Virus record (IMG/VR): IMGVR_UViG_3300028666_000026
Location: 1-64,000 of that record
Length of the DNA: 64,000 nt
Reading direction: 5' to 3' (one strand)
Source: a virus
In this document: one piece after another, positions 1 through 64,000 of the stretch
How the letters are laid out: each line of letters starts with the position of its first letter
Numbering within the stretch: position 1 is the first letter of the stretch
Program-made: the position numbers and the translations under genes
The notes under the pieces: generated by a model
What the model was told of the DNA's origin: nothing
What the model saw: only the letters and a program-made list of their open reading frames with translations
Databases searched by the model: none

Positions 1-11
1 GTGGCCGTCAA

Positions 12-284
12 TTACCACCCACCAGGTTGGATGTTCTCAGTCCAGAACCAGCAACTGAAGCAGATGTTCTTCTTCAGCATCACACTCTTGACGTCGTCCG
101 TGTAACGCGTGCTGTATGGCTGAGTGCAAAGACTACAGGAATCTTGCAAGCCATTACAGGCGCGCAGCTCCTCAACAGTGTCGCAGCCGCCGGAGCAACT
201 GGACAGATTAGCCATGCTCGGGTACTCAGCACTTTCAATCACAGCGGCAGTGCCGTCCGTGCGCAGAACGAAGTAATAGCTCAC
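12..284 (-). CDS. hypothetical protein, Cys-rich
   Basis: ORF track 90 aa; same strand as and 4-nt overlap with downstream ORF; several Cys pairs. Confidence 0.35.
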   Translation of the reverse strand: MSYYFVLRTDGTAAVIESAEYPSMANLSSCSGGCDTVEELRACNGLQDSCSLCTQPYSTRYTDDVKSVMLKKNICFSCWFWTENIQPGGW

Positions 285-655
285 GCCACAGCCTCTTTCA
301 CAGTGACGCGTTTGTCATCACCAATAAGGAATGCTTCCAATGGAGCCGTAATGATTTTCAAAGCATTGCCGGCCACCCGCCAACCAAGCTCGTAACCGTT
401 CAATGCGTACACGGCACGATTGGCAAATGTCCAGGTGTGGCCGTTGTCAGGCAGATGCTTGATGCCACCTTCTTCGTTGACAAAGACTTTGGCAAACCGG
501 ACAGCAGGAATCATCTGCTCCACAAAACCGCCCACAGCAGTTTGCCACTCTTCCAAAGTGAACTTCTTACCGTTGACAGGCCGAACTGCTATAGCTTTGG
601 CATTCGGCCCTGCAAGGTACAGCGTACCGCGCTCTACTTTCTGTGGCTTCTTCAT
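281..655 (-). CDS. hypothetical protein
   Basis: 124-aa ORF, ATGA-type overlap with neighbours on the minus strand. Confidence 0.4.
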   Translation of the reverse strand: MKKPQKVERGTLYLAGPNAKAIAVRPVNGKKFTLEEWQTAVGGFVEQMIPAVRFAKVFVNEEGGIKHLPDNGHTWTFANRAVYALNGYELGWRVAGNALKIITAPLEAFLIGDDKRVTVKEAVA

Positions 656-951
656 ACCGTCACCGCCAACTTCTTGGCGCGACGTGCACGCTCAATTGGA
701 ATAGCAGCCTCAGCTGCACCTTTGCAATTCCATTCAGCATCAACCACAACGCCATCCAGCAACAGATGCCATGCATCATGGAGGAAGAACGCCCATGTCT
801 TGCTGGTTTGCAGCAACGGTTCTGGGCTAGTGGCCATATTTGTCAGTGCCAAACCCATGGCTGCTGCGTCCTTGACGCTCAGTGTCACTACGCTGCCAAA
901 CTCGAACTCAATTCGTACGCCATCACGAACTCGTTTTACTGTGTTATTCAT
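652..951 (-). CDS. hypothetical protein
   Basis: 99-aa ORF immediately downstream (minus sense) of motif copy 1. Confidence 0.4.
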   Translation of the reverse strand: MNNTVKRVRDGVRIEFEFGSVVTLSVKDAAAMGLALTNMATSPEPLLQTSKTWAFFLHDAWHLLLDGVVVDAEWNCKGAAEAAIPIERARRAKKLAVTV

Positions 952-981
952 CTCCAGGCGCTCCTTCGGTCGCCTGCTTCT

Positions 982-1003
982 ATTATAAACTAGCTAGTTT
1001 AAG
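982..1003 (-). promoter_or_regulatory. conserved early-region motif copy 1 (ATTATAAACTAGCTAGTTTAAG; TATAAT on minus strand)
   Basis: One of 5 near-identical copies; inverted-repeat core TAAAC-N6-GTTTA; intergenic. Confidence 0.5.
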
Positions 1004-2515
1004 TCACCTTTTACGCTGTAATCCTTTCAGCATCTTGATGCCATACTTGCGTTCGGCGTACTCTTTCATCGCATCCAGAAAGCCCTGCTGCTCGTCGCCC
1101 TTGCGCTTGAGGTTGCGCATCTTAGGCTCATCTACTGTGTTGCTAGTAACAAAGTGGTGCTTCATGACAAAGTCTGCTTTGTTGCCCTGCCGCCACACTC
1201 TGCGAAAGCATTGATCGTAATGATCGAAGTCGTCAGGTATGAAGAAGAAGCCCACATGCCGCGCATTGAACTTCTGCAAATTCAAAGCGTGACCGGCACT
1301 GGCCGGATGCACCATCATCAGCGGTAGTAAGCCTTTGTTCCACCGCTCAATGTAGTCGCTGGCTTGCGCGTTTGTGGTCTTGCCGTTGATGCAGGGAATG
1401 TCTTTGCCCAGCGCGTTGCGTATGGCCTCCACATCGTGATGGAATCCTATGGCCAACAACAATGGCTCGCCCTGTAACTCGCCATATAGATCGGCAACGG
1501 CTTCCACCTTGGCTGTGTGTAGAAATTTCACCGGGCGCACTTTGCTTGGCCAGCGATCATCATCGTCGCCAACGCGATCCATGTATACAGCGCCGTTAGC
1601 TATCTGTGCGCACTTGCTGCGAGCTGAGGCAGAGCTGGTCAATGGCTGCGTGAATAGCGTGCTCATCAGGCTTTCTTCTATCTGGTCATACTCCCTCTGA
1701 ATCTTCTCCGGCATTTCAACACGATGCAAACGCTCCGGCGTCTTGGGCAACTTCAAGTAGTCCTTGGCGTCCAGACGCAGCACCAGTGGCGCGACCAACT
1801 CATTGATCTGCTTGTCGGCTCCTGGCAATATCTGCCACTCGCGCATTTGGTAGCCAGTGGGGAAGAAGAACTGGTTGCGGTAGTGGCTCACGTATGTGCC
1901 CAACGCCGCGCCACGATCCAGAATAAATATCTGGCCAAACAAATCCAGGTAATTACGCGGTCGTGGACTACCAGTCAAGATATGTCTGCGCTTGAAGTAG
2001 CCTCTGTTTATCAGAGGTCGCAGTGCTCGAAAGCGCACTGTGGTGCTGTCTTTCCACCGCGAACTTTCATCGATGATAAGTTCGTCAGCGTCCAACAGCT
2101 TCAGACGTTCCTTCTTTTCTGTCAGCCAGCTGAAGCCCTCGGGGTTGATCAACGTTACAGGTTGATCTGTTAGCATGCGTAGTGCGCGGTCTTTACCCGG
2201 CCCATGTAGTATGGCTATGTCCAGCACATTAAAGTCGCGCCAGTCACTAATCTCGGCTGGCCACACGTCGTACACTGCGCGCAGCGGAGCCACTACCAAT
2301 ACGCGATGCGTCAGTCTTTTTTGAAGCAATACTTTTACTGACGCAAGGCTTATGCTGGTCTTTCCCAGCCCAGGATCGAGTAGCAGTCCGCTTTGTGGAA
2401 ACTCCAGCATGAACTTTAATGCGCGTTCCTGGTAAGGGTGCGGCTTCCATGGCTCGGCGTTCGACTTCCAGCCACTCATCTTTTGTGCTAACGACAGAGG
2501 TACTATATCCGTCAT
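1004..2515 (-). CDS. SNF2-family (SF2) DNA helicase
   Basis: PYQ Q-motif, Walker A LLLDPGLGKT, DESS (DExH-like) box. Confidence 0.8.
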   Translation of the reverse strand: MTDIVPLSLAQKMSGWKSNAEPWKPHPYQERALKFMLEFPQSGLLLDPGLGKTSISLASVKVLLQKRLTHRVLVVAPLRAVYDVWPAEISDWRDFNVLDIAILHGPGKDRALRMLTDQPVTLINPEGFSWLTEKKERLKLLDADELIIDESSRWKDSTTVRFRALRPLINRGYFKRRHILTGSPRPRNYLDLFGQIFILDRGAALGTYVSHYRNQFFFPTGYQMREWQILPGADKQINELVAPLVLRLDAKDYLKLPKTPERLHRVEMPEKIQREYDQIEESLMSTLFTQPLTSSASARSKCAQIANGAVYMDRVGDDDDRWPSKVRPVKFLHTAKVEAVADLYGELQGEPLLLAIGFHHDVEAIRNALGKDIPCINGKTTNAQASDYIERWNKGLLPLMMVHPASAGHALNLQKFNARHVGFFFIPDDFDHYDQCFRRVWRQGNKADFVMKHHFVTSNTVDEPKMRNLKRKGDEQQGFLDAMKEYAERKYGIKMLKGLQRKR

Positions 2516-2744
2516 CTTGCAGCTTCTCCCTGTGCCACTTCTGTAGCTTGGCTCTGCCTTTGGCCGTCTTGCCGTTTGGATCCTTGAACTCCACGATCAA
2601 CGGCACGCCACCCGGCACCCAGAATACGTGATCCGGGAATCCTGTAGGGTCCGTAACCTTGCTGACCGTCCAGCCCTTGGAGCGCCCTCTCGCTACAGCC
2701 CAGCGCTCCAGAGCGCTTTCTCTGGCTCTGTAGCGTGGGCTCAT
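2247..2744 (-). CDS. VRR-NUC domain nuclease (PD-(D/E)xK)
   Basis: N-terminal ~100 aa with VEFKDPNGK...K signature; C-terminal ~65 aa low-complexity and overlaps the helicase start (possible frameshift/overlap). Confidence 0.55.
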   Translation of the reverse strand: MSPRYRARESALERWAVARGRSKGWTVSKVTDPTGFPDHVFWVPGGVPLIVEFKDPNGKTAKGRAKLQKWHREKLQDDGYSTSVVSTKDEWLEVERRAMEAAPLPGTRIKVHAGVSTKRTATRSWAGKDQHKPCVSKSIASKKTDASRIGSGSAARSVRRVASRD

Positions 2745-2953
2745 ATAATGCGGTATTCCTGTATGTCTTCTAGAGCTCTTAACATGCGCTTTTCGTCGCC
2801 ACTTTGCACGGCAGCGTCAGCCGCGTTAATTGACTGCTGTACCATGCGCGTTGCTAATGCACTCAAGTCCCCTGTTAATGGTTGGCAATATGGCAGGTAC
2901 ACAGTTCGCAGCCAATCGCACTTATTGCGAATTGCTTCACGCAATACAATCAT
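2741..2953 (-). CDS. hypothetical protein
   Basis: 70-aa ORF, ATGA overlap with downstream gene. Confidence 0.35.
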   Translation of the reverse strand: MIVLREAIRNKCDWLRTVYLPYCQPLTGDLSALATRMVQQSINAADAAVQSGDEKRMLRALEDIQEYRII

Positions 2954-3156
2954 GTTTTTGCCCTCATTTCTTGCCCTCTACTGTTGCCCACACATTCGTG
3001 GTGCACTTCTGCGCCAGTTATGCCTAAACGCAACATCAATACTGTAGCAGCTTGCGGTGGTAGCAGCAATGCTCGCGCTGCGTCCAACACACCTGTTATG
3101 TAACAGCAGCGCTCCGGCGTGATGGCGGAAGCCTTTATAACTGGCTCGCTAGGCAT
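2950..3156 (-). CDS. hypothetical protein
   Basis: 68-aa ORF in tightly coupled minus-strand series. Confidence 0.35.
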   Translation of the reverse strand: MPSEPVIKASAITPERCCYITGVLDAARALLLPPQAATVLMLRLGITGAEVHHECVGNSRGQEMRAKT

Positions 3157-3778
3157 GTTCTGGCTCCGTCGAACATCCAGTGGCGTCAGACAAGGAGACT
3201 TTCTGATCTAAGAGTCGCGTATTATCCCAAATCCTTTGTAGCCAACGTGTCTGGTGCAGCGCGTCCTGCAGCGCGTTGTGTCTTACGCCCTTGAACGTCG
3301 GTTCTGGTACTGGAAACTGCGTCTTCATGGTTCGGAAGCATCTATTCATGTAGAAAGGCCAGGGCGCGTCCACATCGGCCTTCTTCATAGCGCATTGCAA
3401 TAATACATTGTCAAAGTCCGAACCGTTGCCCCACACTTCCAGGTTCGCTTCCAGATTCGCGCCTTGCGCTCTGAACCACGTACTGAACTGCATCAGCGCG
3501 TTGATAATGTGCACCGCGCGTACCGTTTGCTCGTCGCTGGCCGCGTTGAACACCATCCTAGCCTCCGGCGCTTGCCGGTTCCACCAATCTAGCGTGGCCT
3601 GGTCATCAGTCAACCCTATGAAGCGGCAAGACCGCCTGGAAATTGGCCCGGAGTAGTAGCACGGCCAATCGAGCTCCGCAACGCCAGGCGCGAACGCAAC
3701 AGCACCGATACTTATGATGCCACTGCCCGGCGCAGTACCGACAGTTTCTAGGTCAATCATTACGTCTGTGTAGTTCAC
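3149..3778 (-). CDS. DEDDh 3'-5' exonuclease (DnaQ-like)
   Basis: Exo I MIDLETVG; Exo III H-x-A-x-x-D (RHNALQDALHQ). Confidence 0.75.
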   Translation of the reverse strand: MNYTDVMIDLETVGTAPGSGIISIGAVAFAPGVAELDWPCYYSGPISRRSCRFIGLTDDQATLDWWNRQAPEARMVFNAASDEQTVRAVHIINALMQFSTWFRAQGANLEANLEVWGNGSDFDNVLLQCAMKKADVDAPWPFYMNRCFRTMKTQFPVPEPTFKGVRHNALQDALHQTRWLQRIWDNTRLLDQKVSLSDATGCSTEPEHA

Positions 3779-4062
3779 TGTTGCGCTCCCATTCTGATGT
3801 AATTGATGGCTAACTTCTTGGCTTCTTCCAGTACAGCCAGGTCAGCAGCTGGTAACTTGTGATTAGTGGCCGGCAGACCAGTTAGTTGTTGGTACGACGC
3901 TTCTTCTTCCATCCACGTCGCAACGCGGGTTAAGATGTTGCACGTCGCCGCGTGCAGGTCAGGCTTAGGCGGAGTTACAGTCTTCTTCTTAGTGGCCACG
4001 GTGTTCCTCCTTACATCTTTTCTGGGCAGGGGCCGCCCTTGCTCTTGGCGAATCGGCACCAA
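3775..4062 (-). CDS. hypothetical protein
   Basis: 95-aa ORF. Confidence 0.35.
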   Translation of the reverse strand: MVPIRQEQGRPLPRKDVRRNTVATKKKTVTPPKPDLHAATCNILTRVATWMEEEASYQQLTGLPATNHKLPAADLAVLEEAKKLAINYIRMGAQQ

Positions 4063-4772
4063 CTGCAGTGACGACCAGTCTTGGTCTTAAACTCTGTGTC
4101 TGACATCATCATCTTGGTACGTGCCACCCACTCGCGCTTTAGAGATTTTAAATCTTTCATGACAAACTCCTCTGTAGCACGTTGGCCGGTGTCAGTGTAG
4201 ATATGCTGGGCAGTTAGTTTTACGTCTGGGTTGCCGCCTGCCAACTTACCTATCTGAACTAACTGCAAACCTGCCAGTGCGTACAAAGATCGTTGTTGCT
4301 TATGCTCGTCATGTATACGCCCAGTTTTCCAATCAACTATTTCTACGGTGGGCGGATCTTTAGTTTCGGCACACGCATCTGTTTTGACACGCAGCCAAGC
4401 TCTATCCCAATCTTTCCAATCTACCTGTAGCCATTCGCGATCAAAGGCCCACAATTGTTCTGTAAGTGCCTTCTTCTTGCGCATGTTAATCAGTACGTCT
4501 TTGACATTGGTCAAGCTGACCTTGATGGGCTCGTCGCCCTTCTTAACTGGCGGCAATTCTTCTTCCAACACTGGTCTGGAACGACCTGTGCCGCTTACAA
4601 ACGTGTCAGCAATATCGTGGGTGCGGTTGCCTTTGATAAAGGCCGGGTTGGGCGGCTCGGTAATGCGCACACGTTGAATTTTGTCCAGGCACACAGAAAA
4701 TGGACATGCTATGTACTGCGTGTACACGCTGTATGACCACGACGTAAGTGTTGCGAAACGACCCTTGGGCAA
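4011..4772 (-). CDS. Cas4/RecB-like PD-(D/E)xK exonuclease with Fe-S Cys cluster
   Basis: VEIVDWKTG (D-x-K), QQRSLY (QhxxY), C-terminal CSWC...GGPC plus N-terminal Cys. Confidence 0.65.
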   Translation of the reverse strand: MPKGRFATLTSWSYSVYTQYIACPFSVCLDKIQRVRITEPPNPAFIKGNRTHDIADTFVSGTGRSRPVLEEELPPVKKGDEPIKVSLTNVKDVLINMRKKKALTEQLWAFDREWLQVDWKDWDRAWLRVKTDACAETKDPPTVEIVDWKTGRIHDEHKQQRSLYALAGLQLVQIGKLAGGNPDVKLTAQHIYTDTGQRATEEFVMKDLKSLKREWVARTKMMMSDTEFKTKTGRHCSWCRFAKSKGGPCPEKM

Positions 4773-4838
4773 TGTAGCTCCTTGAGACCCACTCGGTGAG
4801 AACTACGCTGATACAGAACGACGTGTAGCATATTAGAT

Positions 4839-5276
4839 TTAAGCAGTCACTTCGGCCTCCGTCACTTCGTAGCGCACTACGTGTTCGTTCAAATGGCCCA
4901 GCGCCATGGGGATTATCCAACGCAAGTTAGGCGCTAAAGTTTCTGGCAACCAAGGTACGTGCCAAGGACCTATTACTTCGTCCTCCGCAGTTCGCGCCGT
5001 CGCAACCATCACTGTGCTGAAGGCGTGAAAGAAATGAACCACCCAGCCGTTGCCGTGTAGAACAAGAAACTCACTCCATTCTTCCTGCGCAGTACTGACG
5101 CCAGTTTCCTCCTTGAACTCACGCACCATTGCAGCAAGCGGCAGCTCTGTATCTTCTACGTGGCCGCCGACGCCGTTCCATTTGCCAATGAGACATTCCG
5201 GTCCGCGGTTCTTCTTGATCAGCACTACGCGGTCTTTGTCTTCGCTGAACGCCAGCCCTACTACATACTCAGTCAT
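4839..5276 (-). CDS. NUDIX hydrolase
   Basis: Nudix box GGHVEDTELPLAAMVREFKEETGV. Confidence 0.75.
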   Translation of the reverse strand: MTEYVVGLAFSEDKDRVVLIKKNRGPECLIGKWNGVGGHVEDTELPLAAMVREFKEETGVSTAQEEWSEFLVLHGNGWVVHFFHAFSTVMVATARTAEDEVIGPWHVPWLPETLAPNLRWIIPMALGHLNEHVVRYEVTEAEVTA

Positions 5277-5866
5277 GGCTTAACTCCCTGCACAGTTTTG
5301 TCGTTGTTATAGCGCCCACGCTTGGCGTAGCCAGCCCATTCCGGCACGGCAGTGTGACGGAAGAACACTACCTGTCCCACGAAGTCGCCAACTTTGATGC
5401 GTATTGCATGATACCGAGTCAGGTTGGCTAACTCCAGGGTCAGCACCGAGCCGTGCCAATACGCGTCACACCAGCCAGCATTCATGTGCTCCAGAGCTAT
5501 ACGCCCCATGCTGGACTTCAGCTTGTACTCAGCGCTGAGGTTGGCTGGCAAGTTGAACACCTGCTCGCTCTGAGCCAGTATGAACTCACCTGGCTGAAGT
5601 ACGTACTCATCGCTGGGCGCTATCAACTTTACTTCGCGCATCTGCAATGGCTCGCGCCCACGTAGTGACACTGTGCGAATTAGCCTGTCTTGCTTCTCCA
5701 CGAGAATGGTTGGGCCCAGTGTGATGTCAATGGAAGACCCGTTGATATGGTCAGGCAGCGAGTTCTTTATAACGCCGCGCTTCTGTAACTCGAGAAGTTC
5801 TGTGTAGCTCAATAGGCTCATCCAACCAACTCCTGTGTGATCTTGTCTAGGTGTCGCAAACGCCAT
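5273..5866 (-). CDS. dcd: dCTP deaminase / dUTPase-fold protein
   Basis: Colinear similarity to dCTP deaminase: LQPGEF..LPANL..SSMGRIAL...AGWCDAYWHG..LELAN. Confidence 0.7.
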   Translation of the reverse strand: MAFATPRQDHTGVGWMSLLSYTELLELQKRGVIKNSLPDHINGSSIDITLGPTILVEKQDRLIRTVSLRGREPLQMREVKLIAPSDEYVLQPGEFILAQSEQVFNLPANLSAEYKLKSSMGRIALEHMNAGWCDAYWHGSVLTLELANLTRYHAIRIKVGDFVGQVVFFRHTAVPEWAGYAKRGRYNNDKTVQGVKP

Positions 5867-5973
5867 GGATGACCCCAGCCAGATCTACGCATCCTTACCT
5901 GATCCCAACCACCACGATCTACATGTTTCTTACCAGTTCTGCTTAAGCTCATCACCAACCACAGCTTTGTACT

Positions 5974-7908
5974 TCATGGTGCTGCCTCCTTCCACTTACT
6001 CAATTCTCCCCAGGACGGCCCAGATTCACCATCACTTAGCATTGGCACGTCTACCTCAATACTGAGCATACATTCACGTAAAATTTCTTGCTCTGGTTTC
6101 ATTTGCTTTGGCTTACAAGAAAACGAAATTTCATCATATACTGTGGTAAGAAATCGTCCGCGCCGCTTAGGGTGCGCGTCGTAGCGTATCAAGGTCTCCT
6201 TGGTCACGTCTCCGCCGCTACCCTGTAGCAAATAATTGAGTAGCTTGTAGGCGAAGTCCATGTCACGCCCGTAGAACTCGCTGTACTCCGGCGGCTCGCA
6301 GTAATATAGCCTTCCACCCCAAGTTCTGATCGGACCACCGTTAGGCCCGTAGTCCAGATCTTTCGCCAGTGCCTTCAACTTATCGTCTAACTCCTTGATG
6401 CTAGGCACAGCGGCATTGATGGCCTTCTGTATAATCTGGGCGACAGGCCGGTCTTCTTCCGGTAAGTGCAACGCGTCCATCAAGCCTGTAAGACCCTGGC
6501 CATACACACGCCCGAACACGCAGGTCTTAGCCGTGTCACGGTCGAAGCTATCGCGCAGCGCTGCTTCTATAAGACGGCGCTCAGACTCGGCGCGCACACT
6601 TTCGTGAATGTCAAACTTAGGGTCGCTCAGGAAACCCTGCATGACAGGGCCTTCCTCGAAGTGACCAAATAGACGCAGCTCCTGCTGATTGAAGTCGCGC
6701 TTGCCCCACTCGTCTCCCTTGTCTGGTAGGCAATATTGCCGCATGTATGGTAGGTCTGGCACGTCCAGCCAAGTTGGATGCAAGTACCCGGCAGAAGCTG
6801 ACCGCTTCCATTTCTTAGGAATGTTAAGGAAGTTAGGCCGCGAGCATATGATGCGTCCGCTGCGTGCTCCGGCGCTGTCCTTGCCCCCATTCTTGCTAGT
6901 ACGTACCTGCGACCAGTTAGGGAATATAACTCCGTTACCTGCCGTGCCCAGTTCCAGCCAAGGTTTGGCAAACATTGACACGCAGGTGGACATCTGACTG
7001 CGATATTGCAGCGCGTGGTACACACGCTTATCTTTGAACCTGTCTACTATGAGATGCTTCTTGCTGACGCTCAGCTGACCCTTGGCCGTCAATTTGAAAT
7101 CGCTGACAATGCCTTTGCTGTAGAGGGCCTGTCCAAGTTGTTTATCACTGTTGATGTTATCTATGCCCAGCCGTTTGCGCAGCCACTTGTCGGCCTTCTC
7201 TACGCCGTACTCCATTCTGGGCAGGTCAGACTCCAGCTTATTCATGTCCAGCCGCATACCCTCGCGCGCATTGCGCAGTAGTATGGGCATCAGCTTGCGC
7301 TCACGCTCGTATGCCGGCAGCATGCCAGCGGCCACTATTCTTGGATAGAGAAAATTGAATATCTTCAGCGTACGTGTCAAATCGCCCTTGTGATAAGGGC
7401 TGACTATGTTATACGGACACTCGCTAATGTAAGCGCCCCACTCGCTGGGCCTGCGCTTGGCTTCCGGCACATTGGCCAGAATCCACTCTTTCATGCGGTC
7501 TTGTTCTTCTGGCTTGATATTCAGCAACCGCTCAGCACTAGGCTTCAAAGCTAGCGAATCAGCGTGCGGGTTATCCAGGAACACCAAGTACATTGTGTCG
7601 TCTGTACGCTGCCACTCCGGCAGTGGTAGATCCCAGTGAGTCTCTGCCACGTCGTGATCGAACGTGCCGTAGTGAGTTAGCAGTCTGTACTTGCTGCGAT
7701 AGGCACGCAGAAGTTGGCCGCGCGCTTCACGCTCAGTGCAGTTATTCTTGCCTTCGGTGCGTCCACCGCAATGACCCCAGGCCATCAATTTGTAAGTCGC
7801 ATCGTCGGGCCATTTGATGGCCACCGACACAGGCTTCGGTGGGTAGTTGGGCCGTGGGTTAATTTTGAATGTTTCGAAGTCAATCACAATTACTGGGGGA
7901 GCGCTCAC
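5974..7908 (-). CDS. DNA polymerase, family A (with N-terminal exo-like DxE motif)
   Basis: Motif A DFNQQELR, motif B RIICSRPNFLNIP/ AKTCVFGRVYG, motif C VYDEI; N-term VIDFET. Confidence 0.9.
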   Translation of the reverse strand: MSAPPVIVIDFETFKINPRPNYPPKPVSVAIKWPDDATYKLMAWGHCGGRTEGKNNCTEREARGQLLRAYRSKYRLLTHYGTFDHDVAETHWDLPLPEWQRTDDTMYLVFLDNPHADSLALKPSAERLLNIKPEEQDRMKEWILANVPEAKRRPSEWGAYISECPYNIVSPYHKGDLTRTLKIFNFLYPRIVAAGMLPAYERERKLMPILLRNAREGMRLDMNKLESDLPRMEYGVEKADKWLRKRLGIDNINSDKQLGQALYSKGIVSDFKLTAKGQLSVSKKHLIVDRFKDKRVYHALQYRSQMSTCVSMFAKPWLELGTAGNGVIFPNWSQVRTSKNGGKDSAGARSGRIICSRPNFLNIPKKWKRSASAGYLHPTWLDVPDLPYMRQYCLPDKGDEWGKRDFNQQELRLFGHFEEGPVMQGFLSDPKFDIHESVRAESERRLIEAALRDSFDRDTAKTCVFGRVYGQGLTGLMDALHLPEEDRPVAQIIQKAINAAVPSIKELDDKLKALAKDLDYGPNGGPIRTWGGRLYYCEPPEYSEFYGRDMDFAYKLLNYLLQGSGGDVTKETLIRYDAHPKRRGRFLTTVYDEISFSCKPKQMKPEQEILRECMLSIEVDVPMLSDGESGPSWGELSKWKEAAP

Positions 7909-7930
7909 TGAAGTCTTACTCCTGTCAGGG

Positions 7931-8149
7931 TCATGCTGCCTTTTGTCGTAGCTTCAACTGCGCTCTGAGTTCTCTCAACTCACTGGCGCGCCGCACAGTA
8001 CTCATACGTCCGTACACCCGCATAGCACGCGTGACGCTACCTGTAAGCAAGATGGCATCCAACCAATGCCGAAGAATCACGGCATCATCGCACTTGAGCA
8101 GAGACTCATTAAGCTCTGCCCAACTTAGTTGAGTGACGTCTGGTTTCAC
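7931..8149 (-). CDS. hypothetical protein
   Basis: 72-aa ORF. Confidence 0.3.
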   Translation of the reverse strand: MKPDVTQLSWAELNESLLKCDDAVILRHWLDAILLTGSVTRAMRVYGRMSTVRRASELRELRAQLKLRQKAA

Positions 8150-8282
8150 TGCGCCCTCCTCTTACGTCGCTCCTCGTCTTCTTTCACAGCCGTCTTCACC
8201 AACGGCACACAGAGCTTTAGTAGCTCCGTGGCCGTGGTAAAGAAAGCGGCAATGGCTTTGTCTCTAGCATCGCCGGCATCGC

Positions 8283-9170
8283 TCATTTCTTCTTACCGCC
8301 CACGAACTTGCCAGACTTGCCGGCGTTTGACTTAGCAGGCGCTGCATCCTTCGTAGCAGTGGCCGAGTACGGCGTTTGCAGCACGCTTTGAATCTTGAGG
8401 AATCGCTTCTCCAACTCCACCAAGGTGTCATTGTCGGTGATGGAGTCCACGTATTTGAACTCCAGTCGAATTTGCGTCTTCTTGTCATCGTGGGAAGTGA
8501 TTTCAGTAATCACGGCCCACGGTGGCCGTCTGTAATCGCCGTCGGCGTCGCCCAACATCTTCACATATTCTGCGAAGTACCTGGTGTTGGTAGGCGACAC
8601 GTGCGCCAAACGCAGCTCTGCGGCTTTGGTGGTGTCGCTGTCTTCTAAGTCAGCAGCCACCAACAATCCCAGACGTATCGTATTAGAGCAAGCCTTGCCC
8701 TTGCCCACTGTAGCAGTGCCCATGATATTCTTGGGACATGGCGCGCTGTCATCTGTGCCATTGCACTGCGGCGATTGTTTGTTGACAACAGTGAAGTACG
8801 GCTTGACGGAAGGATCGGTGCCCGCGACTGTGGTACCAGGTTCGTCAGGGTTCGGCGCTGCAAACGCGTAGCAGTCTGGCGGCACCTTGTTCTTGGCGTC
8901 GTACACGCCATCGTACCACCGATTGTGCGGCGTACTGCCCAAGATAACGCACTCTATCGGCCCTTTGATCTCCACGCCATCCACAGTAATGGAGTTGTGA
9001 CCGAAGCTGATGCTGGACCCGTACACGCCCACATCCTTCACCTGTTCAGTTGACTGCTTCGCATAGGCTGCGAACTTCTCGTCCCAAGGCACCAAGGCCG
9101 TGGAGCCACCTTTCGTCGTTTTCTTTGCTGCCGTCTTCTTTGCTGCTGATGCTTTCTTGAAGTCTACCAT
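8283..9170 (-). CDS. hypothetical protein, Lys-rich termini (possible DNA-binding)
   Basis: 295-aa ORF; KK-rich N- and C-termini; no recognisable catalytic motif. Confidence 0.45.
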   Translation of the reverse strand: MVDFKKASAAKKTAAKKTTKGGSTALVPWDEKFAAYAKQSTEQVKDVGVYGSSISFGHNSITVDGVEIKGPIECVILGSTPHNRWYDGVYDAKNKVPPDCYAFAAPNPDEPGTTVAGTDPSVKPYFTVVNKQSPQCNGTDDSAPCPKNIMGTATVGKGKACSNTIRLGLLVAADLEDSDTTKAAELRLAHVSPTNTRYFAEYVKMLGDADGDYRRPPWAVITEITSHDDKKTQIRLEFKYVDSITDNDTLVELEKRFLKIQSVLQTPYSATATKDAAPAKSNAGKSGKFVGGKKK

Positions 9171-9351
9171 TTACTCTCCTTGCTGCAAGGGTTATGCTGC
9201 GTTGACTAACAAGCGTGTGCACTACGCTCAGTAGATAGAAGGCAAAATTTCTTCTGGATCAGTGTCGGGTGGATCATCACCATCGTCACTCTTGCTGCGC
9301 ACGTTCTCCCACTCACTATGCCAATGCCTGGCTTCGCTGTACAGGAACAGA

Positions 9352-9621
9352 TTAACCGACAATGAAGCAGCTAGCAAACCCAGTGCGACGATCAGTGTGA
9401 TGCTCACTTCTTCCCTCCCAGTGATAGGCTGATATTTCTTCGCGCTCCCAATTGCAGGCCTCGTCTATGTCATACGTAGAACCACCCAGCCACAGGCGTA
9501 ACTTTACCTTGTAGCGCTGCTCCGCCTCTTTGTGACGTCGCTCCGGATTTACACTACGGCCAACATACAACAACGCACCATTCTGCGCATAGCAGTGGTA
9601 GATATAGTGGACGCGCCTCAT
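9352..9621 (-). CDS. GIY-YIG family endonuclease (small)
   Basis: Internal Met start giving MRRVHYIYHCY..LLYVGRS..R..E spacing typical of GIY-YIG; stop/start overlap with upstream gene. Confidence 0.45.
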   Translation of the reverse strand: MRRVHYIYHCYAQNGALLYVGRSVNPERRHKEAEQRYKVKLRLWLGGSTYDIDEACNWEREEISAYHWEGRSEHHTDRRTGFASCFIVG

Positions 9622-10268
9622 ACCTTTCCCCTGCCCAGACGTGTACACGATACCTTCTTGGCAATGAAGCGCCCCACGCCCGGCACCTGCTTCTTCTGCT
9701 CCCAGCGCTCGACAACCGCCGCCCGGTTGATGGCCCGATTGAGCAACTCCCACTCGCCGGTCTTCTTGATGTGGGCCCAAACCTTTGGCCAGTCTTCCGG
9801 CGATACTACAGGTATAGCAGACTCCGTGATCTGCACGCGTGACGTCATGCCCTGGATACCGCTGGATTCGCCCACAGCCAGTGTGTTGATGAAGTAGTCC
9901 TCCAGCTGCTTCACGGCTGGCCCTAGAACGTCGTCGAACGGCGCGGACAGCGTTCCTAACTGCTTAGAAGCCGCTCGCAAGGCGTAGAGCATGTCCGCTA
10001 CGGCTCCGGTAGGGTAGTTCTTCGGTTCCAGCTTCGCCAACGCCTTGGTGAGCCGTTTAACCGCCGGAGCCAGCGCCTTGGAAGCCGCTTCTACTTCAGC
10101 CACAATGGATACGTCTGGTGTGCTCTTCTGCTTCTTCACTGGCACTTGATTACTCCTTCTGCTAATAGCAGAGCTACTAGGTCTCTGCTGCGCAGACGCA
10201 ACCGCGCCCACTCCAGCAACCCCAAGGCGTCGACAGCCTGCATCGGCGCACCAACGGTTTCCATGCAC
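9618..10268 (-). CDS. hypothetical protein
   Basis: 216-aa ORF. Confidence 0.4.
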   Translation of the reverse strand: MHGNRWCADAGCRRLGVAGVGAVASAQQRPSSSAISRRSNQVPVKKQKSTPDVSIVAEVEAASKALAPAVKRLTKALAKLEPKNYPTGAVADMLYALRAASKQLGTLSAPFDDVLGPAVKQLEDYFINTLAVGESSGIQGMTSRVQITESAIPVVSPEDWPKVWAHIKKTGEWELLNRAINRAAVVERWEQKKQVPGVGRFIAKKVSCTRLGRGKV

Positions 10269-10316
10269 CCTTGGCCTGTAGCATCGCGATACAGGATGAG
10301 GCGCGGCGCTACTTCG

Positions 10317-10619
10317 TTAGTCCCGGATATCAATTAGAGCCTCCGTTTCTTCGAAGAAGTGGAACACCAGCGAACCGTTGGCTAGCTGCACACTAGCAAT
10401 GTACTTGTGAAAATTGTCGGAAACAATTGGATGTCCAGTACCGGCCATGCGCAGCTTTCGGGTTACTTGTTGCTTCTGCGCTGGGTCTACAAGTGCCCAC
10501 AAGCATAGCTGCTGATTATGCTGCATGGCAATAGTCAGTATCTGCGCATCCAAGGGCAGATCTAAATCTTGCTTGTCGTCAATTGCCAGCGAGTACTTCC
10601 ACACTCTACGCTCCACCAT
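10317..10619 (-). CDS. hypothetical protein
   Basis: 100-aa ORF. Confidence 0.35.
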   Translation of the reverse strand: MVERRVWKYSLAIDDKQDLDLPLDAQILTIAMQHNQQLCLWALVDPAQKQQVTRKLRMAGTGHPIVSDNFHKYIASVQLANGSLVFHFFEETEALIDIRD

Positions 10620-10905
10620 GCCGCACCACCAATCCCAGCGCTGCGTAGTCTACGTGCGGCTTCTGCTGCGCTTGCACAGAAGTCTTCAGCAACAGCTTAG
10701 TTATGACCGCGTCCACCGCGTCCATAGCGTGCCCGGCGCTGGTCCACTGACGTTGTTGCTTGCCATTGACAATGGCGTACACACGCACGCCGTCTACCTT
10801 CGCTATCCAGCTGTGTTCCTCTGTAGACCACGACAGGACCAGGCCACAATCCTGCCACACGCCGACGAACTCCGTCGACCCGACTGCTCTCCATCGAACG
10901 ATCAC
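10606..10905 (-). CDS. hypothetical protein
   Basis: 99-aa ORF. Confidence 0.35.
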   Translation of the reverse strand: MIVRWRAVGSTEFVGVWQDCGLVLSWSTEEHSWIAKVDGVRVYAIVNGKQQRQWTSAGHAMDAVDAVITKLLLKTSVQAQQKPHVDYAALGLVVRHGGA

Positions 10906-11276
10906 TGTACTACCTCCCTTACAAATGCGCTTAGGTCACGGCTCCTTAAACGAGGCAAGGTTCATAATGGTCTCAGACGGGCACAAAGTGCCGCTGTCCA
11001 ACGCTCTGAATCCTCACTTCTATGATGTCGTCGGTCGGAGGGGCATCTAGTGCATCGCGCCGACAACGGAGCCGTGAACTAAGTGCATTTACTACTCAGT
11101 CTTTGATGTACTCAGTGATTGGAACATGAAGTTCAACAGTCAATAACTCAGCACTGTCGGGCGTAATGACAATCATCATGTGCGGGTGAAACTCTTCATT
11201 CAGCCACTTTACAAGTGGATCTGACAACTGCTTCAATTTTGCCAACTTTTCTGCTTCCATGGTAGTTCTCCAATCT

Positions 11277-11351
11277 TGGTGGACCCGCAGGGATTCGAAC
11301 CCTGGACCGAAGGATTATGAGTCCTCTGCTCTACCGCTGAGCTACAGGTCC
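11277..11351 (-). tRNA. tRNA-Met (or Ile2) anticodon CAU, CCA encoded
   Basis: Cloverleaf read by hand: acceptor GGACCUG/CGGGUCC, D GCUC/GAGC, anticodon stem GAGGA/UCCUU loop CUCAUAA, T CAGGG-UUCGAAU-CCCUG, ACCA. Confidence 0.85.
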
Positions 11352-11538
11352 TTACGCCAGTACTTCAATGCAGGTATCAGTGGGAGCGTGAAGCACGGAC
11401 TGTATGCCGCACACAACCACATTGCCTTACAGCATGACCGTCCGTCCCAGACGGCCAACAGGAGTGCAGATGAGCCGGTTAAGGCTCGTGGCATCCAAAG
11501 GCGTTTCCCATTGCATTCAAAGTACTGGCGTAAGGACC

Positions 11539-11940
11539 TCACTCTCCTATTCGTTCGTGCCACTGATGGTGCTCCATCATGGTCATCGCGGGCACCCACG
11601 CGCCGCAAGTACCGCAGGTGTGCATCATCACTGACGCGCCGCCGTTATCAACGCTGACTTCGTCAGGTACGTATGGGAATCTGTCATTCATCGCGACGTG
11701 CAGCTTTGCACGCGCTTCTTGCTCTACCTGCTCCGCCGCTTCAACTTCCTCCATGGTCAATGGTTTCTTCTTGCTCACACCTTCCTCCATACTACGTAAC
11801 ACACAATTGAGGCAGCTGCGCAGTCTACTGCGGCGGATACGTTGAGCAGTGGATGTGTAGCGCCGACAACTACGTAGGCCGCATTCAATGCTGCTAGTAC
11901 AGCGCAAACTACGACGAACGAGAGTAGTGTTATGCCTCAT
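11539..11940 (-). CDS. hypothetical protein
   Basis: 133-aa ORF. Confidence 0.35.
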   Translation of the reverse strand: MRHNTTLVRRSLRCTSSIECGLRSCRRYTSTAQRIRRSRLRSCLNCVLRSMEEGVSKKKPLTMEEVEAAEQVEQEARAKLHVAMNDRFPYVPDEVSVDNGGASVMMHTCGTCGAWVPAMTMMEHHQWHERIGE

Positions 11941-12143
11941 TCGAACTCCTCTTTGTCCAGTTCGCGCGCGGCCTTCGCTGGTGCACGGCGTACACGTTCT
12001 AACATTTTGTGCCAGTACTCCACCATATCAGCGACGGATCGCATAGTTATGTCAATAACTACTGGCAGTACAACAAAACCTAGAACCAACCAGTCCACTG
12101 TGCTCATTTGACTCACGATATCCTCCAAACTGTGCCACTTCAC
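11937..12143 (-). CDS. small membrane protein
   Basis: 68 aa, hydrophobic segment LVLGFVVLPVVI. Confidence 0.35.
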   Translation of the reverse strand: MKWHSLEDIVSQMSTVDWLVLGFVVLPVVIDITMRSVADMVEYWHKMLERVRRAPAKAARELDKEEFE

Positions 12144-13111
12144 AGCAGCTCCTTGAACCCACAGATAGGAATGCGTGGCTTATCCTTGGTTCCTGCCACT
12201 TGGTACTTGAATCGGACGGCCTTCCCGCGCTGCTTCGCCCACCACACCAGGCCTTTCTCGCGCAAAAGGTTGGTGGGCACGCTGATAGTGAACTTACCGA
12301 ATTGTTTAGAGACCAGGGTGGCGCTGCCCACGCAATGTTCGTCTACCACAATGCCGGCCTTGGCGCTACTGCGCTTACCTGCCGCCGTCTTTGCTTCGTT
12401 GACGTTGTGCTCCAGCATGTGGAAGTCGTAAATGGTGGCGAGTGCGTACTCGAATCGCTTCAACTTCACCAGGTCGAACTCGCGTAGCGTGGAGCGGTTA
12501 TCCTTCCCAGGCTTCTGTGGGTACACGCCACTAGTGCTCTTGCGCAGCATGACGCCTTCGTAGCCTTTGGCCAGGCACTTGGCTTCGAACTTCTCCAGTT
12601 GCGCAGCGGTCCTGATCAAAGTTTGCTCCACGACTCGCAAGTAGCCGTGCACGCCCTGATCCACCCATGCGCCGTTCTCTGGTATGCACTTCAGCAGGCG
12701 CGCTTCAAAATCCAAGTCATCACTTGCGAATGCGTGGCCCGTGTTAAGCGCGCAGGGTTTGAAATCAAAGAACCAAAACGCTCCGTGCTTCTCGAAGTGC
12801 TTGGCCGCTGCCTCTGATCCGTTGTTAACTCCCAGGCCCTTGTCTGTGGTGCGGTTGAACGTGTCGTCGCCGTAAGGTTTGCCAATGATCAGCTCGCCGT
12901 CCAGGCCCTCGTACTCATTGTTGTGTCCAAAGATTTCTTGCACAGCCTTGTTGCGAATGGGCAGACCCTTGCGACTGACCACCACGCCGTTCTGCACCAT
13001 GGCCCTGAATCCGTCTATCTTGGGCGAGCCGTACAGCGGGTACGGTAGCGCTGACAGGTCAGCACCGGGCTTCAGAGTTGCTGCAAGGAGTGGCTTCCAG
13101 AGTAGGGCCAC
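12140..13111 (-). CDS. ATP-dependent DNA ligase
   Basis: Motif I KIDGFR, motif III DGELI, motif IV EGVMLRK, motif V. Confidence 0.9.
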   Translation of the reverse strand: MALLWKPLLAATLKPGADLSALPYPLYGSPKIDGFRAMVQNGVVVSRKGLPIRNKAVQEIFGHNNEYEGLDGELIIGKPYGDDTFNRTTDKGLGVNNGSEAAAKHFEKHGAFWFFDFKPCALNTGHAFASDDLDFEARLLKCIPENGAWVDQGVHGYLRVVEQTLIRTAAQLEKFEAKCLAKGYEGVMLRKSTSGVYPQKPGKDNRSTLREFDLVKLKRFEYALATIYDFHMLEHNVNEAKTAAGKRSSAKAGIVVDEHCVGSATLVSKQFGKFTISVPTNLLREKGLVWWAKQRGKAVRFKYQVAGTKDKPRIPICGFKELL

Positions 13112-13112
13112 G

Positions 13113-13502
13113 CTACTTACCTCCCAGTGCCGTCAGGATACGTTCCAGTGCCCAGTACTCTGGATTTCCAAGCAATGAGACAATACTGATTAAGAAGCTA
13201 GCAGCAATGCCAAAGGTTACCGCTCCAACAAGACTCGAGAAGAACGAGCAAAAGAATGGCCATTCCTCGTCGTGACTATACTTTGGTGATCTGACATACT
13301 TGACAATGCGGTACACAACAATAAAACATACCGCTGATACCGCGCTGCTGGCCAGCGCAGCCATGATATTTTCAATGGCCTCAAACTTGGCCTGCCTCAC
13401 AAGCACGCCAAATATGTACTGAGATGTCACGCCCAGTTTAGCAGCCAACGCATCCAGTCGCTGAAGGATTTCAGGCGACAAAGTAACTTGATCTACAATC
13501 AT
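13113..13502 (-). CDS. membrane protein
   Basis: 129 aa, multiple hydrophobic helices. Confidence 0.4.
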   Translation of the reverse strand: MIVDQVTLSPEILQRLDALAAKLGVTSQYIFGVLVRQAKFEAIENIMAALASSAVSAVCFIVVYRIVKYVRSPKYSHDEEWPFFCSFFSSLVGAVTFGIAASFLISIVSLLGNPEYWALERILTALGGK

Positions 13503-14275
13503 TGTTGCTCCTTCTTAGTTTTGAACTTCATGCCGCTGCTGCTTCACCCGTCACCGTAACTTCTACATCTTCACCACGCGCTGCCGATAACGCTTGGGTG
13601 GCCCGTCGCCGTCGGCCTTCCACCTGAACTGCGTACCACGCGGGTTGCGTCGCCTGTACCCGCGCAGCGTAGCTTTGCACTGATCTTCCGGGACCGTTAT
13701 AATGTAGTCCCACTTGTCTTGACGTGGTAGCCACTGCCAGAGTGTGCGCAATTAGTTCCTACTTCCAGCACACGCCAGAAGCGTGGCTACAGTTAACAAC
13801 GTGAGTATCAACGCTGCAAATATCTTGCCAGTCTTGGTCCAGTGCGCAGCGCTAGCCCAGGCACAAAACAAAGCAGCTAGAACCATGCAAAACTCCAGGT
13901 CCGTCATCGGCGTAGTACGGCCTCAATGCGATCCAGCGTTAAGGTCAGGTCACGATGTAGGTCCCGCAACTCCGGCCCCTTCTCCGGGTGTTGCAACGTA
14001 CGTAGCACCTGGCCCAGCCTGTACAACGGCTGGCGTACCAGACTTAGCTCCACCTGAGCCTGCGCACGGACTTCCTCGCCATCTTTACCCCAGGCCATTA
14101 TGGGCCTCATTCAAGTTCCGTGTCGCAGCACGGCGTGCCGAAGCTGGGCTGGGGCAGGGACCACTGGCTGGCGCACAGCCGGGTTTGGTGTAGTGGAAAC
14201 CGCGAGCGCCGCGCGGTGCCGCTTTGGTGCTTGTCACCCAAGAAAGTATCCAGCCTGGCAGGCTCACTGCATTCT

Positions 14276-14635
14276 TCACCGCACCCTCCACTTCTGAACT
14301 TCGTAGTACTGGTTGGCGACGGCATCCTTGCCCTTCTCGCGTAGCATGAAATCGTCGGCCTTCTTGGTGTCTCTGACACCCAGCACGGCCTTCTCACCCC
14401 ACTCTGCCGGGCAGTTGTCGATTACCAGGTAGACGTAGCGCCGGACAGCCTTGACCGGGCCGCCAGCGCGGAGCTTGCGCGCAGGTCCTGGCTTGGGTCC
14501 AGGCTCGTCACCCATCTGTATGCCTACATTAGCAGCTTTGGCGCGTGCACGACTCATGCCTAGCTTACGCGCTGTTTTGGTGTGTATGTCAGGCTCATCG
14601 CCCATCTGCATGCCATACATAGTTCCCTGCATCAC
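14276..14635 (-). CDS. hypothetical protein with internal ~33-aa duplication
   Basis: MQMGDEP...ARKLG / IQMGDEPGP...ARKLR repeated. Confidence 0.4.
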   Translation of the reverse strand: MMQGTMYGMQMGDEPDIHTKTARKLGMSRARAKAANVGIQMGDEPGPKPGPARKLRAGGPVKAVRRYVYLVIDNCPAEWGEKAVLGVRDTKKADDFMLREKGKDAVANQYYEVQKWRVR

Positions 14636-15396
14636 TTACCTCCTCGGCGCGCCTTGGCCGGTGCCGCGTCTGTAATCTCTCGAGCGAAATACTCGGGCGT
14701 GTTCTGCTCAATGTACCACTTAGTCAAGCTGGGTATGTACGCTTCCTCCACTGTGTCGAACGTGTGCTTACCATTCAATATCCAGTTAGCCCAGTTAGCG
14801 TGCTGCTGGCTGAATACGCGGCAGCTCCAGTCTGGCCGCGCCCACTCCTCCGCAGTACGCCGCAGCAACTCCTCGTAGTCATCCACTATTTCTGCCGCAA
14901 GGTACTCGCGCGAAGCTGTGGCCAACAATACCATGTCCAGCAAAGAAGCCTTGGGTATGCGAGCCGCTTCCACCTGTGTCCCGGCCATGAGCGCTGTCAA
15001 CACTTGGCTACGCAACACTGGGTGTCGCTGGCAACGGAAGAATATCTCCCAAGCTGGCTCTGCCGAAGTCGTCGCTTCTGTCATCACCTCTGTCTTGACA
15101 CGTCGTCCGCCGCCGCGCTTGGGCGCTTCTGACTCTTCTACTACAGGCGGTGGCTCTTTCTTTGCCAGCAGTTCTAGGCACGATTCGTGTTTCTTGATGT
15201 CAGCCTTACTGTGCAGCCACGTGCCACACTCAGCACAAGTGACGCACATATCCAGCGGTTCATCAGTGTTGGTCTTGCCACACTCGCAAGTTGACGCTTT
15301 GCGCTTCTTCTCTGGTGGGAGAACTTCCACTTTGCCCGGTTTACGTTTCGCACCAACCTTAGTTGGCGCACGACCTTTCTTCTGCAACTTCTTCAT
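14632..15396 (-). CDS. hypothetical protein, Lys-rich N-terminus, Cys4 zinc-finger
   Basis: CECG...CVTCAECG cluster; first gene after motif copy 2. Confidence 0.5.
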   Translation of the reverse strand: MKKLQKKGRAPTKVGAKRKPGKVEVLPPEKKRKASTCECGKTNTDEPLDMCVTCAECGTWLHSKADIKKHESCLELLAKKEPPPVVEESEAPKRGGGRRVKTEVMTEATTSAEPAWEIFFRCQRHPVLRSQVLTALMAGTQVEAARIPKASLLDMVLLATASREYLAAEIVDDYEELLRRTAEEWARPDWSCRVFSQQHANWANWILNGKHTFDTVEEAYIPSLTKWYIEQNTPEYFAREITDAAPAKARRGGK

Positions 15397-15430
15397 TCCG
15401 CGCTCCTTAGATACACGGTGCCCTAGCTCT

Positions 15431-15452
15431 ATTATAAACTAGCCGGTTTAGG
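15431..15452 (-). promoter_or_regulatory. conserved early-region motif copy 2 (ATTATAAACTAGCCGGTTTAGG)
   Basis: Same motif as 982..1003; followed by GC palindrome GGCCGTGCGCGCGGCC. Confidence 0.5.
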
Positions 15453-15632
15453 CAGGCCGTGCGCGCGGCCTAGCTAGTGCGCGTGTAAGGTCCATGGAAG
15501 CGCGTCTAACTGCTCCGCTCTCGGGGCACCCAACGGTTTCCCAGCTACTGTATTCAAGCCGCAACAGTAAGTTACACTTCGCCACAAACCGCTGCGCCTC
15601 AGCCTTCGCTGCTTCTACTTCACTAGCTCTCA

Positions 15633-15902
15633 TCAGTAACCTTCCTTTATCATGCCCGGATTCGCGCGTAGCCACTCGACAGCCTCGTCTAGCGCCATAT
15701 CCCAGCCTTTGTACGGAACCCAAGGGTTGGGCACAACAGTTGCTGGGTCAGCTAAACTTTCGTCGCCTGATCCTATCCAGTACGTGCCCATTCTGATCAT
15801 GAGATGACCATCACTGATCGTCAGCTCTATCTCAGGGCCGTAAGGCGCAAATGCTCCGGGCGCTACTTCGCGCAACTTAGCTGCGAACTCTGTCAGTGTC
15901 AT
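15633..15902 (-). CDS. hypothetical protein
   Basis: Start taken at internal Met to give ATGA coupling with upstream gene. Confidence 0.35.
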   Translation of the reverse strand: MTLTEFAAKLREVAPGAFAPYGPEIELTISDGHLMIRMGTYWIGSGDESLADPATVVPNPWVPYKGWDMALDEAVEWLRANPGMIKEGY

Positions 15903-16216
15903 CGTCTCCGCCCCTCTCCGTCGCACGCCGTGCACAGCCGTATCTTGCTGCCGCCCACGCGACTACCTACTACACCTGTGCCGTCGCAGCTTTTGCACAG
16001 ACCGCTCAAGCCGCGCTGCCTGGAAATCCACACATCACGCAGCGCCTGTATTTTGATGGCTGCGTACGCGCCTACCAGCACGTACCAGTTAGGACCGGGC
16101 ACGCCGCCTGCGTTCCAGCGGTCAGGGTGCTGATCTTTGCTGAGTAAATGAAACCGCGCGCGAATAGTAGCGTCCGTGTCCAATGGACGGACTAATAGAA
16201 TGGCATACGGTGTCAC
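15899..16216 (-). CDS. DnaJ-like protein (J domain + CxxCxGxG zinc finger)
   Basis: HPD tripeptide in KDQHPDRW, J-domain-like helix pattern; CKSCDGTG ... CTACDGEG. Confidence 0.65.
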   Translation of the reverse strand: MTPYAILLVRPLDTDATIRARFHLLSKDQHPDRWNAGGVPGPNWYVLVGAYAAIKIQALRDVWISRQRGLSGLCKSCDGTGVVGSRVGGSKIRLCTACDGEGRRR

Positions 16217-16446
16217 GCGCGTAACTCCACGACGTAGTTGTCATGTTCGGTGTCAATGTAGCTCAGAAAGTGCCAGCCCATTTGGTCGGCCACCCACTCG
16301 ACTACAATGCCCAAATCACCAACATTAGTGCGCCCTGAGTCAGAACTCCACAAAGCAGCGCCTGCCTTCTTTGGCGTTATGTGTAAATGTGCTACCATGC
16401 TCACTTCCCCGCCTCCAGTTCCTGTATCATGTCGTGAATGCGCCAA
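16213..16446 (-). CDS. hypothetical protein
   Basis: 77-aa ORF. Confidence 0.3.
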   Translation of the reverse strand: MAHSRHDTGTGGGEVSMVAHLHITPKKAGAALWSSDSGRTNVGDLGIVVEWVADQMGWHFLSYIDTEHDNYVVELRA

Positions 16447-16664
16447 GCGTCGCAGCCCATTTCAGGCCACATAGGCGAATCCACCCTGGGTTTGTGCCGC
16501 CAAGGCGACAATAGAAAGTCACGACGCACAGGTGCCGGCTCATACTGAGCATCTTTGCCTGCGCACTGCGGACACAAGCGTCGTGTGGCCGCATGCAACG
16601 TGTCTAGCCTGACTTGTAGCGCCTCACTTTCTACCACGACGTACCTTCTTTCCGGTTTGCACAT
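16401..16664 (-). CDS. hypothetical protein
   Basis: 87-aa ORF. Confidence 0.3.
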   Translation of the reverse strand: MCKPERRYVVVESEALQVRLDTLHAATRRLCPQCAGKDAQYEPAPVRRDFLLSPWRHKPRVDSPMWPEMGCDAWRIHDMIQELEAGK

Positions 16665-16974
16665 CGTTGCCAGCGTATGGACTTTGCTGCTCGTAGTGAC
16701 AGAGAAATGCCGCGTTGCAGATGATGGCGTCAGTATTCTCGTCGGTCAAATTGCCACTGTCTGCGTACGCCGACAAATGCTTCTGCAGGTGATTGATCGT
16801 GGACTTGCGAAATTCCTCGCCGCCGCGCCGCCAGTTATTCTCGCCATATCTACTGGCACCAAGCTCCAGCCGCCGCGCCATGGCGTCTATCGCTGCTTGC
16901 GGTATCAGCTCGCGGCGTCCGGTTAGCTTGCTACGCGCCGCACCGCCTTCGTACTTAGCCTTCTTAGTGGTCAT
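16624..16974 (-). CDS. hypothetical protein; possible all-alpha NTP pyrophosphohydrolase-like
   Basis: RLELGASRYGENNWRRG resembles phage dATP/dGTP diphosphohydrolase N-domain; weak. Confidence 0.3.
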   Translation of the reverse strand: MTTKKAKYEGGAARSKLTGRRELIPQAAIDAMARRLELGASRYGENNWRRGGEEFRKSTINHLQKHLSAYADSGNLTDENTDAIICNAAFLCHYEQQSPYAGNDVQTGKKVRRGRK

Positions 16975-17357
16975 ACCTGATGCCCTCTTCCTGAATAGGT
17001 TTCTTCGTGTTTACGGCGGCACACACTGCGGCTGCATACGTGGACGGATTTGCCAGTGTCAATACGGCAATCAGAACAGGCCAGCGGCGTGTTGTCACCG
17101 CATATTACGCACGGCGACCACTGCGCACGATCATGCTCCATGGTACATTCGCGCTCCATGATGGCCGCGCAATGCAGTGCTTCTTGTATCTGCAGGTCAC
17201 TGCGCCTATTTTTACCAGCTACAATGCGTGCGTTGGCCCAGTATCTGATGACTTCTGGCGCACACACGTCGCGACCTAACAGGACGAATGTCATTTCGTC
17301 TGGGTTGGCTCTTGACATGCAAGAGTCTGGGTTACTCAGTTCTTCGTTCTTTCTCAT
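16971..17357 (-). CDS. hypothetical Cys-rich protein
   Basis: 128 aa, multiple CxxC. Confidence 0.35.
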   Translation of the reverse strand: MRKNEELSNPDSCMSRANPDEMTFVLLGRDVCAPEVIRYWANARIVAGKNRRSDLQIQEALHCAAIMERECTMEHDRAQWSPCVICGDNTPLACSDCRIDTGKSVHVCSRSVCRRKHEETYSGRGHQV

Positions 17358-17638
17358 TGTCCACGTATCCTGCGCCAGCGCTCTTCGCGCTCAGCTTCCA
17401 ATTTTGCACGTCGCCGTGCTTTGATTCGTTTGCCCCAGGGTGAGTATTCTACAGCCCAGATAACGAGCAGCACCAATGTGAAGATTAACGCCACCAGTAC
17501 CGCCGCAATCCACAACGGACTAAGTACCCACCACCAGGACCAAGTAATAACGTGGGTCAACTTCAACACCACAAAGGTTATGGTGAGTAGACCGATAAAG
17601 CCGACACCGCCAGACGATGACGACGAAGAATTGCTCAC
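17354..17638 (-). CDS. membrane protein
   Basis: Ser run then two TM helices, basic C-terminus. Confidence 0.4.
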   Translation of the reverse strand: MSNSSSSSSGGVGFIGLLTITFVVLKLTHVITWSWWWVLSPLWIAAVLVALIFTLVLLVIWAVEYSPWGKRIKARRRAKLEAEREERWRRIRGQ

Positions 17639-18342
17639 TTCGTACCTCCTTGCACATGAGCGCCAGAGAACATCGGGTGGTCGCCCATTGGTTGCTTGTC
17701 CATGAATGCCTTGACCTCTTCAAAACTGACAGGGCGGTACAGTGCCTGATGCGCAATTAAGCCACCTGGCCCTAAGAAAATTGGCATGCCTCCCTTTGCG
17801 CCTGGACTCAATACTTCGTATGTATTATCCACTCCCACGTCGACACTCTTTCCAAATGGCCGCAGCGCGCCGTGCGTGTGCCCAAATAAGTGCCACGCGC
17901 CGCTCTCGGCATGCAGCCATTGCCTGTTGGCGTAGTGAGACAGGAATATCTCCTGGCCTTCTACAACAATCATGTGGTGTCCCTCGCGAAACGAGGCCAG
18001 ACAATCCAGAGTGCCGTCCGGCTCGGCCAATTGTTGGTACCACAATACCGTGGCCACTTCATCATGATTGCCAGCAAGCAAATGATGCTGTCCATTCAAT
18101 CGGGCCAGACACTCCCAAACGTGATCCGCCGGGCAGCAGAACGCTGCGTCGCCCAGGTTCCACACAATGTCATCCTTGGCCACGACCGAGTTCCAGTTAT
18201 CAACAAGCATCTCGTCCATGTACAGGATTTCGGCTTTGGTGGGCTTAGTTACATCCGCTGCGAACGGTCGCCGGCAATACTTGATGATGTTCTTATGACC
18301 CAGGTGCAGGTCGCTAGTGAACCAGGTGGTCATACGGAACAC
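17635..18342 (-). CDS. calcineurin-like metallophosphoesterase
   Basis: SDLHLGH, GDAAF, GNHD, GHTH motifs in order. Confidence 0.8.
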   Translation of the reverse strand: MFRMTTWFTSDLHLGHKNIIKYCRRPFAADVTKPTKAEILYMDEMLVDNWNSVVAKDDIVWNLGDAAFCCPADHVWECLARLNGQHHLLAGNHDEVATVLWYQQLAEPDGTLDCLASFREGHHMIVVEGQEIFLSHYANRQWLHAESGAWHLFGHTHGALRPFGKSVDVGVDNTYEVLSPGAKGGMPIFLGPGGLIAHQALYRPVSFEEVKAFMDKQPMGDHPMFSGAHVQGGTK

Positions 18343-18508
18343 CCTCCTTCAATGTAAAGCACCAAGTCTACGTCGCCCAGTACCGGACCACGCGCAATCT
18401 CTATCTTGACGGCTTTCGCGTAGAAACATGCGCCGTCAGCTTTCAAACCGACCAGCACAGTTAGTGCGCCGTCTTGATCTTTCAACAATTCTCTGAGTTG
18501 TGCAACTG

Positions 18509-19012
18509 TCATGAACTTCTCCTTCTACCAATCAACACTACAGCGTCGCCCATCATGGGCAGCACACACCGGCTGACATTGTGCGTGTGTGAAGCCAACT
18601 GCTCAATGTGTGCCAGCCAATCGGCCTTACTACCTTGTCGCCCTGTGTACGGCGCAGCGTCAGGCTTTATACAGCACGGACACACGACAAATGGTCTGCT
18701 GGTGCGTGCTGCGTAAAGCACAATGTTGTCCGTGGCTTCGTCCGGGTGCATTCCCAGTACTAAAGACCAACGGCGTGGCTCGCGCCAAGTAAACTTGCCG
18801 TAATGCTGACCTGGACGGCCTTTTGCCAGTCTATGCCGCACATCGACTACGGTTACACCGTACCAACCTAGCCTGTGTAGTGCGGCCTTCAAACCACCTT
18901 TACCGCCTGCTACGTCAGCAATTTCGTTATGCCTATGCTCAGGAAATTCCGCATTTACCAAGTCGGCCATCAATGCGAATCTTCTAGGATCGCCCATAGC
19001 AAATCTCCACAA
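18509..19012 (-). CDS. putative SAM-dependent methyltransferase-like protein
   Basis: Gly-rich motif I IADVAGGKGGL followed by VTVVDV acidic beta2. Confidence 0.4.
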   Translation of the reverse strand: MWRFAMGDPRRFALMADLVNAEFPEHRHNEIADVAGGKGGLKAALHRLGWYGVTVVDVRHRLAKGRPGQHYGKFTWREPRRWSLVLGMHPDEATDNIVLYAARTSRPFVVCPCCIKPDAAPYTGRQGSKADWLAHIEQLASHTHNVSRCVLPMMGDAVVLIGRRRSS

Positions 19013-19177
19013 TGCCTCTTCGCCAACCCTGGCACCGATGGCGCGGTCCAGTAAGGGTGCCAGACTCCCTAGTCTGGATTAAGCCAGGGCTGGCGAAGAG
19101 GCACGTGCCCACTCTGCCTAGTTACCGTTCAGCAGAGTGGGCTCAGTGCCTTGTCAGTACGTGCTTAGGATCACGTA

Positions 19178-28871: not shown

Positions 28872-29393
28872 TCAGTCCTCCATCATCCCCAAAATCGCCA
28901 GGGCCTTCTCTGGCACGAACAGCCGGGTGCCATTGGCTCGCACCCAACTACGCAGCTCTGCGTGAGTGCGCAGCGCGTGTATGGCCTCTTGCTCTGTAAG
29001 GCCATGGCGCATCAACTGCCGGTCCCAGGCCGTGGGCGTAGGCTGCTGGACGGCGTACATAACTGGATTGTTAAACCTGCGCTGATACGCCGTGGCCATT
29101 TACTCCGTCCTCAACTGCAGCCACGCGCCGCAATGCCGGCAGCGCAACTCCAGGCCATCCAGGTTGCCAGCGTCTATTGACGCCTTGGTGCAGCTGGGGC
29201 ACCTGTACTCGGTCCACAGTGCGGCCTCGGTACGTATGCCTAGCACCTCCAGGGGCGCGCCTTCCTGCGTGATAAGGTTGCTGGGGTGCACCCAGGTGCG
29301 CTCGCCACCTTCGGCCTGTATCTCCACACGACCGAACATATCCTTGACGCCATTACCCAATACTTGCGCTTGCGCGCCGTTGAACGTTGTCAT

Positions 29394-29579
29394 TCAGTTC
29401 TCCTTCAAAAGATCGATCAGTGTAGCTACTAACAAACCACAAATGACTAGCGCGCCGCCCAGAACTACACCAATTCGTAGGAGTAAATTTGGTGAGACTA
29501 GTAGCGCAGGTGTGCTAGTGGCAAATACTGCCGCGCCAATAACTGCGACAATCTTAGCTAGCTTTTGCATTGCCCACAC
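29394..29579 (-). CDS. small membrane protein
   Basis: 61 aa, two hydrophobic segments. Confidence 0.35.
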   Translation of the reverse strand: MWAMQKLAKIVAVIGAAVFATSTPALLVSPNLLLRIGVVLGGALVICGLLVATLIDLLKEN

Positions 29580-30407
29580 ACTCCGTGATAGTTTCTATTT
29601 CCAATCGTATGCTGTTACGGCGTGATATTTCGGTACGACAGCCACATTCCACGATAAGGTTGCCGTCGCCGTCTGTCGCAGGATGATCGCAAGGAGCCGT
29701 CAACCGCGCCAGCATTTCCTCGCACTGTTCGCGTGTTTCGGCTCCGAAGCCAAATACTAGGTTCTCCGGTCCACGTATGTTCTCCTGGAAGTCAATGATG
29801 GTGTAGAAAACCGTGTGTCGAAAATTGAATGGCTTTGTGCAGATGGCGAATCTCTCATTAGATGCCTGCACAGTGTACCTACCATGTTCATCGCTGAACT
29901 TAATCTTCGAGCCCACCTGTAGTTTCATCCTTTACCTCCGTGTGCTCAGGTATTGCTACTCCAATTACCGTTGTGAGCCATGCGATTATGGCGTGTGCTT
30001 TGACCCGCGAGGTGCACTCATACATACCGAACTCGCCCCTGCTAGGGTCCATAAGAATGGCCGTTAGGTTATCAATGGTGAATGCACTCCCGTAGAGGTA
30101 GGCCAGCCGGTGGGCAGCAGCCTTCACTTCGTCGTCGGTTAGGACTCTGAGCATGGCGGCTCCTTGAGAGCAGTGGGCACCTTACGCTTCAGTTTCATCT
30201 TCAAACTGTGAATGCGTTTCCCTTGACGGTTTATCGTGCGGCCATATTTCTGCACTTCGGCGCGGAGTGTTGCGTTCTGCTGAAGCAAGCGCACTCTATC
30301 GCTATTGAGAGCGGTAATGTTGACGACTTCGCTAACAATTCGCCGCGTCACCACGATGTACAGAGCTATTACCCCTACTCCAGACAGTGACACTAGAAAC
30401 CACGCCA

Positions 30408-31487
30408 TCACTCCTCCTTCCCGGCGCTCTCTGCGAGAGCGGCGCGGGCACGCTCCAATGTATCTAGTCCACCTGGGAACTCTGCATCTGCACGGTGGTC
30501 CTTGCCATCTCCTTCGCCACACACGCCAAGTTTAGCGAGCGCGAATGCTAAATTCTCAGCGCAGTCTTGCAGCGCCTCCCGCAGCTTCTCCCTCACCGCA
30601 TCGGGCGCAGGGCTGGGCGGGATGGACTGAGCGCGGGTGGGGAAGAATATGGGCTGTGCTTCGAGCCGGTCCACCTTTACCCACCCATCCTCTAAATCCC
30701 AGTGAGCCCCTTCGCGTTGCTGTTCTTCACAATAATCATCCCAATCATCCAGATAGCCGCCAGCATCGCAGTTAGCGTCCTTGCAGCAACAGAAGACATC
30801 GTGAATAGCTGCTCGTAAATTCGGCCATTGAACCAACAAACACATTGGGCCGTCTGAGCCGCTGGAAACCAAATACCACTCCTCATCGCTCACCGGCCTT
30901 GTCAAATTGGCATTCTGAGCGCGGAGAGTGGCGTTCTCGGCTTCAATCACGCACATCAAGCATCGATATTTCATCGGTGGATCGCCGTCGCGCGTGTCTG
31001 GGTCATAGTTGTCTTCACTCATAGGCCAATTCTCATCTTGGTTGAACGCTATTGGATGACCGCACGAACGCTTGTCATGCGCGGTTTGCCATCCTCGGCA
31101 TTCGGCCTCGTGCTCCAAGTCCCACATCAAATCCGGTAAGTAGAAATCGTGGATGGATAGGTGTTTTGCATCGAACCACGCTCTAGACCACGCTGCTAAT
31201 TGTGTTTTGCGTTGAGCAACAGAACCTTCATGGCGTGGTATTTTCAGCCTCTCGCACTCGGCTTGGCTCGCGAGAAGCTGGGCCTTGAGCACATCGTAGT
31301 TGGCCTTCGTGGTCCACTGCTCGCCCTGAATACGCATGTCACCGCCGCGCATCCAACCAGCCTCGTTGGGGTTGGGTTCAAAGTATTCTGGTATTGGTTC
31401 AAATCCAAACTCCGACACCTTCGCTTCATTCGTCATGATTGGCTGCTCCTGACTTACTCTGCTCGTTGGCGCAGTTAGTGCAACCAA
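30408..31487 (-). CDS. hypothetical acidic Trp-rich protein
   Basis: 359-aa ORF. Confidence 0.45.
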   Translation of the reverse strand: MVALTAPTSRVSQEQPIMTNEAKVSEFGFEPIPEYFEPNPNEAGWMRGGDMRIQGEQWTTKANYDVLKAQLLASQAECERLKIPRHEGSVAQRKTQLAAWSRAWFDAKHLSIHDFYLPDLMWDLEHEAECRGWQTAHDKRSCGHPIAFNQDENWPMSEDNYDPDTRDGDPPMKYRCLMCVIEAENATLRAQNANLTRPVSDEEWYLVSSGSDGPMCLLVQWPNLRAAIHDVFCCCKDANCDAGGYLDDWDDYCEEQQREGAHWDLEDGWVKVDRLEAQPIFFPTRAQSIPPSPAPDAVREKLREALQDCAENLAFALAKLGVCGEGDGKDHRADAEFPGGLDTLERARAALAESAGKEE

Positions 31488-31991
31488 GGAGAGTCTGCGT
31501 ACATGGGCTAACGCTCACGCGAGTACCCATGAACACGCCGAGTTTTACTAACTTCTGCGCGTGCTCATCACAAGCCGGAATATCGTTTCCGGGCCAATGA
31601 ACAATTTGTGTCGCTGATTGCATTTTCTCCGCTCCCTCACCCTCTCTGTCTCGCTCAGGGCCTGCGCATCCCGCGTTGCTTTGCTTTCTTTTTCGTCGGC
31701 CTCTTGGGCTGCTGCTTCACTGTTTGCAGCGCAAACGAGATGCGCAGTTGTTGGAGTGCTGTAGTCAGCATCCCAAATGCAATCGGAAAAGGTATTTCAC
31801 CTTCTAGGTCCGTGCGGAGTTGCAAATTCTCGTCCATCGTTAATATGATCCTCATCCCCTCCCCTTCCCTCAATCGCCATGCTTAAGCATGACCTAGAAC
31901 GCCATGATCCGTTCGGCTACCTGAACCCGATCCGTAAGATTTACTCACAATCTCCTCCAAACTTCCCTCGCCAGCGCGATGACTGCGTGGG

Positions 31992-32369
31992 TCATGGCTT
32001 AGCCTTCCTGCTGGCTCCATCGATCACGCCTCGTATGAACTCTTTGGTGTCTTGCTGGTGCTGTTCAAGAGTCCGCAGCCGAGCTTCGTGAATGTCGTTC
32101 AACTTGGTAAGAATACGAATTGAATCCACCATCGCCTGCCATTCCCGCTCCGTGACCTCGTGCATGTCGTCAGCACAGTGCGGGTCATAGCAACTATTCG
32201 GCATGGAATCGGCGCACCACTGTGATGGGTAATCGACGCGCTGATACTTCCCACACTTGAGAACGCCACCCAGTGCGCGGACATTGGGCGCTGGTTTAAG
32301 AGGCGCAATCGTTGGATTCTGCCCCCACGCCGTCATCCCCATCATCAGAAGAATTGTGATCAACTTCAT
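31992..32369 (-). CDS. putative lipoprotein/secreted protein
   Basis: Signal peptide MKLITILLMMGMTAWG; Cys-rich; C-terminal KAKP; paralog of next gene. Confidence 0.45.
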   Translation of the reverse strand: MKLITILLMMGMTAWGQNPTIAPLKPAPNVRALGGVLKCGKYQRVDYPSQWCADSMPNSCYDPHCADDMHEVTEREWQAMVDSIRILTKLNDIHEARLRTLEQHQQDTKEFIRGVIDGASRKAKP

Positions 32370-32713
32370 GGCTTGGCCTTCTTTGATTTACAGAATTTGT
32401 TATCCTTGATGCGGTACTGTTTTGGGTTGTCGATATACGAAGGCGCGCTATCAACCATAGCGTTGACTTGCGCCTCTAGGTCACACACTGTCCTACATAC
32501 TGGCCCGCTTCTTACCGGAGTGTATGCGAGACTCATCATCTCCACTTCACATTGATAGACGCGCGCGGTGAAACTGTTGGTGATCACGGTGTAGTGATTG
32601 AGCCACATAGCCTGCTCGAACGAGTGATCTTCCCGCGCAGGCCGCATTGGCGCGTATTTATCTGGCCCACACCCACATAAACCTATCATCAGAACTGCGA
32701 TCAGTAGCTTCAT
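32366..32713 (-). CDS. putative lipoprotein
   Basis: MKLLIAVLMIGLCGC lipobox-like; shares AMVDS and KAKP with neighbour. Confidence 0.45.
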   Translation of the reverse strand: MKLLIAVLMIGLCGCGPDKYAPMRPAREDHSFEQAMWLNHYTVITNSFTARVYQCEVEMMSLAYTPVRSGPVCRTVCDLEAQVNAMVDSAPSYIDNPKQYRIKDNKFCKSKKAKP

Positions 32714-33157
32714 GGCTTCGGCTCCAGCAGGGCGAGAATTTTGTCTGCGATTTCAGGCGCACGGTCTGGATACTGCTTCAGCACGTCAATCACCTTCTCC
32801 CGCAGCGTCGGCTCGGGCGCGATCAGGGCGCGGCGATTGCGGATGAGTATCCCACCTGATCGCGAGTGAGAGCAAGCCACGCTCCATCGCCTCTCAGTGT
32901 GAATGGATTCGCTCCGTCGAATTCCTCATCCGTCACCGGCCCCAGCACCCTCTTCAGATCCTCCTCGTGCATCTTCTGGAACACACTGAATGCTCCGCGC
33001 ATCCAGCGCCTGTTGTACTCATCTGGTTTAAAGCAGGATGTCCCACACGCTGCGTAGCCCGCCCTGACTGCGGCATCAATCACCTCATCGCTAATCTTCA
33101 TCGTGCTTCTCCTTCTTCCGATCCTCAGCCCTGCGCTCCGCCCCGCGCGTCTCAACT

Positions 33158-33727
33158 CTACGTTGTCCAGATACTGTCGATCACGCTAAAGCGCGGAACT
33201 AGTCTGTTCACTGCCGCGCTGACGCCCGGGAAACCTTCCGGATCGTAGTCGTGCCCGGCAAGCACGCCGTTGGTCGACAGTAGTGGCCGCCACGCTTCGA
33301 TGTCAGCGGTCACCGAAGCCTCGTCGTGCGCTGCGTCGATGAATATGAAGTCGAACTTAGTGCTAGTCCTGACAAAATCCGCTGCCGCAGCTAAACTGGG
33401 CATTGGTATTGGGTGCACATTGGGGTAGCGCGCTGTGTTCCACAGGAATGCTTTGAATACCCAGTCAGGCTCGTCCGGGTGTGCGGCGTACTCGGCGCTC
33501 AATTCGTCGTACGGCTTCCAAGGGTCCACGGCATACACTGTGCCGCTGGTGTTGGCCGCTAGCGTGACAGTACTCCGCCCTTGCCAGCAGCCTATCTCCA
33601 CAATGAGTCTGGACCGCCGAGCCACGCTGGCCAGATACAGCAGCTCCGCATTGCTCATCCAGCCCGGCACACCCATGGATGGGCTGATGTCTACTCCGGC
33701 GCGCAGCAGCTCCAGATAGTCGGTCAC
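33158..33727 (-). CDS. class I SAM-dependent methyltransferase (O-MT family 3-like)
   Basis: Motif I VEIGCWQGRST, post-I VYAVD, motif IV FDFIFIDAAH. Confidence 0.75.
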   Translation of the reverse strand: MTDYLELLRAGVDISPSMGVPGWMSNAELLYLASVARRSRLIVEIGCWQGRSTVTLAANTSGTVYAVDPWKPYDELSAEYAAHPDEPDWVFKAFLWNTARYPNVHPIPMPSLAAAADFVRTSTKFDFIFIDAAHDEASVTADIEAWRPLLSTNGVLAGHDYDPEGFPGVSAAVNRLVPRFSVIDSIWTT

Positions 33728-33963
33728 GCGCGCAGTCCTTTCTTCGCAGCTTCGCGATCATGGTCCCAACGTGCTGTCATGTCGGCAGCCCAACGTGCTA
33801 CCACGTCGGCGGGCAACTCGCCTGGCTGCACTGTCACATCAATGTCGTTGAACTTGAAGTGGACCGGCTTGGCCCGACTACTTGCCAGCGCCACTGCTTT
33901 CTCGCACACACTATTAATATGCTCACCCGCAAAAAACTCATCTAGCTCCAGATAGTCGGTCAT
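33724..33963 (-). CDS. hypothetical protein sharing N-terminus MTDYLEL with downstream methyltransferase
   Basis: 79 aa; 46-bp direct repeat spans both start regions. Confidence 0.4.
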   Translation of the reverse strand: MTDYLELDEFFAGEHINSVCEKAVALASSRAKPVHFKFNDIDVTVQPGELPADVVARWAADMTARWDHDREAAKKGLRA

Positions 33964-34170
33964 GTACGTAGTCCTTTCTTCGCAGATCTTGACTCTAATT
34001 CAGTTTTGACATCTCGCATCAAAGTCAAAATTCGTTTTCGTGGACTACTTTCTTGTTGAGCAGCTCTAGTAAGGACCAATTTTTGTCCTCCGAGTGCTGC
34101 TGGGTAATGTTCAACGCTTTGACTAAAGTCTCCTGGATTGCGATTCCGGATTTTAGATCATTGAGTTCTT

Positions 34171-34749
34171 TTATTGACATGTCGTCCCCAATCCGCAGAA
34201 TTGCCATGCTCCGTTCGGCAGGCATTGCCGCCATGTGCCATACGCGTCTGTCACTATGCGTGGGTACTCGCCGGGCGGTGTCAGGAAGTGGAACCAGTCC
34301 GCCGGGTAGTAGATGGGCGACGATGACTGCTGGTAGTTCCAATCAGTTATGATTGGCTTGACAGCCACAATGGCCTTGTAGTCCTCGCTGAACTCGAACC
34401 CGGCCTCCCAGCCAATCTTGTACACACCGTCGCACACGGGTAGGCTATGCAGTCCCGCATGGTAACTGAACACTCTGGGCGATGGATAGACGCCGCATAT
34501 GCCTGAAATCAGATAGCGCCGGGTAATACGTTCGCGCAACTCGCCACGCCGCACCTCCAGCGCAGCTTCCTGCAGTTGTATAGACCGAGCCTCGGTGGCG
34601 TCATCCGTGTCTAGCACGATCACCTTGGCTAGCGACGAATCTCCCGGCTGCTGAGTTACCTGGGCCGCAGCAATGCGAACCGCGTTGGCGGCAGTTAGTA
34701 GCAGGGTCAGGACGGCGACGCGTGCTGTGGTACGCAAGTGGCCGCTCAT
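34171..34749 (-). CDS. secreted protein (signal peptide)
   Basis: MSGHLRTTARVAVLTLLLTAANAVRIAAAQ signal-like N-terminus. Confidence 0.45.
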   Translation of the reverse strand: MSGHLRTTARVAVLTLLLTAANAVRIAAAQVTQQPGDSSLAKVIVLDTDDATEARSIQLQEAALEVRRGELRERITRRYLISGICGVYPSPRVFSYHAGLHSLPVCDGVYKIGWEAGFEFSEDYKAIVAVKPIITDWNYQQSSSPIYYPADWFHFLTPPGEYPRIVTDAYGTWRQCLPNGAWQFCGLGTTCQ

Positions 34750-35315
34750 GCTTCCGCGTCCTTGCCCTGTATGCCTTGTATACTGGCCGCGCCCTCGGGT
34801 GCACGCTCATCGTCCAGGTCTGGGACGTCATCTGGAGTGTCGGCTTGGCGTGCTTCGTCCAGCACCTCGCGCGCTTCCTTGAGAACCGCCTTGGCGTGAT
34901 CCAGCATGCTGTGAGCCTCAGCCTTCACTTTGGCCTGCGTAGCACGTATTGCCACAAGCAGCACCAGCGCGAACAGGGTGGCAGCATAGCAACAGCTAAA
35001 TGGCGTACTCAGCGATTCCACATAGCTGTGGTGCTCGCGCACATAGGTCAGACTATTTGTGGCCGCGTCAGCACCCGCCGTGTATGCCATACAAGCATCG
35101 CCAGTCTTAAACGGGCAGCCTGGAATGTCAGATGTGGGCCAGAAGTACAACGGACCAGCATCGTCCGACGCGGGTGGTGCGGAGGTGGAACCGTCTGATG
35201 TGTACATGGCGTAGGACGGCGTGGTGGAACACAGTATGTCGGTGCCGGGTGACTTGAGCACTGCGCCGTTAGTTATGACACACGTGGGTAATGTGGTAGT
35301 CATTTCTTGCTGCAT
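34746..35315 (-). CDS. membrane-anchored protein
   Basis: Central TM LFALVLLVAI, acidic C-terminal tail; first gene after motif copy 4. Confidence 0.45.
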   Translation of the reverse strand: MQQEMTTTLPTCVITNGAVLKSPGTDILCSTTPSYAMYTSDGSTSAPPASDDAGPLYFWPTSDIPGCPFKTGDACMAYTAGADAATNSLTYVREHHSYVESLSTPFSCCYAATLFALVLLVAIRATQAKVKAEAHSMLDHAKAVLKEAREVLDEARQADTPDDVPDLDDERAPEGAASIQGIQGKDAEA

Positions 35316-35428
35316 GTGTTCTCCTTGTCATAGATTCCTAATACACGTGCGATCAATACTGCGATTGCTAAACACAAAGTTACTGAGACTCGTGGCTTCA
35401 TAAGTAGTGACCTGGAACGCGTAGCTTA

Positions 35429-35450
35429 ATTATAAACCGGGCGGTTTAAG
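35429..35450 (-). promoter_or_regulatory. conserved early-region motif copy 4 (ATTATAAACCGGGCGGTTTAAG)
   Basis: Same flanks TTATAAAC / GGTTTAAG with different centre. Confidence 0.5.
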
Positions 35451-35855
35451 GTGGTCGGCGTGCGGGCACTAAGGGATGTTGATGCGCTGTAGTATGGCCG
35501 TTATCACGGTTAGATGTGCCGGGCCTAGCCGATAGGTGACGCCGTCCGACATGCGTATCAACACATCACTCTTTTCGGCCTCTACTGCCACGACTTGGTC
35601 TGGGTTGATATACACCGTTCTGCCGTCCACATTGTTGAACTGTACTAGAAGCATCTGAGTTCTCCTTACTGAATGATTTCTGTCATTGGTGTCGCGTCTA
35701 ACAATGTAACCGGCTCGTACCCAGGGCAGGGACAGTCCTCCGCCATGTTGGGCGAAGGATAGCTCGCCCTGACCATTCGCCGGCAACAGCCAAACTCCTC
35801 GTCATGATCCTCGCCGACATGGCCGCAGTGCTTGCATGGTGGGTGAGTTTCTTGG

Positions 35856-36125
35856 CTAGCTGTCATGGGCGCGCCTCTTCTTAGTCAAATTACGCACAAC
35901 CAGCTCCCGCGTAGTTATCTCCACCGCACCGCGCGCCACGGCCAGTTTGCGCTTGGACAAACAAATGTCGAAGTGCTCGCGATACGTACCAGCGTGCTGC
36001 AACCACCGGCGCTGCACACCAATAGCGTTGGCAGCGCTCAGTAATTCGTCGCTGGTATCGGCAATCATGTGGCACATAATCATGCCACGGTAAGCGGCGC
36101 GCATGTCGTCGACGAAGACGGTCAC
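35856..36125 (-). CDS. conserved hypothetical protein
   Basis: 89-aa ORF. Confidence 0.35.
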   Translation of the reverse strand: MTVFVDDMRAAYRGMIMCHMIADTSDELLSAANAIGVQRRWLQHAGTYREHFDICLSKRKLAVARGAVEITTRELVVRNLTKKRRAHDS

Positions 36126-36333
36126 TGACTACTCTCCCACTCCAAATTGCCGCCCCAGGTCCAGTGCAGCTTATGTGGCGTGGTGCGCCAGTGATCACAA
36201 CGATACTTACCTTCGTAGCGCGCCTCGCACCTGTGGGCGTCGTCAGGCATGACGTAACCCTCGTCCATGTTCACCAGCCAAGGTCTGCGCTCGGGTGGAA
36301 TTTCCACGTGCTGAGGTTCCATGTGCTGAGCTG

Positions 36334-38490
36334 TCACTGCACCTTCTCCTTCTTCGCCGCTGCTTGCTGCGATGGCGGCACGAACTGCGTGGGCCGCTCC
36401 TGCACGTAGCGCCGCGCGGCCTCGGTGCTAGTTATAGGGGCGCGCTCCAGGTTGTCGTTGCGTATTATCCAGAACGTGGATCGCGTATTGCCCAGCCGAC
36501 CGTTATTGTGCAGGGCCTTGCGGAAACCGGCGCGGTCCAGCGCAATGCCCACGGTGCGCAAACTAGCTCGCTTCCGCTCCTCGGGATCGTACAGCTTGAG
36601 TAGGTCATCGCTGGTGTAGATACTGAATGGGCCGGTAGCAGACGCGCTGGAGGGTCCAGCATACTTGGAGGCACTGGAGGGTGCTAGGTACTTATCCGGA
36701 TTGAGCTTCAGCGCCACGGCCCACGTGTCTACCTCTGAGCGGGAATTGGCTATGAGGTCCAGCTTGGCCTCGGTGTCGGGCGGCTCGGCAGTGGGGCTGA
36801 AGTCCCCCATGTCCAGTTCGTTAATCAGGTAGTAGGCCACGTGTGCAGCGCCCCCGTTACGCATCCACGCCATGAATTTCCGCCCATACTCGTCGCCAAC
36901 GGGTATCTCAGGAGCATGTATAACGAAGGTGCGCCGCTCACCCTGATCCAGCACAATGGCGACGGGGTCATTGCTGGTGAAGTAGTAATTAGCACAATCT
37001 GGAACCTCATACGATTCAATCCCCTTCCTATTGATACGCACTGTGCGACTAGTCAGCATGGACTTCAAATCGCCACTGGTGTGGCGCTTATCGTCCAGTG
37101 TTATCTCGTCACCGATGATAAACTGCTTGCCCTCGGCCCATCCGTTGAAGTCTGAGGTCAAGTGGCGCGACTTGATAGTAGCGCAGTTGAGTTCACCATA
37201 TATAGGTATCATGGCCTCGGCCATAAGGTTCTTGCCCGTGCCGCCCTTGTGGGACCAGACCAGCACACAGCTGAACATCTTGGTGCCAGGATGCACCAGT
37301 GGATAGGCCAACCACCGGCGGAACCACAGCTGCCGATCCACTGTCATGTCCGCTAGCATTCGTTTAAGCAAGTCCTCCCAAGGCTTAATGTCACCCTTGA
37401 CAGGCTTGACACCGCAATCCTGCCACATATTGAAGTCGCCTGTATGTGTTATACGCGGCTTGCCCGGTGCGTATGTAAGGTTGTTAACACGCGCTCGGCA
37501 ACGCCAGCTCAGCCACTCTTCCGCTGCAAATTTGAGCTTGGGCAGGCCTGGGTCGCCCTTGGAGTTGAGCGTGTACTCCATGTAAGCTCTGTCCTTGTAG
37601 AAGGCACGCGTGAATTGCTGTGGTGTCATGATCTTGGCGTCTTCCACGCGCACCACATTACCGCCAGCACCACCTGACCACAACAGGGCCACTTCCTCGT
37701 TTAATCTGTGCAGCTCTAAGCTGGCCTGCACAGGCTTGGCTGCCTTGACCAATGTATCCAGCGCTTCGGGCGAGTTAGCCAGCATAAAGTCGTCCACGCC
37801 CTGCTTGCCGCCATCTGAGCCCGGTGGAAGCTCTATCTCGTGCACAATCGCGCCGCGCGCTGTTAAGGCCAGAGCCAGACGGCTCAGGGCCAGCTGCACT
37901 AACGGCTTGGTGGCCGCGTCGCTGTCGAAGCATAGGTACACCACGCGCCCCTTCCAGACGAATTGCTCTAATATGGGTAGGAACTCCTGATGGCGGCGCT
38001 TACTCATCCAGCTGAACACACCGCCCAGGCCCATCATGATACGACCGTTGGCGCACACACAGGCTGCCTTCAGCTCGCCTTCGGTGATGTATACGTCGAC
38101 ACGTGGCTCCTTCATCACGTCAGCCCAGGTTACACCCTTGAGCAAGGGTGGCATGTAAACATGCAGCTCCGAGCCTGCCGGTTGTACGTATCTCAGCTTG
38201 CTGGGCTCTGCCAGCGAAGCGAATCCACTACCAGGTTTGGACACAGGCCAGAACCTGTATCGATAAAAGTCCTTGACCACTTTACCCTGCGGCGTGAAGT
38301 ACGGAATCTTGAACCCGGCCCAAGCTGGCATCACTCCCAGTTCTGCGGCCATCTGTTCCGTCATAGGTTCTATATGTAACGCCTTGGCGTGAGTGGTGGA
38401 CAGCAAACTGCTACGCAACTTTGCGCTTACTGCTTGCTTTACGGCTGCCAGATTGAGCGGGGGCATCTTCTTCCAGGTTCTCCAGAGCAA
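36334..38490 (-). CDS. primase/helicase (Toprim-like N-domain + D5-type SF3 helicase)
   Basis: Walker A WSHKGGTGKN, acidic Toprim-like CFDSD...DD region. Confidence 0.85.
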   Translation of the reverse strand: MLWRTWKKMPPLNLAAVKQAVSAKLRSSLLSTTHAKALHIEPMTEQMAAELGVMPAWAGFKIPYFTPQGKVVKDFYRYRFWPVSKPGSGFASLAEPSKLRYVQPAGSELHVYMPPLLKGVTWADVMKEPRVDVYITEGELKAACVCANGRIMMGLGGVFSWMSKRRHQEFLPILEQFVWKGRVVYLCFDSDAATKPLVQLALSRLALALTARGAIVHEIELPPGSDGGKQGVDDFMLANSPEALDTLVKAAKPVQASLELHRLNEEVALLWSGGAGGNVVRVEDAKIMTPQQFTRAFYKDRAYMEYTLNSKGDPGLPKLKFAAEEWLSWRCRARVNNLTYAPGKPRITHTGDFNMWQDCGVKPVKGDIKPWEDLLKRMLADMTVDRQLWFRRWLAYPLVHPGTKMFSCVLVWSHKGGTGKNLMAEAMIPIYGELNCATIKSRHLTSDFNGWAEGKQFIIGDEITLDDKRHTSGDLKSMLTSRTVRINRKGIESYEVPDCANYYFTSNDPVAIVLDQGERRTFVIHAPEIPVGDEYGRKFMAWMRNGGAAHVAYYLINELDMGDFSPTAEPPDTEAKLDLIANSRSEVDTWAVALKLNPDKYLAPSSASKYAGPSSASATGPFSIYTSDDLLKLYDPEERKRASLRTVGIALDRAGFRKALHNNGRLGNTRSTFWIIRNDNLERAPITSTEAARRYVQERPTQFVPPSQQAAAKKEKVQ

Positions 38491-38872
38491 TGCGTAGCAA
38501 AGCGTCCACGACTTGACTTGTACTTACATTACGTACGGCGTCATTCACTTCGTTCTTCCTACGATTATTGGTGCGCAGTGTCACCGTGAAGAACTTCCTG
38601 GTTACAGCGCGCGTGGCCACATTCAACATGCCATGCTCAATCAGAGCGTCGCCGTCCAGAGTGCTATTTAGTAAGTGTCTCAGTTCTGCGTAGTTTTCCT
38701 TCGTTAGTCCTCGCTTGTCGACCACTATGGGAGGGTCGACATGTTTCGGCTGAAGACCTAGTTTGATGCGTAGGTCCTTGTCTGCGGTCAAAGTCAGCAC
38801 CAATCTCTGCAAGGTGAACAGGATTTCGTCTGACAAATAGTAAGCCTGCACCCGCTTGTTCACGGTTCGCAT
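38411..38872 (-). CDS. hypothetical protein, first gene of leftward block
   Basis: 153 aa, directly downstream (minus sense) of the AT-rich switch region. Confidence 0.45.
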   Translation of the reverse strand: MRTVNKRVQAYYLSDEILFTLQRLVLTLTADKDLRIKLGLQPKHVDPPIVVDKRGLTKENYAELRHLLNSTLDGDALIEHGMLNVATRAVTRKFFTVTLRTNNRRKNEVNDAVRNVSTSQVVDALLRIALENLEEDAPAQSGSRKASSKRKVA

Positions 38873-38879
38873 TGCTAAC

Positions 38880-39310
38880 TCCTTTTAGGTTGTGATCAAA
38901 GCTATTAAGGGAGCCTTAATTATAGCCCGTCAGGCCGCGCGGCTAGTTTTGCAGGCTAATTACACGGTAAGTTAATAACCTACTACGCAGATTATTAACT
39001 GCAAAAGGGGTGAAAAAACGGGTTTTGCAAGGCCGTTTAAAAACACTGTTTAGTAGTTATTGTACTTAAACCCTTAAGAATGAACACCCCTTTTCAACTA
39101 TTTAAAACGGTGAGAATTGCCATATGTAAATCTCACTTGTGTATAGCGACTATACACAAGTTATTAATTAATAGCCTAGTGCTCTCGCGTATGGCGATCT
39201 GTATATATCATTAGTTAGTTAGTTTAATAGTTAGTAGTAGTGAATACTGTGGTTTAGAGAAAAAATTGTAACTAACATACACTAACGAAAAAGTGAAGTT
39301 GTTGAAAAAT
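38880..39310. other. AT-rich divergent switch region (candidate origin / divergent promoters)
   Basis: Sharp GC drop; perfect 11-bp palindrome CTTGTGTATAG-cga-CTATACACAAG (39136-39160); TAGT(T) microrepeats 39213-39243. Confidence 0.5.
38915..38950 (-). promoter_or_regulatory. variant motif copy 5 (TAATTATAG-GC palindrome-CTAGTTTTG)
   Basis: Shares TATAAT (minus) and AAAACTAGCC half with other copies; GCCGCGCGGC palindrome inserted. Confidence 0.35.
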
Positions 39311-39903
39311 CAGTACGTTAATGTTAGTGGGCCGCGCCGGTGTAGAACTTCCCCACGGCGTGGGGCCGGACGCGGTATGCTAAGACCTGCCACCGTTGTG
39401 CCTTGAAAATCCTGAGTGCTGCGTGCGAAACCCGAGGCTTCTGATCCGCCAAAGGGTTTTACTGCATAGCGTGCTTCTACGCTGTGTGGCGTTCTTGCCG
39501 ATACGAGACGGCGAGCGACAACATCAGCCGGGTCAGGTCGAGGTATCTCACATTGGCATCTGCAACAGACGTTTGCTTGCTTACACCGCAGGAAGCTGGG
39601 CAGTTGGAACACTACGGCATCTGGCCAAATTGCAAGAAGGGTAATCACCGCCACATGTCAGCTAGGCAGGCAGAGGCAGGAGCCAAAGCTGGGTTGTTCA
39701 GATTTCTGGGTGGTGAAGGCACCAAGGTGCAGAGTCCTGTGAGCATGGTTGTAAGTACCAAAGTCAGGCAGTGGAAGCCTGTGCAGGCACGTAACACTGA
39801 TGGCTCATTGGTACTAGGTTTGAGAACTTGGGGTTTAGCACGACAGAGTTAGACGTCTGGCGGACCACTGCGTGGTTCCGTCATACACGAGCGGTTGATG
39901 AAT

Positions 39904-39976
39904 ACGAACGTAGCTCATTTGGTAGAGCACCAGGTTTTGGGCCTGGAGGCTGTCGGTCCGAGTCCGACCGTTCAAT
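39904..39976 (+). tRNA. tRNA-Gln (UUG) candidate
   Basis: D arm GCUC-AUUUGGUA-GAGC, anticodon stem CCAGG/CCUGG loop UUUUGGG, T arm GUCGG-UCCGAGU-CCGAC; acceptor has mismatches at 1-72/2-71. Confidence 0.4.
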
Positions 39977-39997
39977 GATTGAACCGCTACACTGGGA

Positions 39998-40069
39998 GTT
40001 GACATAGCTCAGAGGCAGAGCAGTTGATTCGTAATCAATAGGCCGGTGGTTCGATCCCACCTGTTGACT
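39998..40069 (+). tRNA. tRNA-Thr (CGU)
   Basis: Acceptor GUUGACA/UGUUGAC, D GCUC/GAGC, anticodon stem GUUGA/UCAAU loop UUCGUAA, T GGUGG-UUCGAUC-CCACC. Confidence 0.75.
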
Positions 40070-40325
40070 CCCTTGATGCTTTGAAGGCCGGACTGAGGAT
40101 TCGGAATAGCCTAGCCGTTTAACGTGAACGGCAAACAACGTGCGCAGAGGTTATGTGCCTCCTAAGCGTGGCGTTCCTTCAAAGCATCTTCAAGATTGAG
40201 TGTCCTAGTCCGAAACAGACTAGGTGGTGGAGGCGAGCCGTGAAAGGTTTGCCCCGTAAGTTAAGCATGTCAACACTGTGGTAGAAGCAATTTCGGACGT
40301 GGGTTCAATTCCCACCGAGTCCACC
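40070..40325 (+). ncRNA. tmRNA(ssrA)-like element with 3' tRNA-like domain and CCA
   Basis: 3' end AAUUUCGGACGUGGGUUCAAUUCCCACCGAGUCCACCA nearly identical in pattern to bacterial tmRNA 3' end; GGAUUCG near 5'; GCAAACAACG resembles resume-codon context. Confidence 0.4.
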
Positions 40326-40342
40326 AAAGAGTTCTGTGAGGA

Positions 40343-40585
40343 ATGACAATAACAGCGAAAGCTGATGGGCTGCGACTAAAGCGCGCAGACTATGCGAGCA
40401 GAACTCTTTTGTGGGCTCGTTCCGGTTTCGACGGAATTGACGAGCTACAGCTTCATGTCGGGATTGATGCTCACCGTAACGAGAATCAGCATAAAACTGC
40501 CACTCAACGTGTCAGCGAGAAGCGCAACAACGTGCTCGCCTTCCCTGTGAAGCGTCACGCTGCTGAACTTCAAATGGCTGCTTAA
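40343..40585 (+). CDS. hypothetical protein (first rightward gene)
   Basis: 80 aa, RBS GAGGA. Confidence 0.4.
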   Translation: MTITAKADGLRLKRADYASRTLLWARSGFDGIDELQLHVGIDAHRNENQHKTATQRVSEKRNNVLAFPVKRHAAELQMAA

Positions 40586-40922
40586 TCGCAGTCGGGGCAA
40601 GCCGGGTGATGCCTAGCAACAGAAGAGACCGGCAAGATAAGCGTGGCTGCTACGAGCCAGCCGGTGACTCTGGGATAAGCAGAGTGGACACAAGCAACAG
40701 CCGGAACAGCGTAGCCAGACGAGAGGTCCGACGTCTCGTCATTGAAGGGCATTTGAACTTTGTCTTTGAGTGCCCTTCGAGTTTGGGGAGCTGCAAACAC
40801 AGTAGCACAACACAGGCGTCTTAAGAGACACCTCGCGGCATGCGCCGCAATACGTTGTGCTGGGCAGCCATGGCGTGACGGGCAAGCATGCTGAGTCGCA
40901 CTTACCAATGGAGATAACTAAC

Positions 40923-41639
40923 ATGGCCACCGCTAAGAAGAAGCAGGGCGCGCCCAAAGCGTCAGCTTCATCGCGGGAGCGCCCATCGTCGCAGTCCAGA
41001 GCCGATGCACGCGCAGCGCGTAAAATAGCGTGGCGAGTAGGACATCGCAAAGTAATCGACGATATACAAGCTGCAAAACCCAGTGTGCCTGATCGTGTTG
41101 TAGGCATCATGGGCAAGTCCAAGCCTGATGTACAGGTGATTCGTACCGGCAAGATTGGCAGACCTCCCATTGCTTACACAGATGAGCTAGACGAGCAGCT
41201 ATTCGAGTTGATTGTGTCTGGTTTATCACTTGAGAAAATATCGCGTTTGTCCAACATGCCTAGTGTGTCTGTGCTCCTGTATTGGGTCGGAACGAAGACA
41301 CACCCGTTCTCAGCCACGTACGCGCGCGCTAAGGCGTTACTTGTCCCGCTTTACGAAGAACGCGCGATAGACCTGGCTACGGAGCGGCAAGAGGCAACCA
41401 TCCACGTGGTGCGTGACGGCGAAGATGGGTCTTACATCGAGACGCGGAGAGTAGACGCCGTGGAGCGCAGTAAGTTAGGTGTGTCTGCTTACCAGTGGGC
41501 ACTTGGGTGGATGGTGCCTAAGAAGCACGGACGCAATCCTGACGACGGCAACAAGGGACCCAACGAGCAGCTGAAGTCGCTGTTCGACAATCTCATGTCC
41601 GGGCCGGTATTGAAGCAAAAGAAGCAAGGAGTCAAGTGA
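40923..41639 (+). CDS. putative terminase small subunit
   Basis: Basic N-terminus, GRPPIAYTDELDEQLFELIVSGLSLEKISR HTH-like segment; directly upstream of TerL module. Confidence 0.5.
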   Translation: MATAKKKQGAPKASASSRERPSSQSRADARAARKIAWRVGHRKVIDDIQAAKPSVPDRVVGIMGKSKPDVQVIRTGKIGRPPIAYTDELDEQLFELIVSGLSLEKISRLSNMPSVSVLLYWVGTKTHPFSATYARAKALLVPLYEERAIDLATERQEATIHVVRDGEDGSYIETRRVDAVERSKLGVSAYQWALGWMVPKKHGRNPDDGNKGPNEQLKSLFDNLMSGPVLKQKKQGVK

Positions 41640-41724
41640 TGTCCTGGATACTTCCAGTTGGTGCGCTTGCCTTTTACATCTGGCTCGTCATAGTGTTTGT
41701 ACGACCACGTAGCAAGGAGTAAAC

Positions 41725-41979
41725 ATGAAGACTACTCGCACATTCGAAGAGTACGACCGGGACGGCAACCTGACACGCCGCGTTACTGAGACCGTGGAAA
41801 CGGCGGAGCCCAGTACTGAGCACTTCACATTGCCATTTGAGGGAATGTTCACCGCGCCGCCGCAGACACAGGTAGGCTCACCGTTTATTGGCCCGTATCG
41901 TATTGTCACGTATGGCGCGAACCAAGTGACTCCTACTTGCGGCTTGGCTGTCAGCGGATCGACAACACTGACGCAATGA
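41725..41979 (+). CDS. hypothetical protein
   Basis: 84 aa, RBS AAGGAG. Confidence 0.45.
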   Translation: MKTTRTFEEYDRDGNLTRRVTETVETAEPSTEHFTLPFEGMFTAPPQTQVGSPFIGPYRIVTYGANQVTPTCGLAVSGSTTLTQ

Positions 41980-42374
41980 CCACGGAGCCTCGCAAGAAGG
42001 CCATTTACGTCGGCGCGCCTGCTGCATTCAAACTGGAGCAGGCTTGTCAGATGATCAATGACGCGCTGCGGTCTAACGACGAGTCAGTGGGTTGCTGCTA
42101 CCTAGTAGGCTCGGCTCTCGAACGCGCTGACTGGCGAGACGTAGACGTACGGTACATCATGGCCGACGCGGCGTTCGAGAGCCTATTTCCGCGCGCCGGA
42201 CAGCACTGGGAGCACGACCCTCGGTGGCTACTTTTCACCGTGAGCATTGCCGCCTGGTTAGCTGAGTACACGGCGCTTCCCATTGACTTCCAGATACAGC
42301 CACAGACGCATGCCAATGCGCGTCATGCTGGTTCACGCTCGGCCTTGGGACTGAGAATTGCGAGGTCGGAATGA
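41976..42374 (+). CDS. hypothetical protein, minimal nucleotidyltransferase-like
   Basis: LVGSALERADWRDVDV resembles GS...DxD NTase motif; ATGA coupling. Confidence 0.35.
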   Translation: MTTEPRKKAIYVGAPAAFKLEQACQMINDALRSNDESVGCCYLVGSALERADWRDVDVRYIMADAAFESLFPRAGQHWEHDPRWLLFTVSIAAWLAEYTALPIDFQIQPQTHANARHAGSRSALGLRIARSE

Positions 42375-42523
42375 GGGTACCCAGTGACACGCTCTTGCTG
42401 GTTGAGGAGTCAGGCGTGCAGGCTTTAGTGGCCGTGCGCTTCAATAGCGAGGGTGCTGACTTTGAGTTCATAGTTGCTTTGGACGAAGATGGCGATACTG
42501 TCGTGGTTGAGGACGCAGCATGA
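42371..42523 (+). CDS. small acidic protein (50 aa)
   Basis: Hand-translated, ATGA coupling at both ends. Confidence 0.3.
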   Translation: MRVPSDTLLLVEESGVQALVAVRFNSEGADFEFIVALDEDGDTVVVEDAA

Positions 42524-43821
42524 ACACCATGACGCAGGACGCTCCCACTGAAGCAATCATGAAACCGTTCGGCGAGAAGGCGTGGAACTTCATCACGCGC
42601 GAGCCGAAGTATGACAAGAAGTACACCATTCTCGAGGGATCGGTTAGATCAAGTAAGACATTCACTATCGACGCCAAGACCATCGTGCAGTACAGTCAGT
42701 ACGAAGTACCGGGCAAGCGATTCATCGGCGGCGTGAGTAAGGACTCCGTACACCGTAATATGCTGCTGGACTTGTTCGCCATAGCAGGACGCGACAACTA
42801 CTCGTACAACATGGCTTCGGGCGAGCTGTTCCTGTTCGGCAAGCAATACTTCGTTGTTGGCGCTAAGGACGAAGCGTCATACAAGAAGATACTCGGGTCC
42901 ACCATCGGCTTATTCCTTGGCGACGAAATTGTTGAGTTTCCCAAGAGCTTCTTGGCCCAGGTGTGGATGCGTATGTCGCCCGACGGCGCACGCTTTGTAG
43001 GTTCCACCAACCCAGGTAATCCGTACTGCTATCTCAAGTCCGAAGTGATTGACAATCCGGACTTCGCGCCAAAGATGGAAGTGATTCACTTCGTCTTGGA
43101 CGACAACCCTAACATCAGTGCCGAGGCTAAGGCCGACATTGTCGCTTCTCAGTCCGGAGTGTTCAAACTCCGCTACATTGATGGACTGTGGGTCGTGGCC
43201 GAGGGCGCTATCTATCGTGATTGCTGGGATGAAGTTGAGAATCAGTTCAGCGGCGTGGTCACCGTCAATAGTAAGGAAGTGTTGCTGGCCGAGGAGCCGC
43301 CCGGACTACGTCACACTGGCGGACACGTTGATCACTGGTTCAGTGTCGATCCTGGTGTAGACCACCCGCAGGTACACCTTGAGTTCTTCGATGATGGCGA
43401 CATAGTCTGGTGCGTTCGTGAGCAGGTGTGGGATTCTCGCCTGGAGCGCAAGCAGAAGACCGACGGTCAGTACTCTAAAGACCTGCAGGACTTTGGCGCG
43501 CTGGGCCACGAAGTACGCGTGCCGCCCGAGGCTGCATCACTGAAGGCGCAGTTGCTGCTGGACGGCTTCTGGGTGGTAGATGCTGACAACGCCGTCACCG
43601 AGGGCATACATACTGTCAGCACCCTGCTGAGCCGCCGCAAGCTGCGCATCAGCAAGTCTGGTTGCCCACGGTTGAGCAAGCGCATACCCACTTACGCCTG
43701 GAATGACAAGGCCGCAGTACGTGGTGTTGAGGAGCCACTCAAGAAGGAAGACGACGAAGCTGACGCTTTCCGCTACGGCGTTCACGGCAAGATACCGCAG
43801 TGGCGCGTGATTGGCGGGTAG
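42520..43821 (+). CDS. terminase large subunit
   Basis: Walker A EGSVRSSKT, Walker B LFLGDEIVEF, C-terminal nuclease-like acidic residues. Confidence 0.85.
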   Translation: MNTMTQDAPTEAIMKPFGEKAWNFITREPKYDKKYTILEGSVRSSKTFTIDAKTIVQYSQYEVPGKRFIGGVSKDSVHRNMLLDLFAIAGRDNYSYNMASGELFLFGKQYFVVGAKDEASYKKILGSTIGLFLGDEIVEFPKSFLAQVWMRMSPDGARFVGSTNPGNPYCYLKSEVIDNPDFAPKMEVIHFVLDDNPNISAEAKADIVASQSGVFKLRYIDGLWVVAEGAIYRDCWDEVENQFSGVVTVNSKEVLLAEEPPGLRHTGGHVDHWFSVDPGVDHPQVHLEFFDDGDIVWCVREQVWDSRLERKQKTDGQYSKDLQDFGALGHEVRVPPEAASLKAQLLLDGFWVVDADNAVTEGIHTVSTLLSRRKLRISKSGCPRLSKRIPTYAWNDKAAVRGVEEPLKKEDDEADAFRYGVHGKIPQWRVIGG

Positions 43822-43846
43822 TAGGTCCTGCAAGGAGGACACGACA

Positions 43847-44293
43847 ATGACGAAGGTTGAGCTGATCGGGGCACAGGTGCGGTGGCTTAAAGTAGCCGCT
43901 CGGCGCGCCGCGTGGAAAGCGGCGTACGTTGCTGTTTGGTGGCTAGCTTGTAGGCTGGCTAAACTGTACATTTACGTGCGACACCAGCACGTTGGTTATG
44001 CGCTGGAAGATTTGAAGCGCCACACAATGTTGCTGCAGCAAGTCAAAGGCGAGTCGCCCAAGTACGCAGTGCGTAATGCTCAGTTGCAAGCAGCCTACGA
44101 CGCTTCATTCCGTGTGTCGCACGATCACATAGCGTGGTGTAATCCTACGTTGCAGATACGTGCTGTATTGGATTACATGACGGAAATACTTGATGGATTG
44201 GTATCGACCGACAGTGTGATGCAAGCCAAGTGTCGCACACTACGTCTTATGGTTGCCGGCACTGTCAACTTAGACAGTATTGCCAACAGCTGA
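43847..44293 (+). CDS. hypothetical protein
   Basis: RBS AAGGAGG; internal start chosen. Confidence 0.45.
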   Translation: MTKVELIGAQVRWLKVAARRAAWKAAYVAVWWLACRLAKLYIYVRHQHVGYALEDLKRHTMLLQQVKGESPKYAVRNAQLQAAYDASFRVSHDHIAWCNPTLQIRAVLDYMTEILDGLVSTDSVMQAKCRTLRLMVAGTVNLDSIANS

Positions 44294-44545
44294 CAAAGCA
44301 AGTAGCGCACGTCTAACTTTTAGTGGAGGTGCGATTGTTCCACATAGTTGTACTTTTGATTGTCATAGGCGTTCTGCTGTGGGTAGTTAACACGTACGTT
44401 CCCATGGACGGCAAGATCAAACAGCTTCTCAATGTCGTGGTGCTGCTATTCGTGGTACTGTGGCTACTCAGTGTGTTCGGAGTGTTTGCCTACATCGGCG
44501 ACGTAGCTCCTCCGCGTCTGCATCATTAAACAGGAGGCAAGCTGA

Positions 44546-45013
44546 ATGTGGTGGTGTCGCATCAAAGAGGTCATTGCGCTCCTACGTGAGATAGTCGAGC
44601 TACTCAAGGCTATCCTCCATTTACTTCATCAGCAAGGAAACCGCGTGCTGGGCGGCGTCATGTCCCAGATAGGAGAACCAATGGTTCCGATTCAACCAGG
44701 ACAATCCCCGAAGTTTCAAGTCACGCCTGAGTTCAGTGGTCCGGTATTTGCGCTGGACGGCACCAAGGCCGCAGTCACTACCAGCGATCTGGTCAACGCA
44801 CCAGCCGCGCTGGATTTGACGGATGATCCTACAGGCGCAACCTTCGTGCTCAACCTTACAGCAGGCGCAGTGATTGGCGCAGGCGGCGAGGCTATCATCG
44901 TCACCTGGACGTACACCAATCTAGACGGTACCGTGGCCACGGTCAATGGCACTGTCACCGAAGAGGGCATCGTCGACGACGTCACCGGCGGCACCTTCGC
45001 ACAGATCGCCTAA
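44546..45013 (+). CDS. hypothetical protein
   Basis: 155 aa, RBS AGGAGG. Confidence 0.45.
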   Translation: MWWCRIKEVIALLREIVELLKAILHLLHQQGNRVLGGVMSQIGEPMVPIQPGQSPKFQVTPEFSGPVFALDGTKAAVTTSDLVNAPAALDLTDDPTGATFVLNLTAGAVIGAGGEAIIVTWTYTNLDGTVATVNGTVTEEGIVDDVTGGTFAQIA

Positions 45014-45023
45014 CAAGTTCCCA

Positions 45024-45113
45024 AACTGCGCAGCTGGTTGCCATCGCGTTACACTTCCACTCACGGCAACGAGGGGACGGGGCTGAGAGGCCAGCTGCGC
45101 AGTCTTTTTATTT
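45024..45113 (+). terminator. rho-independent terminator (long-loop hairpin + T-run)
   Basis: AACTGCGCAGCTGG ... CCAGCTGCGCAGT 13-bp stem followed by CTTTTTATTT. Confidence 0.55.
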
Positions 45114-45298
45114 GTGAGGTACTGAGAAATGCGTAACGTACATCCTGTGCGTGCTACAGATGGTTTGCCTGAGTGGGCGGCGTTGCTGGGTTTGCTGCTG
45201 GCTTGGTACGAGAAGCACAAGGTGGACGAGGAAGTGGCGCGCAACCAGGAGTCTGGTTACAATCTTACCAAGTACAAACCAAAACCCAAAGGATTGTA

Positions 45299-45595
45299 AT
45301 GCAACACCTGGAACTTACAGCCAAAGAGATTGAGGCCATGAGCTTGTCACTACGCTGCGACAATGATCGCGAAGTGGCCAGCCTGATGGGCATCCCATAC
45401 AACAGTGTGAAGAAGCTCAAGAAGTACGCGTTTGACAAGCTAGGTTGCAGCAGTATGCTCGAGTTCGTGGTGATGGCGCAGGCGCAGAACGCATTGCAGC
45501 TTTGGTTGTGCGATGACATTACTTACGTCGCGCCACCCGCGCCTACGCGTCATCAGCTGCTTGCCGAGCAGTTGCGCAAGGAATACGCAGCATAG
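45299..45595 (+). CDS. LuxR/GerE-type HTH transcriptional regulator
   Basis: LTAKEIEAMSL...REVASLMGI..NSVKKLKKYAFDKLG matches LuxR C-terminal HTH. Confidence 0.6.
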   Translation: MQHLELTAKEIEAMSLSLRCDNDREVASLMGIPYNSVKKLKKYAFDKLGCSSMLEFVVMAQAQNALQLWLCDDITYVAPPAPTRHQLLAEQLRKEYAA

Positions 45596-45605
45596 GAGAG
45601 CGTCA

Positions 45606-45974
45606 ATGAGTGAGCCTCAAGTAGACATGACCAAGTGGGCCGATCGCGCCGCCACGCCTGAAGAAGTTCAGCTGGCGCAGCAGGCCGACCTGCCCGAAGG
45701 CCCCAAGCCTATCGCCGTGTTCATACCGGCCATTGACATCAGAATGCTTTACGCTGCGCGCACTTCGCCCGAGCAGTTCAATCAGTGCATACTGGCCAGG
45801 TTGAAAGACGCTGGCGCGCCGGTTGAAGGTACGATCCATTTGAAGCTGGCCCACGGAGCCGTCGCCAAGAAGAAGTCCAACCCGCTGGTGGACGAAGGCG
45901 GATTCACGTATCTTTGGTTGAGCGAAGAATATGTCCGCGCAATCATGACAGCGAAGGGCGGAGTATTGGGATGA
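45606..45974 (+). CDS. hypothetical protein
   Basis: RBS AGGAGAG, internal Met start. Confidence 0.45.
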   Translation: MSEPQVDMTKWADRAATPEEVQLAQQADLPEGPKPIAVFIPAIDIRMLYAARTSPEQFNQCILARLKDAGAPVEGTIHLKLAHGAVAKKKSNPLVDEGGFTYLWLSEEYVRAIMTAKGGVLG

Positions 45975-47215
45975 TACTAACGCGCGTTGCAGGCGTGTTC
46001 CCTGTGCTTGTGCGCGCGACGGACGCAGAGCCTGAGTTCGTCGAAACCAAGCATCCTCGTGATAAGGACGGCAAGTTTGCCAAGGGCAGTGGCGGCGGCG
46101 CTTCTAAGTCATTGCCCAAGGGTATGGAGCACTTTTCCGGTCAGCAATACAAGAACGCATCAGCGTTTATACAAGCCGCGCTGAAGGAGAATCTGGCCAG
46201 TAAATCCAATAAGTACAACAATGCGCAGATAGCTGAAGCAGCGCAGGCAATGTTCGGCACCAAGACTTCGCCGTTCACTGTTAACGGCTACAAGCACGCG
46301 GTGTACAACAAGAGCCCAGAAGGACAAGCGCTGCTGGCTGCCAAGAAGGCAGGAGTCAAGGCCAACAATGAAGTCATAGCTGCAGCGCCCACTTCGCCGG
46401 CAGCTGTTAAGGCCGCTGTGGCCAATGTTGTCAGCGGCGTGACTATGTTCGCCAGCGTTAAGAAGAACGGCGTGACAACGTTCGTGAAGTTGAACGGAGT
46501 GCCTAGTAACTTCAGCGGTGACATGGTCAAGCAGTACATAAAGGAGCTGGGCTACGACGCGTACAACGTATCGGAGTTCAACCCAAGTAAGCCAGCGCCG
46601 CCTTCTGTCACTGAATTGACAATCAGCCCAGAGGCAGCAGAAGCTGTACAGAAGGCAGCCAAGAAGAAGGCCGAGGCAGAAGCAGCTGAGTACGCAAAGG
46701 CAGCAGCGGCCAAGGCTGAGGCCAGTAAGCCAGTCACCAAGCATACCAGCCCTATTACGGCCAGCGAGATTGAAGTTATTGAGTCGTACACTAATGGTGC
46801 GTATGGCGCGATGAATAAAGCACTGCGCAATGGCACCAAGTTGTCCTCACAGGAAGCCATCAGAATTAAGCAGTTGGACCAGGCCATTGCCAAGTCGGTA
46901 TTGGAGAAACCGTGCACACTGCGACGCGGCATTTCTGCCACTGACATCGCCAGCGTTATAGGGCCCAGTCCCAAGGTTGGCGACGTTGTGATGGACAACG
47001 GCTTCATGTCTTCTTCTAAGGGCAAGGGATTTGGCGGCAATATTCGCATGACTATCAACATGCCTGCTGGGGCGCACGCGTTGGATGTGCAGAAGTGGTC
47101 TAATCACAGCAGTGAAATGGAAGTGATTTTGCCTCGTGGTTCCATGTTCGAGATCAAGAGTTTTGGCAAGACAGAATCAGGCGTAATGCTCGAGGTTGAC
47201 TATGTCACGGTTTGA
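45971..47215 (+). CDS. ADP-ribosyltransferase (R-S-E toxin type, T4 Alt-like) virion protein
   Basis: C-terminal domain with Arg (TLRRG), STS (FMSSS), E-x-E (SEMEV) in canonical order; YTNGAYGAMNKALR. Confidence 0.75.
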   Translation: MILTRVAGVFPVLVRATDAEPEFVETKHPRDKDGKFAKGSGGGASKSLPKGMEHFSGQQYKNASAFIQAALKENLASKSNKYNNAQIAEAAQAMFGTKTSPFTVNGYKHAVYNKSPEGQALLAAKKAGVKANNEVIAAAPTSPAAVKAAVANVVSGVTMFASVKKNGVTTFVKLNGVPSNFSGDMVKQYIKELGYDAYNVSEFNPSKPAPPSVTELTISPEAAEAVQKAAKKKAEAEAAEYAKAAAAKAEASKPVTKHTSPITASEIEVIESYTNGAYGAMNKALRNGTKLSSQEAIRIKQLDQAIAKSVLEKPCTLRRGISATDIASVIGPSPKVGDVVMDNGFMSSSKGKGFGGNIRMTINMPAGAHALDVQKWSNHSSEMEVILPRGSMFEIKSFGKTESGVMLEVDYVTV

Positions 47216-47999
47216 AACAGAAGCTGACCGCCAAGCGCGGTACACGTGGGACGCCACCTCTGGCGTAGAAGTGGTACGGCGTGGGGCTGGCAAGTCCATA
47301 GACCTGGAGAGCGTTATGTCCGCGGAAGCCAACGACGCAGTACTTCCTGTGCCAGTGTTGGGACGAGACGCGCTCCCACGCAGTGAAGCGATGAACGTTA
47401 CCAAATATAAAGGGTACGACATTTGGCCTCAGTACAGCGGTGGCAGTTTGAAATTTTTCTGGTACCGTCCCGGTGTGAAGAAGGCGCAGGGCTGGGCAAA
47501 GGATGAAGATTGGGCCAAGTTCTACATAGACCTGGATATAAAGAATAAGCGCGGTGCCAAAGACATGCGCACCGTTCCGTCCAAGCTGACCAACGCCTGC
47601 ATTTACTGCAACAACGACCATGATCCTGCCATTCAGTGCCGCAACACTGCCGGCAACCCAGCCAATGTGCAGGCCGGCAAGGTCAAGCCGGTGCCAATGC
47701 CAGGTATTGTGCGCAAGAAGGCTGTGAAGGTGGGGGACGAGGCTACTTCACGATGCAGAGAGTGCGGGCAGCGTATACCAGTTAAATCTGGTGAGCGTGG
47801 TTTGCAATTTTATGTTGAGCATAACAGGTTAGATGGCGTCATTTGTCCTAAAAGTGGTACGTGGGCTGCACAATATACTAAGGACTCAGCCAGAGCAAAG
47901 GACGTAACTTGCCGCAATTGTGGCGGAGAGCTTGCTGCTAAGGGACCGGGTACTGGGCTGTGCACTAGGTGTGCTAAGGACGTAGTACAGCCCGTATGA
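47196..47999 (+). CDS. hypothetical Cys-rich protein
   Basis: 267 aa with several CxxC pairs. Confidence 0.5.
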   Translation: MTMSRFETEADRQARYTWDATSGVEVVRRGAGKSIDLESVMSAEANDAVLPVPVLGRDALPRSEAMNVTKYKGYDIWPQYSGGSLKFFWYRPGVKKAQGWAKDEDWAKFYIDLDIKNKRGAKDMRTVPSKLTNACIYCNNDHDPAIQCRNTAGNPANVQAGKVKPVPMPGIVRKKAVKVGDEATSRCRECGQRIPVKSGERGLQFYVEHNRLDGVICPKSGTWAAQYTKDSARAKDVTCRNCGGELAAKGPGTGLCTRCAKDVVQPV

Positions 48000-48856
48000 C
48001 CGCCAAGCAACCACCCGCCTTCGGTCCCACGCAGCGCCTACAGCACGAGTATGAGCGCGGTATGCGTGAAGTTGTCAAGCGTATTCTCGCGCCCAAGCTG
48101 CCCAGTCAAACGTTCGATCAGTGGGTGGCCGAGTTAGCCGAGCGCTCGCGCAGGCCGGACGTGCAGTCGGCTTCTGAATTTCTTGCCCGTAAAATGTTCC
48201 AGTGGGCAAACATCACTAATGCTCGCACGTGGCGAGAAGCCGCTAGTAAAAGCCAGCAGTCGCGCAAGCTGTTCAAGCTGCTCACGGCTGAGATGCGGAC
48301 AGCTACGGGCGCGCGTGTTACCGGCCTGGTGCGCGAGAACGCCAAGCTGATCAGCTCGCTGCCCATTGTTGCAGCGCAGACGCTGACGGACGAGATACTC
48401 AAGGCGCAGCAGTCAGGGGCGCGTGCCGACACCTTGGCCAAGATGATGCGTACCCGGTTCCCTGAGTTGATGCGCAGCCGTGTGCACCTTATCGCTAGGA
48501 CGGAAACCGCCAAGGCTAGCACCGCATTGACTGAGGCGCGCTGCGCAGAACTGAGCATCGATTGGTACGTGTGGGAGTCTTCAAAGGATCAACGTACGCG
48601 TAAGAGTCACAAGAATCTGCATGGTGTGCTCATTCCCTGGGCACATGCGCCGTCGCCGGAGGAGCTGGTGAGTTTGCCCAGTTACGGCCACTACCATGCC
48701 GGCACTACGTTCAATTGTCGCTGCACGCAAATTCCGTTGCTTACGTTCCAGGATGTTAGCTGGCCGCACCGTGTATATTGGGGCAACTCAGTAAGCCAGA
48801 TGACACTGCCCGAGTTCAAGCGCATAGCAACCGGCGTCGAGACACGCGCCGCATAA
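47996..48856 (+). CDS. head morphogenesis protein (Mu F / SPP1 gp7 family)
   Basis: ARTETAKA...SIDWYVW...RTRKSHKNLHG ... FNCRCT C-terminus. Confidence 0.8.
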   Translation: MTAKQPPAFGPTQRLQHEYERGMREVVKRILAPKLPSQTFDQWVAELAERSRRPDVQSASEFLARKMFQWANITNARTWREAASKSQQSRKLFKLLTAEMRTATGARVTGLVRENAKLISSLPIVAAQTLTDEILKAQQSGARADTLAKMMRTRFPELMRSRVHLIARTETAKASTALTEARCAELSIDWYVWESSKDQRTRKSHKNLHGVLIPWAHAPSPEELVSLPSYGHYHAGTTFNCRCTQIPLLTFQDVSWPHRVYWGNSVSQMTLPEFKRIATGVETRAA

Positions 48857-48878
48857 TCCATTCTCCAGGGGAGTAGGC

Positions 48879-49502
48879 GTGTTAGATGAACAGCGTGTCA
48901 AGGACATAGTCATGATCGAGGTCGCGAAGCAAATAAAGCCCATCGCCGACGAGGTACGCGCAGCTCGTGAGTGGCAACTGTCTTTCTGGTCTAACGGCAG
49001 TGGGCGACCGCCAGGCTACTTTCAAACTCGTGTTAAAGAAGACGATGCGCGTTACACAGCTTTGGCCACGGAAACGGCCAAGCAGTCTGACTTGTTGGAG
49101 AATCGCTACGAGCAACTAGCCACAGAAACAGTTAATCAGTCAAAGATGCTGGATCAGTTACAGACCGAGACCGCCAAGCAATCTGTAGCGTTGGCCACGG
49201 TTAGTGACTTTGTGAAGACAGCCAATATCAGGCAACTGGAATCTGAGTTTCGTAAGAAGGCTAGTGAAAAGCGTTGGCGCTCCTGGAAGCCCATTCTGGT
49301 TTGGGCTGGTAGCATACTGGGTCCCGCGCTGTTAGGCTTCATCATCTGGTTGGGTCATATCATGGTGCCGATAGTGCACGTTCTCATTGACGACTACTTG
49401 CGCACTCACCCACTAGTTATGGAACGGTTGAAGAACACTTCCAGTGGCCCTTCTGTGGCCACCGACAGTTCAATGGCCGTTGATCAATCCGTCGTAAAGT
49501 AG
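48879..49502 (+). CDS. coiled-coil protein with C-terminal TM anchor
   Basis: TETAKQS heptad-like repeats, hydrophobic ILVWAGSILGPALLGFIIWL. Confidence 0.45.
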   Translation: MLDEQRVKDIVMIEVAKQIKPIADEVRAAREWQLSFWSNGSGRPPGYFQTRVKEDDARYTALATETAKQSDLLENRYEQLATETVNQSKMLDQLQTETAKQSVALATVSDFVKTANIRQLESEFRKKASEKRWRSWKPILVWAGSILGPALLGFIIWLGHIMVPIVHVLIDDYLRTHPLVMERLKNTSSGPSVATDSSMAVDQSVVK

Positions 49503-49630
49503 GAGCAAGCCGTGACCGTCAAGAAGCTGAAAGAAAAGCCTGAGCCGTTCGGTCCGCCACCGCCAGCGCCGCAACCCTGCGTGCCTAAACCCGCCAAGAA
49601 GGCGGCGAAGAAGAAAAGGAGCAGCAAGTA

Positions 49631-49984
49631 ATGATCAACCTCGGACAAATCAACTTCGACAACTCGGGCCTTACGGTCAACACTATACCCAAGGTCACGG
49701 CGACTACCAATACCCAGACACTCAGCCCGTCCAAGCTCACTGACGACGGCACAACGCTGAAGTACAACGGCGTAGCAGTAAGTAATGGCGGTACTGCGCC
49801 CATCGCACCCACCATTATCTACAGCGCTGCTGGTACACCGCTGCCAGCTGCTTCGGCTGGATTGAAGGGCGCGCGTGCCGTGGTCAGCGATGCTACCACG
49901 CCTACATTCCTGGGCGCGTATGTCAGCGGCGGAGCCGTTGTAGCTCCCGTTCTGTGCAATGGTTCGGCATGGGTCACTGCGTAA
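49631..49984 (+). CDS. hypothetical structural protein
   Basis: 117 aa, S/T/A/G-rich. Confidence 0.45.
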   Translation: MINLGQINFDNSGLTVNTIPKVTATTNTQTLSPSKLTDDGTTLKYNGVAVSNGGTAPIAPTIIYSAAGTPLPAASAGLKGARAVVSDATTPTFLGAYVSGGAVVAPVLCNGSAWVTA

Positions 49985-50264
49985 GAAGCAGCTAAGTTGT
50001 ACGGGGCGCAAAGTGCGTATTATTGGTTCTCGTCGGTTGCAAATTCGCACTGGAGACTTGCTGGTTGTCAAGGGTTTTGAACTGCAGGCAGAAGTGCTGG
50101 AGCAGATCATAAACCCAGACAACCGTGTGTTGTGGGCATTTGTTAGAAATGACCACGGCGATTTGCAACCAGTGCCATACGACGAATCTAGAGTTGTGTG
50201 GCTTGCTGACGACGACATCATACGACGCAATGGTGACGAAGTATAAAAAGAGGGAGGGGCGCGA

Positions 50265-52277
50265 ATGGCTCCACGGCCACGCAAGAATTTCACTAAGCGC
50301 ACCCGGCCCACGTTCGGCGAGGCTGCACTAGGGCTGCAAGGCAAGACGCCCTTTGCCATGGGCAAAGACTTTTACACCAATGCGGCAGCACGCATGGGTT
50401 GGGGTACGCCATCGCTTAACGAATCTGGTGGCTACGAGATGGTGAGGTTCAGCTATAACTATTGGGAACTCATCACTCTGTTTCGCAATCACTGGATCAG
50501 CCGACGCATTGTTGAGACACCGGCCATTGACATGGTGCGTGCGTGGCCCAAGCTGACCAGTGATATCGACTCTGAAGACCTGACCAAAATCGACAGAGCC
50601 ATTCGTCGCACCAACACCAAAAACCAAGTGCAGACAGCCATAACCTGGGCGCGGCTGTTCGGCGGCGCTGGTGCATTAATCGTTATCGACGGGCAGGAGC
50701 GTGACCTGGAAGAGCCGTTGGACTTGGATTCTATCCCGCTAGGCGGCTACAAGGGTCTCAGCCCGTTTGATCGCTGGGCCGGGATCATGCCGGAAGGTGA
50801 AATATGCACTGACCCAAGCCGTCCGTTGGACTTCAACAAGCCTGAGCATTACACGGTCACCCCTACTGGCGGTGCTTCGTTCAAGGTGCACAGTAGTCGC
50901 GTTCTGCGGTTCACTGGCCCTGAAGTGCCTACGCCAGAGCGCGAGGCGCAGACGTGGTGGGGCATTTCGGTGCTGGAGCCCATCTACGAGGACATTCGCA
51001 AGTACGACTCTATGTCGTTCAACATTTTGTCGTTGACATATAGAGCCAACATTCTCGGCATGAAGTTCCCTGATCTTGCTTCGCTGCTTTCCGGACTAGG
51101 GTCTAGCCAGAAGGCGTCGCAAGGCTTCGAACAGCGTATGTACAACATCAATCATCTTATCAGCAATCAATCTTTGGTTCCGTTGCCGGCTGATGGCGGT
51201 ATTGAGTCCACGCAGTATTCGTTCGGCGGGTTGGCCGAGGTATTCCAGCTATTCCAGTTGGCGCTGAGCGGCGGCTCGCAGATTCCTGTTACACGCTTGT
51301 GGGGCCGTACATACACAGGTCTGGGCGCGGCGCGCGAACAGGACGAAATGCTGTACGAGGAAAAGATTGCCTCTGACCAAACTCAAGGCATGATACCGCA
51401 GTTAGAGAAGTTGTATCCTGTCATTTGCATGTCAGAGTTGGGCGAAGTGCCTGACGACCTTGATCTTCTCTGCCCTTCCATTCGTGTATTGGATGAGAAG
51501 GAAAAGGGTGAGATGGCCAAGAACATCGTGGACGTCAGCACTGTACTTCTCAACAGCGGCATCATGTCGCCGCGCATCGTAGCTCAAGAAGTGAAGCAGT
51601 CCAGCGACATCACCGGCTTCGGCACTAACTTGACCGACGAGTTCATCGAAACGCTCAGCGATAAGGTGCAGAGCGAAGGCGAAATGGGCGAAGGCATGTT
51701 CGGCGCTGAAGAAGGCGAACCTAACCTGTCGCCAGCTGCCAGTCCGCAGAAAGTGCTGCGCGAAGTAGGCAAGGAGAAGAAGGAAGAAGAGCCCGAGTCG
51801 AAACCTGACAAGGCCAAGGCGGCGGACTCCGACGGTCCAGGACACACTGTCAAGGTGCACGGACTTACTGCCGTGATTGAGACGCCCAAGGGTTACAGTC
51901 GTCATGGCAAGACGCCGGATGGGAAGTCGTGGCACCAGGTTATGCCGTATCACTACGGCTACCTTCGTGGCATTGAGGGCGCAGACGGTGACAGCCTAGA
52001 CGTTGCGCTGGGCGATGATCCTTCTTCTGACTGGGTGTACGTGTTCGACCAAGCGCACCTGCCGGGCGGTAAGAAGAGTGGCTTTGACGAGTCCAAGGTA
52101 TTCGCTAACTTCTCGAGTCAGGGTGACGCACTGCGCGCTTTCAAGGCAGGGCATCACCAGGCTGAGCGAGTATTTATGGACTTCACGCCAATGCAGGCCA
52201 CTGACTTCAAGGCTTGGCTGGCTTCGGCTGACCTGCACAAGCCCTGTGGCATGGGTGGTGGGAGTTTGCCGGTATGA
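50265..52277 (+). CDS. portal protein with C-terminal extension
   Basis: N-terminal 480 aa portal-like (NAAARMGWG...YNYW..L..NHWISRRIV); acidic linker; C-terminal ~170 aa extra domain. Confidence 0.6.
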   Translation: MAPRPRKNFTKRTRPTFGEAALGLQGKTPFAMGKDFYTNAAARMGWGTPSLNESGGYEMVRFSYNYWELITLFRNHWISRRIVETPAIDMVRAWPKLTSDIDSEDLTKIDRAIRRTNTKNQVQTAITWARLFGGAGALIVIDGQERDLEEPLDLDSIPLGGYKGLSPFDRWAGIMPEGEICTDPSRPLDFNKPEHYTVTPTGGASFKVHSSRVLRFTGPEVPTPEREAQTWWGISVLEPIYEDIRKYDSMSFNILSLTYRANILGMKFPDLASLLSGLGSSQKASQGFEQRMYNINHLISNQSLVPLPADGGIESTQYSFGGLAEVFQLFQLALSGGSQIPVTRLWGRTYTGLGAAREQDEMLYEEKIASDQTQGMIPQLEKLYPVICMSELGEVPDDLDLLCPSIRVLDEKEKGEMAKNIVDVSTVLLNSGIMSPRIVAQEVKQSSDITGFGTNLTDEFIETLSDKVQSEGEMGEGMFGAEEGEPNLSPAASPQKVLREVGKEKKEEEPESKPDKAKAADSDGPGHTVKVHGLTAVIETPKGYSRHGKTPDGKSWHQVMPYHYGYLRGIEGADGDSLDVALGDDPSSDWVYVFDQAHLPGGKKSGFDESKVFANFSSQGDALRAFKAGHHQAERVFMDFTPMQATDFKAWLASADLHKPCGMGGGSLPV

Positions 52278-52996
52278 TCAAGGTCGGCTCGCACGTCAGA
52301 GTCAAGAAGTCGGGCAAAGCATACGTCGTAGTGTCGATCATCAAGGACGGCGTACTGCTGTGGTGTAGCTCCTCGCGCACTAACATTGTGCACACGTTTG
52401 AAGAAGTGGAGGAGCCGAAAGCCAGCGGCACACGCCCACTACCACGCACTGTAATGTCCAGCGTAGTTATCAGACCGCAGCGTTTTGGCGGCGGACATCT
52501 ACGCGGCGGCTTGGGCTCCGGTCCAACTACACAAGTGGAATTGAGTAACCAGGTGCAGGGCGTTCTGCATCCTGTCAATCTGCCACCAACTACTGACGCA
52601 GCCTTGGGCGGCGCGCAAGTTGACGGTGTAACCATTCAGGCTTCGCCCAGCGGCGTTATCAGCACGGCGGCGTTGACGCTCACCACAGGCGGCACCATCA
52701 TATCGCCCGTTGTGCCCATCAACGTTGTAGTGTGGCGAGCTCCATTCGCAGCCACAGTGACTAACGTGCTGGGTTACGTGGGCGGCGCAAGCGGGTCCGT
52801 GATCAATGCGCGCAAGAATGGCGCTTTGAAATTACTCGCCAGTGATTTGCTACTGACTTCGGCCAACACTTGGATGGACGGCGGTGCGGTGCAGAATGTC
52901 AACATGGTAGCTGGCGACAGTCTGGAAATTATGGTGATAAGTCTCGGCGGCTTCCCTACGGAGATTGCCGTCGAAGTTCAATGTTTGCGAGGATAA
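52274..52996 (+). CDS. hypothetical structural protein
   Basis: 240 aa, ATGA coupling to portal. Confidence 0.45.
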   Translation: MIKVGSHVRVKKSGKAYVVVSIIKDGVLLWCSSSRTNIVHTFEEVEEPKASGTRPLPRTVMSSVVIRPQRFGGGHLRGGLGSGPTTQVELSNQVQGVLHPVNLPPTTDAALGGAQVDGVTIQASPSGVISTAALTLTTGGTIISPVVPINVVVWRAPFAATVTNVLGYVGGASGSVINARKNGALKLLASDLLLTSANTWMDGGAVQNVNMVAGDSLEIMVISLGGFPTEIAVEVQCLRG

Positions 52997-52999
52997 CGC

Positions 53000-53384
53000 T
53001 GTGAGCACAATTCTGACACCAGCAGCAGTACAAGCCGACTTGCTGCCAGACTCCAGAGCAGTCAATCCCAGGGCTGTAAAGCGCATGGTCATCAATGGCG
53101 TAGTAGCCAATTGGATGCCCATTTTCTGTGCTAACTGCGGCGCGGACGGCGGACATGTGCCAGAAGATAACTGCACATTCGCCTTTTACCTTTGTAATTC
53201 GTGCACGGAGAAGTGGGGCGCAATTGCCGGCACTTACTGCGTGCCAGACGACGTGTTCTGGGCCAGGTTACGTGAGGCTCAGCAGGAGAAGTACGGTCGC
53301 CAGCTCGGTACTTTCGAATTGTCGGAGGTAGCGAAAGACAACCATAACCCGATTGCGAAGCTGATTCGCGACGGCGCAGCGTAA
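53000..53384 (+). CDS. hypothetical Cys-rich protein
   Basis: GTG start after GAGGA; CANCG...C..FYLCNSC. Confidence 0.35.
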
Positions 53385-53396
53385 AGGAGAGATCGA

Positions 53397-53897
53397 ATGT
53401 TTGTCTACTCAGACGTTCCGGCGGCGACTGAATCGCTGACCACTAACACCTTCATGTACACCACCAGTTCTACTGGTGGCAATCTTACGGACGCCATGCG
53501 CTTCCTGACAGGCTCCACGCGTCAGGCTAGCATCCAGGCTATGTATCTCACGGGTCGCGGTGCCGGTTTGACGGCCATCAGCGGCATCAGCGCACGCATC
53601 ATCAGGCTGCAGACCGCCAGCACCACCGGCACTGCCGCCACGCCGCGTCCTCGTGACCTCACGGCACCGGCTTCTACTGTTACCATTTCCAGCTTACCCA
53701 CCATTGGGTCCGGCACGGTTTCTGTGCAGGTCGCAGTCGGCTGCGGCGCGGCTGGTCCTGGTGGTTGGGTTGCGCCTAACCCGGACAGCGTGATTGCGCT
53801 TTCGGCCAACGGCGGCATCAACGGAAACGCCGACTTGATTCTTGGGTCCAACACCGTGTCGCTCAACGTCGACGTCGACGTGGAGCACTTCGAGTAG
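53397..53897 (+). CDS. hypothetical structural protein
   Basis: 166 aa, T/S/G-rich. Confidence 0.45.
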   Translation: MFVYSDVPAATESLTTNTFMYTTSSTGGNLTDAMRFLTGSTRQASIQAMYLTGRGAGLTAISGISARIIRLQTASTTGTAATPRPRDLTAPASTVTISSLPTIGSGTVSVQVAVGCGAAGPGGWVAPNPDSVIALSANGGINGNADLILGSNTVSLNVDVDVEHFE

Positions 53898-54133
53898 TAA
53901 GTTAGGTCACTAACAGCCCTGCGCCGTGGCTTGGTAACGGCGCAACCCTTCGCTGCAAGGAGCGAACACCAAATGAGCAAGAGCACACGTACTAAAAATG
54001 AAGTGGAGCGTCTACTTCTTACTGCTCACACGCGACTGGCTGACAATTCGCGTAATCATGGTTTACAGTCTCTAGGTAGTCAACAATTGATGCTTGGTAA
54101 TGGTCGTCGCGTAGTTATCAAGGCGGTGACCAA

Positions 54134-55003
54134 ATGACCATTGCAAGTACAGCCGATTGGCCTGAAGTAAAGATGGATGTAGAGAAAATCCGTAAGGATC
54201 GTAGCTTGATGATAGCCACGCCTGCTTACGGTGGAAACATGCACGTCAACTACAGCTTGTCAGTGTGGGGTTTGGAAACGCTGCTGATGCACTGCGGCAT
54301 CGCACACAACCACATTGTCACGTACAACGATCCGTATGTCAGCTTCGCGCGCAATCGGCTAGTGCAGTTATTTCTGGAGAGTCCATACACGGACCTGCTA
54401 TTCATCGATGCAGACGTAGAGTTCAATCCGGTGGACGCGCTTGGGCTGATGCACTTTGACAAGGACGTTATTGGCGGCACGTACCCGCGCAAAGAGATAG
54501 ACTGGGCCACAGCCAAGCGTATCGCGCTGGAGAATCCTGACATTGACCCGGCTGACCTGGGTGTAGCGGCTGGAGTATTCACTACTGGCTCTATTGCTGA
54601 GAGTATGAAGCCCATGATCCCAACCAAAACGCAGGAACTGGCCACTGGGTTCATGCTCATCAAGCGCACTACGTTCGAGAAGGTTGCGCCATTCTGCCAG
54701 CGTTACAAGGCCATGTCGCTGGATCGCGCTAAGGATGGACAGCCATCTGCCACTGGTGTTAACGGCGATTGGATTACTGACTTCTTTCCGTCGGGTGTTA
54801 TCGGCGACGAGTGGGTTGGTGACGACTTCCAGTTCTGCCGCAAGGTTACACAGGCCGGATTGGACATTCATGTGTGTGGTTGGATGCAGATAGCACACCA
54901 TGGCACGCACCGCTTTCCAGGCAATATGCACATGGCTTGGCAGTATCGCCACAAGAATGAAATTGAGGCGGTGGCGGCGGAGAAGCTGACGGCAGAGGTG
55001 TAG
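54134..55003 (+). CDS. putative glycosyltransferase (DxD)
   Basis: MIATPAYGG ... LLFIDADVEF DxD-type motif. Confidence 0.45.
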   Translation: MTIASTADWPEVKMDVEKIRKDRSLMIATPAYGGNMHVNYSLSVWGLETLLMHCGIAHNHIVTYNDPYVSFARNRLVQLFLESPYTDLLFIDADVEFNPVDALGLMHFDKDVIGGTYPRKEIDWATAKRIALENPDIDPADLGVAAGVFTTGSIAESMKPMIPTKTQELATGFMLIKRTTFEKVAPFCQRYKAMSLDRAKDGQPSATGVNGDWITDFFPSGVIGDEWVGDDFQFCRKVTQAGLDIHVCGWMQIAHHGTHRFPGNMHMAWQYRHKNEIEAVAAEKLTAEV

Positions 55004-55006
55004 CAA

Positions 55007-55693
55007 ATGGGTATCTGGACGCACAGGCAGGGGATACAAGTATCAGGCGCATCCCCGCTCACCGTAACATTGCCCCTGGGCAACCCTCTTCTTGGCAGCA
55101 CTGTGGTTCTAGGGGCAATATTCGGTGCTATATCTGGTCTTTCCTTTCAGGATGCTAATAGCAACCCTTACACACTCACACCTCTGTCGCCCTTTACTGG
55201 TGCAAACGGCAACTGCGCCATAGCTTACCTGTTGTCTGCGCCTGCCAATGCAACTGCCGCGATAACGGCAACATGGACTGGCGGCGGTACCATAGTTTTG
55301 TTTGCCGATGAGTTTTTCCTGAGCGGCGGTACGGTTTCTTTCGACGGGGATGTGGCACTCTTCAATGGAACCTGTGTCAGCTTCACGGCAAACGCGCCAT
55401 CAATCAGTCCGGGCGCGTCTAGCGATCTATGCTACGCAGTAGCAACTGCTGGCGATGTTTTTACGAATCCAACCGTAGGACAGGCTCAGGGCGGCTGGAT
55501 TGGTTCCGCCGTCTCGGGCAATGGCGACTGCGCAGAGTATGCTTTGAACGTAAGTTCACCGCTGGCGCTGAACATGACCGACAGGACCAGCGGTGACACG
55601 TTTTCAGCGTTGATACTCGCACTAAAAGCACCCAATCCGAACTACGCCATTGAAGATTACGGACAGATGATTTCATTTGGAACACGGAGGTAG
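55007..55693 (+). CDS. hypothetical structural protein (fibre-like, G/S/T/A-rich)
   Basis: 228 aa; composition like N-domain of next gene. Confidence 0.45.
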   Translation: MGIWTHRQGIQVSGASPLTVTLPLGNPLLGSTVVLGAIFGAISGLSFQDANSNPYTLTPLSPFTGANGNCAIAYLLSAPANATAAITATWTGGGTIVLFADEFFLSGGTVSFDGDVALFNGTCVSFTANAPSISPGASSDLCYAVATAGDVFTNPTVGQAQGGWIGSAVSGNGDCAEYALNVSSPLALNMTDRTSGDTFSALILALKAPNPNYAIEDYGQMISFGTRR

Positions 55694-55714
55694 AAGTAAA
55701 GGAGGACGTGCCAG

Positions 55715-58700
55715 ATGGCAATTGCTTTTGTAGGCAGCGCGTTCTCCACTGGCAGCACCACGGCTGGTACCAGCAAGACAATCACATACAGTCCAGCCGC
55801 CAACAACACCCTTGTAGTATTCGGATTTGCTGCTGGCGCAGCAGTCACTAACGTCACCGACTCAGCTGGAAACAAGTATTATCAACGATCGAATCCGGCC
55901 ACTAACACCACTGAGGCCATGTGCTGGAGCACCAACGCTGGAGCGTCAATAGCCGGCACTAGCATAACCATAACGGTCACGTTCGGCTCGTCGGTACGTA
56001 ATACTTGTGTCATTGTTGAGTACTCGGGTGTCACCGGCATTGGAAAAGCCAACACCTCCACCGGCACTAATGCTGGACCCACCATAGCGTTGGGCATACA
56101 GAACGCCAACAACGTATTGGTGGCTGGACTTTCTGTAGAGAGTACTTCAACGTACTCGTTAACTACTGGAACAGCGCTGCGTACCAGTCAAGCTGGCGCT
56201 GGAGCTACCACGCCCGGTGGTTGCGTAATAGATAACACTAATGCTTCAGCAAATACCAGTGTTACATGCACAGCAGCCATCACTAGTGGTGCGTGGGCTG
56301 GTGCGGCGCTGGAGCTGACTACCGTCCAGGCTGCCATCGATAACGGTACTGACGACAACTGGTGGGGCGCTGTAAGGCTGCCATTAAGCAAGGCACTGGC
56401 GGCATCCATCACTGCCGTCTCGCTGCTCGGTTTCCCTTTACAGGGCGCAGCCGCTAAACTTGTCACGGACGAGGACCACTGGCAGAACCGTGTAGCGCCT
56501 GTCCCGCTTACACTGGCTTATCCGCAGCAGTTTTTATTTGACAGCGGAGATATTCCCACTGTCAGTGCGTTTCAGCCTGGCGAGGATTATTGGTCTGTAC
56601 AGTTTCAGTATGCAAATCAGCCTAGTGTAGTTCTAGGATTTCCTGCTCAGGGCGCTGCCGCTGCGCTTGTTACTGACGAAGATGACTGGGAGAATCCAGC
56701 ACCTCCACCGTCGCCGCCGACTAATTTTGTATACATTCCCGTAGACGGGGATTTCGCGCCATTCATCGTCGCCTTTACACCAGACGAGGATATCTACCAA
56801 AGCCAGGTAGCACCTATTGTGTCATCAATGGGTGCTTTGTACTGGTATGACCAGGCCGGTCTAGGCTTCACCACGCTGGAAGAGGACTTTTGGTTAGGCC
56901 CTCCTCCGCCGGTTACACCGTGGTCAGCAAATGCGTTGTACTGGTTTGACACTGGTGGTCTAGACTTCACCACGCTGGACGATGACTATTGGCTGAATCA
57001 AACGTCGCCCACGCAACTGACACTGGGATACCCGTCGCCATGGTTCGACCAAGGCGACATTGACTTCACTCAGCAAGACGAAGAGCTGTGGCAGAATCAA
57101 GTTGTACCGCAGCAGTTAGCATTTCAGTACCCAGCACCATGGCAGTTTGAGCAGGACGAACCTAGCACGCTTAGTGGTCAGCCTGACGAGGATTTCTGGT
57201 CTGTATATGCACCAGCTTGGCTCACTACGCCGCCGTTACAGGCTGTACGTGACGACGAAGTATGGACTACGCAGATTGTTGAGGAAGAACTGTGGCGCGG
57301 TGGTTTGCCGACGCAGCTCGCACTCAACTACCTGGCTCCTTGGTTCGACCAGGGCGACGTTGACTTCACGCAGCAAGATGAGGAGTTTTGGCAGAATCAA
57401 GCTGCACCTGCGCAGTTAGTATTTCAGTATCCTGCGCCGTGGCAGTTTGAGCAGCATGAACCTGGTACACTTAGTGGACAACCTGACGAGGACTTCTGGC
57501 AGAACTATGTAGCACCTGTGCAGTTGGTGTTGCAGTGGCCGCAGCCATACATCTTCGATCAGGATGAGCAAGACTTCGGGCTACATGGACAGCCGGACGA
57601 GGACTTCTGGGTAAATGGCGTAGCACCTACGCAGTTAGTATTCCAATACCCAGCGCCTTGGCAGTTCGAGCAGAATGATCCGTCTACACTTAGTGGTCAA
57701 CCTGATGAAGATTTCTGGATAAGCAATTTAGCGCCTGTCCAGGCCGCGTTCGGTTATCTGTCTCCATGGCTTGATCAGGGCGACGTTGACTTCACGCAGC
57801 AAGATGAAGAGCTGTGGCAGAATAGAGTACCTGCACAGCAACTTACATTGGCCTATCCAGCGCCTTGGTTCGATCAAGGCGACGTAGATTTCGTACAACA
57901 AGACGAAGACTTCTGGGTCAGCAGCATAACGCCTATACAGTTGGCGTTCCAGTATCTTGCTCCATGGCAATTCGAGCAGGACGATCCTTCGACACTGAGT
58001 GGTCAACCTGACGAAGACCTATGGATAAACAGCGTTGTACCTGTGCAGCTTACGCTGCGCTACCCGACGCCTTGGCAGTTTGAACAAAACGAGCAGGCAA
58101 CACTTGCCGGCCAGCCGGACGAAGACTTCTGGCTGAACTTCGTCGCGCCGGTTCAAGCCACGCTTGTCTACCCGGCACCATGGCAGTTTGATCAGGATGA
58201 ATCGCCCACGCTGGAAGGTCAGCTGGACGAAGACTTCTGGGTAAATCGCGTACAGCCGCAGCAGCTAGCGTTCCAGTGGCTGCAGTTTACAGAGCAAGCT
58301 GAGTTGTGCTTTGCCACTGTCGATGATGACTTCTGGCAAAACACAGTACTGCCGACACAGCTAGCATTCGTCTATCCAGCACCGTGGCAGTTCGATCCGC
58401 AAGACACGGCGGTATTGAGCGGCCAACCTGACGAAGACTTCTGGGTCAGCGGTGTAGCACCAACGCAGCTGGCTTTTGCATATCCAGCACCGTGGCAATT
58501 CGAGCAGCACGATCCTGCAGGATCGCTAGTCGGCACGCTTGAAGAGGAGTTTTGGCGTAACGCTGTAGCACCTGTACAGGCATTGCTGGGGCCGTTATAT
58601 CTACCGGAACCGGAAGAGTTACCGGCTGGCCTCTTGCATTCTCCAGAGGAAGATTTCTGGGAGAATCAAGTGGCTCCAATTCAGCTTGCCTTCCAGTGGC

Positions 58701-59968
58701 CGCAGCCTTACACGTTTGAGCAAGATGATCCTGCGACACTTAGTGGACAACCTGACGAGGACCTTTGGCAGAACGCCGTAGCTCCAATTCAGCTTGCCTT
58801 CCAGTGGCCGCAGCCTTACATCTTCGATCAAGACGAGCAGGACTTCGGTCTATACGGACAGCCCAACGAAGACCTTTGGGTCAACAGCGTACTGCCTGTA
58901 CAGTCCACGTTCACACTGCCGGTACAGTGGCAGTTTGAACAGGGCGAGTCTGCTGGCAGTCTGTACGGCTTGCCAGAAGAGTTGTACTGGCTCAATCCTG
59001 TCGCTCCAGTGCGCAGTACGTTTGCGCCAATATACTTGCCGGAGCCGGAGGAATTGCCGGCTGGTAGTTTGTCTTCGACCACTAAAGACGAAGACTTCTG
59101 GATTAACAGTGTAGCGCCGACTCAGCAAACGATGGGTCGTCTCTACGCACCAGACCTGGATGATACACGTCCAATACCAGCGCAGACGTTCTTCCCAGAA
59201 GAAGATTTCTGGAAGAATGGTGTTGCTCCAGTACAGTTCACACTGCTTTATCCAGCGCCATGGGCTGGCGAGCAGCATGATACTGCGAAGTTAAGCGGTG
59301 TACCAGAAGAAGATTTCTGGAATAATGCTGTAGCTCCTGTACGGTCTACATTCACTTATCCATTACCATGGGTAGGCGAGCAGCACGACACTGCGAAGTT
59401 AAGCGGCGTGCCAGAAGGCACAGATACTTGGACGAATTACGTAGCGCCAGTACGGTCTGCGTTCTCGCCCTTGTTATTGTGGGAACAGAGTGACCTCGAC
59501 TTCAACACTGTCGAGGAAGATCTGTGGCTTAACAATGTCGCCGTTGTTCGGTCTACATTCCAGAAACTAGTATTCTGGGATCAGGGCGACGTAGGCTTCA
59601 CCATTGCCGAAGAAGAGTTTTGGCAGAATGGTGTCGCACCTGTGCAATCTACGTTTGGTAAGGCGTACTTACCAGACGTTGAGCAGCACACTGCGCAGCT
59701 CAGTGGTCAGCCGGACGAAGACTACTGGCAGAACTGGGCTAAGCCAACACAATTCACGTTGCTCTACCCAGCACCGTGGATTTCTGACACTCAAGAACCG
59801 CAGTTATTCGGCGGCGCTACGGATGACGATTACTGGATGCCTTTGCAAACAGTGGTTATGGCGACGCAGTCAACACAACTGCTGTTTTGGGACGTGGATG
59901 ATGGTGGCTTAGTACCGCCGCGTAATCCCACATCGTTCGTAACGTGGATATCTGGCAACTTTACATAG
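55715..59968 (+). CDS. giant tandem-repeat virion protein (1417 aa; fibre/adhesin candidate)
   Basis: N-terminal ~240-aa G/S/T/A domain then ~28 tandem ~40-aa units [DE]EDFW-N-VAP-QL-FQYPAPWQFEQ--P-TLSGQP. Confidence 0.8.
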   Translation: MAIAFVGSAFSTGSTTAGTSKTITYSPAANNTLVVFGFAAGAAVTNVTDSAGNKYYQRSNPATNTTEAMCWSTNAGASIAGTSITITVTFGSSVRNTCVIVEYSGVTGIGKANTSTGTNAGPTIALGIQNANNVLVAGLSVESTSTYSLTTGTALRTSQAGAGATTPGGCVIDNTNASANTSVTCTAAITSGAWAGAALELTTVQAAIDNGTDDNWWGAVRLPLSKALAASITAVSLLGFPLQGAAAKLVTDEDHWQNRVAPVPLTLAYPQQFLFDSGDIPTVSAFQPGEDYWSVQFQYANQPSVVLGFPAQGAAAALVTDEDDWENPAPPPSPPTNFVYIPVDGDFAPFIVAFTPDEDIYQSQVAPIVSSMGALYWYDQAGLGFTTLEEDFWLGPPPPVTPWSANALYWFDTGGLDFTTLDDDYWLNQTSPTQLTLGYPSPWFDQGDIDFTQQDEELWQNQVVPQQLAFQYPAPWQFEQDEPSTLSGQPDEDFWSVYAPAWLTTPPLQAVRDDEVWTTQIVEEELWRGGLPTQLALNYLAPWFDQGDVDFTQQDEEFWQNQAAPAQLVFQYPAPWQFEQHEPGTLSGQPDEDFWQNYVAPVQLVLQWPQPYIFDQDEQDFGLHGQPDEDFWVNGVAPTQLVFQYPAPWQFEQNDPSTLSGQPDEDFWISNLAPVQAAFGYLSPWLDQGDVDFTQQDEELWQNRVPAQQLTLAYPAPWFDQGDVDFVQQDEDFWVSSITPIQLAFQYLAPWQFEQDDPSTLSGQPDEDLWINSVVPVQLTLRYPTPWQFEQNEQATLAGQPDEDFWLNFVAPVQATLVYPAPWQFDQDESPTLEGQLDEDFWVNRVQPQQLAFQWLQFTEQAELCFATVDDDFWQNTVLPTQLAFVYPAPWQFDPQDTAVLSGQPDEDFWVSGVAPTQLAFAYPAPWQFEQHDPAGSLVGTLEEEFWRNAVAPVQALLGPLYLPEPEELPAGLLHSPEEDFWENQVAPIQLAFQWPQPYTFEQDDPATLSGQPDEDLWQNAVAPIQLAFQWPQPYIFDQDEQDFGLYGQPNEDLWVNSVLPVQSTFTLPVQWQFEQGESAGSLYGLPEELYWLNPVAPVRSTFAPIYLPEPEELPAGSLSSTTKDEDFWINSVAPTQQTMGRLYAPDLDDTRPIPAQTFFPEEDFWKNGVAPVQFTLLYPAPWAGEQHDTAKLSGVPEEDFWNNAVAPVRSTFTYPLPWVGEQHDTAKLSGVPEGTDTWTNYVAPVRSAFSPLLLWEQSDLDFNTVEEDLWLNNVAVVRSTFQKLVFWDQGDVGFTIAEEEFWQNGVAPVQSTFGKAYLPDVEQHTAQLSGQPDEDYWQNWAKPTQFTLLYPAPWISDTQEPQLFGGATDDDYWMPLQTVVMATQSTQLLFWDVDDGGLVPPRNPTSFVTWISGNFT
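56440..59900 (+). repeat. in-frame tandem DNA repeats (~120-126 bp units)
   Basis: Recurring cagcctgacgaggacttctgg / ccagcgccttggcagttcgagcag blocks. Confidence 0.8.
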
Positions 59969-59981
59969 AGCGGAGGGCGAA

Positions 59982-60950
59982 GTGATACCTAAGACGCAAA
60001 CCCGCGTCGGCAAGAATGGCAATTGCTTCGCCACTGCTTTGGCCAGCATACTCGAGACTAAGGTGCCAGAGTTTGGATTGGCCGGCAAGGAGGACGATGC
60101 TGTTTACTGGCAGCGCGTTGATTCCTGGCTGGCCAAGCAAGGCTTGCAGTATAAACAAGTACCTATCGGTGACACACAGCCCGTTGGCTTTCACACCATT
60201 GAGGGCGTGTCTCCACGCGGCGGTATGCATGCTTGCGTGGCTTACAATGGAAAACTTGTGCACGACCCACATCCTGTGAAGGATGATCCACGGCGCGGAC
60301 TAGTTAAGCCAATGTTTTACGGCCTATTATTACCATTGAAAGTAGCAGCCACCGATGTTCGTCCTGTAGCTACCACTGCGCAGCGCGAGAATTTGGAAGC
60401 CGCGTTACGCAGCTACGTGGACACGCTCAAGTATCCGCATGTGCAACGCGACAAGAAGTTGAAAGCCGAGCTGCTTCAAAACATACGAGAAATAGAAGAG
60501 ACGTTACGGCTGACCACTGGTGCTAAGGATCGCGCCGACATGATGCAGCTGCGGCGTAACACCCAGCGGCAAGGCGGACCGTTTCATGTGCAGCTTACAG
60601 AGCCTGACGGACACGAGCACACTACCTCGGTGCATGCGCTGAAGGCGTACGACTGGTACGGCGCTTCCAAAGCTATTCCAGGCGATGTACAGCCCGGTGG
60701 CGGTTGTGCGGCTTGTCTGGGCTCACATCCTAAGTTGAAACCGGGTAGCGCGTGTCCATACCGCAAGAAGACCACGGACGAAGTCCTTCCAGTCCCACCG
60801 CTCAGTGTTGGCGATACCATCAAGCTGGCTAACGGCAAGAAGTCCAAAGTACGTAAGATCACACTGGCCAAGAATCTGTTGGGCGAACCGGAGTGGCACG
60901 TACTGACAACATCGGGTGATGTAGTCACCATCAGAAGCAAGGAGAACTAA
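59982..60950 (+). CDS. putative papain-like cysteine peptidase
   Basis: GKNGNCFATALASIL (Cys) and GGMHACVAYNG (His) spacing; GTG start. Confidence 0.4.
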   Translation: MIPKTQTRVGKNGNCFATALASILETKVPEFGLAGKEDDAVYWQRVDSWLAKQGLQYKQVPIGDTQPVGFHTIEGVSPRGGMHACVAYNGKLVHDPHPVKDDPRRGLVKPMFYGLLLPLKVAATDVRPVATTAQRENLEAALRSYVDTLKYPHVQRDKKLKAELLQNIREIEETLRLTTGAKDRADMMQLRRNTQRQGGPFHVQLTEPDGHEHTTSVHALKAYDWYGASKAIPGDVQPGGGCAACLGSHPKLKPGSACPYRKKTTDEVLPVPPLSVGDTIKLANGKKSKVRKITLAKNLLGEPEWHVLTTSGDVVTIRSKEN

Positions 60951-60951
60951 T

Positions 60952-61263
60952 ATGGCAGCAATCGCACAATCAGTATTTACTCCAGACACCGCCGTAGGCA
61001 CCAGTGTTGGCTCCAGCAGTGCCGCCGTAGCTTTACCTGGCACACCTGCCAGTGATACAACGCTGCGTGTGGCCAATGTGGGCAACAATCCTATCTACGT
61101 CAAGCTCGGCACTACCAACGCCGTCACGGTGACCAACGGAACCGGCCTCTGCATTATGCCAGGCGACAAGGAATATCTGGGCATCGGGTCCAACACCTAC
61201 ATCGCCATGACCACCGGCACGCCTGGGACATCCTCCACGGTGAACTTAACAACAGGCTCGTAG
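60952..61263 (+). CDS. hypothetical small structural protein
   Basis: 103 aa, T/G-rich. Confidence 0.4.
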   Translation: MAAIAQSVFTPDTAVGTSVGSSSAAVALPGTPASDTTLRVANVGNNPIYVKLGTTNAVTVTNGTGLCIMPGDKEYLGIGSNTYIAMTTGTPGTSSTVNLTTGS

Positions 61264-61320
61264 CTCTGCACGCTGCACTTGAGCGACCCAATACAATACG
61301 CATTGAGAAGGAGAAGCGCG

Positions 61321-62892
61321 ATGCCGCTGCTTGAAGGAAAGAAGAATGTCGGCCACAACATCAAGGTGGAAGAAGAGCACGGCAAGCCCAAGAAGCAGGC
61401 CGTGGCCATCGCGCTCAACAAGGCCGGGGAGTCGAAGGACACCGTCCAGCCCGTCTCCCTCGCCGAAGCCAAGCACAATGCCGGAGTAACGGTGTCGCAG
61501 GACAAGAGGACGAAGGACTCCTCCATCGTCCAGCCTGTCCCGCTGGCCACCAAATCCACGGCTATTCGCGCCGTCCCTATGCCTGCCGGCGAGCGTAATC
61601 AGCCGTCACTGGCTCCAGTGCCGGTGGGGGACGACTTCGACGAGTATCGTGAAGATAGATATGATTTGCAGGGCAGTATTGGTAAGTTGATTGTGAGCTT
61701 GGCAAAGAAGGGTCGTACGGTTTCTGACATTGCCAAGCAAGTCGGCTTGGACAAGCAATTAGTGGCCAACACCATCAAGGCATCTAAAGCTGGCAAAACA
61801 AGGGATGCCGCTCTGCTGCCCAAGGATGCGCAGCTTGCGCCCGGCACCAAGGTGCATAACTCGCGTGGTCAGTTTGGCAAGGTCAAGGAGCATCGTTCCA
61901 ATGGCGTGGTCATTGTGGAGACAGACCGCGGCCCGGAGCTGTGGGACTTGAATAAGACGTTCCGCGCAGCAGACGGAAAGGCGAAGGACTTCCAAACGCC
62001 AGCTGCTCGCGAGAACGAAGCCATTAAACTGCTGGCGCGTGAATTCAGCGTGTCCACGCAAGAAGCGGCCAATGCACTGCGCAACACGCCTGCCAGCAAA
62101 CCATTGGACAAGCGTATGGACATGGCTGCAGAGTTTTTGGAGCTGCACGCAGAAGACGCCGTCCTCCCCGTTCCTGTTAACGATGTCGAGCGTGAGACTA
62201 AGCTGGCTCCTGTGCCAGTGAAACCCAGACCATATGTGCCGTTCCACATGTCGCCCGAAGATATAAAGAAGGCATACGAGCCGGTGGGTAGTGCTGGCAA
62301 GGGGCGGTTGGGGATTAAGGACGACCAAGTAGACGTGGTGGTTGAGCTTACACAGCGTATTAAGCAGGCTGTTAAGAAAGCCAAGGCTGAAGGAACCGTC
62401 GGTATGTCCGAGGCTAACCTCAAGCAGCTTGTAAATACTCGCGGGTTGTCGTTCGCAAACCCCAATCATTTTGAACGGTCCTTCCGAGCAGCGTTAACTC
62501 GTGCAGGCGTGGGCGGCTTTGCGAAGGACCGTGCCCGCGCAGCCGACTCCCTCGTCGATCCGACCGTTCACCTGAACAATGCCATGAAGTACGAGGTTGG
62601 TGGAGACCGCGCTCGAGCTCTGGACAGCTATCGAGCAGCGGCTAGCGGCTTCCGCCGTAACGGTAATCGAGATAGCCTGGAGCGCGCTCTAGACGGCGTT
62701 GCAGAGTGTCAACGACGCATGGTTGGAGAAACAGGCGCGTTCTACGGGCACCCCAAAGCTGGTCGAGTACAGGCCTGTGACTCGACCGACAAGGCGCTGC
62801 GCGTTGCTCTGGAGCGTACACGTGCTGGGGAGGACGTGAGCGTGGAGGGGCAGCGCGTAGTGCCACGCAGTAAACGGGAGGCGTATGCCTGA
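61321..62892 (+). CDS. hypothetical virion/assembly protein
   Basis: RBS AAGGAGAAG; conserved-looking N-terminus MPLLEGKKNVGHNIKVEEEHGKPKKQAVAIALNKAG. Confidence 0.5.
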   Translation: MPLLEGKKNVGHNIKVEEEHGKPKKQAVAIALNKAGESKDTVQPVSLAEAKHNAGVTVSQDKRTKDSSIVQPVPLATKSTAIRAVPMPAGERNQPSLAPVPVGDDFDEYREDRYDLQGSIGKLIVSLAKKGRTVSDIAKQVGLDKQLVANTIKASKAGKTRDAALLPKDAQLAPGTKVHNSRGQFGKVKEHRSNGVVIVETDRGPELWDLNKTFRAADGKAKDFQTPAARENEAIKLLAREFSVSTQEAANALRNTPASKPLDKRMDMAAEFLELHAEDAVLPVPVNDVERETKLAPVPVKPRPYVPFHMSPEDIKKAYEPVGSAGKGRLGIKDDQVDVVVELTQRIKQAVKKAKAEGTVGMSEANLKQLVNTRGLSFANPNHFERSFRAALTRAGVGGFAKDRARAADSLVDPTVHLNNAMKYEVGGDRARALDSYRAAASGFRRNGNRDSLERALDGVAECQRRMVGETGAFYGHPKAGRVQACDSTDKALRVALERTRAGEDVSVEGQRVVPRSKREAYA

Positions 62893-64000
62893 AGCAATTA
62901 TCGACGCAACGCAGTCTGCATCCGGATACTTGGTCAGTCCGCTGAGTGATAACATCAGCGAAACTGATGAAGGCTATCTGGTCATTGTAGGCTGTCCAAT
63001 TGCGCGCACAGGGTTTCAGGATTATGCGGTCAAAGACCTGCCTCAAGAAGCAGCTGAGGCGCTGGGCGTTGACATCAGCAATCCTTCGGCCACCATCAGT
63101 CTTTACCGTCCTGCCTCGGAGGTGTTCGCCCCAGAGTTTCTTGCGTCATTAAATGGCAAACCTATCACGGATAACCATCCTGAGAATTTTGTCAACGCAG
63201 ATAACTTCAAGCAGTACGCTCTTGGACATATACAGAATCCGCGCAAGGGCACTGAGCAGTTAGAAGACGGCGAGTGGCCTCTTATTGCGGACTTGGTAAT
63301 CAGCGGCGAGCCATTGATTGGCAAAGTGCGTGCTAGAACACAGCGCGATGTCAGTCTAGGTTACGACTACGGCATTCGTCGTGAGGGCAAAAAGATTATT
63401 CAGTGCGATTTGCTGGGTAATCATGCTGCCATTGTACCCAAGGGCCGCGCCGGTGACTTCGTCAGTATTCAGGACGCAGCACCAGAGCTGAGCGCAGTAG
63501 TTGGTACTTTGACCATCAAGAACGGCATAGTCTTGGCCGACAAAGTTCTTGAAACATCCACCGCTGCTCCGCCTGAGCCTGCTGCGGCTTTGCCGCCTGA
63601 GCCCAGCGCCGGGCACGCAGCGCAAACAAATAACGCTGTAAAACCAATTAAGGAGAAGCACAAGGTGAAGAATCCACTTCTGCACCTCTTTGGCCTCGGA
63701 TTGAAGGCCAAGGCTCAGGAAGAGAACACCGACCCTGAGGAACTCGCGCAGGCGGCTCTGGATATGAGTAAGTACCAGGCCTCTCGTGCACGTGCCGCCG
63801 ATTCCGAAGATCCCGATGAGGGTGAACTGGCTGAAGAGGCTGCGAAGGACAAGAAAAAGTCCAAGGATCGTAAGAAGGGCAAAGACGATCTCGGCGATCC
63901 TGAGGACAAGGACGTCGAACCGCCTGCCGTCGACGCGGGGCGCAAGCAGCTGCATGACGCTCTGGACAAGGTCATGGATAAGAAGAAGGGCGGCAAGGAC
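62885..64000 (+). CDS. putative capsid assembly protease/scaffold-like protein (partial, continues past window)
   Basis: ATGA-coupled open frame; GKPITDNHPE...GYDYGIRREGKK..NHAAIVPKGRAG then highly charged K/E/D tail. Confidence 0.4.
   Translation, partial: MPEAIIDATQSASGYLVSPLSDNISETDEGYLVIVGCPIARTGFQDYAVKDLPQEAAEALGVDISNPSATISLYRPASEVFAPEFLASLNGKPITDNHPENFVNADNFKQYALGHIQNPRKGTEQLEDGEWPLIADLVISGEPLIGKVRARTQRDVSLGYDYGIRREGKKIIQCDLLGNHAAIVPKGRAGDFVSIQDAAPELSAVVGTLTIKNGIVLADKVLETSTAAPPEPAAALPPEPSAGHAAQTNNAVKPIKEKHKVKNPLLHLFGLGLKAKAQEENTDPEELAQAALDMSKYQASRARAADSEDPDEGELAEEAAKDKKKSKDRKKGKDDLGDPEDKDVEPPAVDAGRKQLHDALDKVMDKKKGGKD

Follow-up and report, generated by a model that had tools for sequence, protein, structure and literature searches.

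Five candidate early promoters in an uncultivated phage, four of them overlapped by a conserved palindrome

The window analysed here, a 64-kb stretch of metagenomic DNA, belongs to an uncultivated phage with a genome of ~105 kb. Its early/replication arm lies on the minus strand and its late/structural arm on the plus strand. We found no DNA-level match among 50,697 phage records, and the best protein matches of window proteins are 37–39% identical. The early arm contains five sites, c1 to c5, each located upstream of a minus-strand gene run, ahead of its ribosome-binding site and ATG start codon. The distance to the ribosome-binding site/start is 25–45 nt at four sites and ~114 nt at c4. Sites c1–c4, at 982, 15431, 24581 and 35429, are near-identical copies of a 22-bp element that reads CTTAAAC-CGGCTAG-TTTATAAT on the minus strand.

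All five sites are on the minus strand. Site c1 (982–1003; CTTAAACTAGCTAGTTTATAAT) directly follows the stop codon of the SNF2 helicase gene (ORF end 1004) and heads a gene run starting at 951. Its -10 hexamer occupies 982–987, a perfect 16-bp palindrome, TAAACTAGCTAGTTTA, occupies 986–1001, and transcription is predicted to start at the A at 975. Site c2 (15431–15452; CCTAAACCGGCTAGTTTATAAT) has its hexamer at 15431–15436, its palindrome arms inside 15435–15450 and a predicted start at the A at 15424; it heads the run from 15396 to 1004, which encodes a 254-aa protein, ligase, DNA polymerase A, a PD-(D/E)XK nuclease and the SNF2 helicase. Site c3 (24581–24602; CTTAAACCGGCTAGTTTATAAT) is the exact consensus, with its hexamer at 24581–24586 and a predicted start at the A at 24574. 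It lies directly downstream of the DUF4326 gene (24582–24947), and the run that it heads begins with a Flp-pilin-like gene (24361–24558). Site c4 (35429–35450; CTTAAACCGCCCGGTTTATAAT; hexamer 35429–35434; predicted start at the A at 35422) heads the run from 35315 to 24582; the primase gene is located ~0.9 kb upstream of it. The first early run is headed by c5 (38912–38950; hexamer 38919–38924), which reads AAAACTAGCCGCGCGGCCTGACGGGC-TATAAT-TAAGG; this run encodes a 153-aa protein (38411–38872) and then a DUF3854/DUF5906 primase-helicase (36334–38490).

An earlier note on this sequence counted five copies of an element in which TATAAT is fused to a palindromic core, TAAAC...GTTTA. That description is accurate for c1–c4, at the positions given there and with zero or one mismatch, but the fifth copy (placed at 38915–38950) contributes the hexamer and no palindrome. 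What c5 has in common with the other copies is only CTATAAT-TAAG; a sequence resembling the upstream half-site of c1, AAAACTAGCC, lies ~12 nt further upstream, with GCCGCGCGGC in between. The plus-strand spacer, previously given as N6, had to be revised, since the N6 pattern matches no more than one site at 3 mismatches, whereas N5 recovers four. Scanning the 64-kb window with the plus-strand pattern ATTATAAAC-N5-GGTTTAAG gave four matches against 0.05 expected, and none of 100 shuffles reached four; c3 and c4 match without mismatch, c1 and c2 with one mismatch each. The palindrome TAAAC-N6-GTTTA was confined to c1–c4 in the window scan. Similarly, a weight matrix built from seven sites scored the four copies at 37–42 bits and the rest of the window never above 12. 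Downstream bases held in common divide the copies into two subtypes, c1/c2 with TATAATAGA and c3/c4 with TATAATTAAG.

TATAAT occurs only five times on the minus strand in 64 kb, and all five occurrences are c1–c5. As the earlier note had claimed, each precedes a minus-strand gene run. Occurrence in late regions, named there as a check on the promoter reading, was not seen: TATAAT is absent from the late-arm coding strand, including 7.3 kb beyond the window. Three abutting GC-rich palindromes, all described as perfect, fared less well. Both GGCGCAGCTGCGCC (24559–24572, 14 bp, in the predicted 5ʹ untranslated region of c3) and GCCGCGCGGC (38934–38943, at c5) are perfect, but GGCCGTGCGCGCGGCC (15455, near c2) is imperfect. 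Their placement differs too: GGCGCAGCTGCGCC lies downstream of the element, GGCCGTGCGCGCGGCC upstream of it and GCCGCGCGGC inside it. The window contains 49 perfect palindromes of at least 10 bp, so the association is weak. The GC-rich palindromes are no consistent feature of the element.

All five sites have a perfect TATAAT in the correct orientation upstream of genes, as expected of a sigma-70 -10 element. A sigma-70 consensus scan for a TTGACA-like -35 hexamer 16–18 bp upstream did not pick up any of c1–c5, and the aligned upstream sequences differ from one another, which agrees with the earlier statement that no -35 is conserved. A relaxed scan of both arms of the window yielded no convincing additional generic promoters. 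The same architecture recurs in related phages. Early-arm promoters of the clade conform to GGKT-TATAAT-N6-A and have no -35 signal. Among 34 clade promoters that lack a palindrome, G occupies -16 in 24 and -15 in 24, and in 21 the seventh base after the hexamer is A; composition near -35 is flat. The consensus upstream of the hexamer is G-16 G-15 K-14 T-13. In the window promoters the -16 to -13 segment is AGTT or GGTT, and the seventh base after the hexamer is A in all of c1–c4. Site c5 carries GGG at -16 to -14, like a generic clade promoter, and the palindrome is likewise missing from a further promoter, L062 13911, the sixth, which lies immediately beyond the window. The canonical extended -10 motif, TGn at -15 to -13 or TGTG at -17 to -14, was not found. 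Judged by its sequence, the GGKT segment covers the extended -10 region with other bases and may work as that class does without the canonical motif.

Phage promoters that lack a -35 element, have an extended -10 and are read by the host polymerase have been documented in phage P23-45 (PMC5758890). Middle and late promoters of this Thermus phage likewise combine a consensus -10 with a short motif at about -17 to -14 and no -35, and are used there by host RNA polymerase-sigma A (PMC5758890). The upstream motif here is GGKT (AGTT/GGTT in the window), in contrast to TG(TG) in P23-45; we identified no gp39- or gp76-like polymerase binders, the promoters serve early and replication genes, and four of them carry an extra palindrome. 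TATAAT is the generic -10 of a -35-independent promoter class, presumably with host RNA polymerase as its reader. An Alt-like ADP-ribosyltransferase encoded in the head module would be in keeping with use and modification of host polymerase by the phage. Because c1–c4 and the palindrome-less clade promoters have the same A, the -10 part is generic and the upstream arm, TAAAC(C), is what was added to it and what distinguishes c1–c4.

The palindrome is also conserved beyond this genome. Four relatives with 60–65% primase identity contain six further copies of TAAAC-N6-GTTTATAAT: two in L064 (one degenerate), one each in L065 and L067, and two in L279. Several are located at comparable early-arm places, either directly behind the primase gene or downstream of DUF4326. 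All five genomes keep the same N6 spacing, and the central bases vary, even within one genome. Between relatives, the flanks and central bases of the motif have diverged and TAAAC has been kept. Motif scans of IMG/VR gave only single matches at chance level, and an IMG/VR search with the primase gave no match. More distant relatives have other palindromes, at variable distances from TATAAT; TAAAC-N6-GTTTA sites that lack TATAAT in three of them (L096, L108 and L135) were rejected because their number was estimated to be at chance level.

Together, the position, orientation and early-arm exclusivity of the sites, the seventh-base A and the conservation in relatives give good support to the promoter reading of the earlier note. 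That note offered two mechanisms, a promoter for a phage-directed sigma factor or RNA polymerase, and a host-type -10 element overlapped by the operator of a dimeric regulator. We favour the second because TATAAT without a -35 is generic in the whole clade, with or without the palindrome, and because c5 has to be active when no phage protein has yet been made; the first has no support, since no such gene was found in the window and 17 kb of flanks. We propose that the five sites are early-arm promoters read by host RNA polymerase and that c1–c4 are overlapped by the operator of a dimeric regulator, a reading to which we assign a probability of about 0.5. Host RNA polymerase with its primary sigma factor would recognize the consensus -10 and the G/T-rich segment at -17 to -13 without a -35 element, and would probably start transcription at the A seven bases after the hexamer. 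At c1–c4, TAAAC(C) at about -26 to -21 and (G)GTTTA at -16 to -11 form a 16-bp, 5-N6-5 palindrome, which overlaps the -10 hexamer and has its centre near -18.5. It most likely serves as operator for a putative phage-encoded dimeric DNA-binding protein. Once bound, such a protein would occlude the -10 region, so that the operons behind c1–c4 would be turned down or timed; the first, primase-encoding operon, behind c5, would be exempt. The position of the site suggests that the regulator is most likely a repressor or modulator.

The symmetry TAAAC-N6-GTTTA is present at four sites in the window and six in relatives with invariant spacing. A fixed N6 and a variable centre have the look expected of an operator contacted at its outer half-sites. 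However, the proximal arm coincides with the generic G/T-rich extended -10 region, and the symmetry could partly be a by-product of that overlap. Moreover, a single rigid operator does not explain the differing palindromes and distances in distant relatives.

An alternative we regard as possible, at clearly longer odds, is that the polymerase is redirected at a bipartite promoter. In that case TAAAC, at about -24, would be the specificity element for a phage factor, such as a small sigma-region-4/GerE-like helix-turn-helix (HTH) protein or an appropriator like T4 MotA, and c1–c4 would be activated as delayed-early or middle promoters and c5 would serve as the unassisted immediate-early promoter. 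The genome does contain two promoter classes, c5 and L062 13911 on the one hand and c1–c4 on the other, and the A in place of G at -16 in c1–c3 makes the generic upstream segment slightly weaker. Against this, the generic promoter's full GG is present at c4 and in most of the relatives' copies. An element that overlaps the -10 and is centred near -18.5 would be unusual for an activator, and a specificity element read by a polymerase-tethered factor need not be symmetric. A GerE/Sigma70_r4-like protein is encoded in the window and another in relative L058, but the window gene lies on the late arm behind a terminator-like hairpin and would therefore be unavailable early.

Could the palindrome act instead as a nucleic-acid structure? 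It might serve the promoter as a DNA hairpin or cruciform, like that of phage N4, or be a read-through RNA hairpin for processing, stabilizing or attenuation at operon boundaries. In favour of this, the element has the form of an inverted repeat, no separate terminator stands between the upstream stop codon and c1, and distant relatives have inverted repeats with other arms and loop lengths (11-bp arms in L148) that end at the TA of TATAAT. In the clade, 11 of 71 promoters have an inverted repeat whose end is A-11, compared with 2.3 in shuffles, but TATAAT sites that are not promoters are also enriched in inverted repeats (10 of 118). Predicted RNA folding energies are only -2 to -7 kcal/mol and do not improve on those of shuffled sequence; at c2 and c3 the hairpin does not form at all. 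Across 10 sites, pairing and covariation do not exceed those of shuffles: the five outer pairs are invariant, and the two inner pairs are unpaired in two and four of the 10 sites. A U-tract is absent, and an N4-type virion polymerase was not found. We consider a structural role unlikely. The operator is favoured over it because the hairpin is weak, its pairing lacks covariation and five genomes share one and the same N6 spacing.

A further possibility, which we consider slightly less likely still, is that the upstream arm does nothing by itself: c1–c4 would then be recent duplicates of one promoter cassette, with accidental symmetry. The c1/c2 and c3/c4 subtypes and their common downstream bases do suggest a duplication history, but TAAAC and N6 have been kept in four genomes whose proteins are only 60–65% identical and whose flanks and centres have diverged. 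The least likely explanation is that the element is read by a single-subunit RNA polymerase or sigma factor that the phage encodes: a conserved element of ~22 bp without a -35, repeated ahead of gene blocks, would suit it, and the gene search covered the window and 17 kb of flanks out of ~105 kb, but that search (Pfam, PHROGs) found no such gene, the central six bases vary within one genome, unlike those of single-subunit polymerase promoters, the -10 is the canonical primary-sigma hexamer common to palindrome-less clade promoters, and c5, which must fire first, has the same -10.

What might bind the operator that we propose? No Pfam or PHROG regulator was found on the early arm. The 153-aa product of the first early gene occupies the same position in relatives and is a regulator candidate by position alone. 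Neither Pfam nor the PDB gave a match to it, the PDB gave none to its family profile either, word-based searches for homologues yielded almost nothing, and its AlphaFold models (pLDDT 40 and 43) are unusable for fold assignment. A CopG-like fold was rejected (hhalign probability 0.6%, against an approximate CopG sequence). The "LuxR-type protein" of the earlier note does exist, as a 98-aa GerE/LuxR-type HTH-like protein encoded on the plus strand at 45299–45595, but its full-length GerE match is below threshold (16.5 bits; Pfam cut-off 23.5) and nothing ties it to the motif. It has no homologue in the loci analysed from motif-bearing relatives, and the GerE protein of L058 has no homologue in the window; as a candidate binder of the palindrome it is speculative. 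Presence/absence profiling of motif-bearing and motif-less relatives, a small sample, singled out DUF4326 and two uncharacterized small early ORFs, none of which is plausible as a DNA-binding protein.

Repeated operators that overlap promoters include OR and OL of lambda, 434 and P22, the Arc site at Pant of P22, the C1 operators of P1 and the stoperators of mycobacteriophage L5. The 5-N6-5 geometry resembles sites of dimeric helix-turn-helix proteins, and the P1 C1 and L5 stoperator sites are asymmetric. As in those phages, several copies of one short site here overlap the promoter core ahead of early blocks. Unlike P1 and L5, the element is symmetric; no cognate repressor was identified, the genome parts seen here give no sign of lysogeny functions, and one half-site, the proximal one, falls on the extended -10 segment of the promoter itself. 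T4 middle promoters (MotA box plus -10, with sigma appropriation) are also alike in that a phage-specific element upstream of a good -10 replaces the -35 and defines a temporal class. However, the MotA box is centred at -30 and asymmetric, and we found no MotA or AsiA homologues. The PeSL promoter/stem-loop cassettes of T4-type phages are likewise repeated ahead of early gene blocks, but there the stem-loop adjoins a full -35/-10 promoter, whereas the repeat here overlaps the -10 and folds unstably. Promoters of the N4 virion RNA polymerase share a short inverted repeat just upstream of the early-gene start, but need a giant virion polymerase and a stable hairpin (3-nt loop, 5–7-bp stem), neither of which was found here. 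Two other promoter types were rejected. The T4 late (gp55) promoter has a TATAAATA box at -10; the gene-sense strand here reads TTTATAAT, and TATAAA is found only antisense. A T7-like promoter would be a contiguous conserved element of ~20–23 bp; the central six bases vary here, and no polymerase gene was found in the window and 17 kb of flanks.

These findings amount to a concrete, testable map of predicted promoters on the early arm of this phage, with five operon starts and predicted +1 positions. The clade consensus GGKT-TATAAT-N6-A hints at promoter recognition by the host's polymerase or one modified by the phage, and the conserved 16-bp palindrome can serve as bait in a search for the regulator. 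Repeated promoters ahead of early operons, each with an overlapping operator, are a standard phage design, of which c1–c4 would be a new example. More tentatively, and with odds against it, we suggest that a clade of uncultivated peat/soil phages, with PB1/E217-like virions and, in the window genome, genes for thymidine hypermodification, relies on -35-independent GGKT-TATAAT promoters for the entire early programme. One lineage would have a built-in switch in the form of a symmetric element, with the extended -10 as one of its half-sites; a DNA structure that aids promoter melting is a less likely role for this element. Such a switch would set one exempt immediate-early operon apart from four regulated ones, through a regulator of a family not recognizable by sequence.

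The repeated motif on the early arm of this phage is real and far beyond chance. The earlier note gave it as ATTATAAAC-N6-GGTTTAAG, a pattern that with a six-base gap occurs in one place only, even at three mismatches. With a five-base gap it recovers the four sites that had been assigned to it and no others (0.05 expected; 0/100 shuffles got to 4). In plus-strand coordinates these are c1 (982–1003; 1 mismatch; minus strand GACTTAAACTAGCTAGTTTATAATAGAAGC), c2 (15431–15452; 1 mismatch; TGCCTAAACCGGCTAGTTTATAATAGAGCT), c3 (24581–24602; 0 mismatches; CACTTAAACCGGCTAGTTTATAATTAAGTC) and c4 (35429–35450; 0 mismatches; ACCTTAAACCGCCCGGTTTATAATTAAGCT). The palindrome within them, TAAAC-N6-GTTTA, occurs nowhere else in the window. 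The supposed fifth copy, c5 (hexamer at 38919–38924), shares CTATAAT-TAAG with the others but not the rest of the element; it has a half-site-like AAAACTAGCC stretch, pushed upstream by a GC-rich insert. Minus-strand TATAAT occurs five times in the 64-kb window, and these occurrences are c1–c5. Of three abutting GC palindromes said to be perfect, two are and one is imperfect; one lies downstream of the element, one upstream and one inside, and we left them out of it because the window holds 49 perfect palindromes of at least 10 bp.

The window comes from a phage known from metagenome assemblies (about 105.4 kb); none of 50,697 phage records matches it at the DNA level. Replication and early functions are encoded on its minus strand, between 1 and about 38,900 (SNF2 helicase, family-A DNA polymerase, PD-(D/E)XK nuclease, ligase-like protein, DUF3854/DUF5906 primase-helicase, nucleotide-metabolism enzymes and many small ORFs). 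Beyond about 39,000 the plus strand forms the late arm, with tRNAs, a permuted tmRNA, terminase, portal, MuF, an Alt-like ADP-ribosyltransferase and PB1/E217-type virion genes. There are few real intergenic gaps on the early arm, and five are taken by c1–c5. As had been proposed, each site precedes a co-oriented gene run; the ribosome-binding site and start codon follow after 25–45 nt at four sites and after about 114 nt at c4. c5 heads a 153-aa protein and then primase, c4 the run from 35315 to 24582, c3 that from 24558 to 15633, c2 that from 15396 to 1004, and c1 the genes from 951 leftwards. The case for c1–c5 as promoters is strong. The first gene after c3 (24361–24558, minus strand) resembles Flp/Fap pilin below the cut-off (E = 3.3e-5); translation probably begins at the second ATG, 24546. 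Past the window's left end, about 9.7 kb (L062) contain no further palindrome copy and one more intergenic TATAAT, without palindrome; the coding strand of the right flank (L160, about 7.3 kb of late genes) contains neither. The window's late arm has no TATAAT on its coding strand, and late promoters must therefore be of another kind.

What sets c1–c4 apart from other early promoters of these phages? From the early strands of relatives L058–L061 and L064–L143 and of the window, we collected 34 non-redundant TATAAT sites without palindrome, each ahead of a ribosome-binding site and start codon. With the hexamer placed at -12 to -7, positions -16 and -15 are each G in 24/34, -14 is G or T (K), and -13 is T in 15/34. 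In 21/34, A stands at the seventh base past the hexamer, as in all of c1–c4. There is no signal around -35 across the 34 sites. These preferences define TATAAT plus a G/T-rich -17 to -13 segment as the general early promoter. The palindrome's promoter-proximal arm, (G)GTTTA, largely coincides with that segment and the hexamer's first two bases, so that, on sequence comparison, c1–c4 are set apart by TAAAC(C), the distal arm, at about -26 to -21. c5 has the generic form, with GGG at -16 to -14 and no distal arm, and would fire ahead of all phage protein synthesis. A further sequence, AAGTCA(T/C), is shared a few bases past the hexamer by c3 (24574–24581) and by c5-equivalent promoters of several relatives (L064 9484; L072 about 740; L078 about 475; L088 about 9535), and may be a conserved transcript start or leader.

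Many relatives of the window's primase, 52–66% identical, are encoded on long metagenomic contigs that come largely from JGI environmental metagenomes; going by the accession series, we take the source samples to be peat or bog. Weaker relatives (31–38%) lie on contigs assigned to Acidobacteriota and other phyla. TAAAC-N6-GTTTATAAT is present in four related genomes, in gene-sense orientation, with a ribosome-binding site and start codon directly after it: L064 (one full copy and a degenerate copy, TAAACTCACTGGTCTATACT, directly after the primase gene), L065 (one copy), L067 (one, directly after the primase gene) and L279 (two, one directly after the primase gene and one downstream of DUF4326). 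These positions are roughly syntenic with c4 and c3. Across the 10 aligned sites, TAAAC and TATAAT are (near-)invariant and the N6 spacing is fixed, with variable central bases. L058, L059, L061 and L134 have other palindromes, e.g. TAAC..GTTA types, at different distances from TATAAT.

The palindrome could act as a folded structure, but a two-fold symmetric protein-binding site fits better. Inverted repeats with the 3ʹ arm ending at A-11 occur at 11/71 clade promoters versus 2.3 in shuffles, but also at 10/118 non-promoter TATAAT sites. RNA folds (-2 to -7 kcal/mol) are no better than those of shuffled sequences, and c2 and c3 do not form the hairpin in the minimum-energy fold. For the seven possible pairs at the 10 sites, 88.6% are paired versus 87.5% in shuffles, and covariation does not exceed that in shuffles; the five outer pairs are invariant, and the two inner pairs are unpaired at 2 and 4 sites, respectively. 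A protein site is favoured because the outer half-sites are conserved, the 6-bp spacer is invariant, placing half-site centres 11 bp (one helical turn) apart, and the centre is free.

The earlier note had left two mechanisms standing, a promoter for a phage sigma factor or polymerase, and a host -10 element with an overlapping operator. Across the window and about 17 kb of flanks, Pfam and PHROGs searches of the early arm, most late-arm proteins and the annotated flanks identified neither a sigma factor nor an RNA polymerase nor a recognisable transcription factor. T7-type phage polymerase promoters are argued against by the canonical hexamer, its use at palindrome-less promoters across the clade, and a centre that varies within one genome. 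The sequence evidence thus favours a host-type -10 with an overlapping putative operator. In Thermus phage P23-45, promoters without a -35 element but with an extra motif at -17 to -14 are read by host polymerase (PMC5758890); the sites described here would belong to a -35-less class working similarly, although the TG motif is absent. The putative operator spans about -26 to -11, centred near -18.5. Sigma and a protein on this site would compete for the -10 region, and because of this position we favour repression or timing control over activation.

Which protein might bind? The first early gene (38411–38872) is kept at the same position in relatives; its product has no Pfam or PDB match, and AlphaFold models have pLDDT 40–43. 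Against CopG, hhalign returned a probability of 0.6%. The LuxR-type protein suggested earlier exists as a 98-aa late-arm ORF (45299–45595) that spans the entire GerE profile, although its score of 16.5 bits (E = 0.0064) falls short of the 23.5-bit cut-off. Further matches are to Sigma70_r4 (E = 0.013) and the EvgA C-terminal domain (E = 0.85), and the fetched parts of relatives contain no homologue. That a late-expressed GerE-type dimer shuts off c1–c4 is an attractive idea but pure conjecture. A promoter-like CTGGT-TACAAT site (45258–45263, plus strand) lies 35 nt upstream of this ORF, and a long GC-rich hairpin followed by a T-run (45025–45115, plus strand), terminator-like, ends a late-arm unit. 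A small ORF (39484–39852, plus strand; about 90 aa of it conserved), divergent from the c5 operon, is the late arm's first gene in 9/9 compared relatives; it matches no family and might regulate late genes.

An AT-rich non-coding stretch (38950–39320) separating the divergent arms contains a hairpin with a 12-bp stem (39135–39161), TAGTTAGTTAGTT-type repeats, also found in L061, and a lone plus-strand CTTAAACC half-site at 39065; it is possibly an origin or late-control region. The tmRNA (40265–40585, plus strand) is of the permuted, two-piece type (Rfam RF04321, 77.8 bits versus a gathering score of 47; also called by ARAGORN), adjoined by tRNA-Gln (39904–39976) and tRNA-Thr (39997–40072); tRNA-Met (11277–11351) lies on the early arm. 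An 870-aa early-arm protein (19178–21790, minus strand) has a Major Vault Protein shoulder domain (E = 8.5e-23) and a Vault_3 repeat (E = 5e-11), which is unusual for a phage. In the stretches 45914–47215 and 47996–48856 (plus strand), the Alt-like ADP-ribosyltransferase (ADPrib_exo_Tox) is encoded next to a MuF-like head protein, suggesting an injected enzyme that could modify host RNA polymerase. A 1417-aa virion-module protein (55715–59968, plus strand) has no Pfam, PHROG or PDB sequence match.

Genes with ADDT/GATase_6 and, faintly, HMUDK_HMUD1 domains past the window's left end (L062 18019–20375) suggest thymidine hypermodification of the phage DNA, in which case the T-rich promoter elements may carry chemical modification. 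With c1–c5, a little-known clade with an interesting -35-independent promoter grammar supplies another example of a design that is familiar from phages.

Follow-up and report, generated by a model that had tools for sequence, protein, structure and literature searches.

The RNA gene cluster and its surroundings

The DNA analyzed here (the window, meaning the whole stretch of 64,000 nt) comes from an uncultured tailed phage with a genome of about 105 kb and carries a cluster of RNA genes on its + strand, located between a replication module and a packaging/structural module. In order, the cluster holds a tRNA-Gln (UUG; 39904..39976), a tRNA-Thr (CGU; 39997..40072), a structured spacer (40075..40188), and a predicted tmRNA (ssrA) gene some 450 nt long (about 40196-40640). 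Both tRNAs were called by ARAGORN and matched the Rfam tRNA model, with 51.5 bits for tRNA-Gln and 62.5 bits (at 39998-40069) for tRNA-Thr. The latter does not encode its CCA, as CCC comes directly after its discriminator U (40069). Neither a promoter nor a terminator consensus was seen on the + strand.

The phage nature of the locus is evident from the domain matches of the surrounding genes, which include a DNA polymerase, a helicase, a primase, TerL, TerS, a portal protein, and a Mu-F protein; the small terminase gene, with an Sf6_terminase match, lies downstream of the tmRNA gene at 40857-41639. In about 79 of the 105 kb (30 scanned open reading frames plus precomputed Pfam matches on the flanks), neither an SmpB nor an integrase or recombinase domain was found, so that tmRNA function would depend on the SmpB of the host. 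The two closest relatives by TerL (L006 and L007, 77% amino-acid identity) are devoid of a tmRNA, indicating that the gene is dispensable in this phage lineage. Two further comparisons were uninformative: a second assembly (Logan SRR8464963) is 100% identical to the window over 17.7 kb and thus says nothing about strain variation, and the portal protein has a best isolate-phage match of only 37% amino-acid identity, with mixed hosts, and so gives no clue to the host.

A circularly permuted tmRNA gene

We estimate at about 0.9 the probability that a functional tmRNA gene of the circularly permuted (two-piece) kind occupies the segment around 40196-40640. ARAGORN called a permuted tmRNA (tmRNA*) at 40234-40676, and the Rfam model for permuted tmRNAs (RF04321, tmRNA_permuted) matched over its full length (positions 1-213) with 77.8 bits and an E-value of 3.4e-13, against a gathering score of 47 bits. 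The standard model (RF00023) had no match in the window, and among the matches listed for the window none reached the gathering score of a lineage-specific tmRNA model. The betaproteobacterial model (RF01850, threshold 84 bits) reached 51.5 bits at model positions 71-172, i.e., the tRNA-like domain only, plus a 9-bit fragment. For the alpha model (RF01849, threshold 50 bits) no match was listed, being out-competed within the clan by this partial beta match. Searching the 3' domain alone (40445-40700) against Rfam for its lineage gave noise matches only.

The gene order is that of a permuted gene, with an acceptor piece, an intervening loop of 86 nt, and a coding piece, so that the CCA (ending at 40326) precedes G1 (40413). 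The core of the acceptor piece (40265..40326), delimited by the RF04321 alignment and by covariation, contains the 3'-side strands of P2 (40265-69, 40278-81, 40289-91, and 40293-95), the D-analogue UUUCGGAC with its GAC (40291-40298), the T-arm GUGGG-UUCAAUU-CCCAC (40299-40315), the acceptor 3' strand CGAGUCC (40316-40322), the discriminator A73 (40323), and an encoded CCA (40324-26). Hence, the original prediction was right in recognizing a tmRNA 3' end in the last 38 nt of its interval (40070-40325), complete with D-analogue, T-arm, 7-nt acceptor strand, discriminator, and CCA, although it closed the element one base short. The likeness that it saw to the Escherichia coli 3' end was also borne out, as blastn of 40190-40326 found annotated ssrA or att fragments at 77-83% identity.

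The coding piece starts with a 5' part (40413..40498; Rfam alignment and covariation) comprising the acceptor 5' strand GGGCUCG (40413-19), GGUUUCGACGG, the 5'-side strands of P2 (40432-34, 40436-38, 40445-48, and 40454-58), and pseudoknot 1 (S1 40459-61 / 40474-76; S2 40466-72 / 40481-87). GGGCUCG pairs with CGAGUCC at all seven positions, and G40415:U40320 provides the G3:U70 pair, which completes a tRNA-Ala-like domain with 7-bp stem, A73, CCA, and T-arm/T-loop. An mRNA-like domain follows: after pseudoknot 1, an alanine resume codon (GCC at 40499) opens a tag reading frame of 28 codons (ATQRVSEKRNNVLAFPVKRHAAELQMAA; 40499..40585), identified by ARAGORN and by homologous tags in relatives and closing with an ...AA ending and a UAA stop (40583-85). 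Pseudoknot 2 (40594..40633) consists of S1 (GGGCA 40595-99 / UGCCU 40610-14) and S2 (GCCGG 40601-05 / CCGGC 40629-33), and its loop displays the alpha-type motif CCUAGCAACAGAA at 40612-40624. Behind it lies a 3' tail (40634..40785) with hairpins at 40644-59, 40718-40, and 40744-78, found by inverted-repeat search; ARAGORN ends the gene at 40676. The permuted order and the RF04321 score identify the gene as a permuted/two-piece tmRNA.

Between the two pieces, the intervening segment (40327..40412) contains an inverted repeat and folds as a long hairpin that extends the acceptor stem (precursor fold of -56.7 kcal/mol, z = -5.2). In relatives it ranges from 3 to 146 nt without sequence conservation, which fits an excised loop, and it would probably be removed from the precursor.

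Conservation among relatives

About 24 distinct relatives of the gene were retrieved, all on viral or metagenomic contigs. In an alignment of 21 sequences, 93.2% of the cells form the proposed pairs, compared to 36-44% after sliding the 3' partners, and 28 of the 44 pairs show compensatory changes; none of 500 shuffles did as well. Pairing is 100% in the acceptor stem, the T-arm, and P2a, and G3:U70 is present in all 21, with six acceptor-stem variants among them. Pairing in pseudoknot 1 amounts to 98% for S1 and 85% for S2, including compensatory changes from A-U to G-C, and the stems of pseudoknot 2 covary across the family as well.

The tag is likewise conserved. Homologous tags of 26-29 amino acids occur in 13 other distinct relatives, sharing the peptide pattern S.K..KVL.FP...LQMAA. 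Their codons differ most at the third position (1116 differences vs. 821 and 775 at the other two), and 453 of the codon differences are synonymous.

Searches beyond the family returned little. A scan for the 17-mer of pseudoknot 1 in one genome each of 185,579 species gave 84 matches in unrelated phyla, about the number expected by chance, none of them in a tmRNA context. The tag motifs had no relevant occurrence in the full-text literature and paper supplements searched. Among the INPHARED isolate phages, no similarity to the tmRNA was detectable apart from ssrA/att-fragment matches to the acceptor piece. A possible pairing between the leader of the acceptor piece (40246-56) and the tail of the coding piece (40593-603) was also considered and set aside, since by eye it is not conserved and it competes with hairpin H1 and pseudoknot 2.

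The structured spacer and the leader

The spacer between tRNA-Thr and the tmRNA leader (40075..40188), detected as an inverted repeat and by folding, forms a four-way junction that is specific to the window and lies outside the conserved tmRNA unit. A perfect closing stem of 13 bp (40075-87 / 40176-88) encloses helix A (40088-92 / 40100-04), helix B (40114-21 / 40125-32), and helix C (40137-40175), with a minimum free energy of -47.7 kcal/mol (z = -4.3; 0 of 200 shuffles were as stable). The 64 kb contain only five perfect inverted repeats of 12 bp or more (loop up to 150 nt), the closing stem among them. By eye, a hammerhead, a Y-RNA-like molecule, a retron ncRNA, and a tRNA-like structure were each dropped for want of the motifs, Rfam matches, or partner genes.

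Could the junction be a functional RNA itself, acting as a stable phage sRNA or as a dedicated module for processing or insulation, and not just a neutral spacer? We hold this to be conceivable but doubtful. The perfect stem with its three helices, the folding stability, and the rarity of such repeats speak in its favor, as do modules closed by 10-bp stems that other relatives (L004/L170 and L025) have in the corresponding place, immediately before the leader hairpin. On the other hand, local blastn found no homologue in 240 fetched loci, an exact 19-mer is absent from IMG/VR, and the junction has no Rfam match and no second copy in the genome and is missing from the closest tmRNA relative (L026); covariation therefore lends it no support. 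In relatives of the L018 type, moreover, a promoter is apparent by eye at the position of the junction.

Homology to the relatives starts at about 40190-40196, and the conserved tmRNA unit begins with leader hairpin H0 (CCUAGUC-CGAAACA-GACUAGG; 40204..40224), recognized by comparison with the closest relative and by covariation. Its stem is identical in that relative, with one difference in the loop, and in the 10 members having H0 compensatory changes affect five of its seven pairs. Next comes a conserved leader box (UGGUGGAGGCG; 40225..40235), delimited by the alignments; 10 of the 21 aligned members share its core GGUGGAGG without change. As the sequence itself shows, the UGGUGGA in this box is exactly complementary to U70-CC-ACCA76 at the 3' end, and the box may have a role there. 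In a pattern scan, the box was located upstream of the tRNA-like domain in five true family loci. Four of the nine viral matches to the pattern 'box...TTTCGGAC' (L008, L010, L013, and L014) were discarded as chance hits in GC-rich coding sequence. Finally, folding gives hairpin H1 (GGCGAGCC-GUGAAA-GGUUUGCC; 40232..40253). To judge from how L021 and L018 align to RF01849, it is the counterpart of a hairpin that the Rfam alpha_tmRNA model places 5' of P2.

Alternative explanations

The original prediction held the element to be tmRNA-related, phage-borne, and not a plain tRNA, all of which agrees with the covariance-model match and the phage gene context. Of the signs that it named against itself, neither a lack of covariance-model matches nor an integrase (in about 79 of the 105 kb) turned up. 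It offered two options, namely a compact one-piece tmRNA or an ssrA-derived att fragment, and neither describes the complete permuted gene: its interval covers only the acceptor piece, the leader, and the unrelated upstream spacer, while the true 5' acceptor strand, resume codon, and tag lie downstream at 40413-40585. A one-piece tmRNA would have its 5' end near GGACUGAGGAUUCGG (40090-40104) and its tag starting from GCAAACAACG (40131-40140), taken as the resume context. Admittedly, GGACU (40090-94) is complementary to the AGUCC in the acceptor 3' strand, and a frame of 22 codons is open from 40131. However, this pairing satisfies just five of the seven acceptor positions and puts an A-U at position 3 instead of G:U, whereby alanine identity is lost, whereas the downstream GGGCUCG pairs at 7/7 positions with G3:U70 and covaries. 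Furthermore, the whole segment folds as the self-contained four-way junction, where GGACUGAGGAUUCGG is the hairpin of helix A and both GCAAACAACG and the implied tag ANNVRRGYVPPKRGVPSKHLQD sit inside paired helices, without counterpart in any relative (L026 included), and RF00023 does not match. The one-piece model can practically be dismissed, and with it the concern over the missing ALAA at the end of the tag, given that the real tag ends in ...LQMAA. According to the att option, a temperate phage would carry a copy of the host ssrA 3' end for integration. The 3'-most 40-65 nt do resemble enterobacterial ssrA 3' ends, and the only INPHARED matches to the acceptor piece are att/ssrA fragments of P2-like and lambdoid phages. 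Those fragments, though, match the 3' end only, while here the 5' strand, P2, both pseudoknots, and the tag are present and covary; the gene sits in a tRNA cluster ahead of the terminase genes, and none of the 30 open reading frames or flank Pfam matches is an integrase or recombinase. We thus reject this very improbable option.

Two other explanations deserve mention. Automatic gene callers see a protein of 80 amino acids at 40343-40585, and the frame from ATG 40343 to TAA 40585 is indeed open (called on Logan contig L245 as gene 713-955). In four relatives, however, a stop at -9 or -12 interrupts the frame ahead of the resume codon, and the spacing from G1 to the resume codon of 80, 81, 86, or 87 nt puts the conserved nucleotides in different frames among members. 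Conservation 5' of the resume codon takes the form of base-pair covariation, and the N-terminal part would fall in the non-conserved intervening segment of 3-146 nt, which leaves hardly any room for a protein-coding gene. A decaying, non-functional tmRNA relic, recently captured from a host or another phage, seems somewhat less far-fetched but still quite unlikely. It would be in line with the tmRNA-free TerL relatives, the lack of SmpB in about 79 kb, and the low scores with lineage models. Yet G3:U70, A73, CCA, the T-loop, the alanine resume codon, the AA-stop ending, and both pseudoknots are intact, and both structure and tag are under purifying selection across diverse contigs. That the signature of pseudoknot 1 appeared in no tmRNA context among 185,579 species also argues for long viral residence and against recent capture. 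A functional two-piece tmRNA gene thus remains by far our preferred interpretation.

Proposed mode of action and significance

For the predicted two-piece tmRNA, we propose SmpB-dependent trans-translation with an alanylated RNA. The scheme is modeled on known two-piece tmRNAs, among them the ssrA RNA of Caulobacter, which was reportedly described by Keiler, Shapiro, and Williams in 2000. Review text served as a further source (PMC11915505 and PMC9004378). The whole RNA cluster would be transcribed as a single precursor, in which RNase P would cut just before G40413 and the CCA at 40326 would be exposed by the enzymes that process tRNA 3' ends, so that the loop is discarded. By homology, this cleavage would yield two base-paired RNAs, held together via the acceptor stem and P2. 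The molecule could then be charged by the host alanyl-tRNA synthetase through G3:U70 and delivered by host SmpB to ribosomes stalled on broken mRNAs, where translation would resume on GCC 40499 and append the 28-amino-acid tag, whose C-terminal ...QMAA would make the product a target of host proteases. The phage would probably profit in that ribosome recycling is kept up during infection while mRNA is being cleaved.

A bolder idea, to which we attach little probability, is that these genes form a virus-restricted tmRNA clade with a tag core serving beyond proteolysis marking, a regulatory UGGUGGAGG box, and, in this phage, a functional four-way junction. If true, the core S.K..KVL.FP of the 26-29-amino-acid tags might engage a phage or host adaptor or divert tagged host proteins, and pairing of the UGGUGGAGG box with the U70-CCACCA76 end would control 3' maturation or charging.

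Irrespective of that idea, what is now called an 80-amino-acid hypothetical protein gains an annotation as a complete two-piece tmRNA, and a family of about 24 sequences, confined to viral and metagenomic contigs, joins the few phage tmRNAs known so far (the 2025 tmRNA database has 79 phage entries). The family's variation, including loops of 3-146 nt, structured inserts in some members, and a CCA-complementary leader box, offers material for studies on the processing of permuted tmRNAs, and its long conserved tag provides a testable handle on why phages encode their own ribosome-rescue RNA. The tmRNA finding does not overturn current understanding.

Comparison with known tmRNAs

Close to the gene is the two-piece tmRNA of Alphaproteobacteria (RF01849, alpha_tmRNA), which has the same order of acceptor piece, loop, and coding piece, a hairpin 5' of P2, and just two pseudoknots, one before and one after the tag. 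The core of pseudoknot 1 and the loop motif CCuGGCAACAGAA of pseudoknot 2 are shared as well: the window has CCUAGCAACAGAA and the pseudoknot 1 form CGG..GAUGCUCACCGUAACGAGAAUC, and the relatives align to the alpha consensus ACCuGGCAACAGAA. Four relatives score above the RF01849 threshold of 50 bits (L020 77.8, L021 63.5, L011 59.5, and L018 50.6 bits), of which L020 is a canonical alpha-type tmRNA with the same pseudoknot 1 17-mer as the window. Nonetheless, the window and most of its family have a canonical T-loop (UUCAAUU/UUCGAUU) rather than the alpha consensus GGCgGUA, and a leader with a hairpin and UGGUGGAGG box that the alpha consensus lacks. The 28-amino-acid tag is unrelated in sequence to the typical short tags, and unlike alpha tmRNAs the family has been seen on viral and metagenomic contigs only. 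The betaproteobacterial two-piece tmRNA (RF01850) gives the best lineage score on the tRNA-like domain of the window, but only this generic domain aligns, to the exclusion of the lineage-specific domains on either side.

The att sites at the ssrA 3' end in P2-like and lambdoid enterobacterial prophages are 77-83% identical to the last 40-65 nt of the acceptor piece, but they are 3' fragments linked to integrases, whereas the window holds a whole gene. One-piece tmRNAs are found in mycobacteriophages of the Bxz1 group and in Bacillus phage G, and phage DS6A has a TLD-only RNA (PMC4131195). These are phage-encoded too and often located among tRNA genes, but they are unpermuted or tagless, while the present gene is permuted and has a full tag. 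With 28 amino acids, this tag is long compared to the commonest length of 10 (PMC11915505), and its last residues are MAA instead of LAA.

Two-piece tmRNAs have already been documented in marine phages, namely Methylophilales phage Melnitz, pelagimyophages, and cyanophages, with a proposed role in maintaining translation or tagging proteins during infection (PMC9004378); the locus is thus a further member of the family and not a new kind of element. Like the present gene, the marine ones, which are of the alpha type, are complete, phage-borne permuted ssrA genes with no integrase or phage SmpB reported. They differ in that the window has no attached glutamine riboswitch or other Rfam element, its tag is much longer, and its phage is not T4-like but has an Sf6-like TerS and a Mu-F/portal module. 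The locus thus widens the known range of phage two-piece tmRNAs, which were first described in marine T4-like phages.

Gene call and anatomy

Judged from its sequence, the locus beside the tRNA pair is a real and almost certainly functional, phage-encoded two-piece tmRNA gene. ARAGORN's call here is tmRNA* (permuted tmRNA), spanning 40234-40676 and encoding the tag ATQRVSEKRNNVLAFPVKRHAAELQMAA, and in Rfam the model RF04321 (tmRNA_permuted) matches 40265-40585 over its full length with 77.8 bits (E = 3.4e-13), above its gathering score of 47; the standard model RF00023 has no match in the window. Together, these hits place the tmRNA-type 3' end of the original prediction far beyond chance and answer its call for a covariance-model check. 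The last ~38 nt are as described there, with the end coordinate one base short (CCA at 40324-40326), and end the acceptor piece of a gene that is circularly permuted. The remainder had been misplaced: the 5' partner strand lies beyond the proposed interval (40070-40325), and the supposed 5' region and tag both fall inside a self-contained four-way junction (40075-40188) outside the conserved tmRNA.

Rfam alignment, folding, and direct reading of the sequence give the following plus-strand anatomy. The acceptor piece comprises leader hairpin H0 (40204-40224), leader box UGGUGGAGGCG (40225-40235), hairpin H1 (40232-40253), the acceptor-side strands of helix P2 (40265-40295), the D-analogue UUUCGGAC (within the last ~38 nt of the original interval), the T-arm GUGGG-UUCAAUU-CCCAC (40299-40315), and the acceptor 3' strand CGAGUCC plus ACCA (40316-40326). 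An intervening loop of 86 nt between CCA and the acceptor 5' strand (40327-40412) prolongs the acceptor stem; the precursor folds at -56.7 kcal/mol (z = -5.2). The coding piece opens with the acceptor 5' strand GGGCUCG (40413-40419), giving G3:U70; after it come GGUUUCGACGG, the coding-side P2 strands (to 40458), pseudoknot PK1 (40459-40487), resume codon GCC (40499), the 28-codon tag frame called by ARAGORN (stop UAA at 40583-40585), and pseudoknot PK2 (40594-40633), whose loop carries CCUAGCAACAGAA. An 80-aa plus-strand ORF at 40343-40585 (713-955 of the source-contig locus L245), spanning the intervening loop, PK1, and tag, is a gene-calling artefact, since conserved nucleotides upstream of the resume codon are frame-shifted between members and stops occur at -9 or -12 in four of them.

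Family members and covariation

Scanning viral and metagenomic contigs by pattern gave ~24 distinct relatives. Long tags (26-29 aa) occur in 14, the window counted in (ATTRDSKKSAKVLAFPARTVALQMAA, ATNRDSAKSAKVLAFPAMPEALPMAA, AKNTDSAKNAKVLAFPARPAVALQMAA, and ATQRDSMRKNNVLAFVPRFVAPMQLAA, among others), and short tags in a few, with intervening segments of 3 to 146 nt. There are at least six acceptor-stem sequence variants, every one fully paired with G3:U70 kept. When the window-derived structure was written onto a 21-sequence alignment, 93.2% of cells were paired, versus 36-44% in slid controls; compensatory changes occurred at 28 of 44 pairs, and none of 500 shuffles reached any observed pairing measure. 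Pairing was 100% for the acceptor stem, T-arm, and P2a and 98% and 85% for PK1 stems S1 and S2, respectively. H0 and the PK2 stems also covaried (for the latter, e.g., GCCGG/CCGGC, UGCUGGA/UCCAGCG, GCCGCGA/UCGCGGC). Differences in the tag frame concentrate at codon position 3 (1116, versus 821 at position 1 and 775 at position 2), 453 codon differences are synonymous, and the core S.K..KVL.FP...LQMAA is kept, a pattern that shows constraint at the peptide level. No occurrence of the tag motifs was found in the searchable literature.

These data also bear on the competing readings. The suggestion of an ssrA-derived attachment site (attP fragment) is rejected: the gene is whole, and neither the 30 ORFs scanned nor the annotated flanks (together ~79 of 105 kb) showed an integrase. 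A one-piece tmRNA within the original interval is likewise rejected, as it would lack G3:U70, the segment shows no conservation, and RF00023 has no match there. That the gene is a pseudogene is unlikely, all determinants being intact and under selection.

Lineage and distribution

The two-piece tmRNA gene is filed as a permuted tmRNA, scoring as such against RF04321, and not as a demonstrated member of the alphaproteobacterial model RF01849 (gathering score 50), because its best lineage-specific match is a beta model below threshold (51.5 bits versus 84, generic tRNA-like domain only) and its T-loop is canonical, unlike the alpha consensus. The PK1 core and PK2 loop motif agree with the RF01849 consensus, and relatives score 77.8 (L020), 63.5 (L021), 59.5 (L011/L012), and 50.6 bits (L018/L019) against it. 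We thus call the window's tmRNA alpha-related by homology, short of a demonstrated RF01849 member.

Two large viral contigs, L009 (138,516 bp) and L020 (175,952 bp; IMG/VR), carry 10-12 tRNA genes plus a two-piece tmRNA, with the short tag AEPFALPMAA in L009 and a canonical alpha-type molecule in L020, which has a PK1 17-mer in common with the window's family. A one-piece tmRNA (RF00023, 113.6 bits; tag ANNNNFVLAQAA) was seen on the IMG/VR contigs L001, L002, and L003 (94, 44, and 96 kb); the window has the very same 25-nt D-analogue/T-arm segment, which is therefore not lineage-specific.

In a scan covering 185,579 species, with one genome per species, the PK1 17-mer had 84 matches, about the chance expectation and none in a tmRNA. 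In INPHARED (50,697 phage records), nothing resembled the coding piece, and the acceptor piece matched only enterobacterial ssrA 3'-end att fragments. Within the reach of exact-motif and blastn searches, uncultured viral or metagenomic contigs are the only known carriers of the family.

The four-way junction and the leader box

The region 40075-40188, between tRNA-Thr and the leader, folds (MFE -47.7 kcal/mol, z = -4.3) into a four-way junction whose three helices are closed off by a perfect 13-bp stem, recovered by repeat search as inverted repeat I3. L026, the nearest relative, shares the acceptor stem and, apart from one loop base, the leader hairpin, but homology starts only at ~40190, and L026 has neither junction nor upstream tRNA. 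Since, moreover, no homologue occurs in 240 fetched loci, no exact 19-mer in IMG/VR, and no match in Rfam, the junction is not part of the conserved tmRNA; its own genome holds no second copy. At its position, L004/L170 and L025 have 10-bp stem-closed modules and L018-type members, by eye, an apparent promoter. We read the junction as a putative structured spacer in a tRNA-tmRNA co-transcript. Because its closing helix reaches ~18 bp with one bulge, it may serve as a processing site; it might also be a separate stable RNA.

After the leader hairpin, the box UGGUGGAGG opens with seven bases that complement U70-CCACCA76 exactly. This box, or UGGUGGAGG(C), also occurs in L004, L009, L011, L018, L023, L025, L026, L030, L170, and L238; it stays invariant in about half of the family (10 of 21 members), while its flanks and the adjacent hairpin covary. 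As UGGUGGA is exactly complementary to the 3' end UCCACCA, it might keep the CCA end of the precursor sequestered. Some members carry stem-closed structured inserts of ~40-150 nt at differing leader sites, either between H1 and P2 (L024/L031, L033, L188) or 5' of the leader hairpin (L004/L170, L025), with box-to-T-arm distances of 156-194 nt versus the usual ~70; by eye, those of L004, L024, and L033 start UUUGC... and finish ...GC(A/G)AA.

Phage context

The window is phage DNA. Its source, metagenomic contig k141_12260 (ENA ERZ27245386; 105,390 bp), accommodates the window only with wrap-around and a 141-nt (= k) terminal overlap, which points to a circular assembly that is complete at ~105.25 kb; Logan SRR8464963 contains a 26-kb contig identical to it. 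Just upstream of the tmRNA, ARAGORN places plus-strand tRNA-Gln (39904-39976) and tRNA-Thr(CGU) (39997-40072), the latter with CCC after the discriminator and no encoded CCA. A third, tRNA-Met(CAU) (11277-11351, minus strand), stands alone 29 kb from the RNA cluster. On the minus strand lies a block with genes for a helicase, DNA polymerase A, primase, dCTP deaminase, NUDIX protein, and PD-(D/E)XK nuclease. The plus-strand block includes an Sf6-like small terminase (40857-41639), encoded directly after the RNA cluster, together with TerL, a Mu-F-like protein, and a portal protein (closest isolate-phage portal 37% identical) with a C-terminal InPase-type domain; adjoining the Mu-F-like and portal genes in this head-morphogenesis module is an ADP-ribosyltransferase of the Alt-like/exoenzyme toxin family (45914-47215, plus strand).

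As an accessory gene, the tmRNA is missing from the closest TerL relatives (77% amino-acid identity), which do keep a tRNA-Gln. No SmpB gene was found in the scanned ORFs and flanks, so function presumably relies on host SmpB. An RlaP-family nucleotidyltransferase of an RNA-repair pathway (4e-10; 22347-23381, minus strand) and an Rv2179c-like 3'-5' exoribonuclease (8e-39; 3149-3778, minus strand), together with the tRNAs and tmRNA, suggest that this phage devotes genes to maintaining RNA and translation. Separately, an 870-aa minus-strand ORF (19178-21790) with MVP_shoulder (8.5e-23) and Vault_3 repeat (5e-11) Pfam domains and no match in PHROGs is a predicted major-vault-protein-like protein.

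Comparison with known tmRNAs

Two-piece tmRNAs are established in Alphaproteobacteria, some Betaproteobacteria, and cyanobacteria. The phage-encoded kind is also already known, and the present gene is an additional member. A 2021 survey of 133 unique phage tmRNAs counted 53 two-piece ones, the bulk of them from marine phages such as Melnitz (PMC9004378); one-piece versions occur in mycobacteriophages and Bacillus phage G (PMC4131195). By analogy, our gene would work like these documented copies. It has no similarity to any isolate phage, and its phage is of another type than Melnitz and the like. It further differs in its long tag (28 codons, the commonest tmRNA tag length being 10 aa; PMC11915505) and in the leader hairpin followed by a CCA-complementary box. 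This box and the four-way junction are two small features worth noting.

Follow-up and report, generated by a model that had tools for sequence, protein, structure and literature searches.

The window, a 64,000-nt stretch of viral DNA corresponding to positions 1 to 64,000 of the IMG/VR record IMGVR_UViG_3300028666_000026, contains a head module with a gene for an ADP-ribosyltransferase (ART) (Table 1). The start codon of the ART gene (ATG at 45971) is preceded by a GGAG-like site, and the reading frame closes with TGA (47213-47215). Five or six small ORFs separate the large terminase gene from the ART, and one ORF lies between the ART and MuF. The small upstream ORF is kept in related phages between terminase and MuF (tblastn, 41-49% identity in L009 and L012) and belongs to no family of Pfam, PHROG or NCBIfam. 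The MuF gene of the window is a short form without a toxin extension, and a DUF2213 protein is encoded at 62927-63757. The Pfam and PHROG assignments of the neighbours confirm the location between terminase and MuF/portal given in a first-pass annotation of this DNA, whose ORF coordinates and four quoted sequence strings are all present as described.

Table 1. Features of the ART locus and of the surrounding head module (nucleotide positions of the window)
Feature	Position	Strand	Description
Small terminase (Sf6 type)	40857..41639	+	PF20901
Large terminase subunit	42520..43821	+	phrog_2 at 1e-24; 62% identity to L009 terminase
Upstream small ORF	45606..45974	+	stop overlaps ART start (ATGA)
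ART gene	45971..47215	+	414 aa; leader, accessory N-domain, long helix and R-S-E ADP-ribosyltransferase domain
Leader motif	46037..46099	+	F23-x-E25-x-x-H28-P-R-D31-x-x-G34-K-F36-x-x-G-x-G-G-G43
Accessory N-domain and long helix	46118..46726	+	N-domain residues ~50-217; helix 220-252
ART catalytic domain	46736..47212	+	residues 256-414
Downstream ORF	47202..47999	+	265 aa; overlaps ART stop codon by 14 nt
MuF / SPP1 gp7-type head morphogenesis protein	47996..48856	+	PF04233 1.4e-16; TIGR01641 1.6e-17; phrog_324 2e-43
Portal (Phage_portal_3) with C-terminal InPase domain	50265..52277	+	PF06381 2.8e-85; PF18823 5.3e-29

The C-terminal part of the ART protein contains the R-S-E residues in three segments, CTLRRGIS (residues 315-322), GFMSSSKG (344-351) and NHSSEMEVILPRGS (378-391), with R319 encoded by nt 46925-46927, S347-S348-S349 by 47009-47017 and E382-M-E384 by 47114-47122. 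The Pfam family ADPrib_exo_Tox (PF03496) matches residues 259-402 with 72.8 bits (E=3e-20) against a gathering score of 23.4 bits, far beyond chance, and the PHROG families for Alt-like ART, MuF-ART and ART exoenzyme toxin each match at about 1e-12, with phrog_595, the MuF-ART fusion family, at 1e-11. In alignments of 4 and of 11 homologues, R319, S347, E382 and E384 are invariant; residue 349 is Ser or Ala across the 11 aligned sequences, and a helix motif (Y273/Y278/N282/L285-R286) is invariant or almost so. Among PDB sequences, phmmer matched Lmo0066 (8za7_B, 2.9e-10), Tre1 (6dre/6drh, 2e-7) and ExoT (7e-7), and the R, S-x-S and E-x-E of the ART align with the catalytic residues of Lmo0066 and Tre1. 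The AlphaFold (AF2) model of the protein has a pLDDT of 76, with the ART part mostly at 73-94, and its best Foldseek match is again 8za7_B (1.3e-14, TM 0.74); further matches include C3bot, Plx2A, Certhrax, VIP2, CDTa and Tre1, and the best 50 of the 141 PDB chains at E<=1e-3 are ART toxins throughout. The R-S-E class first assigned by eye to the gene is thus borne out by the Pfam profile, the structure prediction and the invariant residues, and these comparisons confirm an intact catalytic domain of the Alt-VIP2-C3 type, the activity of which is predicted.

In this family, arginine specificity goes with an ARTT loop of the E-x-E form, and on this ground the ART would be directed to arginine. 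It is highly improbable that the protein acts mainly as an NAD+ glycohydrolase, or that it modifies nucleic acids or uses NAD-capped RNA (ModB-type RNAylation), rather than being a protein arginine transferase. A side NADase activity is frequent among R-S-E ARTs, which counts for such a function, and the window data point to no substrate. ART-fold toxins with NADase activity are also described (PMC13285283). However, the ART has the full R / S-x-S / E-x-E set and an aromatic-rich ARTT region, and PF03496 comprises protein-modifying enzymes (Alt, VIP2, C3, ExoS/T and Tre1); in addition, the few dozen copies that may be injected would be poor at depleting NAD+.

The accessory N-domain consists of a 4-5-helix bundle and a beta-beta-alpha-beta-beta unit and is confined to this ART lineage, which has about 17 relatives among 1.84 billion representatives and none in isolated phages or species genomes. 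ART relatives were absent from a pattern-limited scan of contigs from 185,579 species genomes, and neither the 9.8-kb head region (megablast) nor the ART (tblastn) had a match among 50,697 phage records. A word-indexed homologue search returned 3 ART relatives only, to which its profile version added few, and an NCBIfam family was found neither for the ART nor for the ORFs on either side of it. The pairing of the ART with an MVP-like gene, which had been read as an echo of the vault-vPARP association, found no support, as 25 kb separate the two genes, the MVP-like one being part of the replication arm and on the opposite strand, and MVP and ART are linked in no related locus; an MVP-like homologue is absent from all related loci fetched, which are short head-module fragments and hence not decisive.

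The downstream ORF begins with a conserved leader of about 45 aa (FETEADRQARYTWDATSGVEVVRRGAGK), followed by a Cys-rich (CxxC) region without homologues, and a word-indexed search of 5.8 billion proteins returned only the ORF itself. Its leader is conserved in L002, L003, L005 and L006/L009; in L005 the ORF has only 58 aa, essentially the conserved segment, and in L006/L009 the leader precedes an InPase domain instead of the Cys-rich part. The 14-nt overlap with the ART gene is kept in the window, L002, L003 and L006. Both the overlap and the short ORF of L005 would fit a toxin-immunity module of the MuF-toxin/Bxa type, in which the ART, as a toxin released or delivered against bacteria or the host, would serve competition or superinfection exclusion, with the ORF at 47202-47999, or at least its 45-aa leader, as its non-enzymatic immunity protein. 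The nearest solved homologues come from toxin-immunity pairs (8za7, from an ART-ARH pair, and Tre1-Tri1), and small immunity ORFs come after MuF-ART toxins such as Bxa (PMC11699363; PMC5576092); those of the MuF polymorphic toxins have <150 aa, the downstream ORF 265 aa. Such a module is nevertheless unlikely at this locus. The downstream ORF is conserved in its leader alone, which stands at the N-terminus of unrelated C-terminal parts (InPase in L006/L009, a Cys-rich orphan in the window), and L011 and L012 carry the ART without an ORF of this type. The ART of the window is not fused to MuF, and a search of about 100 window ORFs gave no hydrolase of the ARH, Macro or NADAR type. Moreover, the phage encodes its own PolA, primase-helicase and SNF2 helicase, no integrase is present among its Pfam matches, the genome does not look temperate, and the absence of relatives from the species genomes, as covered by the pattern-limited scan, speaks against a prophage-borne competition factor. 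Because only the leader is common to the relatives, one of them with InPase behind it, an additional cargo protein is a likelier reading of the downstream ORF than an immunity protein. The sole related matches of the hydrolase search in the window were NUDIX and DUF4326, both in the other arm.

The first 50 residues of the ART are predicted to be disordered (pLDDT <55 in the AF2 model) and contain HPRDKDGKF (residues 28-36, nt 46052-46078), noted already in the first-pass annotation and here recognized as one copy of a widespread motif of the form [FW]xExxHPRDxxGKFxxGGG. This motif is kept in 9 of the 10 stand-alone ART homologues, occurs one to six times per protein, at module starts, in 51 of the 55 proteins retrieved with the N-terminal query, and is present in at least 120 IMG/VR stretches, always in frame within long ORFs. 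Its hosts are portal-fused and polyvalent phage proteins, with portal domains in 21 of the 75 complete ORFs that bear it and polyvalent-protein effector domains in the remainder; the effector modules that it opens include TopoIB, NUDIX, ART, ART-PolyVal, GNAT, His-phosphatase, Zeta toxin, PBECR and RelA/SpoT, among others. MuF homologues lie near the motif in at least 28 loci, the annotated portal gene contains it in isolated phages of Burkholderia (for example phiE131, phiE058 and vB_E436) and Faecalibacterium (for example FP_Brigit), and in L012 two separate post-portal genes (TopoIB and ART) each open with the leader and motif. Six-frame translation of the window gave a single copy, so the motif is not a common tag of several cargoes in this phage, and the portal-InPase junction of the same phage is without it, which makes the motif dispensable for some appended modules. 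Pfam has no model for the motif, and the searchable literature on HPRD strings or polyvalent-protein linkers held nothing relevant.

Here it is put forward tentatively, as a possibility rather than an expectation, that this motif of about 20 residues is a general capsid-cargo signal of tailed phages, acting as a docking peptide or as a processing site. Read in this way, it may mark each module that is carried behind the portal and ejected, whether portal-fused, chained in a polyvalent protein or encoded by a separate gene; if true, the injected proteome of uncultured phages would be readable from their sequences, and the motif would provide a means of tagging foreign cargo for uptake into capsids. 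The leader motif offers a concrete, testable handle on the recruitment of stand-alone cargo into heads outside the T4 group. In the locus L003, the ORF upstream of the ART was considered as a second ART on the basis of a YRG...SS...EHE pattern seen by eye, and Pfam, hhalign and PDB sequence searches gave no confirmation; that reading was rejected. The HPRD motif is the sole part of that ORF that aligns.

The whole module, made up of the leader motif, the accessory domain of about 200 aa and the ART, is fused, in relatives, to the C-terminus of Phage_portal_3 portals, with or without InPase. The order is portal-[motif]-Ndomain-ART in P0009, P0050, P0054, P0022 and P0056, portal-InPase-...-[motif]-Ndomain-ART in P0010 and L011, and InPase-[motif]-Ndomain-ART in P0007, and in the window phage the ART is a separate gene and the InPase is on the portal. 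The fusion-bearing phages are syntenic with the window, with identities of 62% for TerL, 52% for MuF and 55-67% for the portal. As a covalent part of the portal polypeptide, the module is placed in the capsid in these relatives, and this fusion, together with the head-assembly location, makes it very probable that the ART of the window travels in the virion and is injected. The earlier proposal of a packaged, injected effector gains strength from the fusions and from the shared HPRD motif, with packaging, injection and target still inferred. Alternatively, the ART might stay unpackaged and act in the producing cell, as T4 ModA and ModB do, on host or phage proteins during assembly or by blunting a portal/terminase-sensing defence, and its position in the head module would then mean late co-expression only. 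This possibility, raised for head-module ARTs by Iyer et al. 2022 (PMC9503650), agrees with the free-standing form of the window gene, which is a fusion to neither portal nor MuF, but it is an improbable one given the portal fusions in several relatives, which point to the capsid, and the leader motif common to the ART and to portal-appended effectors. The alternation of one module between portal fusion and free gene is unusually direct comparative evidence for the capsid localisation of an Alt/VIP2-family ART, and extends the polyvalent, portal-appended architectures to the R-S-E clade.

Based on these observations, it is proposed that the gene probably encodes an active arginine-directed mono-ADP-ribosyltransferase (Alt/VIP2/C3, PF03496) that is packaged in the head, ejected with the DNA and modifies one or more host proteins early. 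Its synthesis would coincide with the expression of the head genes, it would be incorporated into the procapsid close to the portal, and it would enter the next host cell along with the ejected DNA. There, at the onset of infection, it would modify one or more host proteins at the expense of host NAD+. For stand-alone cargo, the disordered leader and its motif would be the head-entry signal, as a docking site for a head component or a processing site, and in the fused versions the motif may be a junction for cargo attachment or release; the accessory domain may select the target or position the enzyme. By analogy with Alt, a candidate target is RNA polymerase; Tre1 and the Bxa-type enzymes would instead suggest a factor of division or translation. 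As a counterweight, the ART is known from a metagenomic contig, and its virion incorporation, ejection and activity are inferred. Also counted against a packaged takeover enzyme were the nature of the closest solved relatives, Lmo0066 and Tre1, as interbacterial toxins with immunity partners, the resemblance of the coupled downstream ORF to a toxin-immunity pair layout, and the single motif copy in the window together with the motif-free portal-InPase junction.

The ART is a new example of a known strategy, that of head-associated Alt/VIP2-family phage ARTs. Head-module ARTs fused to MuF or portal have already been catalogued and proposed as injected first-line takeover enzymes, so the window gene is a further divergent lineage of this kind. 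Head-packaging contexts or fusions to MuF/portal account for about 44% of phage ARTs, for which injection has been proposed (PMC9503650); a polyvalent protein has been detected in phi24B virions by proteomics (bioRxiv 10.64898/2026.04.10.717836).

Tre1 of the Serratia T6SS and Lmo0066 of Listeria are the closest solved structures and sequences and, like the ART, have a compact R-S-E domain of about 160 aa. Secretion systems deliver them, and their partners are ARH or binding immunity proteins, whereas the ART of the window belongs to a phage head module, where its delivery context is portal-linked. The MuF polymorphic toxins (Jamet et al. 2017; Bxa of Bacteroides stercoris) share with it an ART in the head morphogenesis module near MuF and a proposed capsid delivery, but the ART of the window has no MuF domain, MuF being a separate short gene two ORFs downstream, and an ARH-type immunity gene is absent from the window.

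T4 Alt, which belongs to PF03496 as well (5.8e-36), has the same R-S-E set, an ART domain C-terminal to a long non-catalytic N-terminal region, and a near-identical ExE strand (S-x-EMEVILPRG; SNEMEVILPRG vs SSEMEVILPRG in BLASTP). The BLASTP alignment joins ART residues 257-395 to Alt 443-587 (E=6e-5) and the remainder is noise; the N-terminal ~370 aa of Alt are unmatched and the accessory N-domain of the window ART is unrelated. T4 alt is beside gp54 and gp30, near the baseplate genes 54/48, unlike the terminase-MuF/portal setting of the window gene. Alt reportedly follows the T4 capsid-targeting and gp21-processing route. Given that the likeness is limited to the ART domain, that the T4 gene context is missing and that the HPRD leader motif is absent from Alt, the ART is not an Alt orthologue, and the label "Alt-like" of the first-pass annotation holds at the family level, through PF03496 and the BLASTP match. 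Both are alike as head-packaged injected cargo, a role that is only proposed for the window ART and for which Alt is the experimental precedent (PMC5512222).

The polyvalent and portal-fused effectors (Iyer et al. 2017; 2022) resemble the ART in the whole-module homologues at the C-terminus of Phage_portal_3 (±InPase) proteins, in the junction or leader motif, in the InPase, TopoIB and ART partners and in the head-module location with portal-terminase genes. Two or more effector domains per polypeptide are present in P0010, P0007 and the L011 ORF; the ART of the window, unlike these, is a stand-alone protein with one effector domain and an accessory domain. The portal-InPase fusion was named by Iyer et al. 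2017, and the portal of the window carries one.

The 414-aa ORF of the ADP-ribosyltransferase (ART) is genuine, with an ATG that overlaps the stop of the upstream ORF (ATGA) and a GGAG-like site in front, and all the peptides quoted in the first-pass annotation were found in it (residues 28-36, 315-322, 344-351, and 378-391). Its residues 259-402 match the catalytic family ADPrib_exo_Tox (PF03496; E = 3e-20, 72.8 bits vs. a gathering score of 23.4), and the PHROG families for Alt-like ART, MuF-ART fusion, and ART exoenzyme toxin were each matched at ~1e-12. The phmmer search of PDB sequences returned Listeria Lmo0066 (2.9e-10), Serratia Tre1 (2e-7), ExoT, ExoS, and C3larvin, whose catalytic R, S-T-S, and E-x-E line up with RRG, SSS, and EME of the ART. 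Across an alignment of 11 stand-alone homologs (33-48% identity), R319, S347, E382, and E384 are invariant, as are an upstream YT-G-Y...N..LR helix motif and D342-N-G344, and position S349 is Ser or Ala. The AlphaFold2 model (mean pLDDT 76; ART part mostly 73-94) had 141 matches in the PDB at E ≤ 1e-3, the best being 8za7_B (1.3e-14, TM 0.74), followed by C3bot, Plx2A, Certhrax, VIP2, CDTa, and Tre1. Because the profile matches are to a catalytic family and the catalytic residues are conserved, the proposed assignment stands, and the enzyme is established as an R-S-E ADP-ribosyltransferase. Its ARTT loop has the E-x-E form found in family members with arginine specificity, and this enzyme is probably arginine-specific.

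Features of the window and of related loci (L002, L003, L005, L012)
Feature	Position	Strand	Remarks
ART gene	45971-47215	+	
ART stop codon	47213-47215	+	
ORF downstream of ART	47202-47999		GAGG site in front
Small terminase	40857-41639	+	
Large terminase	42520-43821	+	
MuF/SPP1-gp7 head protein	47996-48856	+	
Phage_portal_3 portal	50265-52277	+	C-terminal InPase of the polyvalent-protein type
1417-aa ORF	55715-59968	+	structural arm; no Pfam or PHROG family
DUF2213 (Pa193_gp24-type) head protein homolog	62927-63757	+	5.1e-36; toward window end
Permuted (two-piece type) tmRNA	40265-40585	+	Rfam RF04321, 77.8 bits (gathering score 47)
tRNA-Gln	39904-39976		just upstream of tmRNA
tRNA-Thr	39997-40072		just upstream of tmRNA
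tRNA-Met	11277-11351	-	
MVP-like protein, 870 aa	19178-21790	-	MVP_shoulder 8.5e-23, Vault_3 5.2e-11
NUDIX hydrolase	4839-5276	-	
DUF4326 protein	24582-24947	-	4.5e-12
L012 topoisomerase IB	6857-7831		directly upstream of ART
L002 topoisomerase IB	1-879		directly upstream of ART
L005 topoisomerase IB	2-568		directly upstream of ART
L003 ORF upstream of ART	1-1056		internal HPRD motif

Ahead of the ART domain, the model has four parts: a disordered leader (1-50), a helical bundle (53-138), a small beta-beta-alpha-beta-beta unit (156-217), and a long helix (220-252). When residues 1-260 were run exhaustively with HMMER against 1.84 billion representatives, only 15 proteins came back below 1e-10, and PF03496 follows the N-domain in nearly all of those relatives scanned. 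The N-domain is an accessory domain specific to this ART lineage, which may select the target or position the enzyme.

As annotated, the ART gene lies in a head block, on the + strand with terminase, MuF, and portal genes identified by profile matches. According to Pfam scans, the module of leader, N-domain, and ART is often the C-terminal part of the portal protein in relatives. It follows Phage_portal_3 in the related proteins P0009, P0050, P0054, P0022, and P0056, whereas the order is portal, inorganic pyrophosphatase (InPase), a middle region, and module in P0010; portal-X-Zn-ribbon-InPase-module in an ORF of locus L011; and InPase-module in P0007. The portal-fusion phages, with 62% (TerL), 52% (MuF), and 55-67% (portal) identity to the window phage and more ORFs in common, including the DUF2213 protein (46% identity to that of L006), are its true relatives. 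Polyvalent proteins of other phages can end with the HPRD motif followed by a DUF2213 domain (P0018). Loci L006 and L009 have a portal-module fusion followed by a separate gene consisting of a leader and InPase; the window portal carries the InPase itself, at a junction lacking the HPRD motif, and the ART module stands as its own gene, flanked by the terminase region and MuF. Modules have clearly been shuffled among portal, ART, and InPase. Because the module is covalently part of the portal in relatives and a free head-module gene here, the comparison is strong evidence, short of proof, that the free ART is a head component too. The earlier interpretation is supported overall, in enzyme class by profile and fold and, strongly, in head association by the portal fusions; the ART would presumably be packaged and ejected.

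The downstream ORF begins 14 nt ahead of the ART stop, and the same overlap is present in L002, L003, and L006. Conservation is confined to its first ~45 residues (…ETEADRQARYTWDATSGVEVVRRGAGK…), a leader that matches the one heading the InPase domain of L006 and L009; the ORF has just 58 aa in L005 and is absent from L011 and L012. The Cys-rich region after the leader in the window had no homologs among 5.8 billion proteins. An inhibitory peptide or immunity protein for the ART would have precedent in the adjacent immunity genes of MuF-ART toxins such as Bxa (PMC11699363); however, the window yielded no ARH, Macro, or NADAR gene, and a leader-tagged cargo would fit better because of the conservation pattern, in which the leader is kept and the C-terminal parts differ or are absent.

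A longer motif, [FW]-x-E-x-x-H-P-R-D-x-x-G-K-F-x-x-G-G-G, has HPRDKDGKF as its core and occurs a single time in the window. It was found in 51 of the 55 proteins from the N-terminal search, with 1-6 copies apiece and always at a module start. The set combines NUDIX, GNAT, histidine phosphatase, DUF2213, InPase, ART-PolyVal, topoisomerase IB, and PBECR1 domains. These are polyvalent proteins as described by Iyer et al. 2017 (PMC5512222), who do not mention linkers; no paper describing the motif was found. A strict DNA pattern for E-x-x-HPRD-x-x-GKF matched at least 120 stretches of IMG/VR, where by rough estimate only a few would be expected by chance. Among the matches listed, the motif is always in frame within long ORFs. 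It begins either within ~60 residues of the N-terminus, in small proteins, or ~500-620 residues in, when the protein has 650-950 aa; outside the search pattern, an aromatic at -5 (F 50%, W 43%) and a glycine run at +11 to +14 are also conserved. Portal domains of four different families occur in 21 of the 75 complete motif-bearing ORFs listed, and others contain LPD3, PF03496 ART, TopoIB, NUDIX, DUF2213, Zeta toxin, ART-PolyVal, PBECR, RelA/SpoT, MuF, or SAM lyase. MuF homologs are near the motif in at least 28 loci, and among isolated phages it lies within the annotated portal gene of Burkholderia phiE131, phiE058, and vB_E436 and Faecalibacterium FP_Brigit. Small proteins holding little besides the motif (P0026, P0030) have no Pfam family. 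The motif may be a signal at cargo leaders or junctions that works as a docking peptide or as a processing site. Widespread and apparently undescribed, it is the most promising lead from the ART locus.

In L012, topoisomerase IB and ART are separate genes after the portal, each starting with a short leader and the motif. The gene order in L012, L002, and L005 and the motif on the L012 gene suggest that such phages package a type IB topoisomerase in their virions, which brings poxvirus cores to mind. In the L003 ORF, a domain after the internal HPRD motif that resembles an ART by eye (VYRGV...FTSS...EHEVL) was not recognized by Pfam, hhalign, or PDB sequence search.

The window is a fragment of a phage genome, from a 105 kb contig, with no similar sequence among 50,697 deposited phage records and no major capsid protein recognized anywhere in it. 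The other arm (- strand, 1-38.9 kb) encodes PolA, SNF2 helicase, DUF3854/DUF5906 primase-helicase, and nucleotide-metabolism genes. The tmRNA, also called by ARAGORN, sits where the two divergent arms switch. Since a permuted tmRNA is characteristic of only a few groups of bacteria, namely alphaproteobacteria, some betaproteobacteria, and cyanobacteria, this one may hint at the host. Because the NUDIX and DUF4326 families belong to the viral NAD+/ADP-ribose network (Iyer et al. 2022, PMC9503650), the phage may carry ADPr-processing functions beyond the ART.

The suggested echo of the vault-vPARP pairing was not borne out. The MVP-like gene is in the replication arm, 25 kb from the ART, and its product has no PHROG family and no homolog in the related loci examined; no conserved MVP-ART linkage was found in these loci, which are too short for a proper test. 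vPARP is of a different ART class, and the co-occurrence is regarded as coincidence until shown otherwise.

T4 Alt (AF158101) also matches PF03496 (5.8e-36) and aligns by BLASTP with the window ART across 160 residues (E = 6e-5; SNEMEVILPRG in the ART vs. SSEMEVILPRG). However, the alignment is restricted to the ART domain, Alt lacks the HPRD leader motif, and T4 alt adjoins baseplate genes, whereas the window ART is in a head module; "Alt-like" therefore holds for membership in the Alt/VIP2/C3 family and not for orthology with Alt. Many ARTs of the Alt/VIP2 family are fused to MuF, phage ARTs are often encoded beside terminase, portal, and capsid genes, and ~44% lie in settings that point to packaging in the head and injection (Iyer et al. 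2022, PMC9503650); ARTs also make up 14% of the MuF toxins described (Jamet et al. 2017, PMC5576092). Since such ARTs are already described in these studies, the window ART is a divergent addition to the known head-module phage ARTs.

Follow-up and report, generated by a model that had tools for sequence, protein, structure and literature searches.

A long acidic repeat protein of an uncultured phage, tentatively read as a flexible virion fibre, belongs to a conserved gene module

The gene at positions 55,715–59,968 (+) of the window, the whole stretch of 64,000 nt of viral DNA analysed here (IMGVR_UViG_3300028666_000026:1-64000), is a genuine late gene, sited on a phage's late structural arm. 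Its product is composed of four parts: a β-sandwich, a DDNWWG motif with an Ala-rich helix, a repeat array and an FVTWI motif. Sequence searches indicate that the repeats form an undescribed, phage-restricted family, almost never present in bacterial genomes, and that the protein is always accompanied by two small, conserved partners, F1 and F2, both likewise undescribed. Gene position and domain content, the two lines of evidence used here, suggest that it is a virion protein. We predict, with somewhat less than even confidence, that it is an accessory surface-exposed fibre or "hair", flexible or oligomeric, that adheres multivalently.

The 1417-aa ORF is uninterrupted, as reported in the earlier note, and direct reading of the sequence identified a strong Shine-Dalgarno sequence, AAGGAGG (55,699–55,705, +), around 9 nt 5' of its ATG. 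The gap to the upstream gene, F3, is 21 nt, indicating tight operon packing, and the two genes are therefore probably co-transcribed. The source is a large, uncultured, soil-type and probably virulent phage, with replication genes on a minus-strand arm and a plus-strand arm that runs from around 40 kb through terminase, MuF and portal genes to a candidate protease/scaffold gene and the gene for the major capsid protein. The repeat gene lies between the portal gene (50,265–52,277) and the protease/scaffold candidate and capsid genes, not in a tail/baseplate cluster. Genes for MuF and an Alt-like ART are nearby, and toxin-type domains occur beside and within the portal gene. The interval between the portal gene and F1 encodes a 240-aa protein (52,274–52,996, +) with no family matches; over its C-terminal 83 aa it shares 54% identity with the product encoded immediately before F1 in another repeat-protein locus, L020 (other loci are numbered likewise). 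Downstream are genes for a 322-aa protein of PHROG 5845 and a small, β-rich protein of 103 aa (together 59,982–61,263, +), neither of which was found by BLAST to be conserved at other repeat-protein loci. By eye, the 322-aa product shows a GNC...H...D pattern; it had no peptidase family match in Pfam or NCBIfam. Several other loci contain, directly 3' of the repeat gene, a gene for a protein of around 100 aa that appears Ig-like by eye.

The first 240 aa or so are rich in G, S, T and A and free of repeats, and are followed by an in-frame array of Trp/acidic units, as previously described. Nevertheless, the unit table and alignment gave 33 units (aa 250–1403; 56,462–59,923, +), instead of the approximately 28 claimed, with a period of 32–37 aa (96–111 bp) and not of about 40 aa (120–126 bp). 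Each unit is built on the core (Q)PDEDFWxNxVAP; C-terminal to this core are an aromatic/Pro stretch and a second cluster of acidic residues. There are two main types, one of 36 aa (QPDEDFWxNxVAPxQLxFQYPAPWQFEQxxPxTLSG) and one of 33 aa (...YPAPWFDQGDVDFT), and several units are degenerate (u02, u03, u08 and u33). Anchor Trp residues extend from W256 to W1374, the commonest W-W spacings being 17, 36, 37 and 33; a search for 18-aa half-unit symmetry found none, nor any sub-repeat within the 32–37-aa unit. Within aa 240–1417 there are 26 instances of the pattern [DE][DE][DE][FLYI]W, as compared with a mean of 0.04 and a maximum of 1 in 2000 shuffles. These 1178 residues have a pI of 4.05, with 180 D+E versus 22 K+R, 127 P, 127 Q, and 62 W, 81 F and 39 Y, the aromatics making up 15% of the total.

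The DNA of the array is much more degenerate than its protein. Median nucleotide identity between units is 0.54, exact direct repeats reach at most 40 bp, and different codons are used at 54% of the identical residues of the motif core; the motif is under purifying selection, with synonymous sites randomised. TRF detected only one stretch of the whole array, the youngest duplication (units 27–28; 59,195–59,417, +; period 108 bp, 2.1 copies, 82% matches), whose two units share a nucleotide identity of 0.78. This divergence bears out the ancient in-frame amplification proposed in the earlier note. It does not support the accompanying idea that repeat number is hypervariable between isolates, because slippage is unlikely between units so divergent in their DNA and the contigs that carry the neighbouring genes measure 105,391 bp (JGI) and 105,390 bp (ENA/Logan). 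At the DNA level the array is old, and it is neither an assembly artefact nor prone to slippage.

The repeat had not been recognised as a known motif, and we likewise found nothing like it in Pfam, PHROGs, NCBIfam, PDB or the literature. The repeat protein produced only a sub-threshold chance match in Pfam-A and, in PHROGs v4, a single 14-residue match (E 0.002) with no significant profile match, whereas NCBIfam 20 had no matches for either the repeat region or the N-domain. The aromatic repeats that bind choline or the cell wall (CW_binding_1, ChW, GW) were considered and rejected, with no Pfam match and a unit of 32–37 aa instead of a β-hairpin of around 20 aa. The family has no match in GenBank phages and no cultured phage carries it. 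An exhaustive HMMER search, which provided the cross-phage comparison suggested earlier, retrieved 226 metagenomic relatives with 2–24 units each, so that unit number across the family ranges from 2 to 33. The family accounted for 15 stretches in 11 IMG/VR contigs versus one match in 185,579 species genomes. Two aspects were missed on first reading: the repeat is not unique to the window phage, and the gene is part of a conserved multi-gene module.

The family is a mosaic. A short N-terminal module is kept, whereas unit number and end domains vary, and the C-termini are diverse, including a Kelch β-propeller and Laminin_G_3. In UViG 3300032893_000009, for instance, F2 and the PHROG 1574 gene are, respectively, 91% and 72% identical to those of the window, and the repeat protein has another N-domain, around 450 extra residues and a different C-terminus.

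The N-domain (aa 1–205; 55,715–56,329, +) is an all-β sandwich of the "MAIxFV..." type, modelled by AlphaFold with a pLDDT of 88 that falls below 50 from aa 210. We found no solved structure and no tested function for it, and tblastn detected no cultured phage. A Foldseek search of the model against BFVD matched 77 phage proteins at E ≤ 1e-3, the top matches having a TM of 0.6–0.73 over 205–240 aligned columns, a probability of 1.0 and E values from 1e-9 to 1e-5. Many are labelled minor tail protein, a label that reflects depositor annotation and not structure; one is labelled carbohydrate-binding CenC-like and another Ig-like domain-containing. The model superposes over the whole domain, which places it in the fold class of actinophage minor-tail-protein N-domains. 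Its relatives include fusions with F5/8 type C, He_PIG and Flg_new_2 domains. The linker that follows (aa 206–249; 56,330–56,461, +) contains DDNWWG and an Ala-rich hydrophobic helix (aa ~222–242), with a maximum 19-residue Kyte-Doolittle mean (KD19) of 1.51 at aa 224. The equivalent DDxSDxWW(A/G)GxQxCFAxVALAA module is present in 90 of 153 family proteins (median KD19 1.71), and in relatives the helix reaches 1.6–2.4, with both flanks acidic. This differs from an integral membrane signal anchor, defined by a KD19 of at least 1.6 and a positive flank on one side.

The fold of the array was evaluated, as the earlier note had suggested, by predicting eight units (10–17) with AlphaFold2 as a monomer. 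Neither a β-solenoid nor any other fold was obtained: mean confidence was low (pLDDT 41.6) and no secondary structure appeared despite an alignment of 34 sequences, leaving a regular shaft unsupported. The low pLDDT and the Pro/Gln/charge-rich composition are those of an intrinsically disordered motif array, although the depletion in aromatic residues that goes with such arrays is absent (15%). The chain ends 14 residues past the last unit, in NPTSFVTWISGNFT and a stop codon (59,924–59,968, +). An F[VI]xW[IVT] motif within the last 25 residues was found in 10 other family members, most of them with D/E-rich ends (...DDFG, ...EDDS). The window protein has no distal C-terminal receptor-binding domain, whereas some relatives have C-terminal domains of 185–353 aa, including Kelch.

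The module is ordered F1, F2, F3 and the repeat protein. F1 (53,001–53,384, +) is a zinc-ribbon protein of 127 aa that combines a CxxC...CxxC pattern with a conserved VPD(E/D)VFW, and its homologues occur at 10 other repeat-protein loci (41–61% identity); their alignment shows no variation at the four Cys or at F86, and hardly any at P82, D83 and W87. It had no family matches, including NCBIfam, and among solved structures showed only a weak similarity to the ClpX zinc-binding domain (E 0.015). F2 (53,397–53,897, +), of 166 aa with motifs GKGAGLTAISGI and GCGAAGPGGWVAPNPDS, is 35–91% identical to homologues at other repeat-protein loci. It had no match in Pfam, PHROGs, NCBIfam or PDB and was absent from 50,697 GenBank phage records, whereas a scan of IMG/VR returned 51 loci, in 46 of which F1 lies directly upstream of F2. 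Next comes a gene for a 289-aa protein (54,134–55,003, +; phrog_1574, E 3.6e-34), possibly glycosyltransferase-like as judged from a DxD-type motif; L025 has a 72% identical homologue in the corresponding slot, and L001 has two copies, both upstream of the gene for the related protein P0001. F3 (55,007–55,693, +), of 228 aa, is a stand-alone, remote paralogue of the N-domain: pairwise BLASTP found no similarity between the two, and hhalign joined their families with 95.9% probability (E 5e-9). It has homologues in L006/L007 and L023, and ends with one acidic-aromatic motif (AIEDYG...ISFG), the L006 copy ending in ...QGDEDFWAGPNP...ITVWQ. The PDE(D/V)FW motif is thus present as a single copy in F1, as a single copy at the C-terminus of at least one F3-type protein (L006) and as up to 33 copies in the repeat protein.

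Across phages, the module usually adjoins portal, adaptor or capsid genes. Placement between portal/MuF and protease/capsid genes, and not in the tail cluster, is shared by the window, L006, L020/L024, L025 and several F2 loci; the neighbours in L006 include a Beta_helix protein, GH16 and GT9. Elsewhere, the repeat gene is the last of a putative tail cluster, after a gene for a 1603-aa protein and a weak Dit match (L002), directly follows an SU10-type adaptor gene and precedes F1 and F2 (L077), or is the last before oppositely oriented genes (L008), and the gene for P0001 lies three small genes upstream of the endolysin gene (L001).

Among the roles suggested in the earlier note, that of fibre or adhesin is the best supported, with an ejection protein as a live rival; a strict long tail fibre is doubtful because of the portal-to-capsid location, the lack of a C-terminal receptor-binding domain and the absence of a predicted fold for eight units. 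A flexible surface fibre is favoured by an N-domain like that of actinophage minor tail proteins and by the combination of conserved N-module, variable unit number and diverse C-termini; against it, the net charge is near −160, unusual for known fibres. In this fibre, the β-sandwich and/or the helix would fix the protein to the particle and possibly oligomerise it, the gene position suggesting the portal/neck region or the capsid surface as attachment point. F1 and F2 might serve as assembly or attachment factors, and could recognise the PDE(D/V)FW motif. The array would project outward as a long, flexible, polyanionic filament of up to around 0.4 µm if fully extended or, alternatively, might form an intertwined oligomeric shaft, beyond the reach of a monomer prediction. 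At first contact, its many aromatic/acidic motifs would then bind weakly, multivalently and reversibly to polysaccharide of the host envelope or to cation-bridged surfaces.

A bolder reading, which we consider possible but doubtful, is that F1, F2, F3 and the repeat protein make up a module of uncultured phages that moves horizontally and had gone unrecognised, with PDE(D/V)FW as a docking signal read by F2 or by a neck or capsid site, and the array as a Velcro-like disordered hair. The module is present in at least 51 IMG/VR loci versus none of 50,697 GenBank phage records; if true, such a polyanionic hair would be a kind of virion appendage without structural precedent.

The main rival, which we hold to be unlikely, is an internal head protein that is packaged and ejected with the DNA: a disordered polyanionic chain that would enter the procapsid close to the portal, alongside the MuF, ADP-ribosyltransferase and InPase-fused portal proteins, travel unfolded through the tail and act inside the cell as a decoy, as a DNA mimic or by inserting its hydrophobic helix into the membrane. 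The module adjoins portal/MuF/protease/capsid genes in the window and in L006, L020/L024, L023, L025, L035, L042, L045, L046 and L075, and the toxin-type domains in and beside the portal gene point in the same direction. Predicted disorder of the monomer would ease passage through the tail channel, and extreme acidity would prevent sticking to packaged DNA. However, relatives and N-domain homologues bear extracellular binding modules (Laminin_G_3, Kelch, F5/8 type C, He_PIG), which would be odd inside a capsid, the fold of the N-domain recurs in proteins with tail annotations, other members end tail-like clusters or follow an adaptor gene, and we identified no capsid-targeting or protease-site signature.

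It is less probable still that the protein is a late, non-virion motif array whose PDEDFW repeats sponge a partner of host or phage origin; F1 and F3 would bind this partner too, which would be either F2 or a host protein. The nearly invariant motif of F1, its single copy in the L006 F3 and its multiplication in the repeat protein would fit, as would the disorder predicted for the array; besides, no surrounding head or tail gene comes close to F1 and F2 in conservation, suggesting interaction with the module and not with a particular capsid. Conversely, around 15% of aromatic residues is atypical of disordered decoys, the gene always lies within structural late operons, and the fused lectin-like domains indicate a surface role.

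Very improbable is a signal-anchored protein at the envelope of the infected cell, or a polyprotein cut to peptides of around 36 aa by the 322-aa neighbour. Most family members have a hydrophobic segment (KD19 1.5–2.4) after the first acidic WW motif, a conserved Gly precedes QPDEDFW, and the neighbour has its GNC...H...D pattern; nevertheless, acidic residues on both sides of the helix and the lack of an N-terminal signal peptide are contrary to the normal rules of membrane insertion, and the neighbouring gene is neither conserved beside other members nor matched to a peptidase family. Finally, a collapse or expansion of the array during assembly, or an ORF that is not a gene, is hardly credible: the source is a short-read metagenome assembly (contig k141_12260) and the exact protein is absent from the protein collection, but the 40-bp exact repeat is well under the 141 that the contig name implies for k, the units share a median of 54% of their nucleotides, the contigs with the neighbouring genes in the two sources differ in length by 1 bp, the Shine-Dalgarno sequence is strong and 226 relatives contain the same motif.

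Several known systems can be compared with the window protein. Minor tail proteins of actinophages (Mycobacterium phages Tweety A5YJY9, Hawkeye X2KSL9 and Gaia A0A068F3D1; BFVD predictions) resemble aa 1–205 in fold and also carry this domain at the N-terminus, followed by variable regions, but are only 13–23% identical to it and lack PDEDFW repeats. The triple β-spiral of the adenovirus fibre and the shafts of phage tail fibres likewise combine a conserved attachment end, a variable number of units and exchangeable distal domains, whereas the window array has no predicted β-spiral or solenoid, is extremely acidic and has its globular domain at the N-terminus. FWxNPVAP may resemble the adenovirus fibre tail motif, FNPVYPY. 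BclA-type hair-like filaments consist of collagen-like repeats and a C1q/TNF-like jelly-roll; the window protein has no G-X-Y triplets and its unit alignment no Gly periodicity of 3. The phi29 gp8.5 head fibres and T4 Hoc are dispensable adhesion structures displayed on the capsid, encoded in the head-morphogenesis region, and would fit a gene in such a region, but the window protein has no coiled coil, Ig-like domain or homology to them. P1 Dar, T4 Alt and internal proteins, and the N4 virion RNA polymerase are large, encoded near head genes and unfolded through the tail; they show no homology to the window protein, and are folded enzymes or basic proteins without lectin-type fusions. P0001 and P0002 (1512 and 1093 aa, from 125-kb metagenomic contigs) have different units (ETEQFDWGY..., EDEQVYPAPPF...), missed by the HMM of the window unit, but their N-domains are 47–54% identical to that of the window protein and they are likewise long and acidic, with acidic-aromatic repeats.

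The ORF at 55715–59968 on the plus strand is uninterrupted in the window and encodes the 1417-aa repeat protein. A strong match to the Shine-Dalgarno sequence (AAGGAGG, plus strand) lies ~9 nt 5' of its ATG, and the gene is tightly packed, the preceding gene ending 21 nt before it and the next one starting 13 nt after it. When anchored on their acidic-Trp motif, the repeats comprise 33 units from W256 to W1374, with a spacing of 32–37 aa and a DNA period of 96–111 bp; the ~28 units of ~40 aa (120–126 bp) described in the earlier note are therefore off. Two unit types dominate, one of 36 aa (QPDEDFWxNxVAPxQLxFQYPAPWQFEQxxPxTLSG) and another of 33 aa ending in ...YPAPWFDQGDVDFT, and units 2, 3, 8 and 33 are degenerate. 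The motif [DE][DE][DE][FLYI]W was observed 26 times versus 0.04 times expected from shuffles, and the repeat feature is real. Residues 240–1417 have a pI of 4.05, with 180 Asp+Glu versus 22 Lys+Arg, and include 62 Trp, 127 Pro and 127 Gln.

TRF detected only one array in the window DNA, 2.1 copies of 108 bp at 59195–59417 corresponding to units 27–28, and the repeats were therefore defined at the protein level. Nucleotide identity between units had a median of 0.54, reaching 0.78–0.81 in the best pairs. Within the 13-aa motif core, different codons underlie 54% of the identical residues, indicating that the amino-acid motif is under selection and that synonymous sites are randomized. At this divergence slippage-type variation is unlikely, which speaks against the previous suggestion that repeat number is likely hypervariable between isolates.

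The repeats had no match in Pfam, PHROGs, NCBIfam or PDB sequences, and PDB profile searches were negative both for them and for F2, one of two small proteins (F1 and F2) encoded upstream. Likewise, megablast and tblastn found no match to the repeat gene, its surroundings, F1 or F2 among 50,697 GenBank phage records; no paper containing PDEDFW was found, and a broader literature keyword search gave no relevant result. A word-indexed protein search recovered three relatives only, but the resulting near-orphan status was overturned when aa 240–1417 were compared exhaustively, by HMMER, with 1.84 billion cluster representatives; this yielded 226 relatives at E ≤ 1e-3, of which 164 also passed E ≤ 1e-10 and 68 passed E ≤ 1e-30. 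The ten relatives examined are singleton metagenomic clusters, either nameless or called "hypothetical protein"; most cluster members are nameless, and P0007 additionally bears a MAG organism label. According to a unit HMM, relatives contain 2–24 units, all fewer than the 33 of the window protein. The family-wide unit consensus is GQPDEDFWQNPVAPVxxxLYQxLPLxDPEEIPAGSLxG. Additionally, 90 of 153 family proteins contain a DDxSDxWW(A/G)GxQxCFAxVALAA... module with a hydrophobic helix (median KD19 1.71), usually close to the N-terminus and often behind a MxIRYxQxxDE... start. The C-termini of the family are diverse, and their few Pfam matches are to Laminin_G_3 and Kelch/β-propeller. A degenerate DNA pattern for PDED[FY]WxNxVxP, used for locus searches, matched a single contig in the 185,579 species genomes of bacteria and archaea versus 15 stretches in 11 IMG/VR viral contigs, indicating that the repeat family is essentially phage-borne.

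BLAST comparison of the window genes with the fetched loci indicated that F1 and F2 accompany the repeat protein. F1 (53001–53384, plus strand) is a zinc ribbon of the CxxC...CxxC type whose VPD(E/D)VFW motif is nearly invariant, and F2 (53397–53897, plus strand) contains invariant GAAGPGGWVAPNPDS-type loops. Both show 35–91% identity between phages that differ in the families of their portals and capsid proteins, and searches of Pfam, PHROGs, NCBIfam and GenBank phages gave no match to either. In PDB profile searches, the F1 zinc ribbon (profile positions 29–63) resembled only the N-terminal zinc-binding domain of ClpX, a domain that binds short peptide tails, and this similarity was weak and non-significant (E 0.015–0.03). 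An F2-based search of IMG/VR retrieved 51 loci, with F1 directly upstream in 46 and a PDEDFW-type repeat protein after F2 in about 20. In most other F2 loci with enough flank, an acidic (pI 4.1–4.5), Trp/Pro-rich protein follows; several of these proteins have a DDxSDxWW-type motif close to the start. A ~100-aa protein, Ig-like by eye, is often found after the repeat gene. In some phages, two or three genes of the repeat-protein BLAST cluster, which also takes in N-domain-only proteins and does not require repeats of every member, occur in tandem after F1-F2 (loci L011, 6140–8875, with L015, 3–3761; L023, 872–3133; L013, 4076–6126; and L019, 1548–3829). The repeat family is undescribed and phage-restricted, and lies inside an undescribed conserved module.

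The N-domain (aa 1–205) was predicted by AlphaFold2, using 29 homologs, as an all-β domain of 15 strands (pLDDT 88.2, pTM 0.82). Its model had 77 matches at E ≤ 1e-3 (TM 0.6–0.73) among the BFVD predicted viral structures, many of which come from Mycobacterium and Gordonia phages and bear the annotation minor tail protein. The N-domain sequence family is small, with about 28 proteins, part of which are stand-alone (229–268 aa) and part fused to F5/8 type C, He_PIG or Flg_new_2 domains. Two metagenomic relatives, P0001 and P0002, share with the window protein an N-domain of 47–54% identity but, unlike it, carry other acidic-aromatic repeats. The N-domain is followed by DDNWWG and by a hydrophobic helix rich in Ala (KD19 1.51). 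At the other end the protein finishes in NPTSFVTWISGNFT, and an F[VI]xW[IVT] motif within the last 25 residues is common to it and 10 relatives.

The 228-aa protein F3 (55007–55693), encoded just upstream, is a remote paralog of the N-domain (hhalign 95.9%, E 5e-9); BLASTP gave no match between the two, their homology being visible by profile-profile comparison. F3-type and stand-alone N-domain proteins carry a single acidic-aromatic motif at their end, as in the F3-type protein of locus L006 (...QGDEDFWAGPNP...ITVWQ) and in the relative P0005 (...PPFEDDSYNG...NVSIW). The motif that the repeat protein carries 33 times thus has a single copy in F1, and at least one F3-type protein also bears it singly, at its C-terminus.

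For the repeats themselves, AlphaFold2 modeling of units 10–17 as a monomer gave a pLDDT of 41.6 and a pTM of 0.16, without secondary structure; the alignment used had 34 rows, each an in-register 8-unit segment of the window protein or a relative. This result fits an intrinsically disordered chain, and also an obligate oligomer or a fold missed by a monomer run on a shallow alignment; for a disordered region, the 15% aromatic content of the repeats is high. A β-spiral-like pseudo-repeat of 18-aa half-units was discarded, its in-register score (-11.6) being no better than that of shifted controls.

The structural genes of the window start with the small and large terminase subunits, followed on the plus strand by an ADP-ribosyltransferase toxin-type protein (PF03496; 45914–47215), a MuF protein (47996–48856) and a portal with a C-terminal InPase polymorphic-toxin-type domain (PF18823; 50265–52277). 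These three genes suggest, from their domain content, that the phage may package effector domains in its head. Between portal and repeat protein are genes for a 240-aa protein, F1, F2, a 54-aa protein, a PHROG 1574 protein and F3, and after it those for proteins of 322, 103 and 523 aa, a Pa193_gp24-type protein, a 267-aa protein and the major capsid protein. L006 (Portal_Mu ... Mu-like protease), L020/L024 and L025 have the module in the same slot, between portal and protease or portal and capsid genes, and in L023 it sits just 3' of the capsid gene; head genes, where recognized by local searches in F2 loci, are less than 10 kb from F2. In L077 the order is SU10_portal ... SU10_adaptor, F1, F2, repeat protein and four large genes. 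The module closes a putative tail cluster in L002, behind a weak Dit match and a 1603-aa protein that may be the tape-measure protein, and the repeat gene of L008 is directly followed by genes of opposite orientation. Other neighbors are an endolysin gene three small genes downstream of P0001 (L001), a ribonucleotide reductase gene preceding the module (L009), and Beta_helix, GH16 and GT9 proteins (L006). Two family members are closely preceded by Methyltransf_24 genes (L001, 8748–9281; L005, 289–1494), and post-translational modification of family proteins is conceivable from this gene content. Further downstream in L001 there are a B12-binding radical SAM gene (23175–24539) and more methyltransferase and glycosyltransferase genes.

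A permuted, two-piece tmRNA (Rfam RF04321; 40265–40585, plus strand; 77.8 bits versus a gathering score of 47, E 8e-15), called by ARAGORN at 40234–40676 with a tag ending in ...AELQMAA, marks the switch from the replication arm to the structural arm and might be a pointer to the host lineage. The window also contains tRNA genes for Met(cat) (11277–11351, minus strand), Gln(ttg) (39904–39976, plus strand) and Thr(cgt) (39997–40072, plus strand); with 131 Gln residues in the whole repeat protein, the phage tRNA-Gln may matter for its translation.

Of the readings considered, the one that reconciles the largest share of this evidence is that the repeat protein, whose function is predicted only, is an accessory appendage exposed on the particle surface. 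It is favored by the minor-tail-protein fold class of the N-terminal domain, the fusion of relatives to lectin-type domains, the carbohydrate-active neighbor genes, and the position of the gene adjoining portal or adaptor genes or closing tail clusters. The family is also fiber-like in its conserved attachment module, variable unit number and exchangeable ends, and the locus is strongly mosaic: in UViG 3300032893_000009 F2 is 91% identical, yet the repeat protein is ~1980 aa long with another N-domain and C-terminus. F1 and F2 would then be assembly or attachment factors recognizing the shared motif, and the array would act as a polyanionic filament with weak, multivalent adhesion.

A head protein that is packaged and ejected is the main rival, favored by the portal/MuF neighborhood and by the acidity and predicted disorder of the repeats; the extracellular type of the fusion partners in relatives speaks against it. 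If true, an unusually large disordered protein would be delivered to the host, equally unexplored territory. Smaller rivals are a non-virion motif sponge and a membrane anchor or polyprotein; a transmembrane role for the hydrophobic helix is weakened by its acidic flanks on both sides, and cleavage by the 322-aa neighbor was rejected, since this protein lacks both conservation in other loci and any peptidase match. Finally, the array is old and not an assembly artefact, as indicated by the unit divergence and a longest exact direct repeat of only 40 bp (58673 and 58781). Neighboring proteins also have exact copies on contigs of 105,391 and 105,390 bp from JGI, Logan and ENA (the source being ENA contig k141_12260, 105,390 bp); in this comparison, made through those proteins rather than the repeat gene itself, one unit gained or lost would shift the size by 96 bp or more.

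The family and its helpers were found in no cultured phage searched and in no curated family library, and recur in dozens of viral metagenome contigs with differing head types, indicating that phage annotation has a sizeable blind spot here. The module is a concrete experimental target, and F1-F2 a marker for host-interaction genes of uncultured phages. We consider it rather doubtful that the repeat protein lacks a structural precedent; its kind is more probably the known one of a phage surface fiber or adhesin. If it is indeed a surface appendage, it would represent a new building principle, in which the appendage brings its own pair of conserved helper proteins and the rigid β-structured fiber is replaced by a very long, acidic, Trp/Pro-rich and probably flexible filament.
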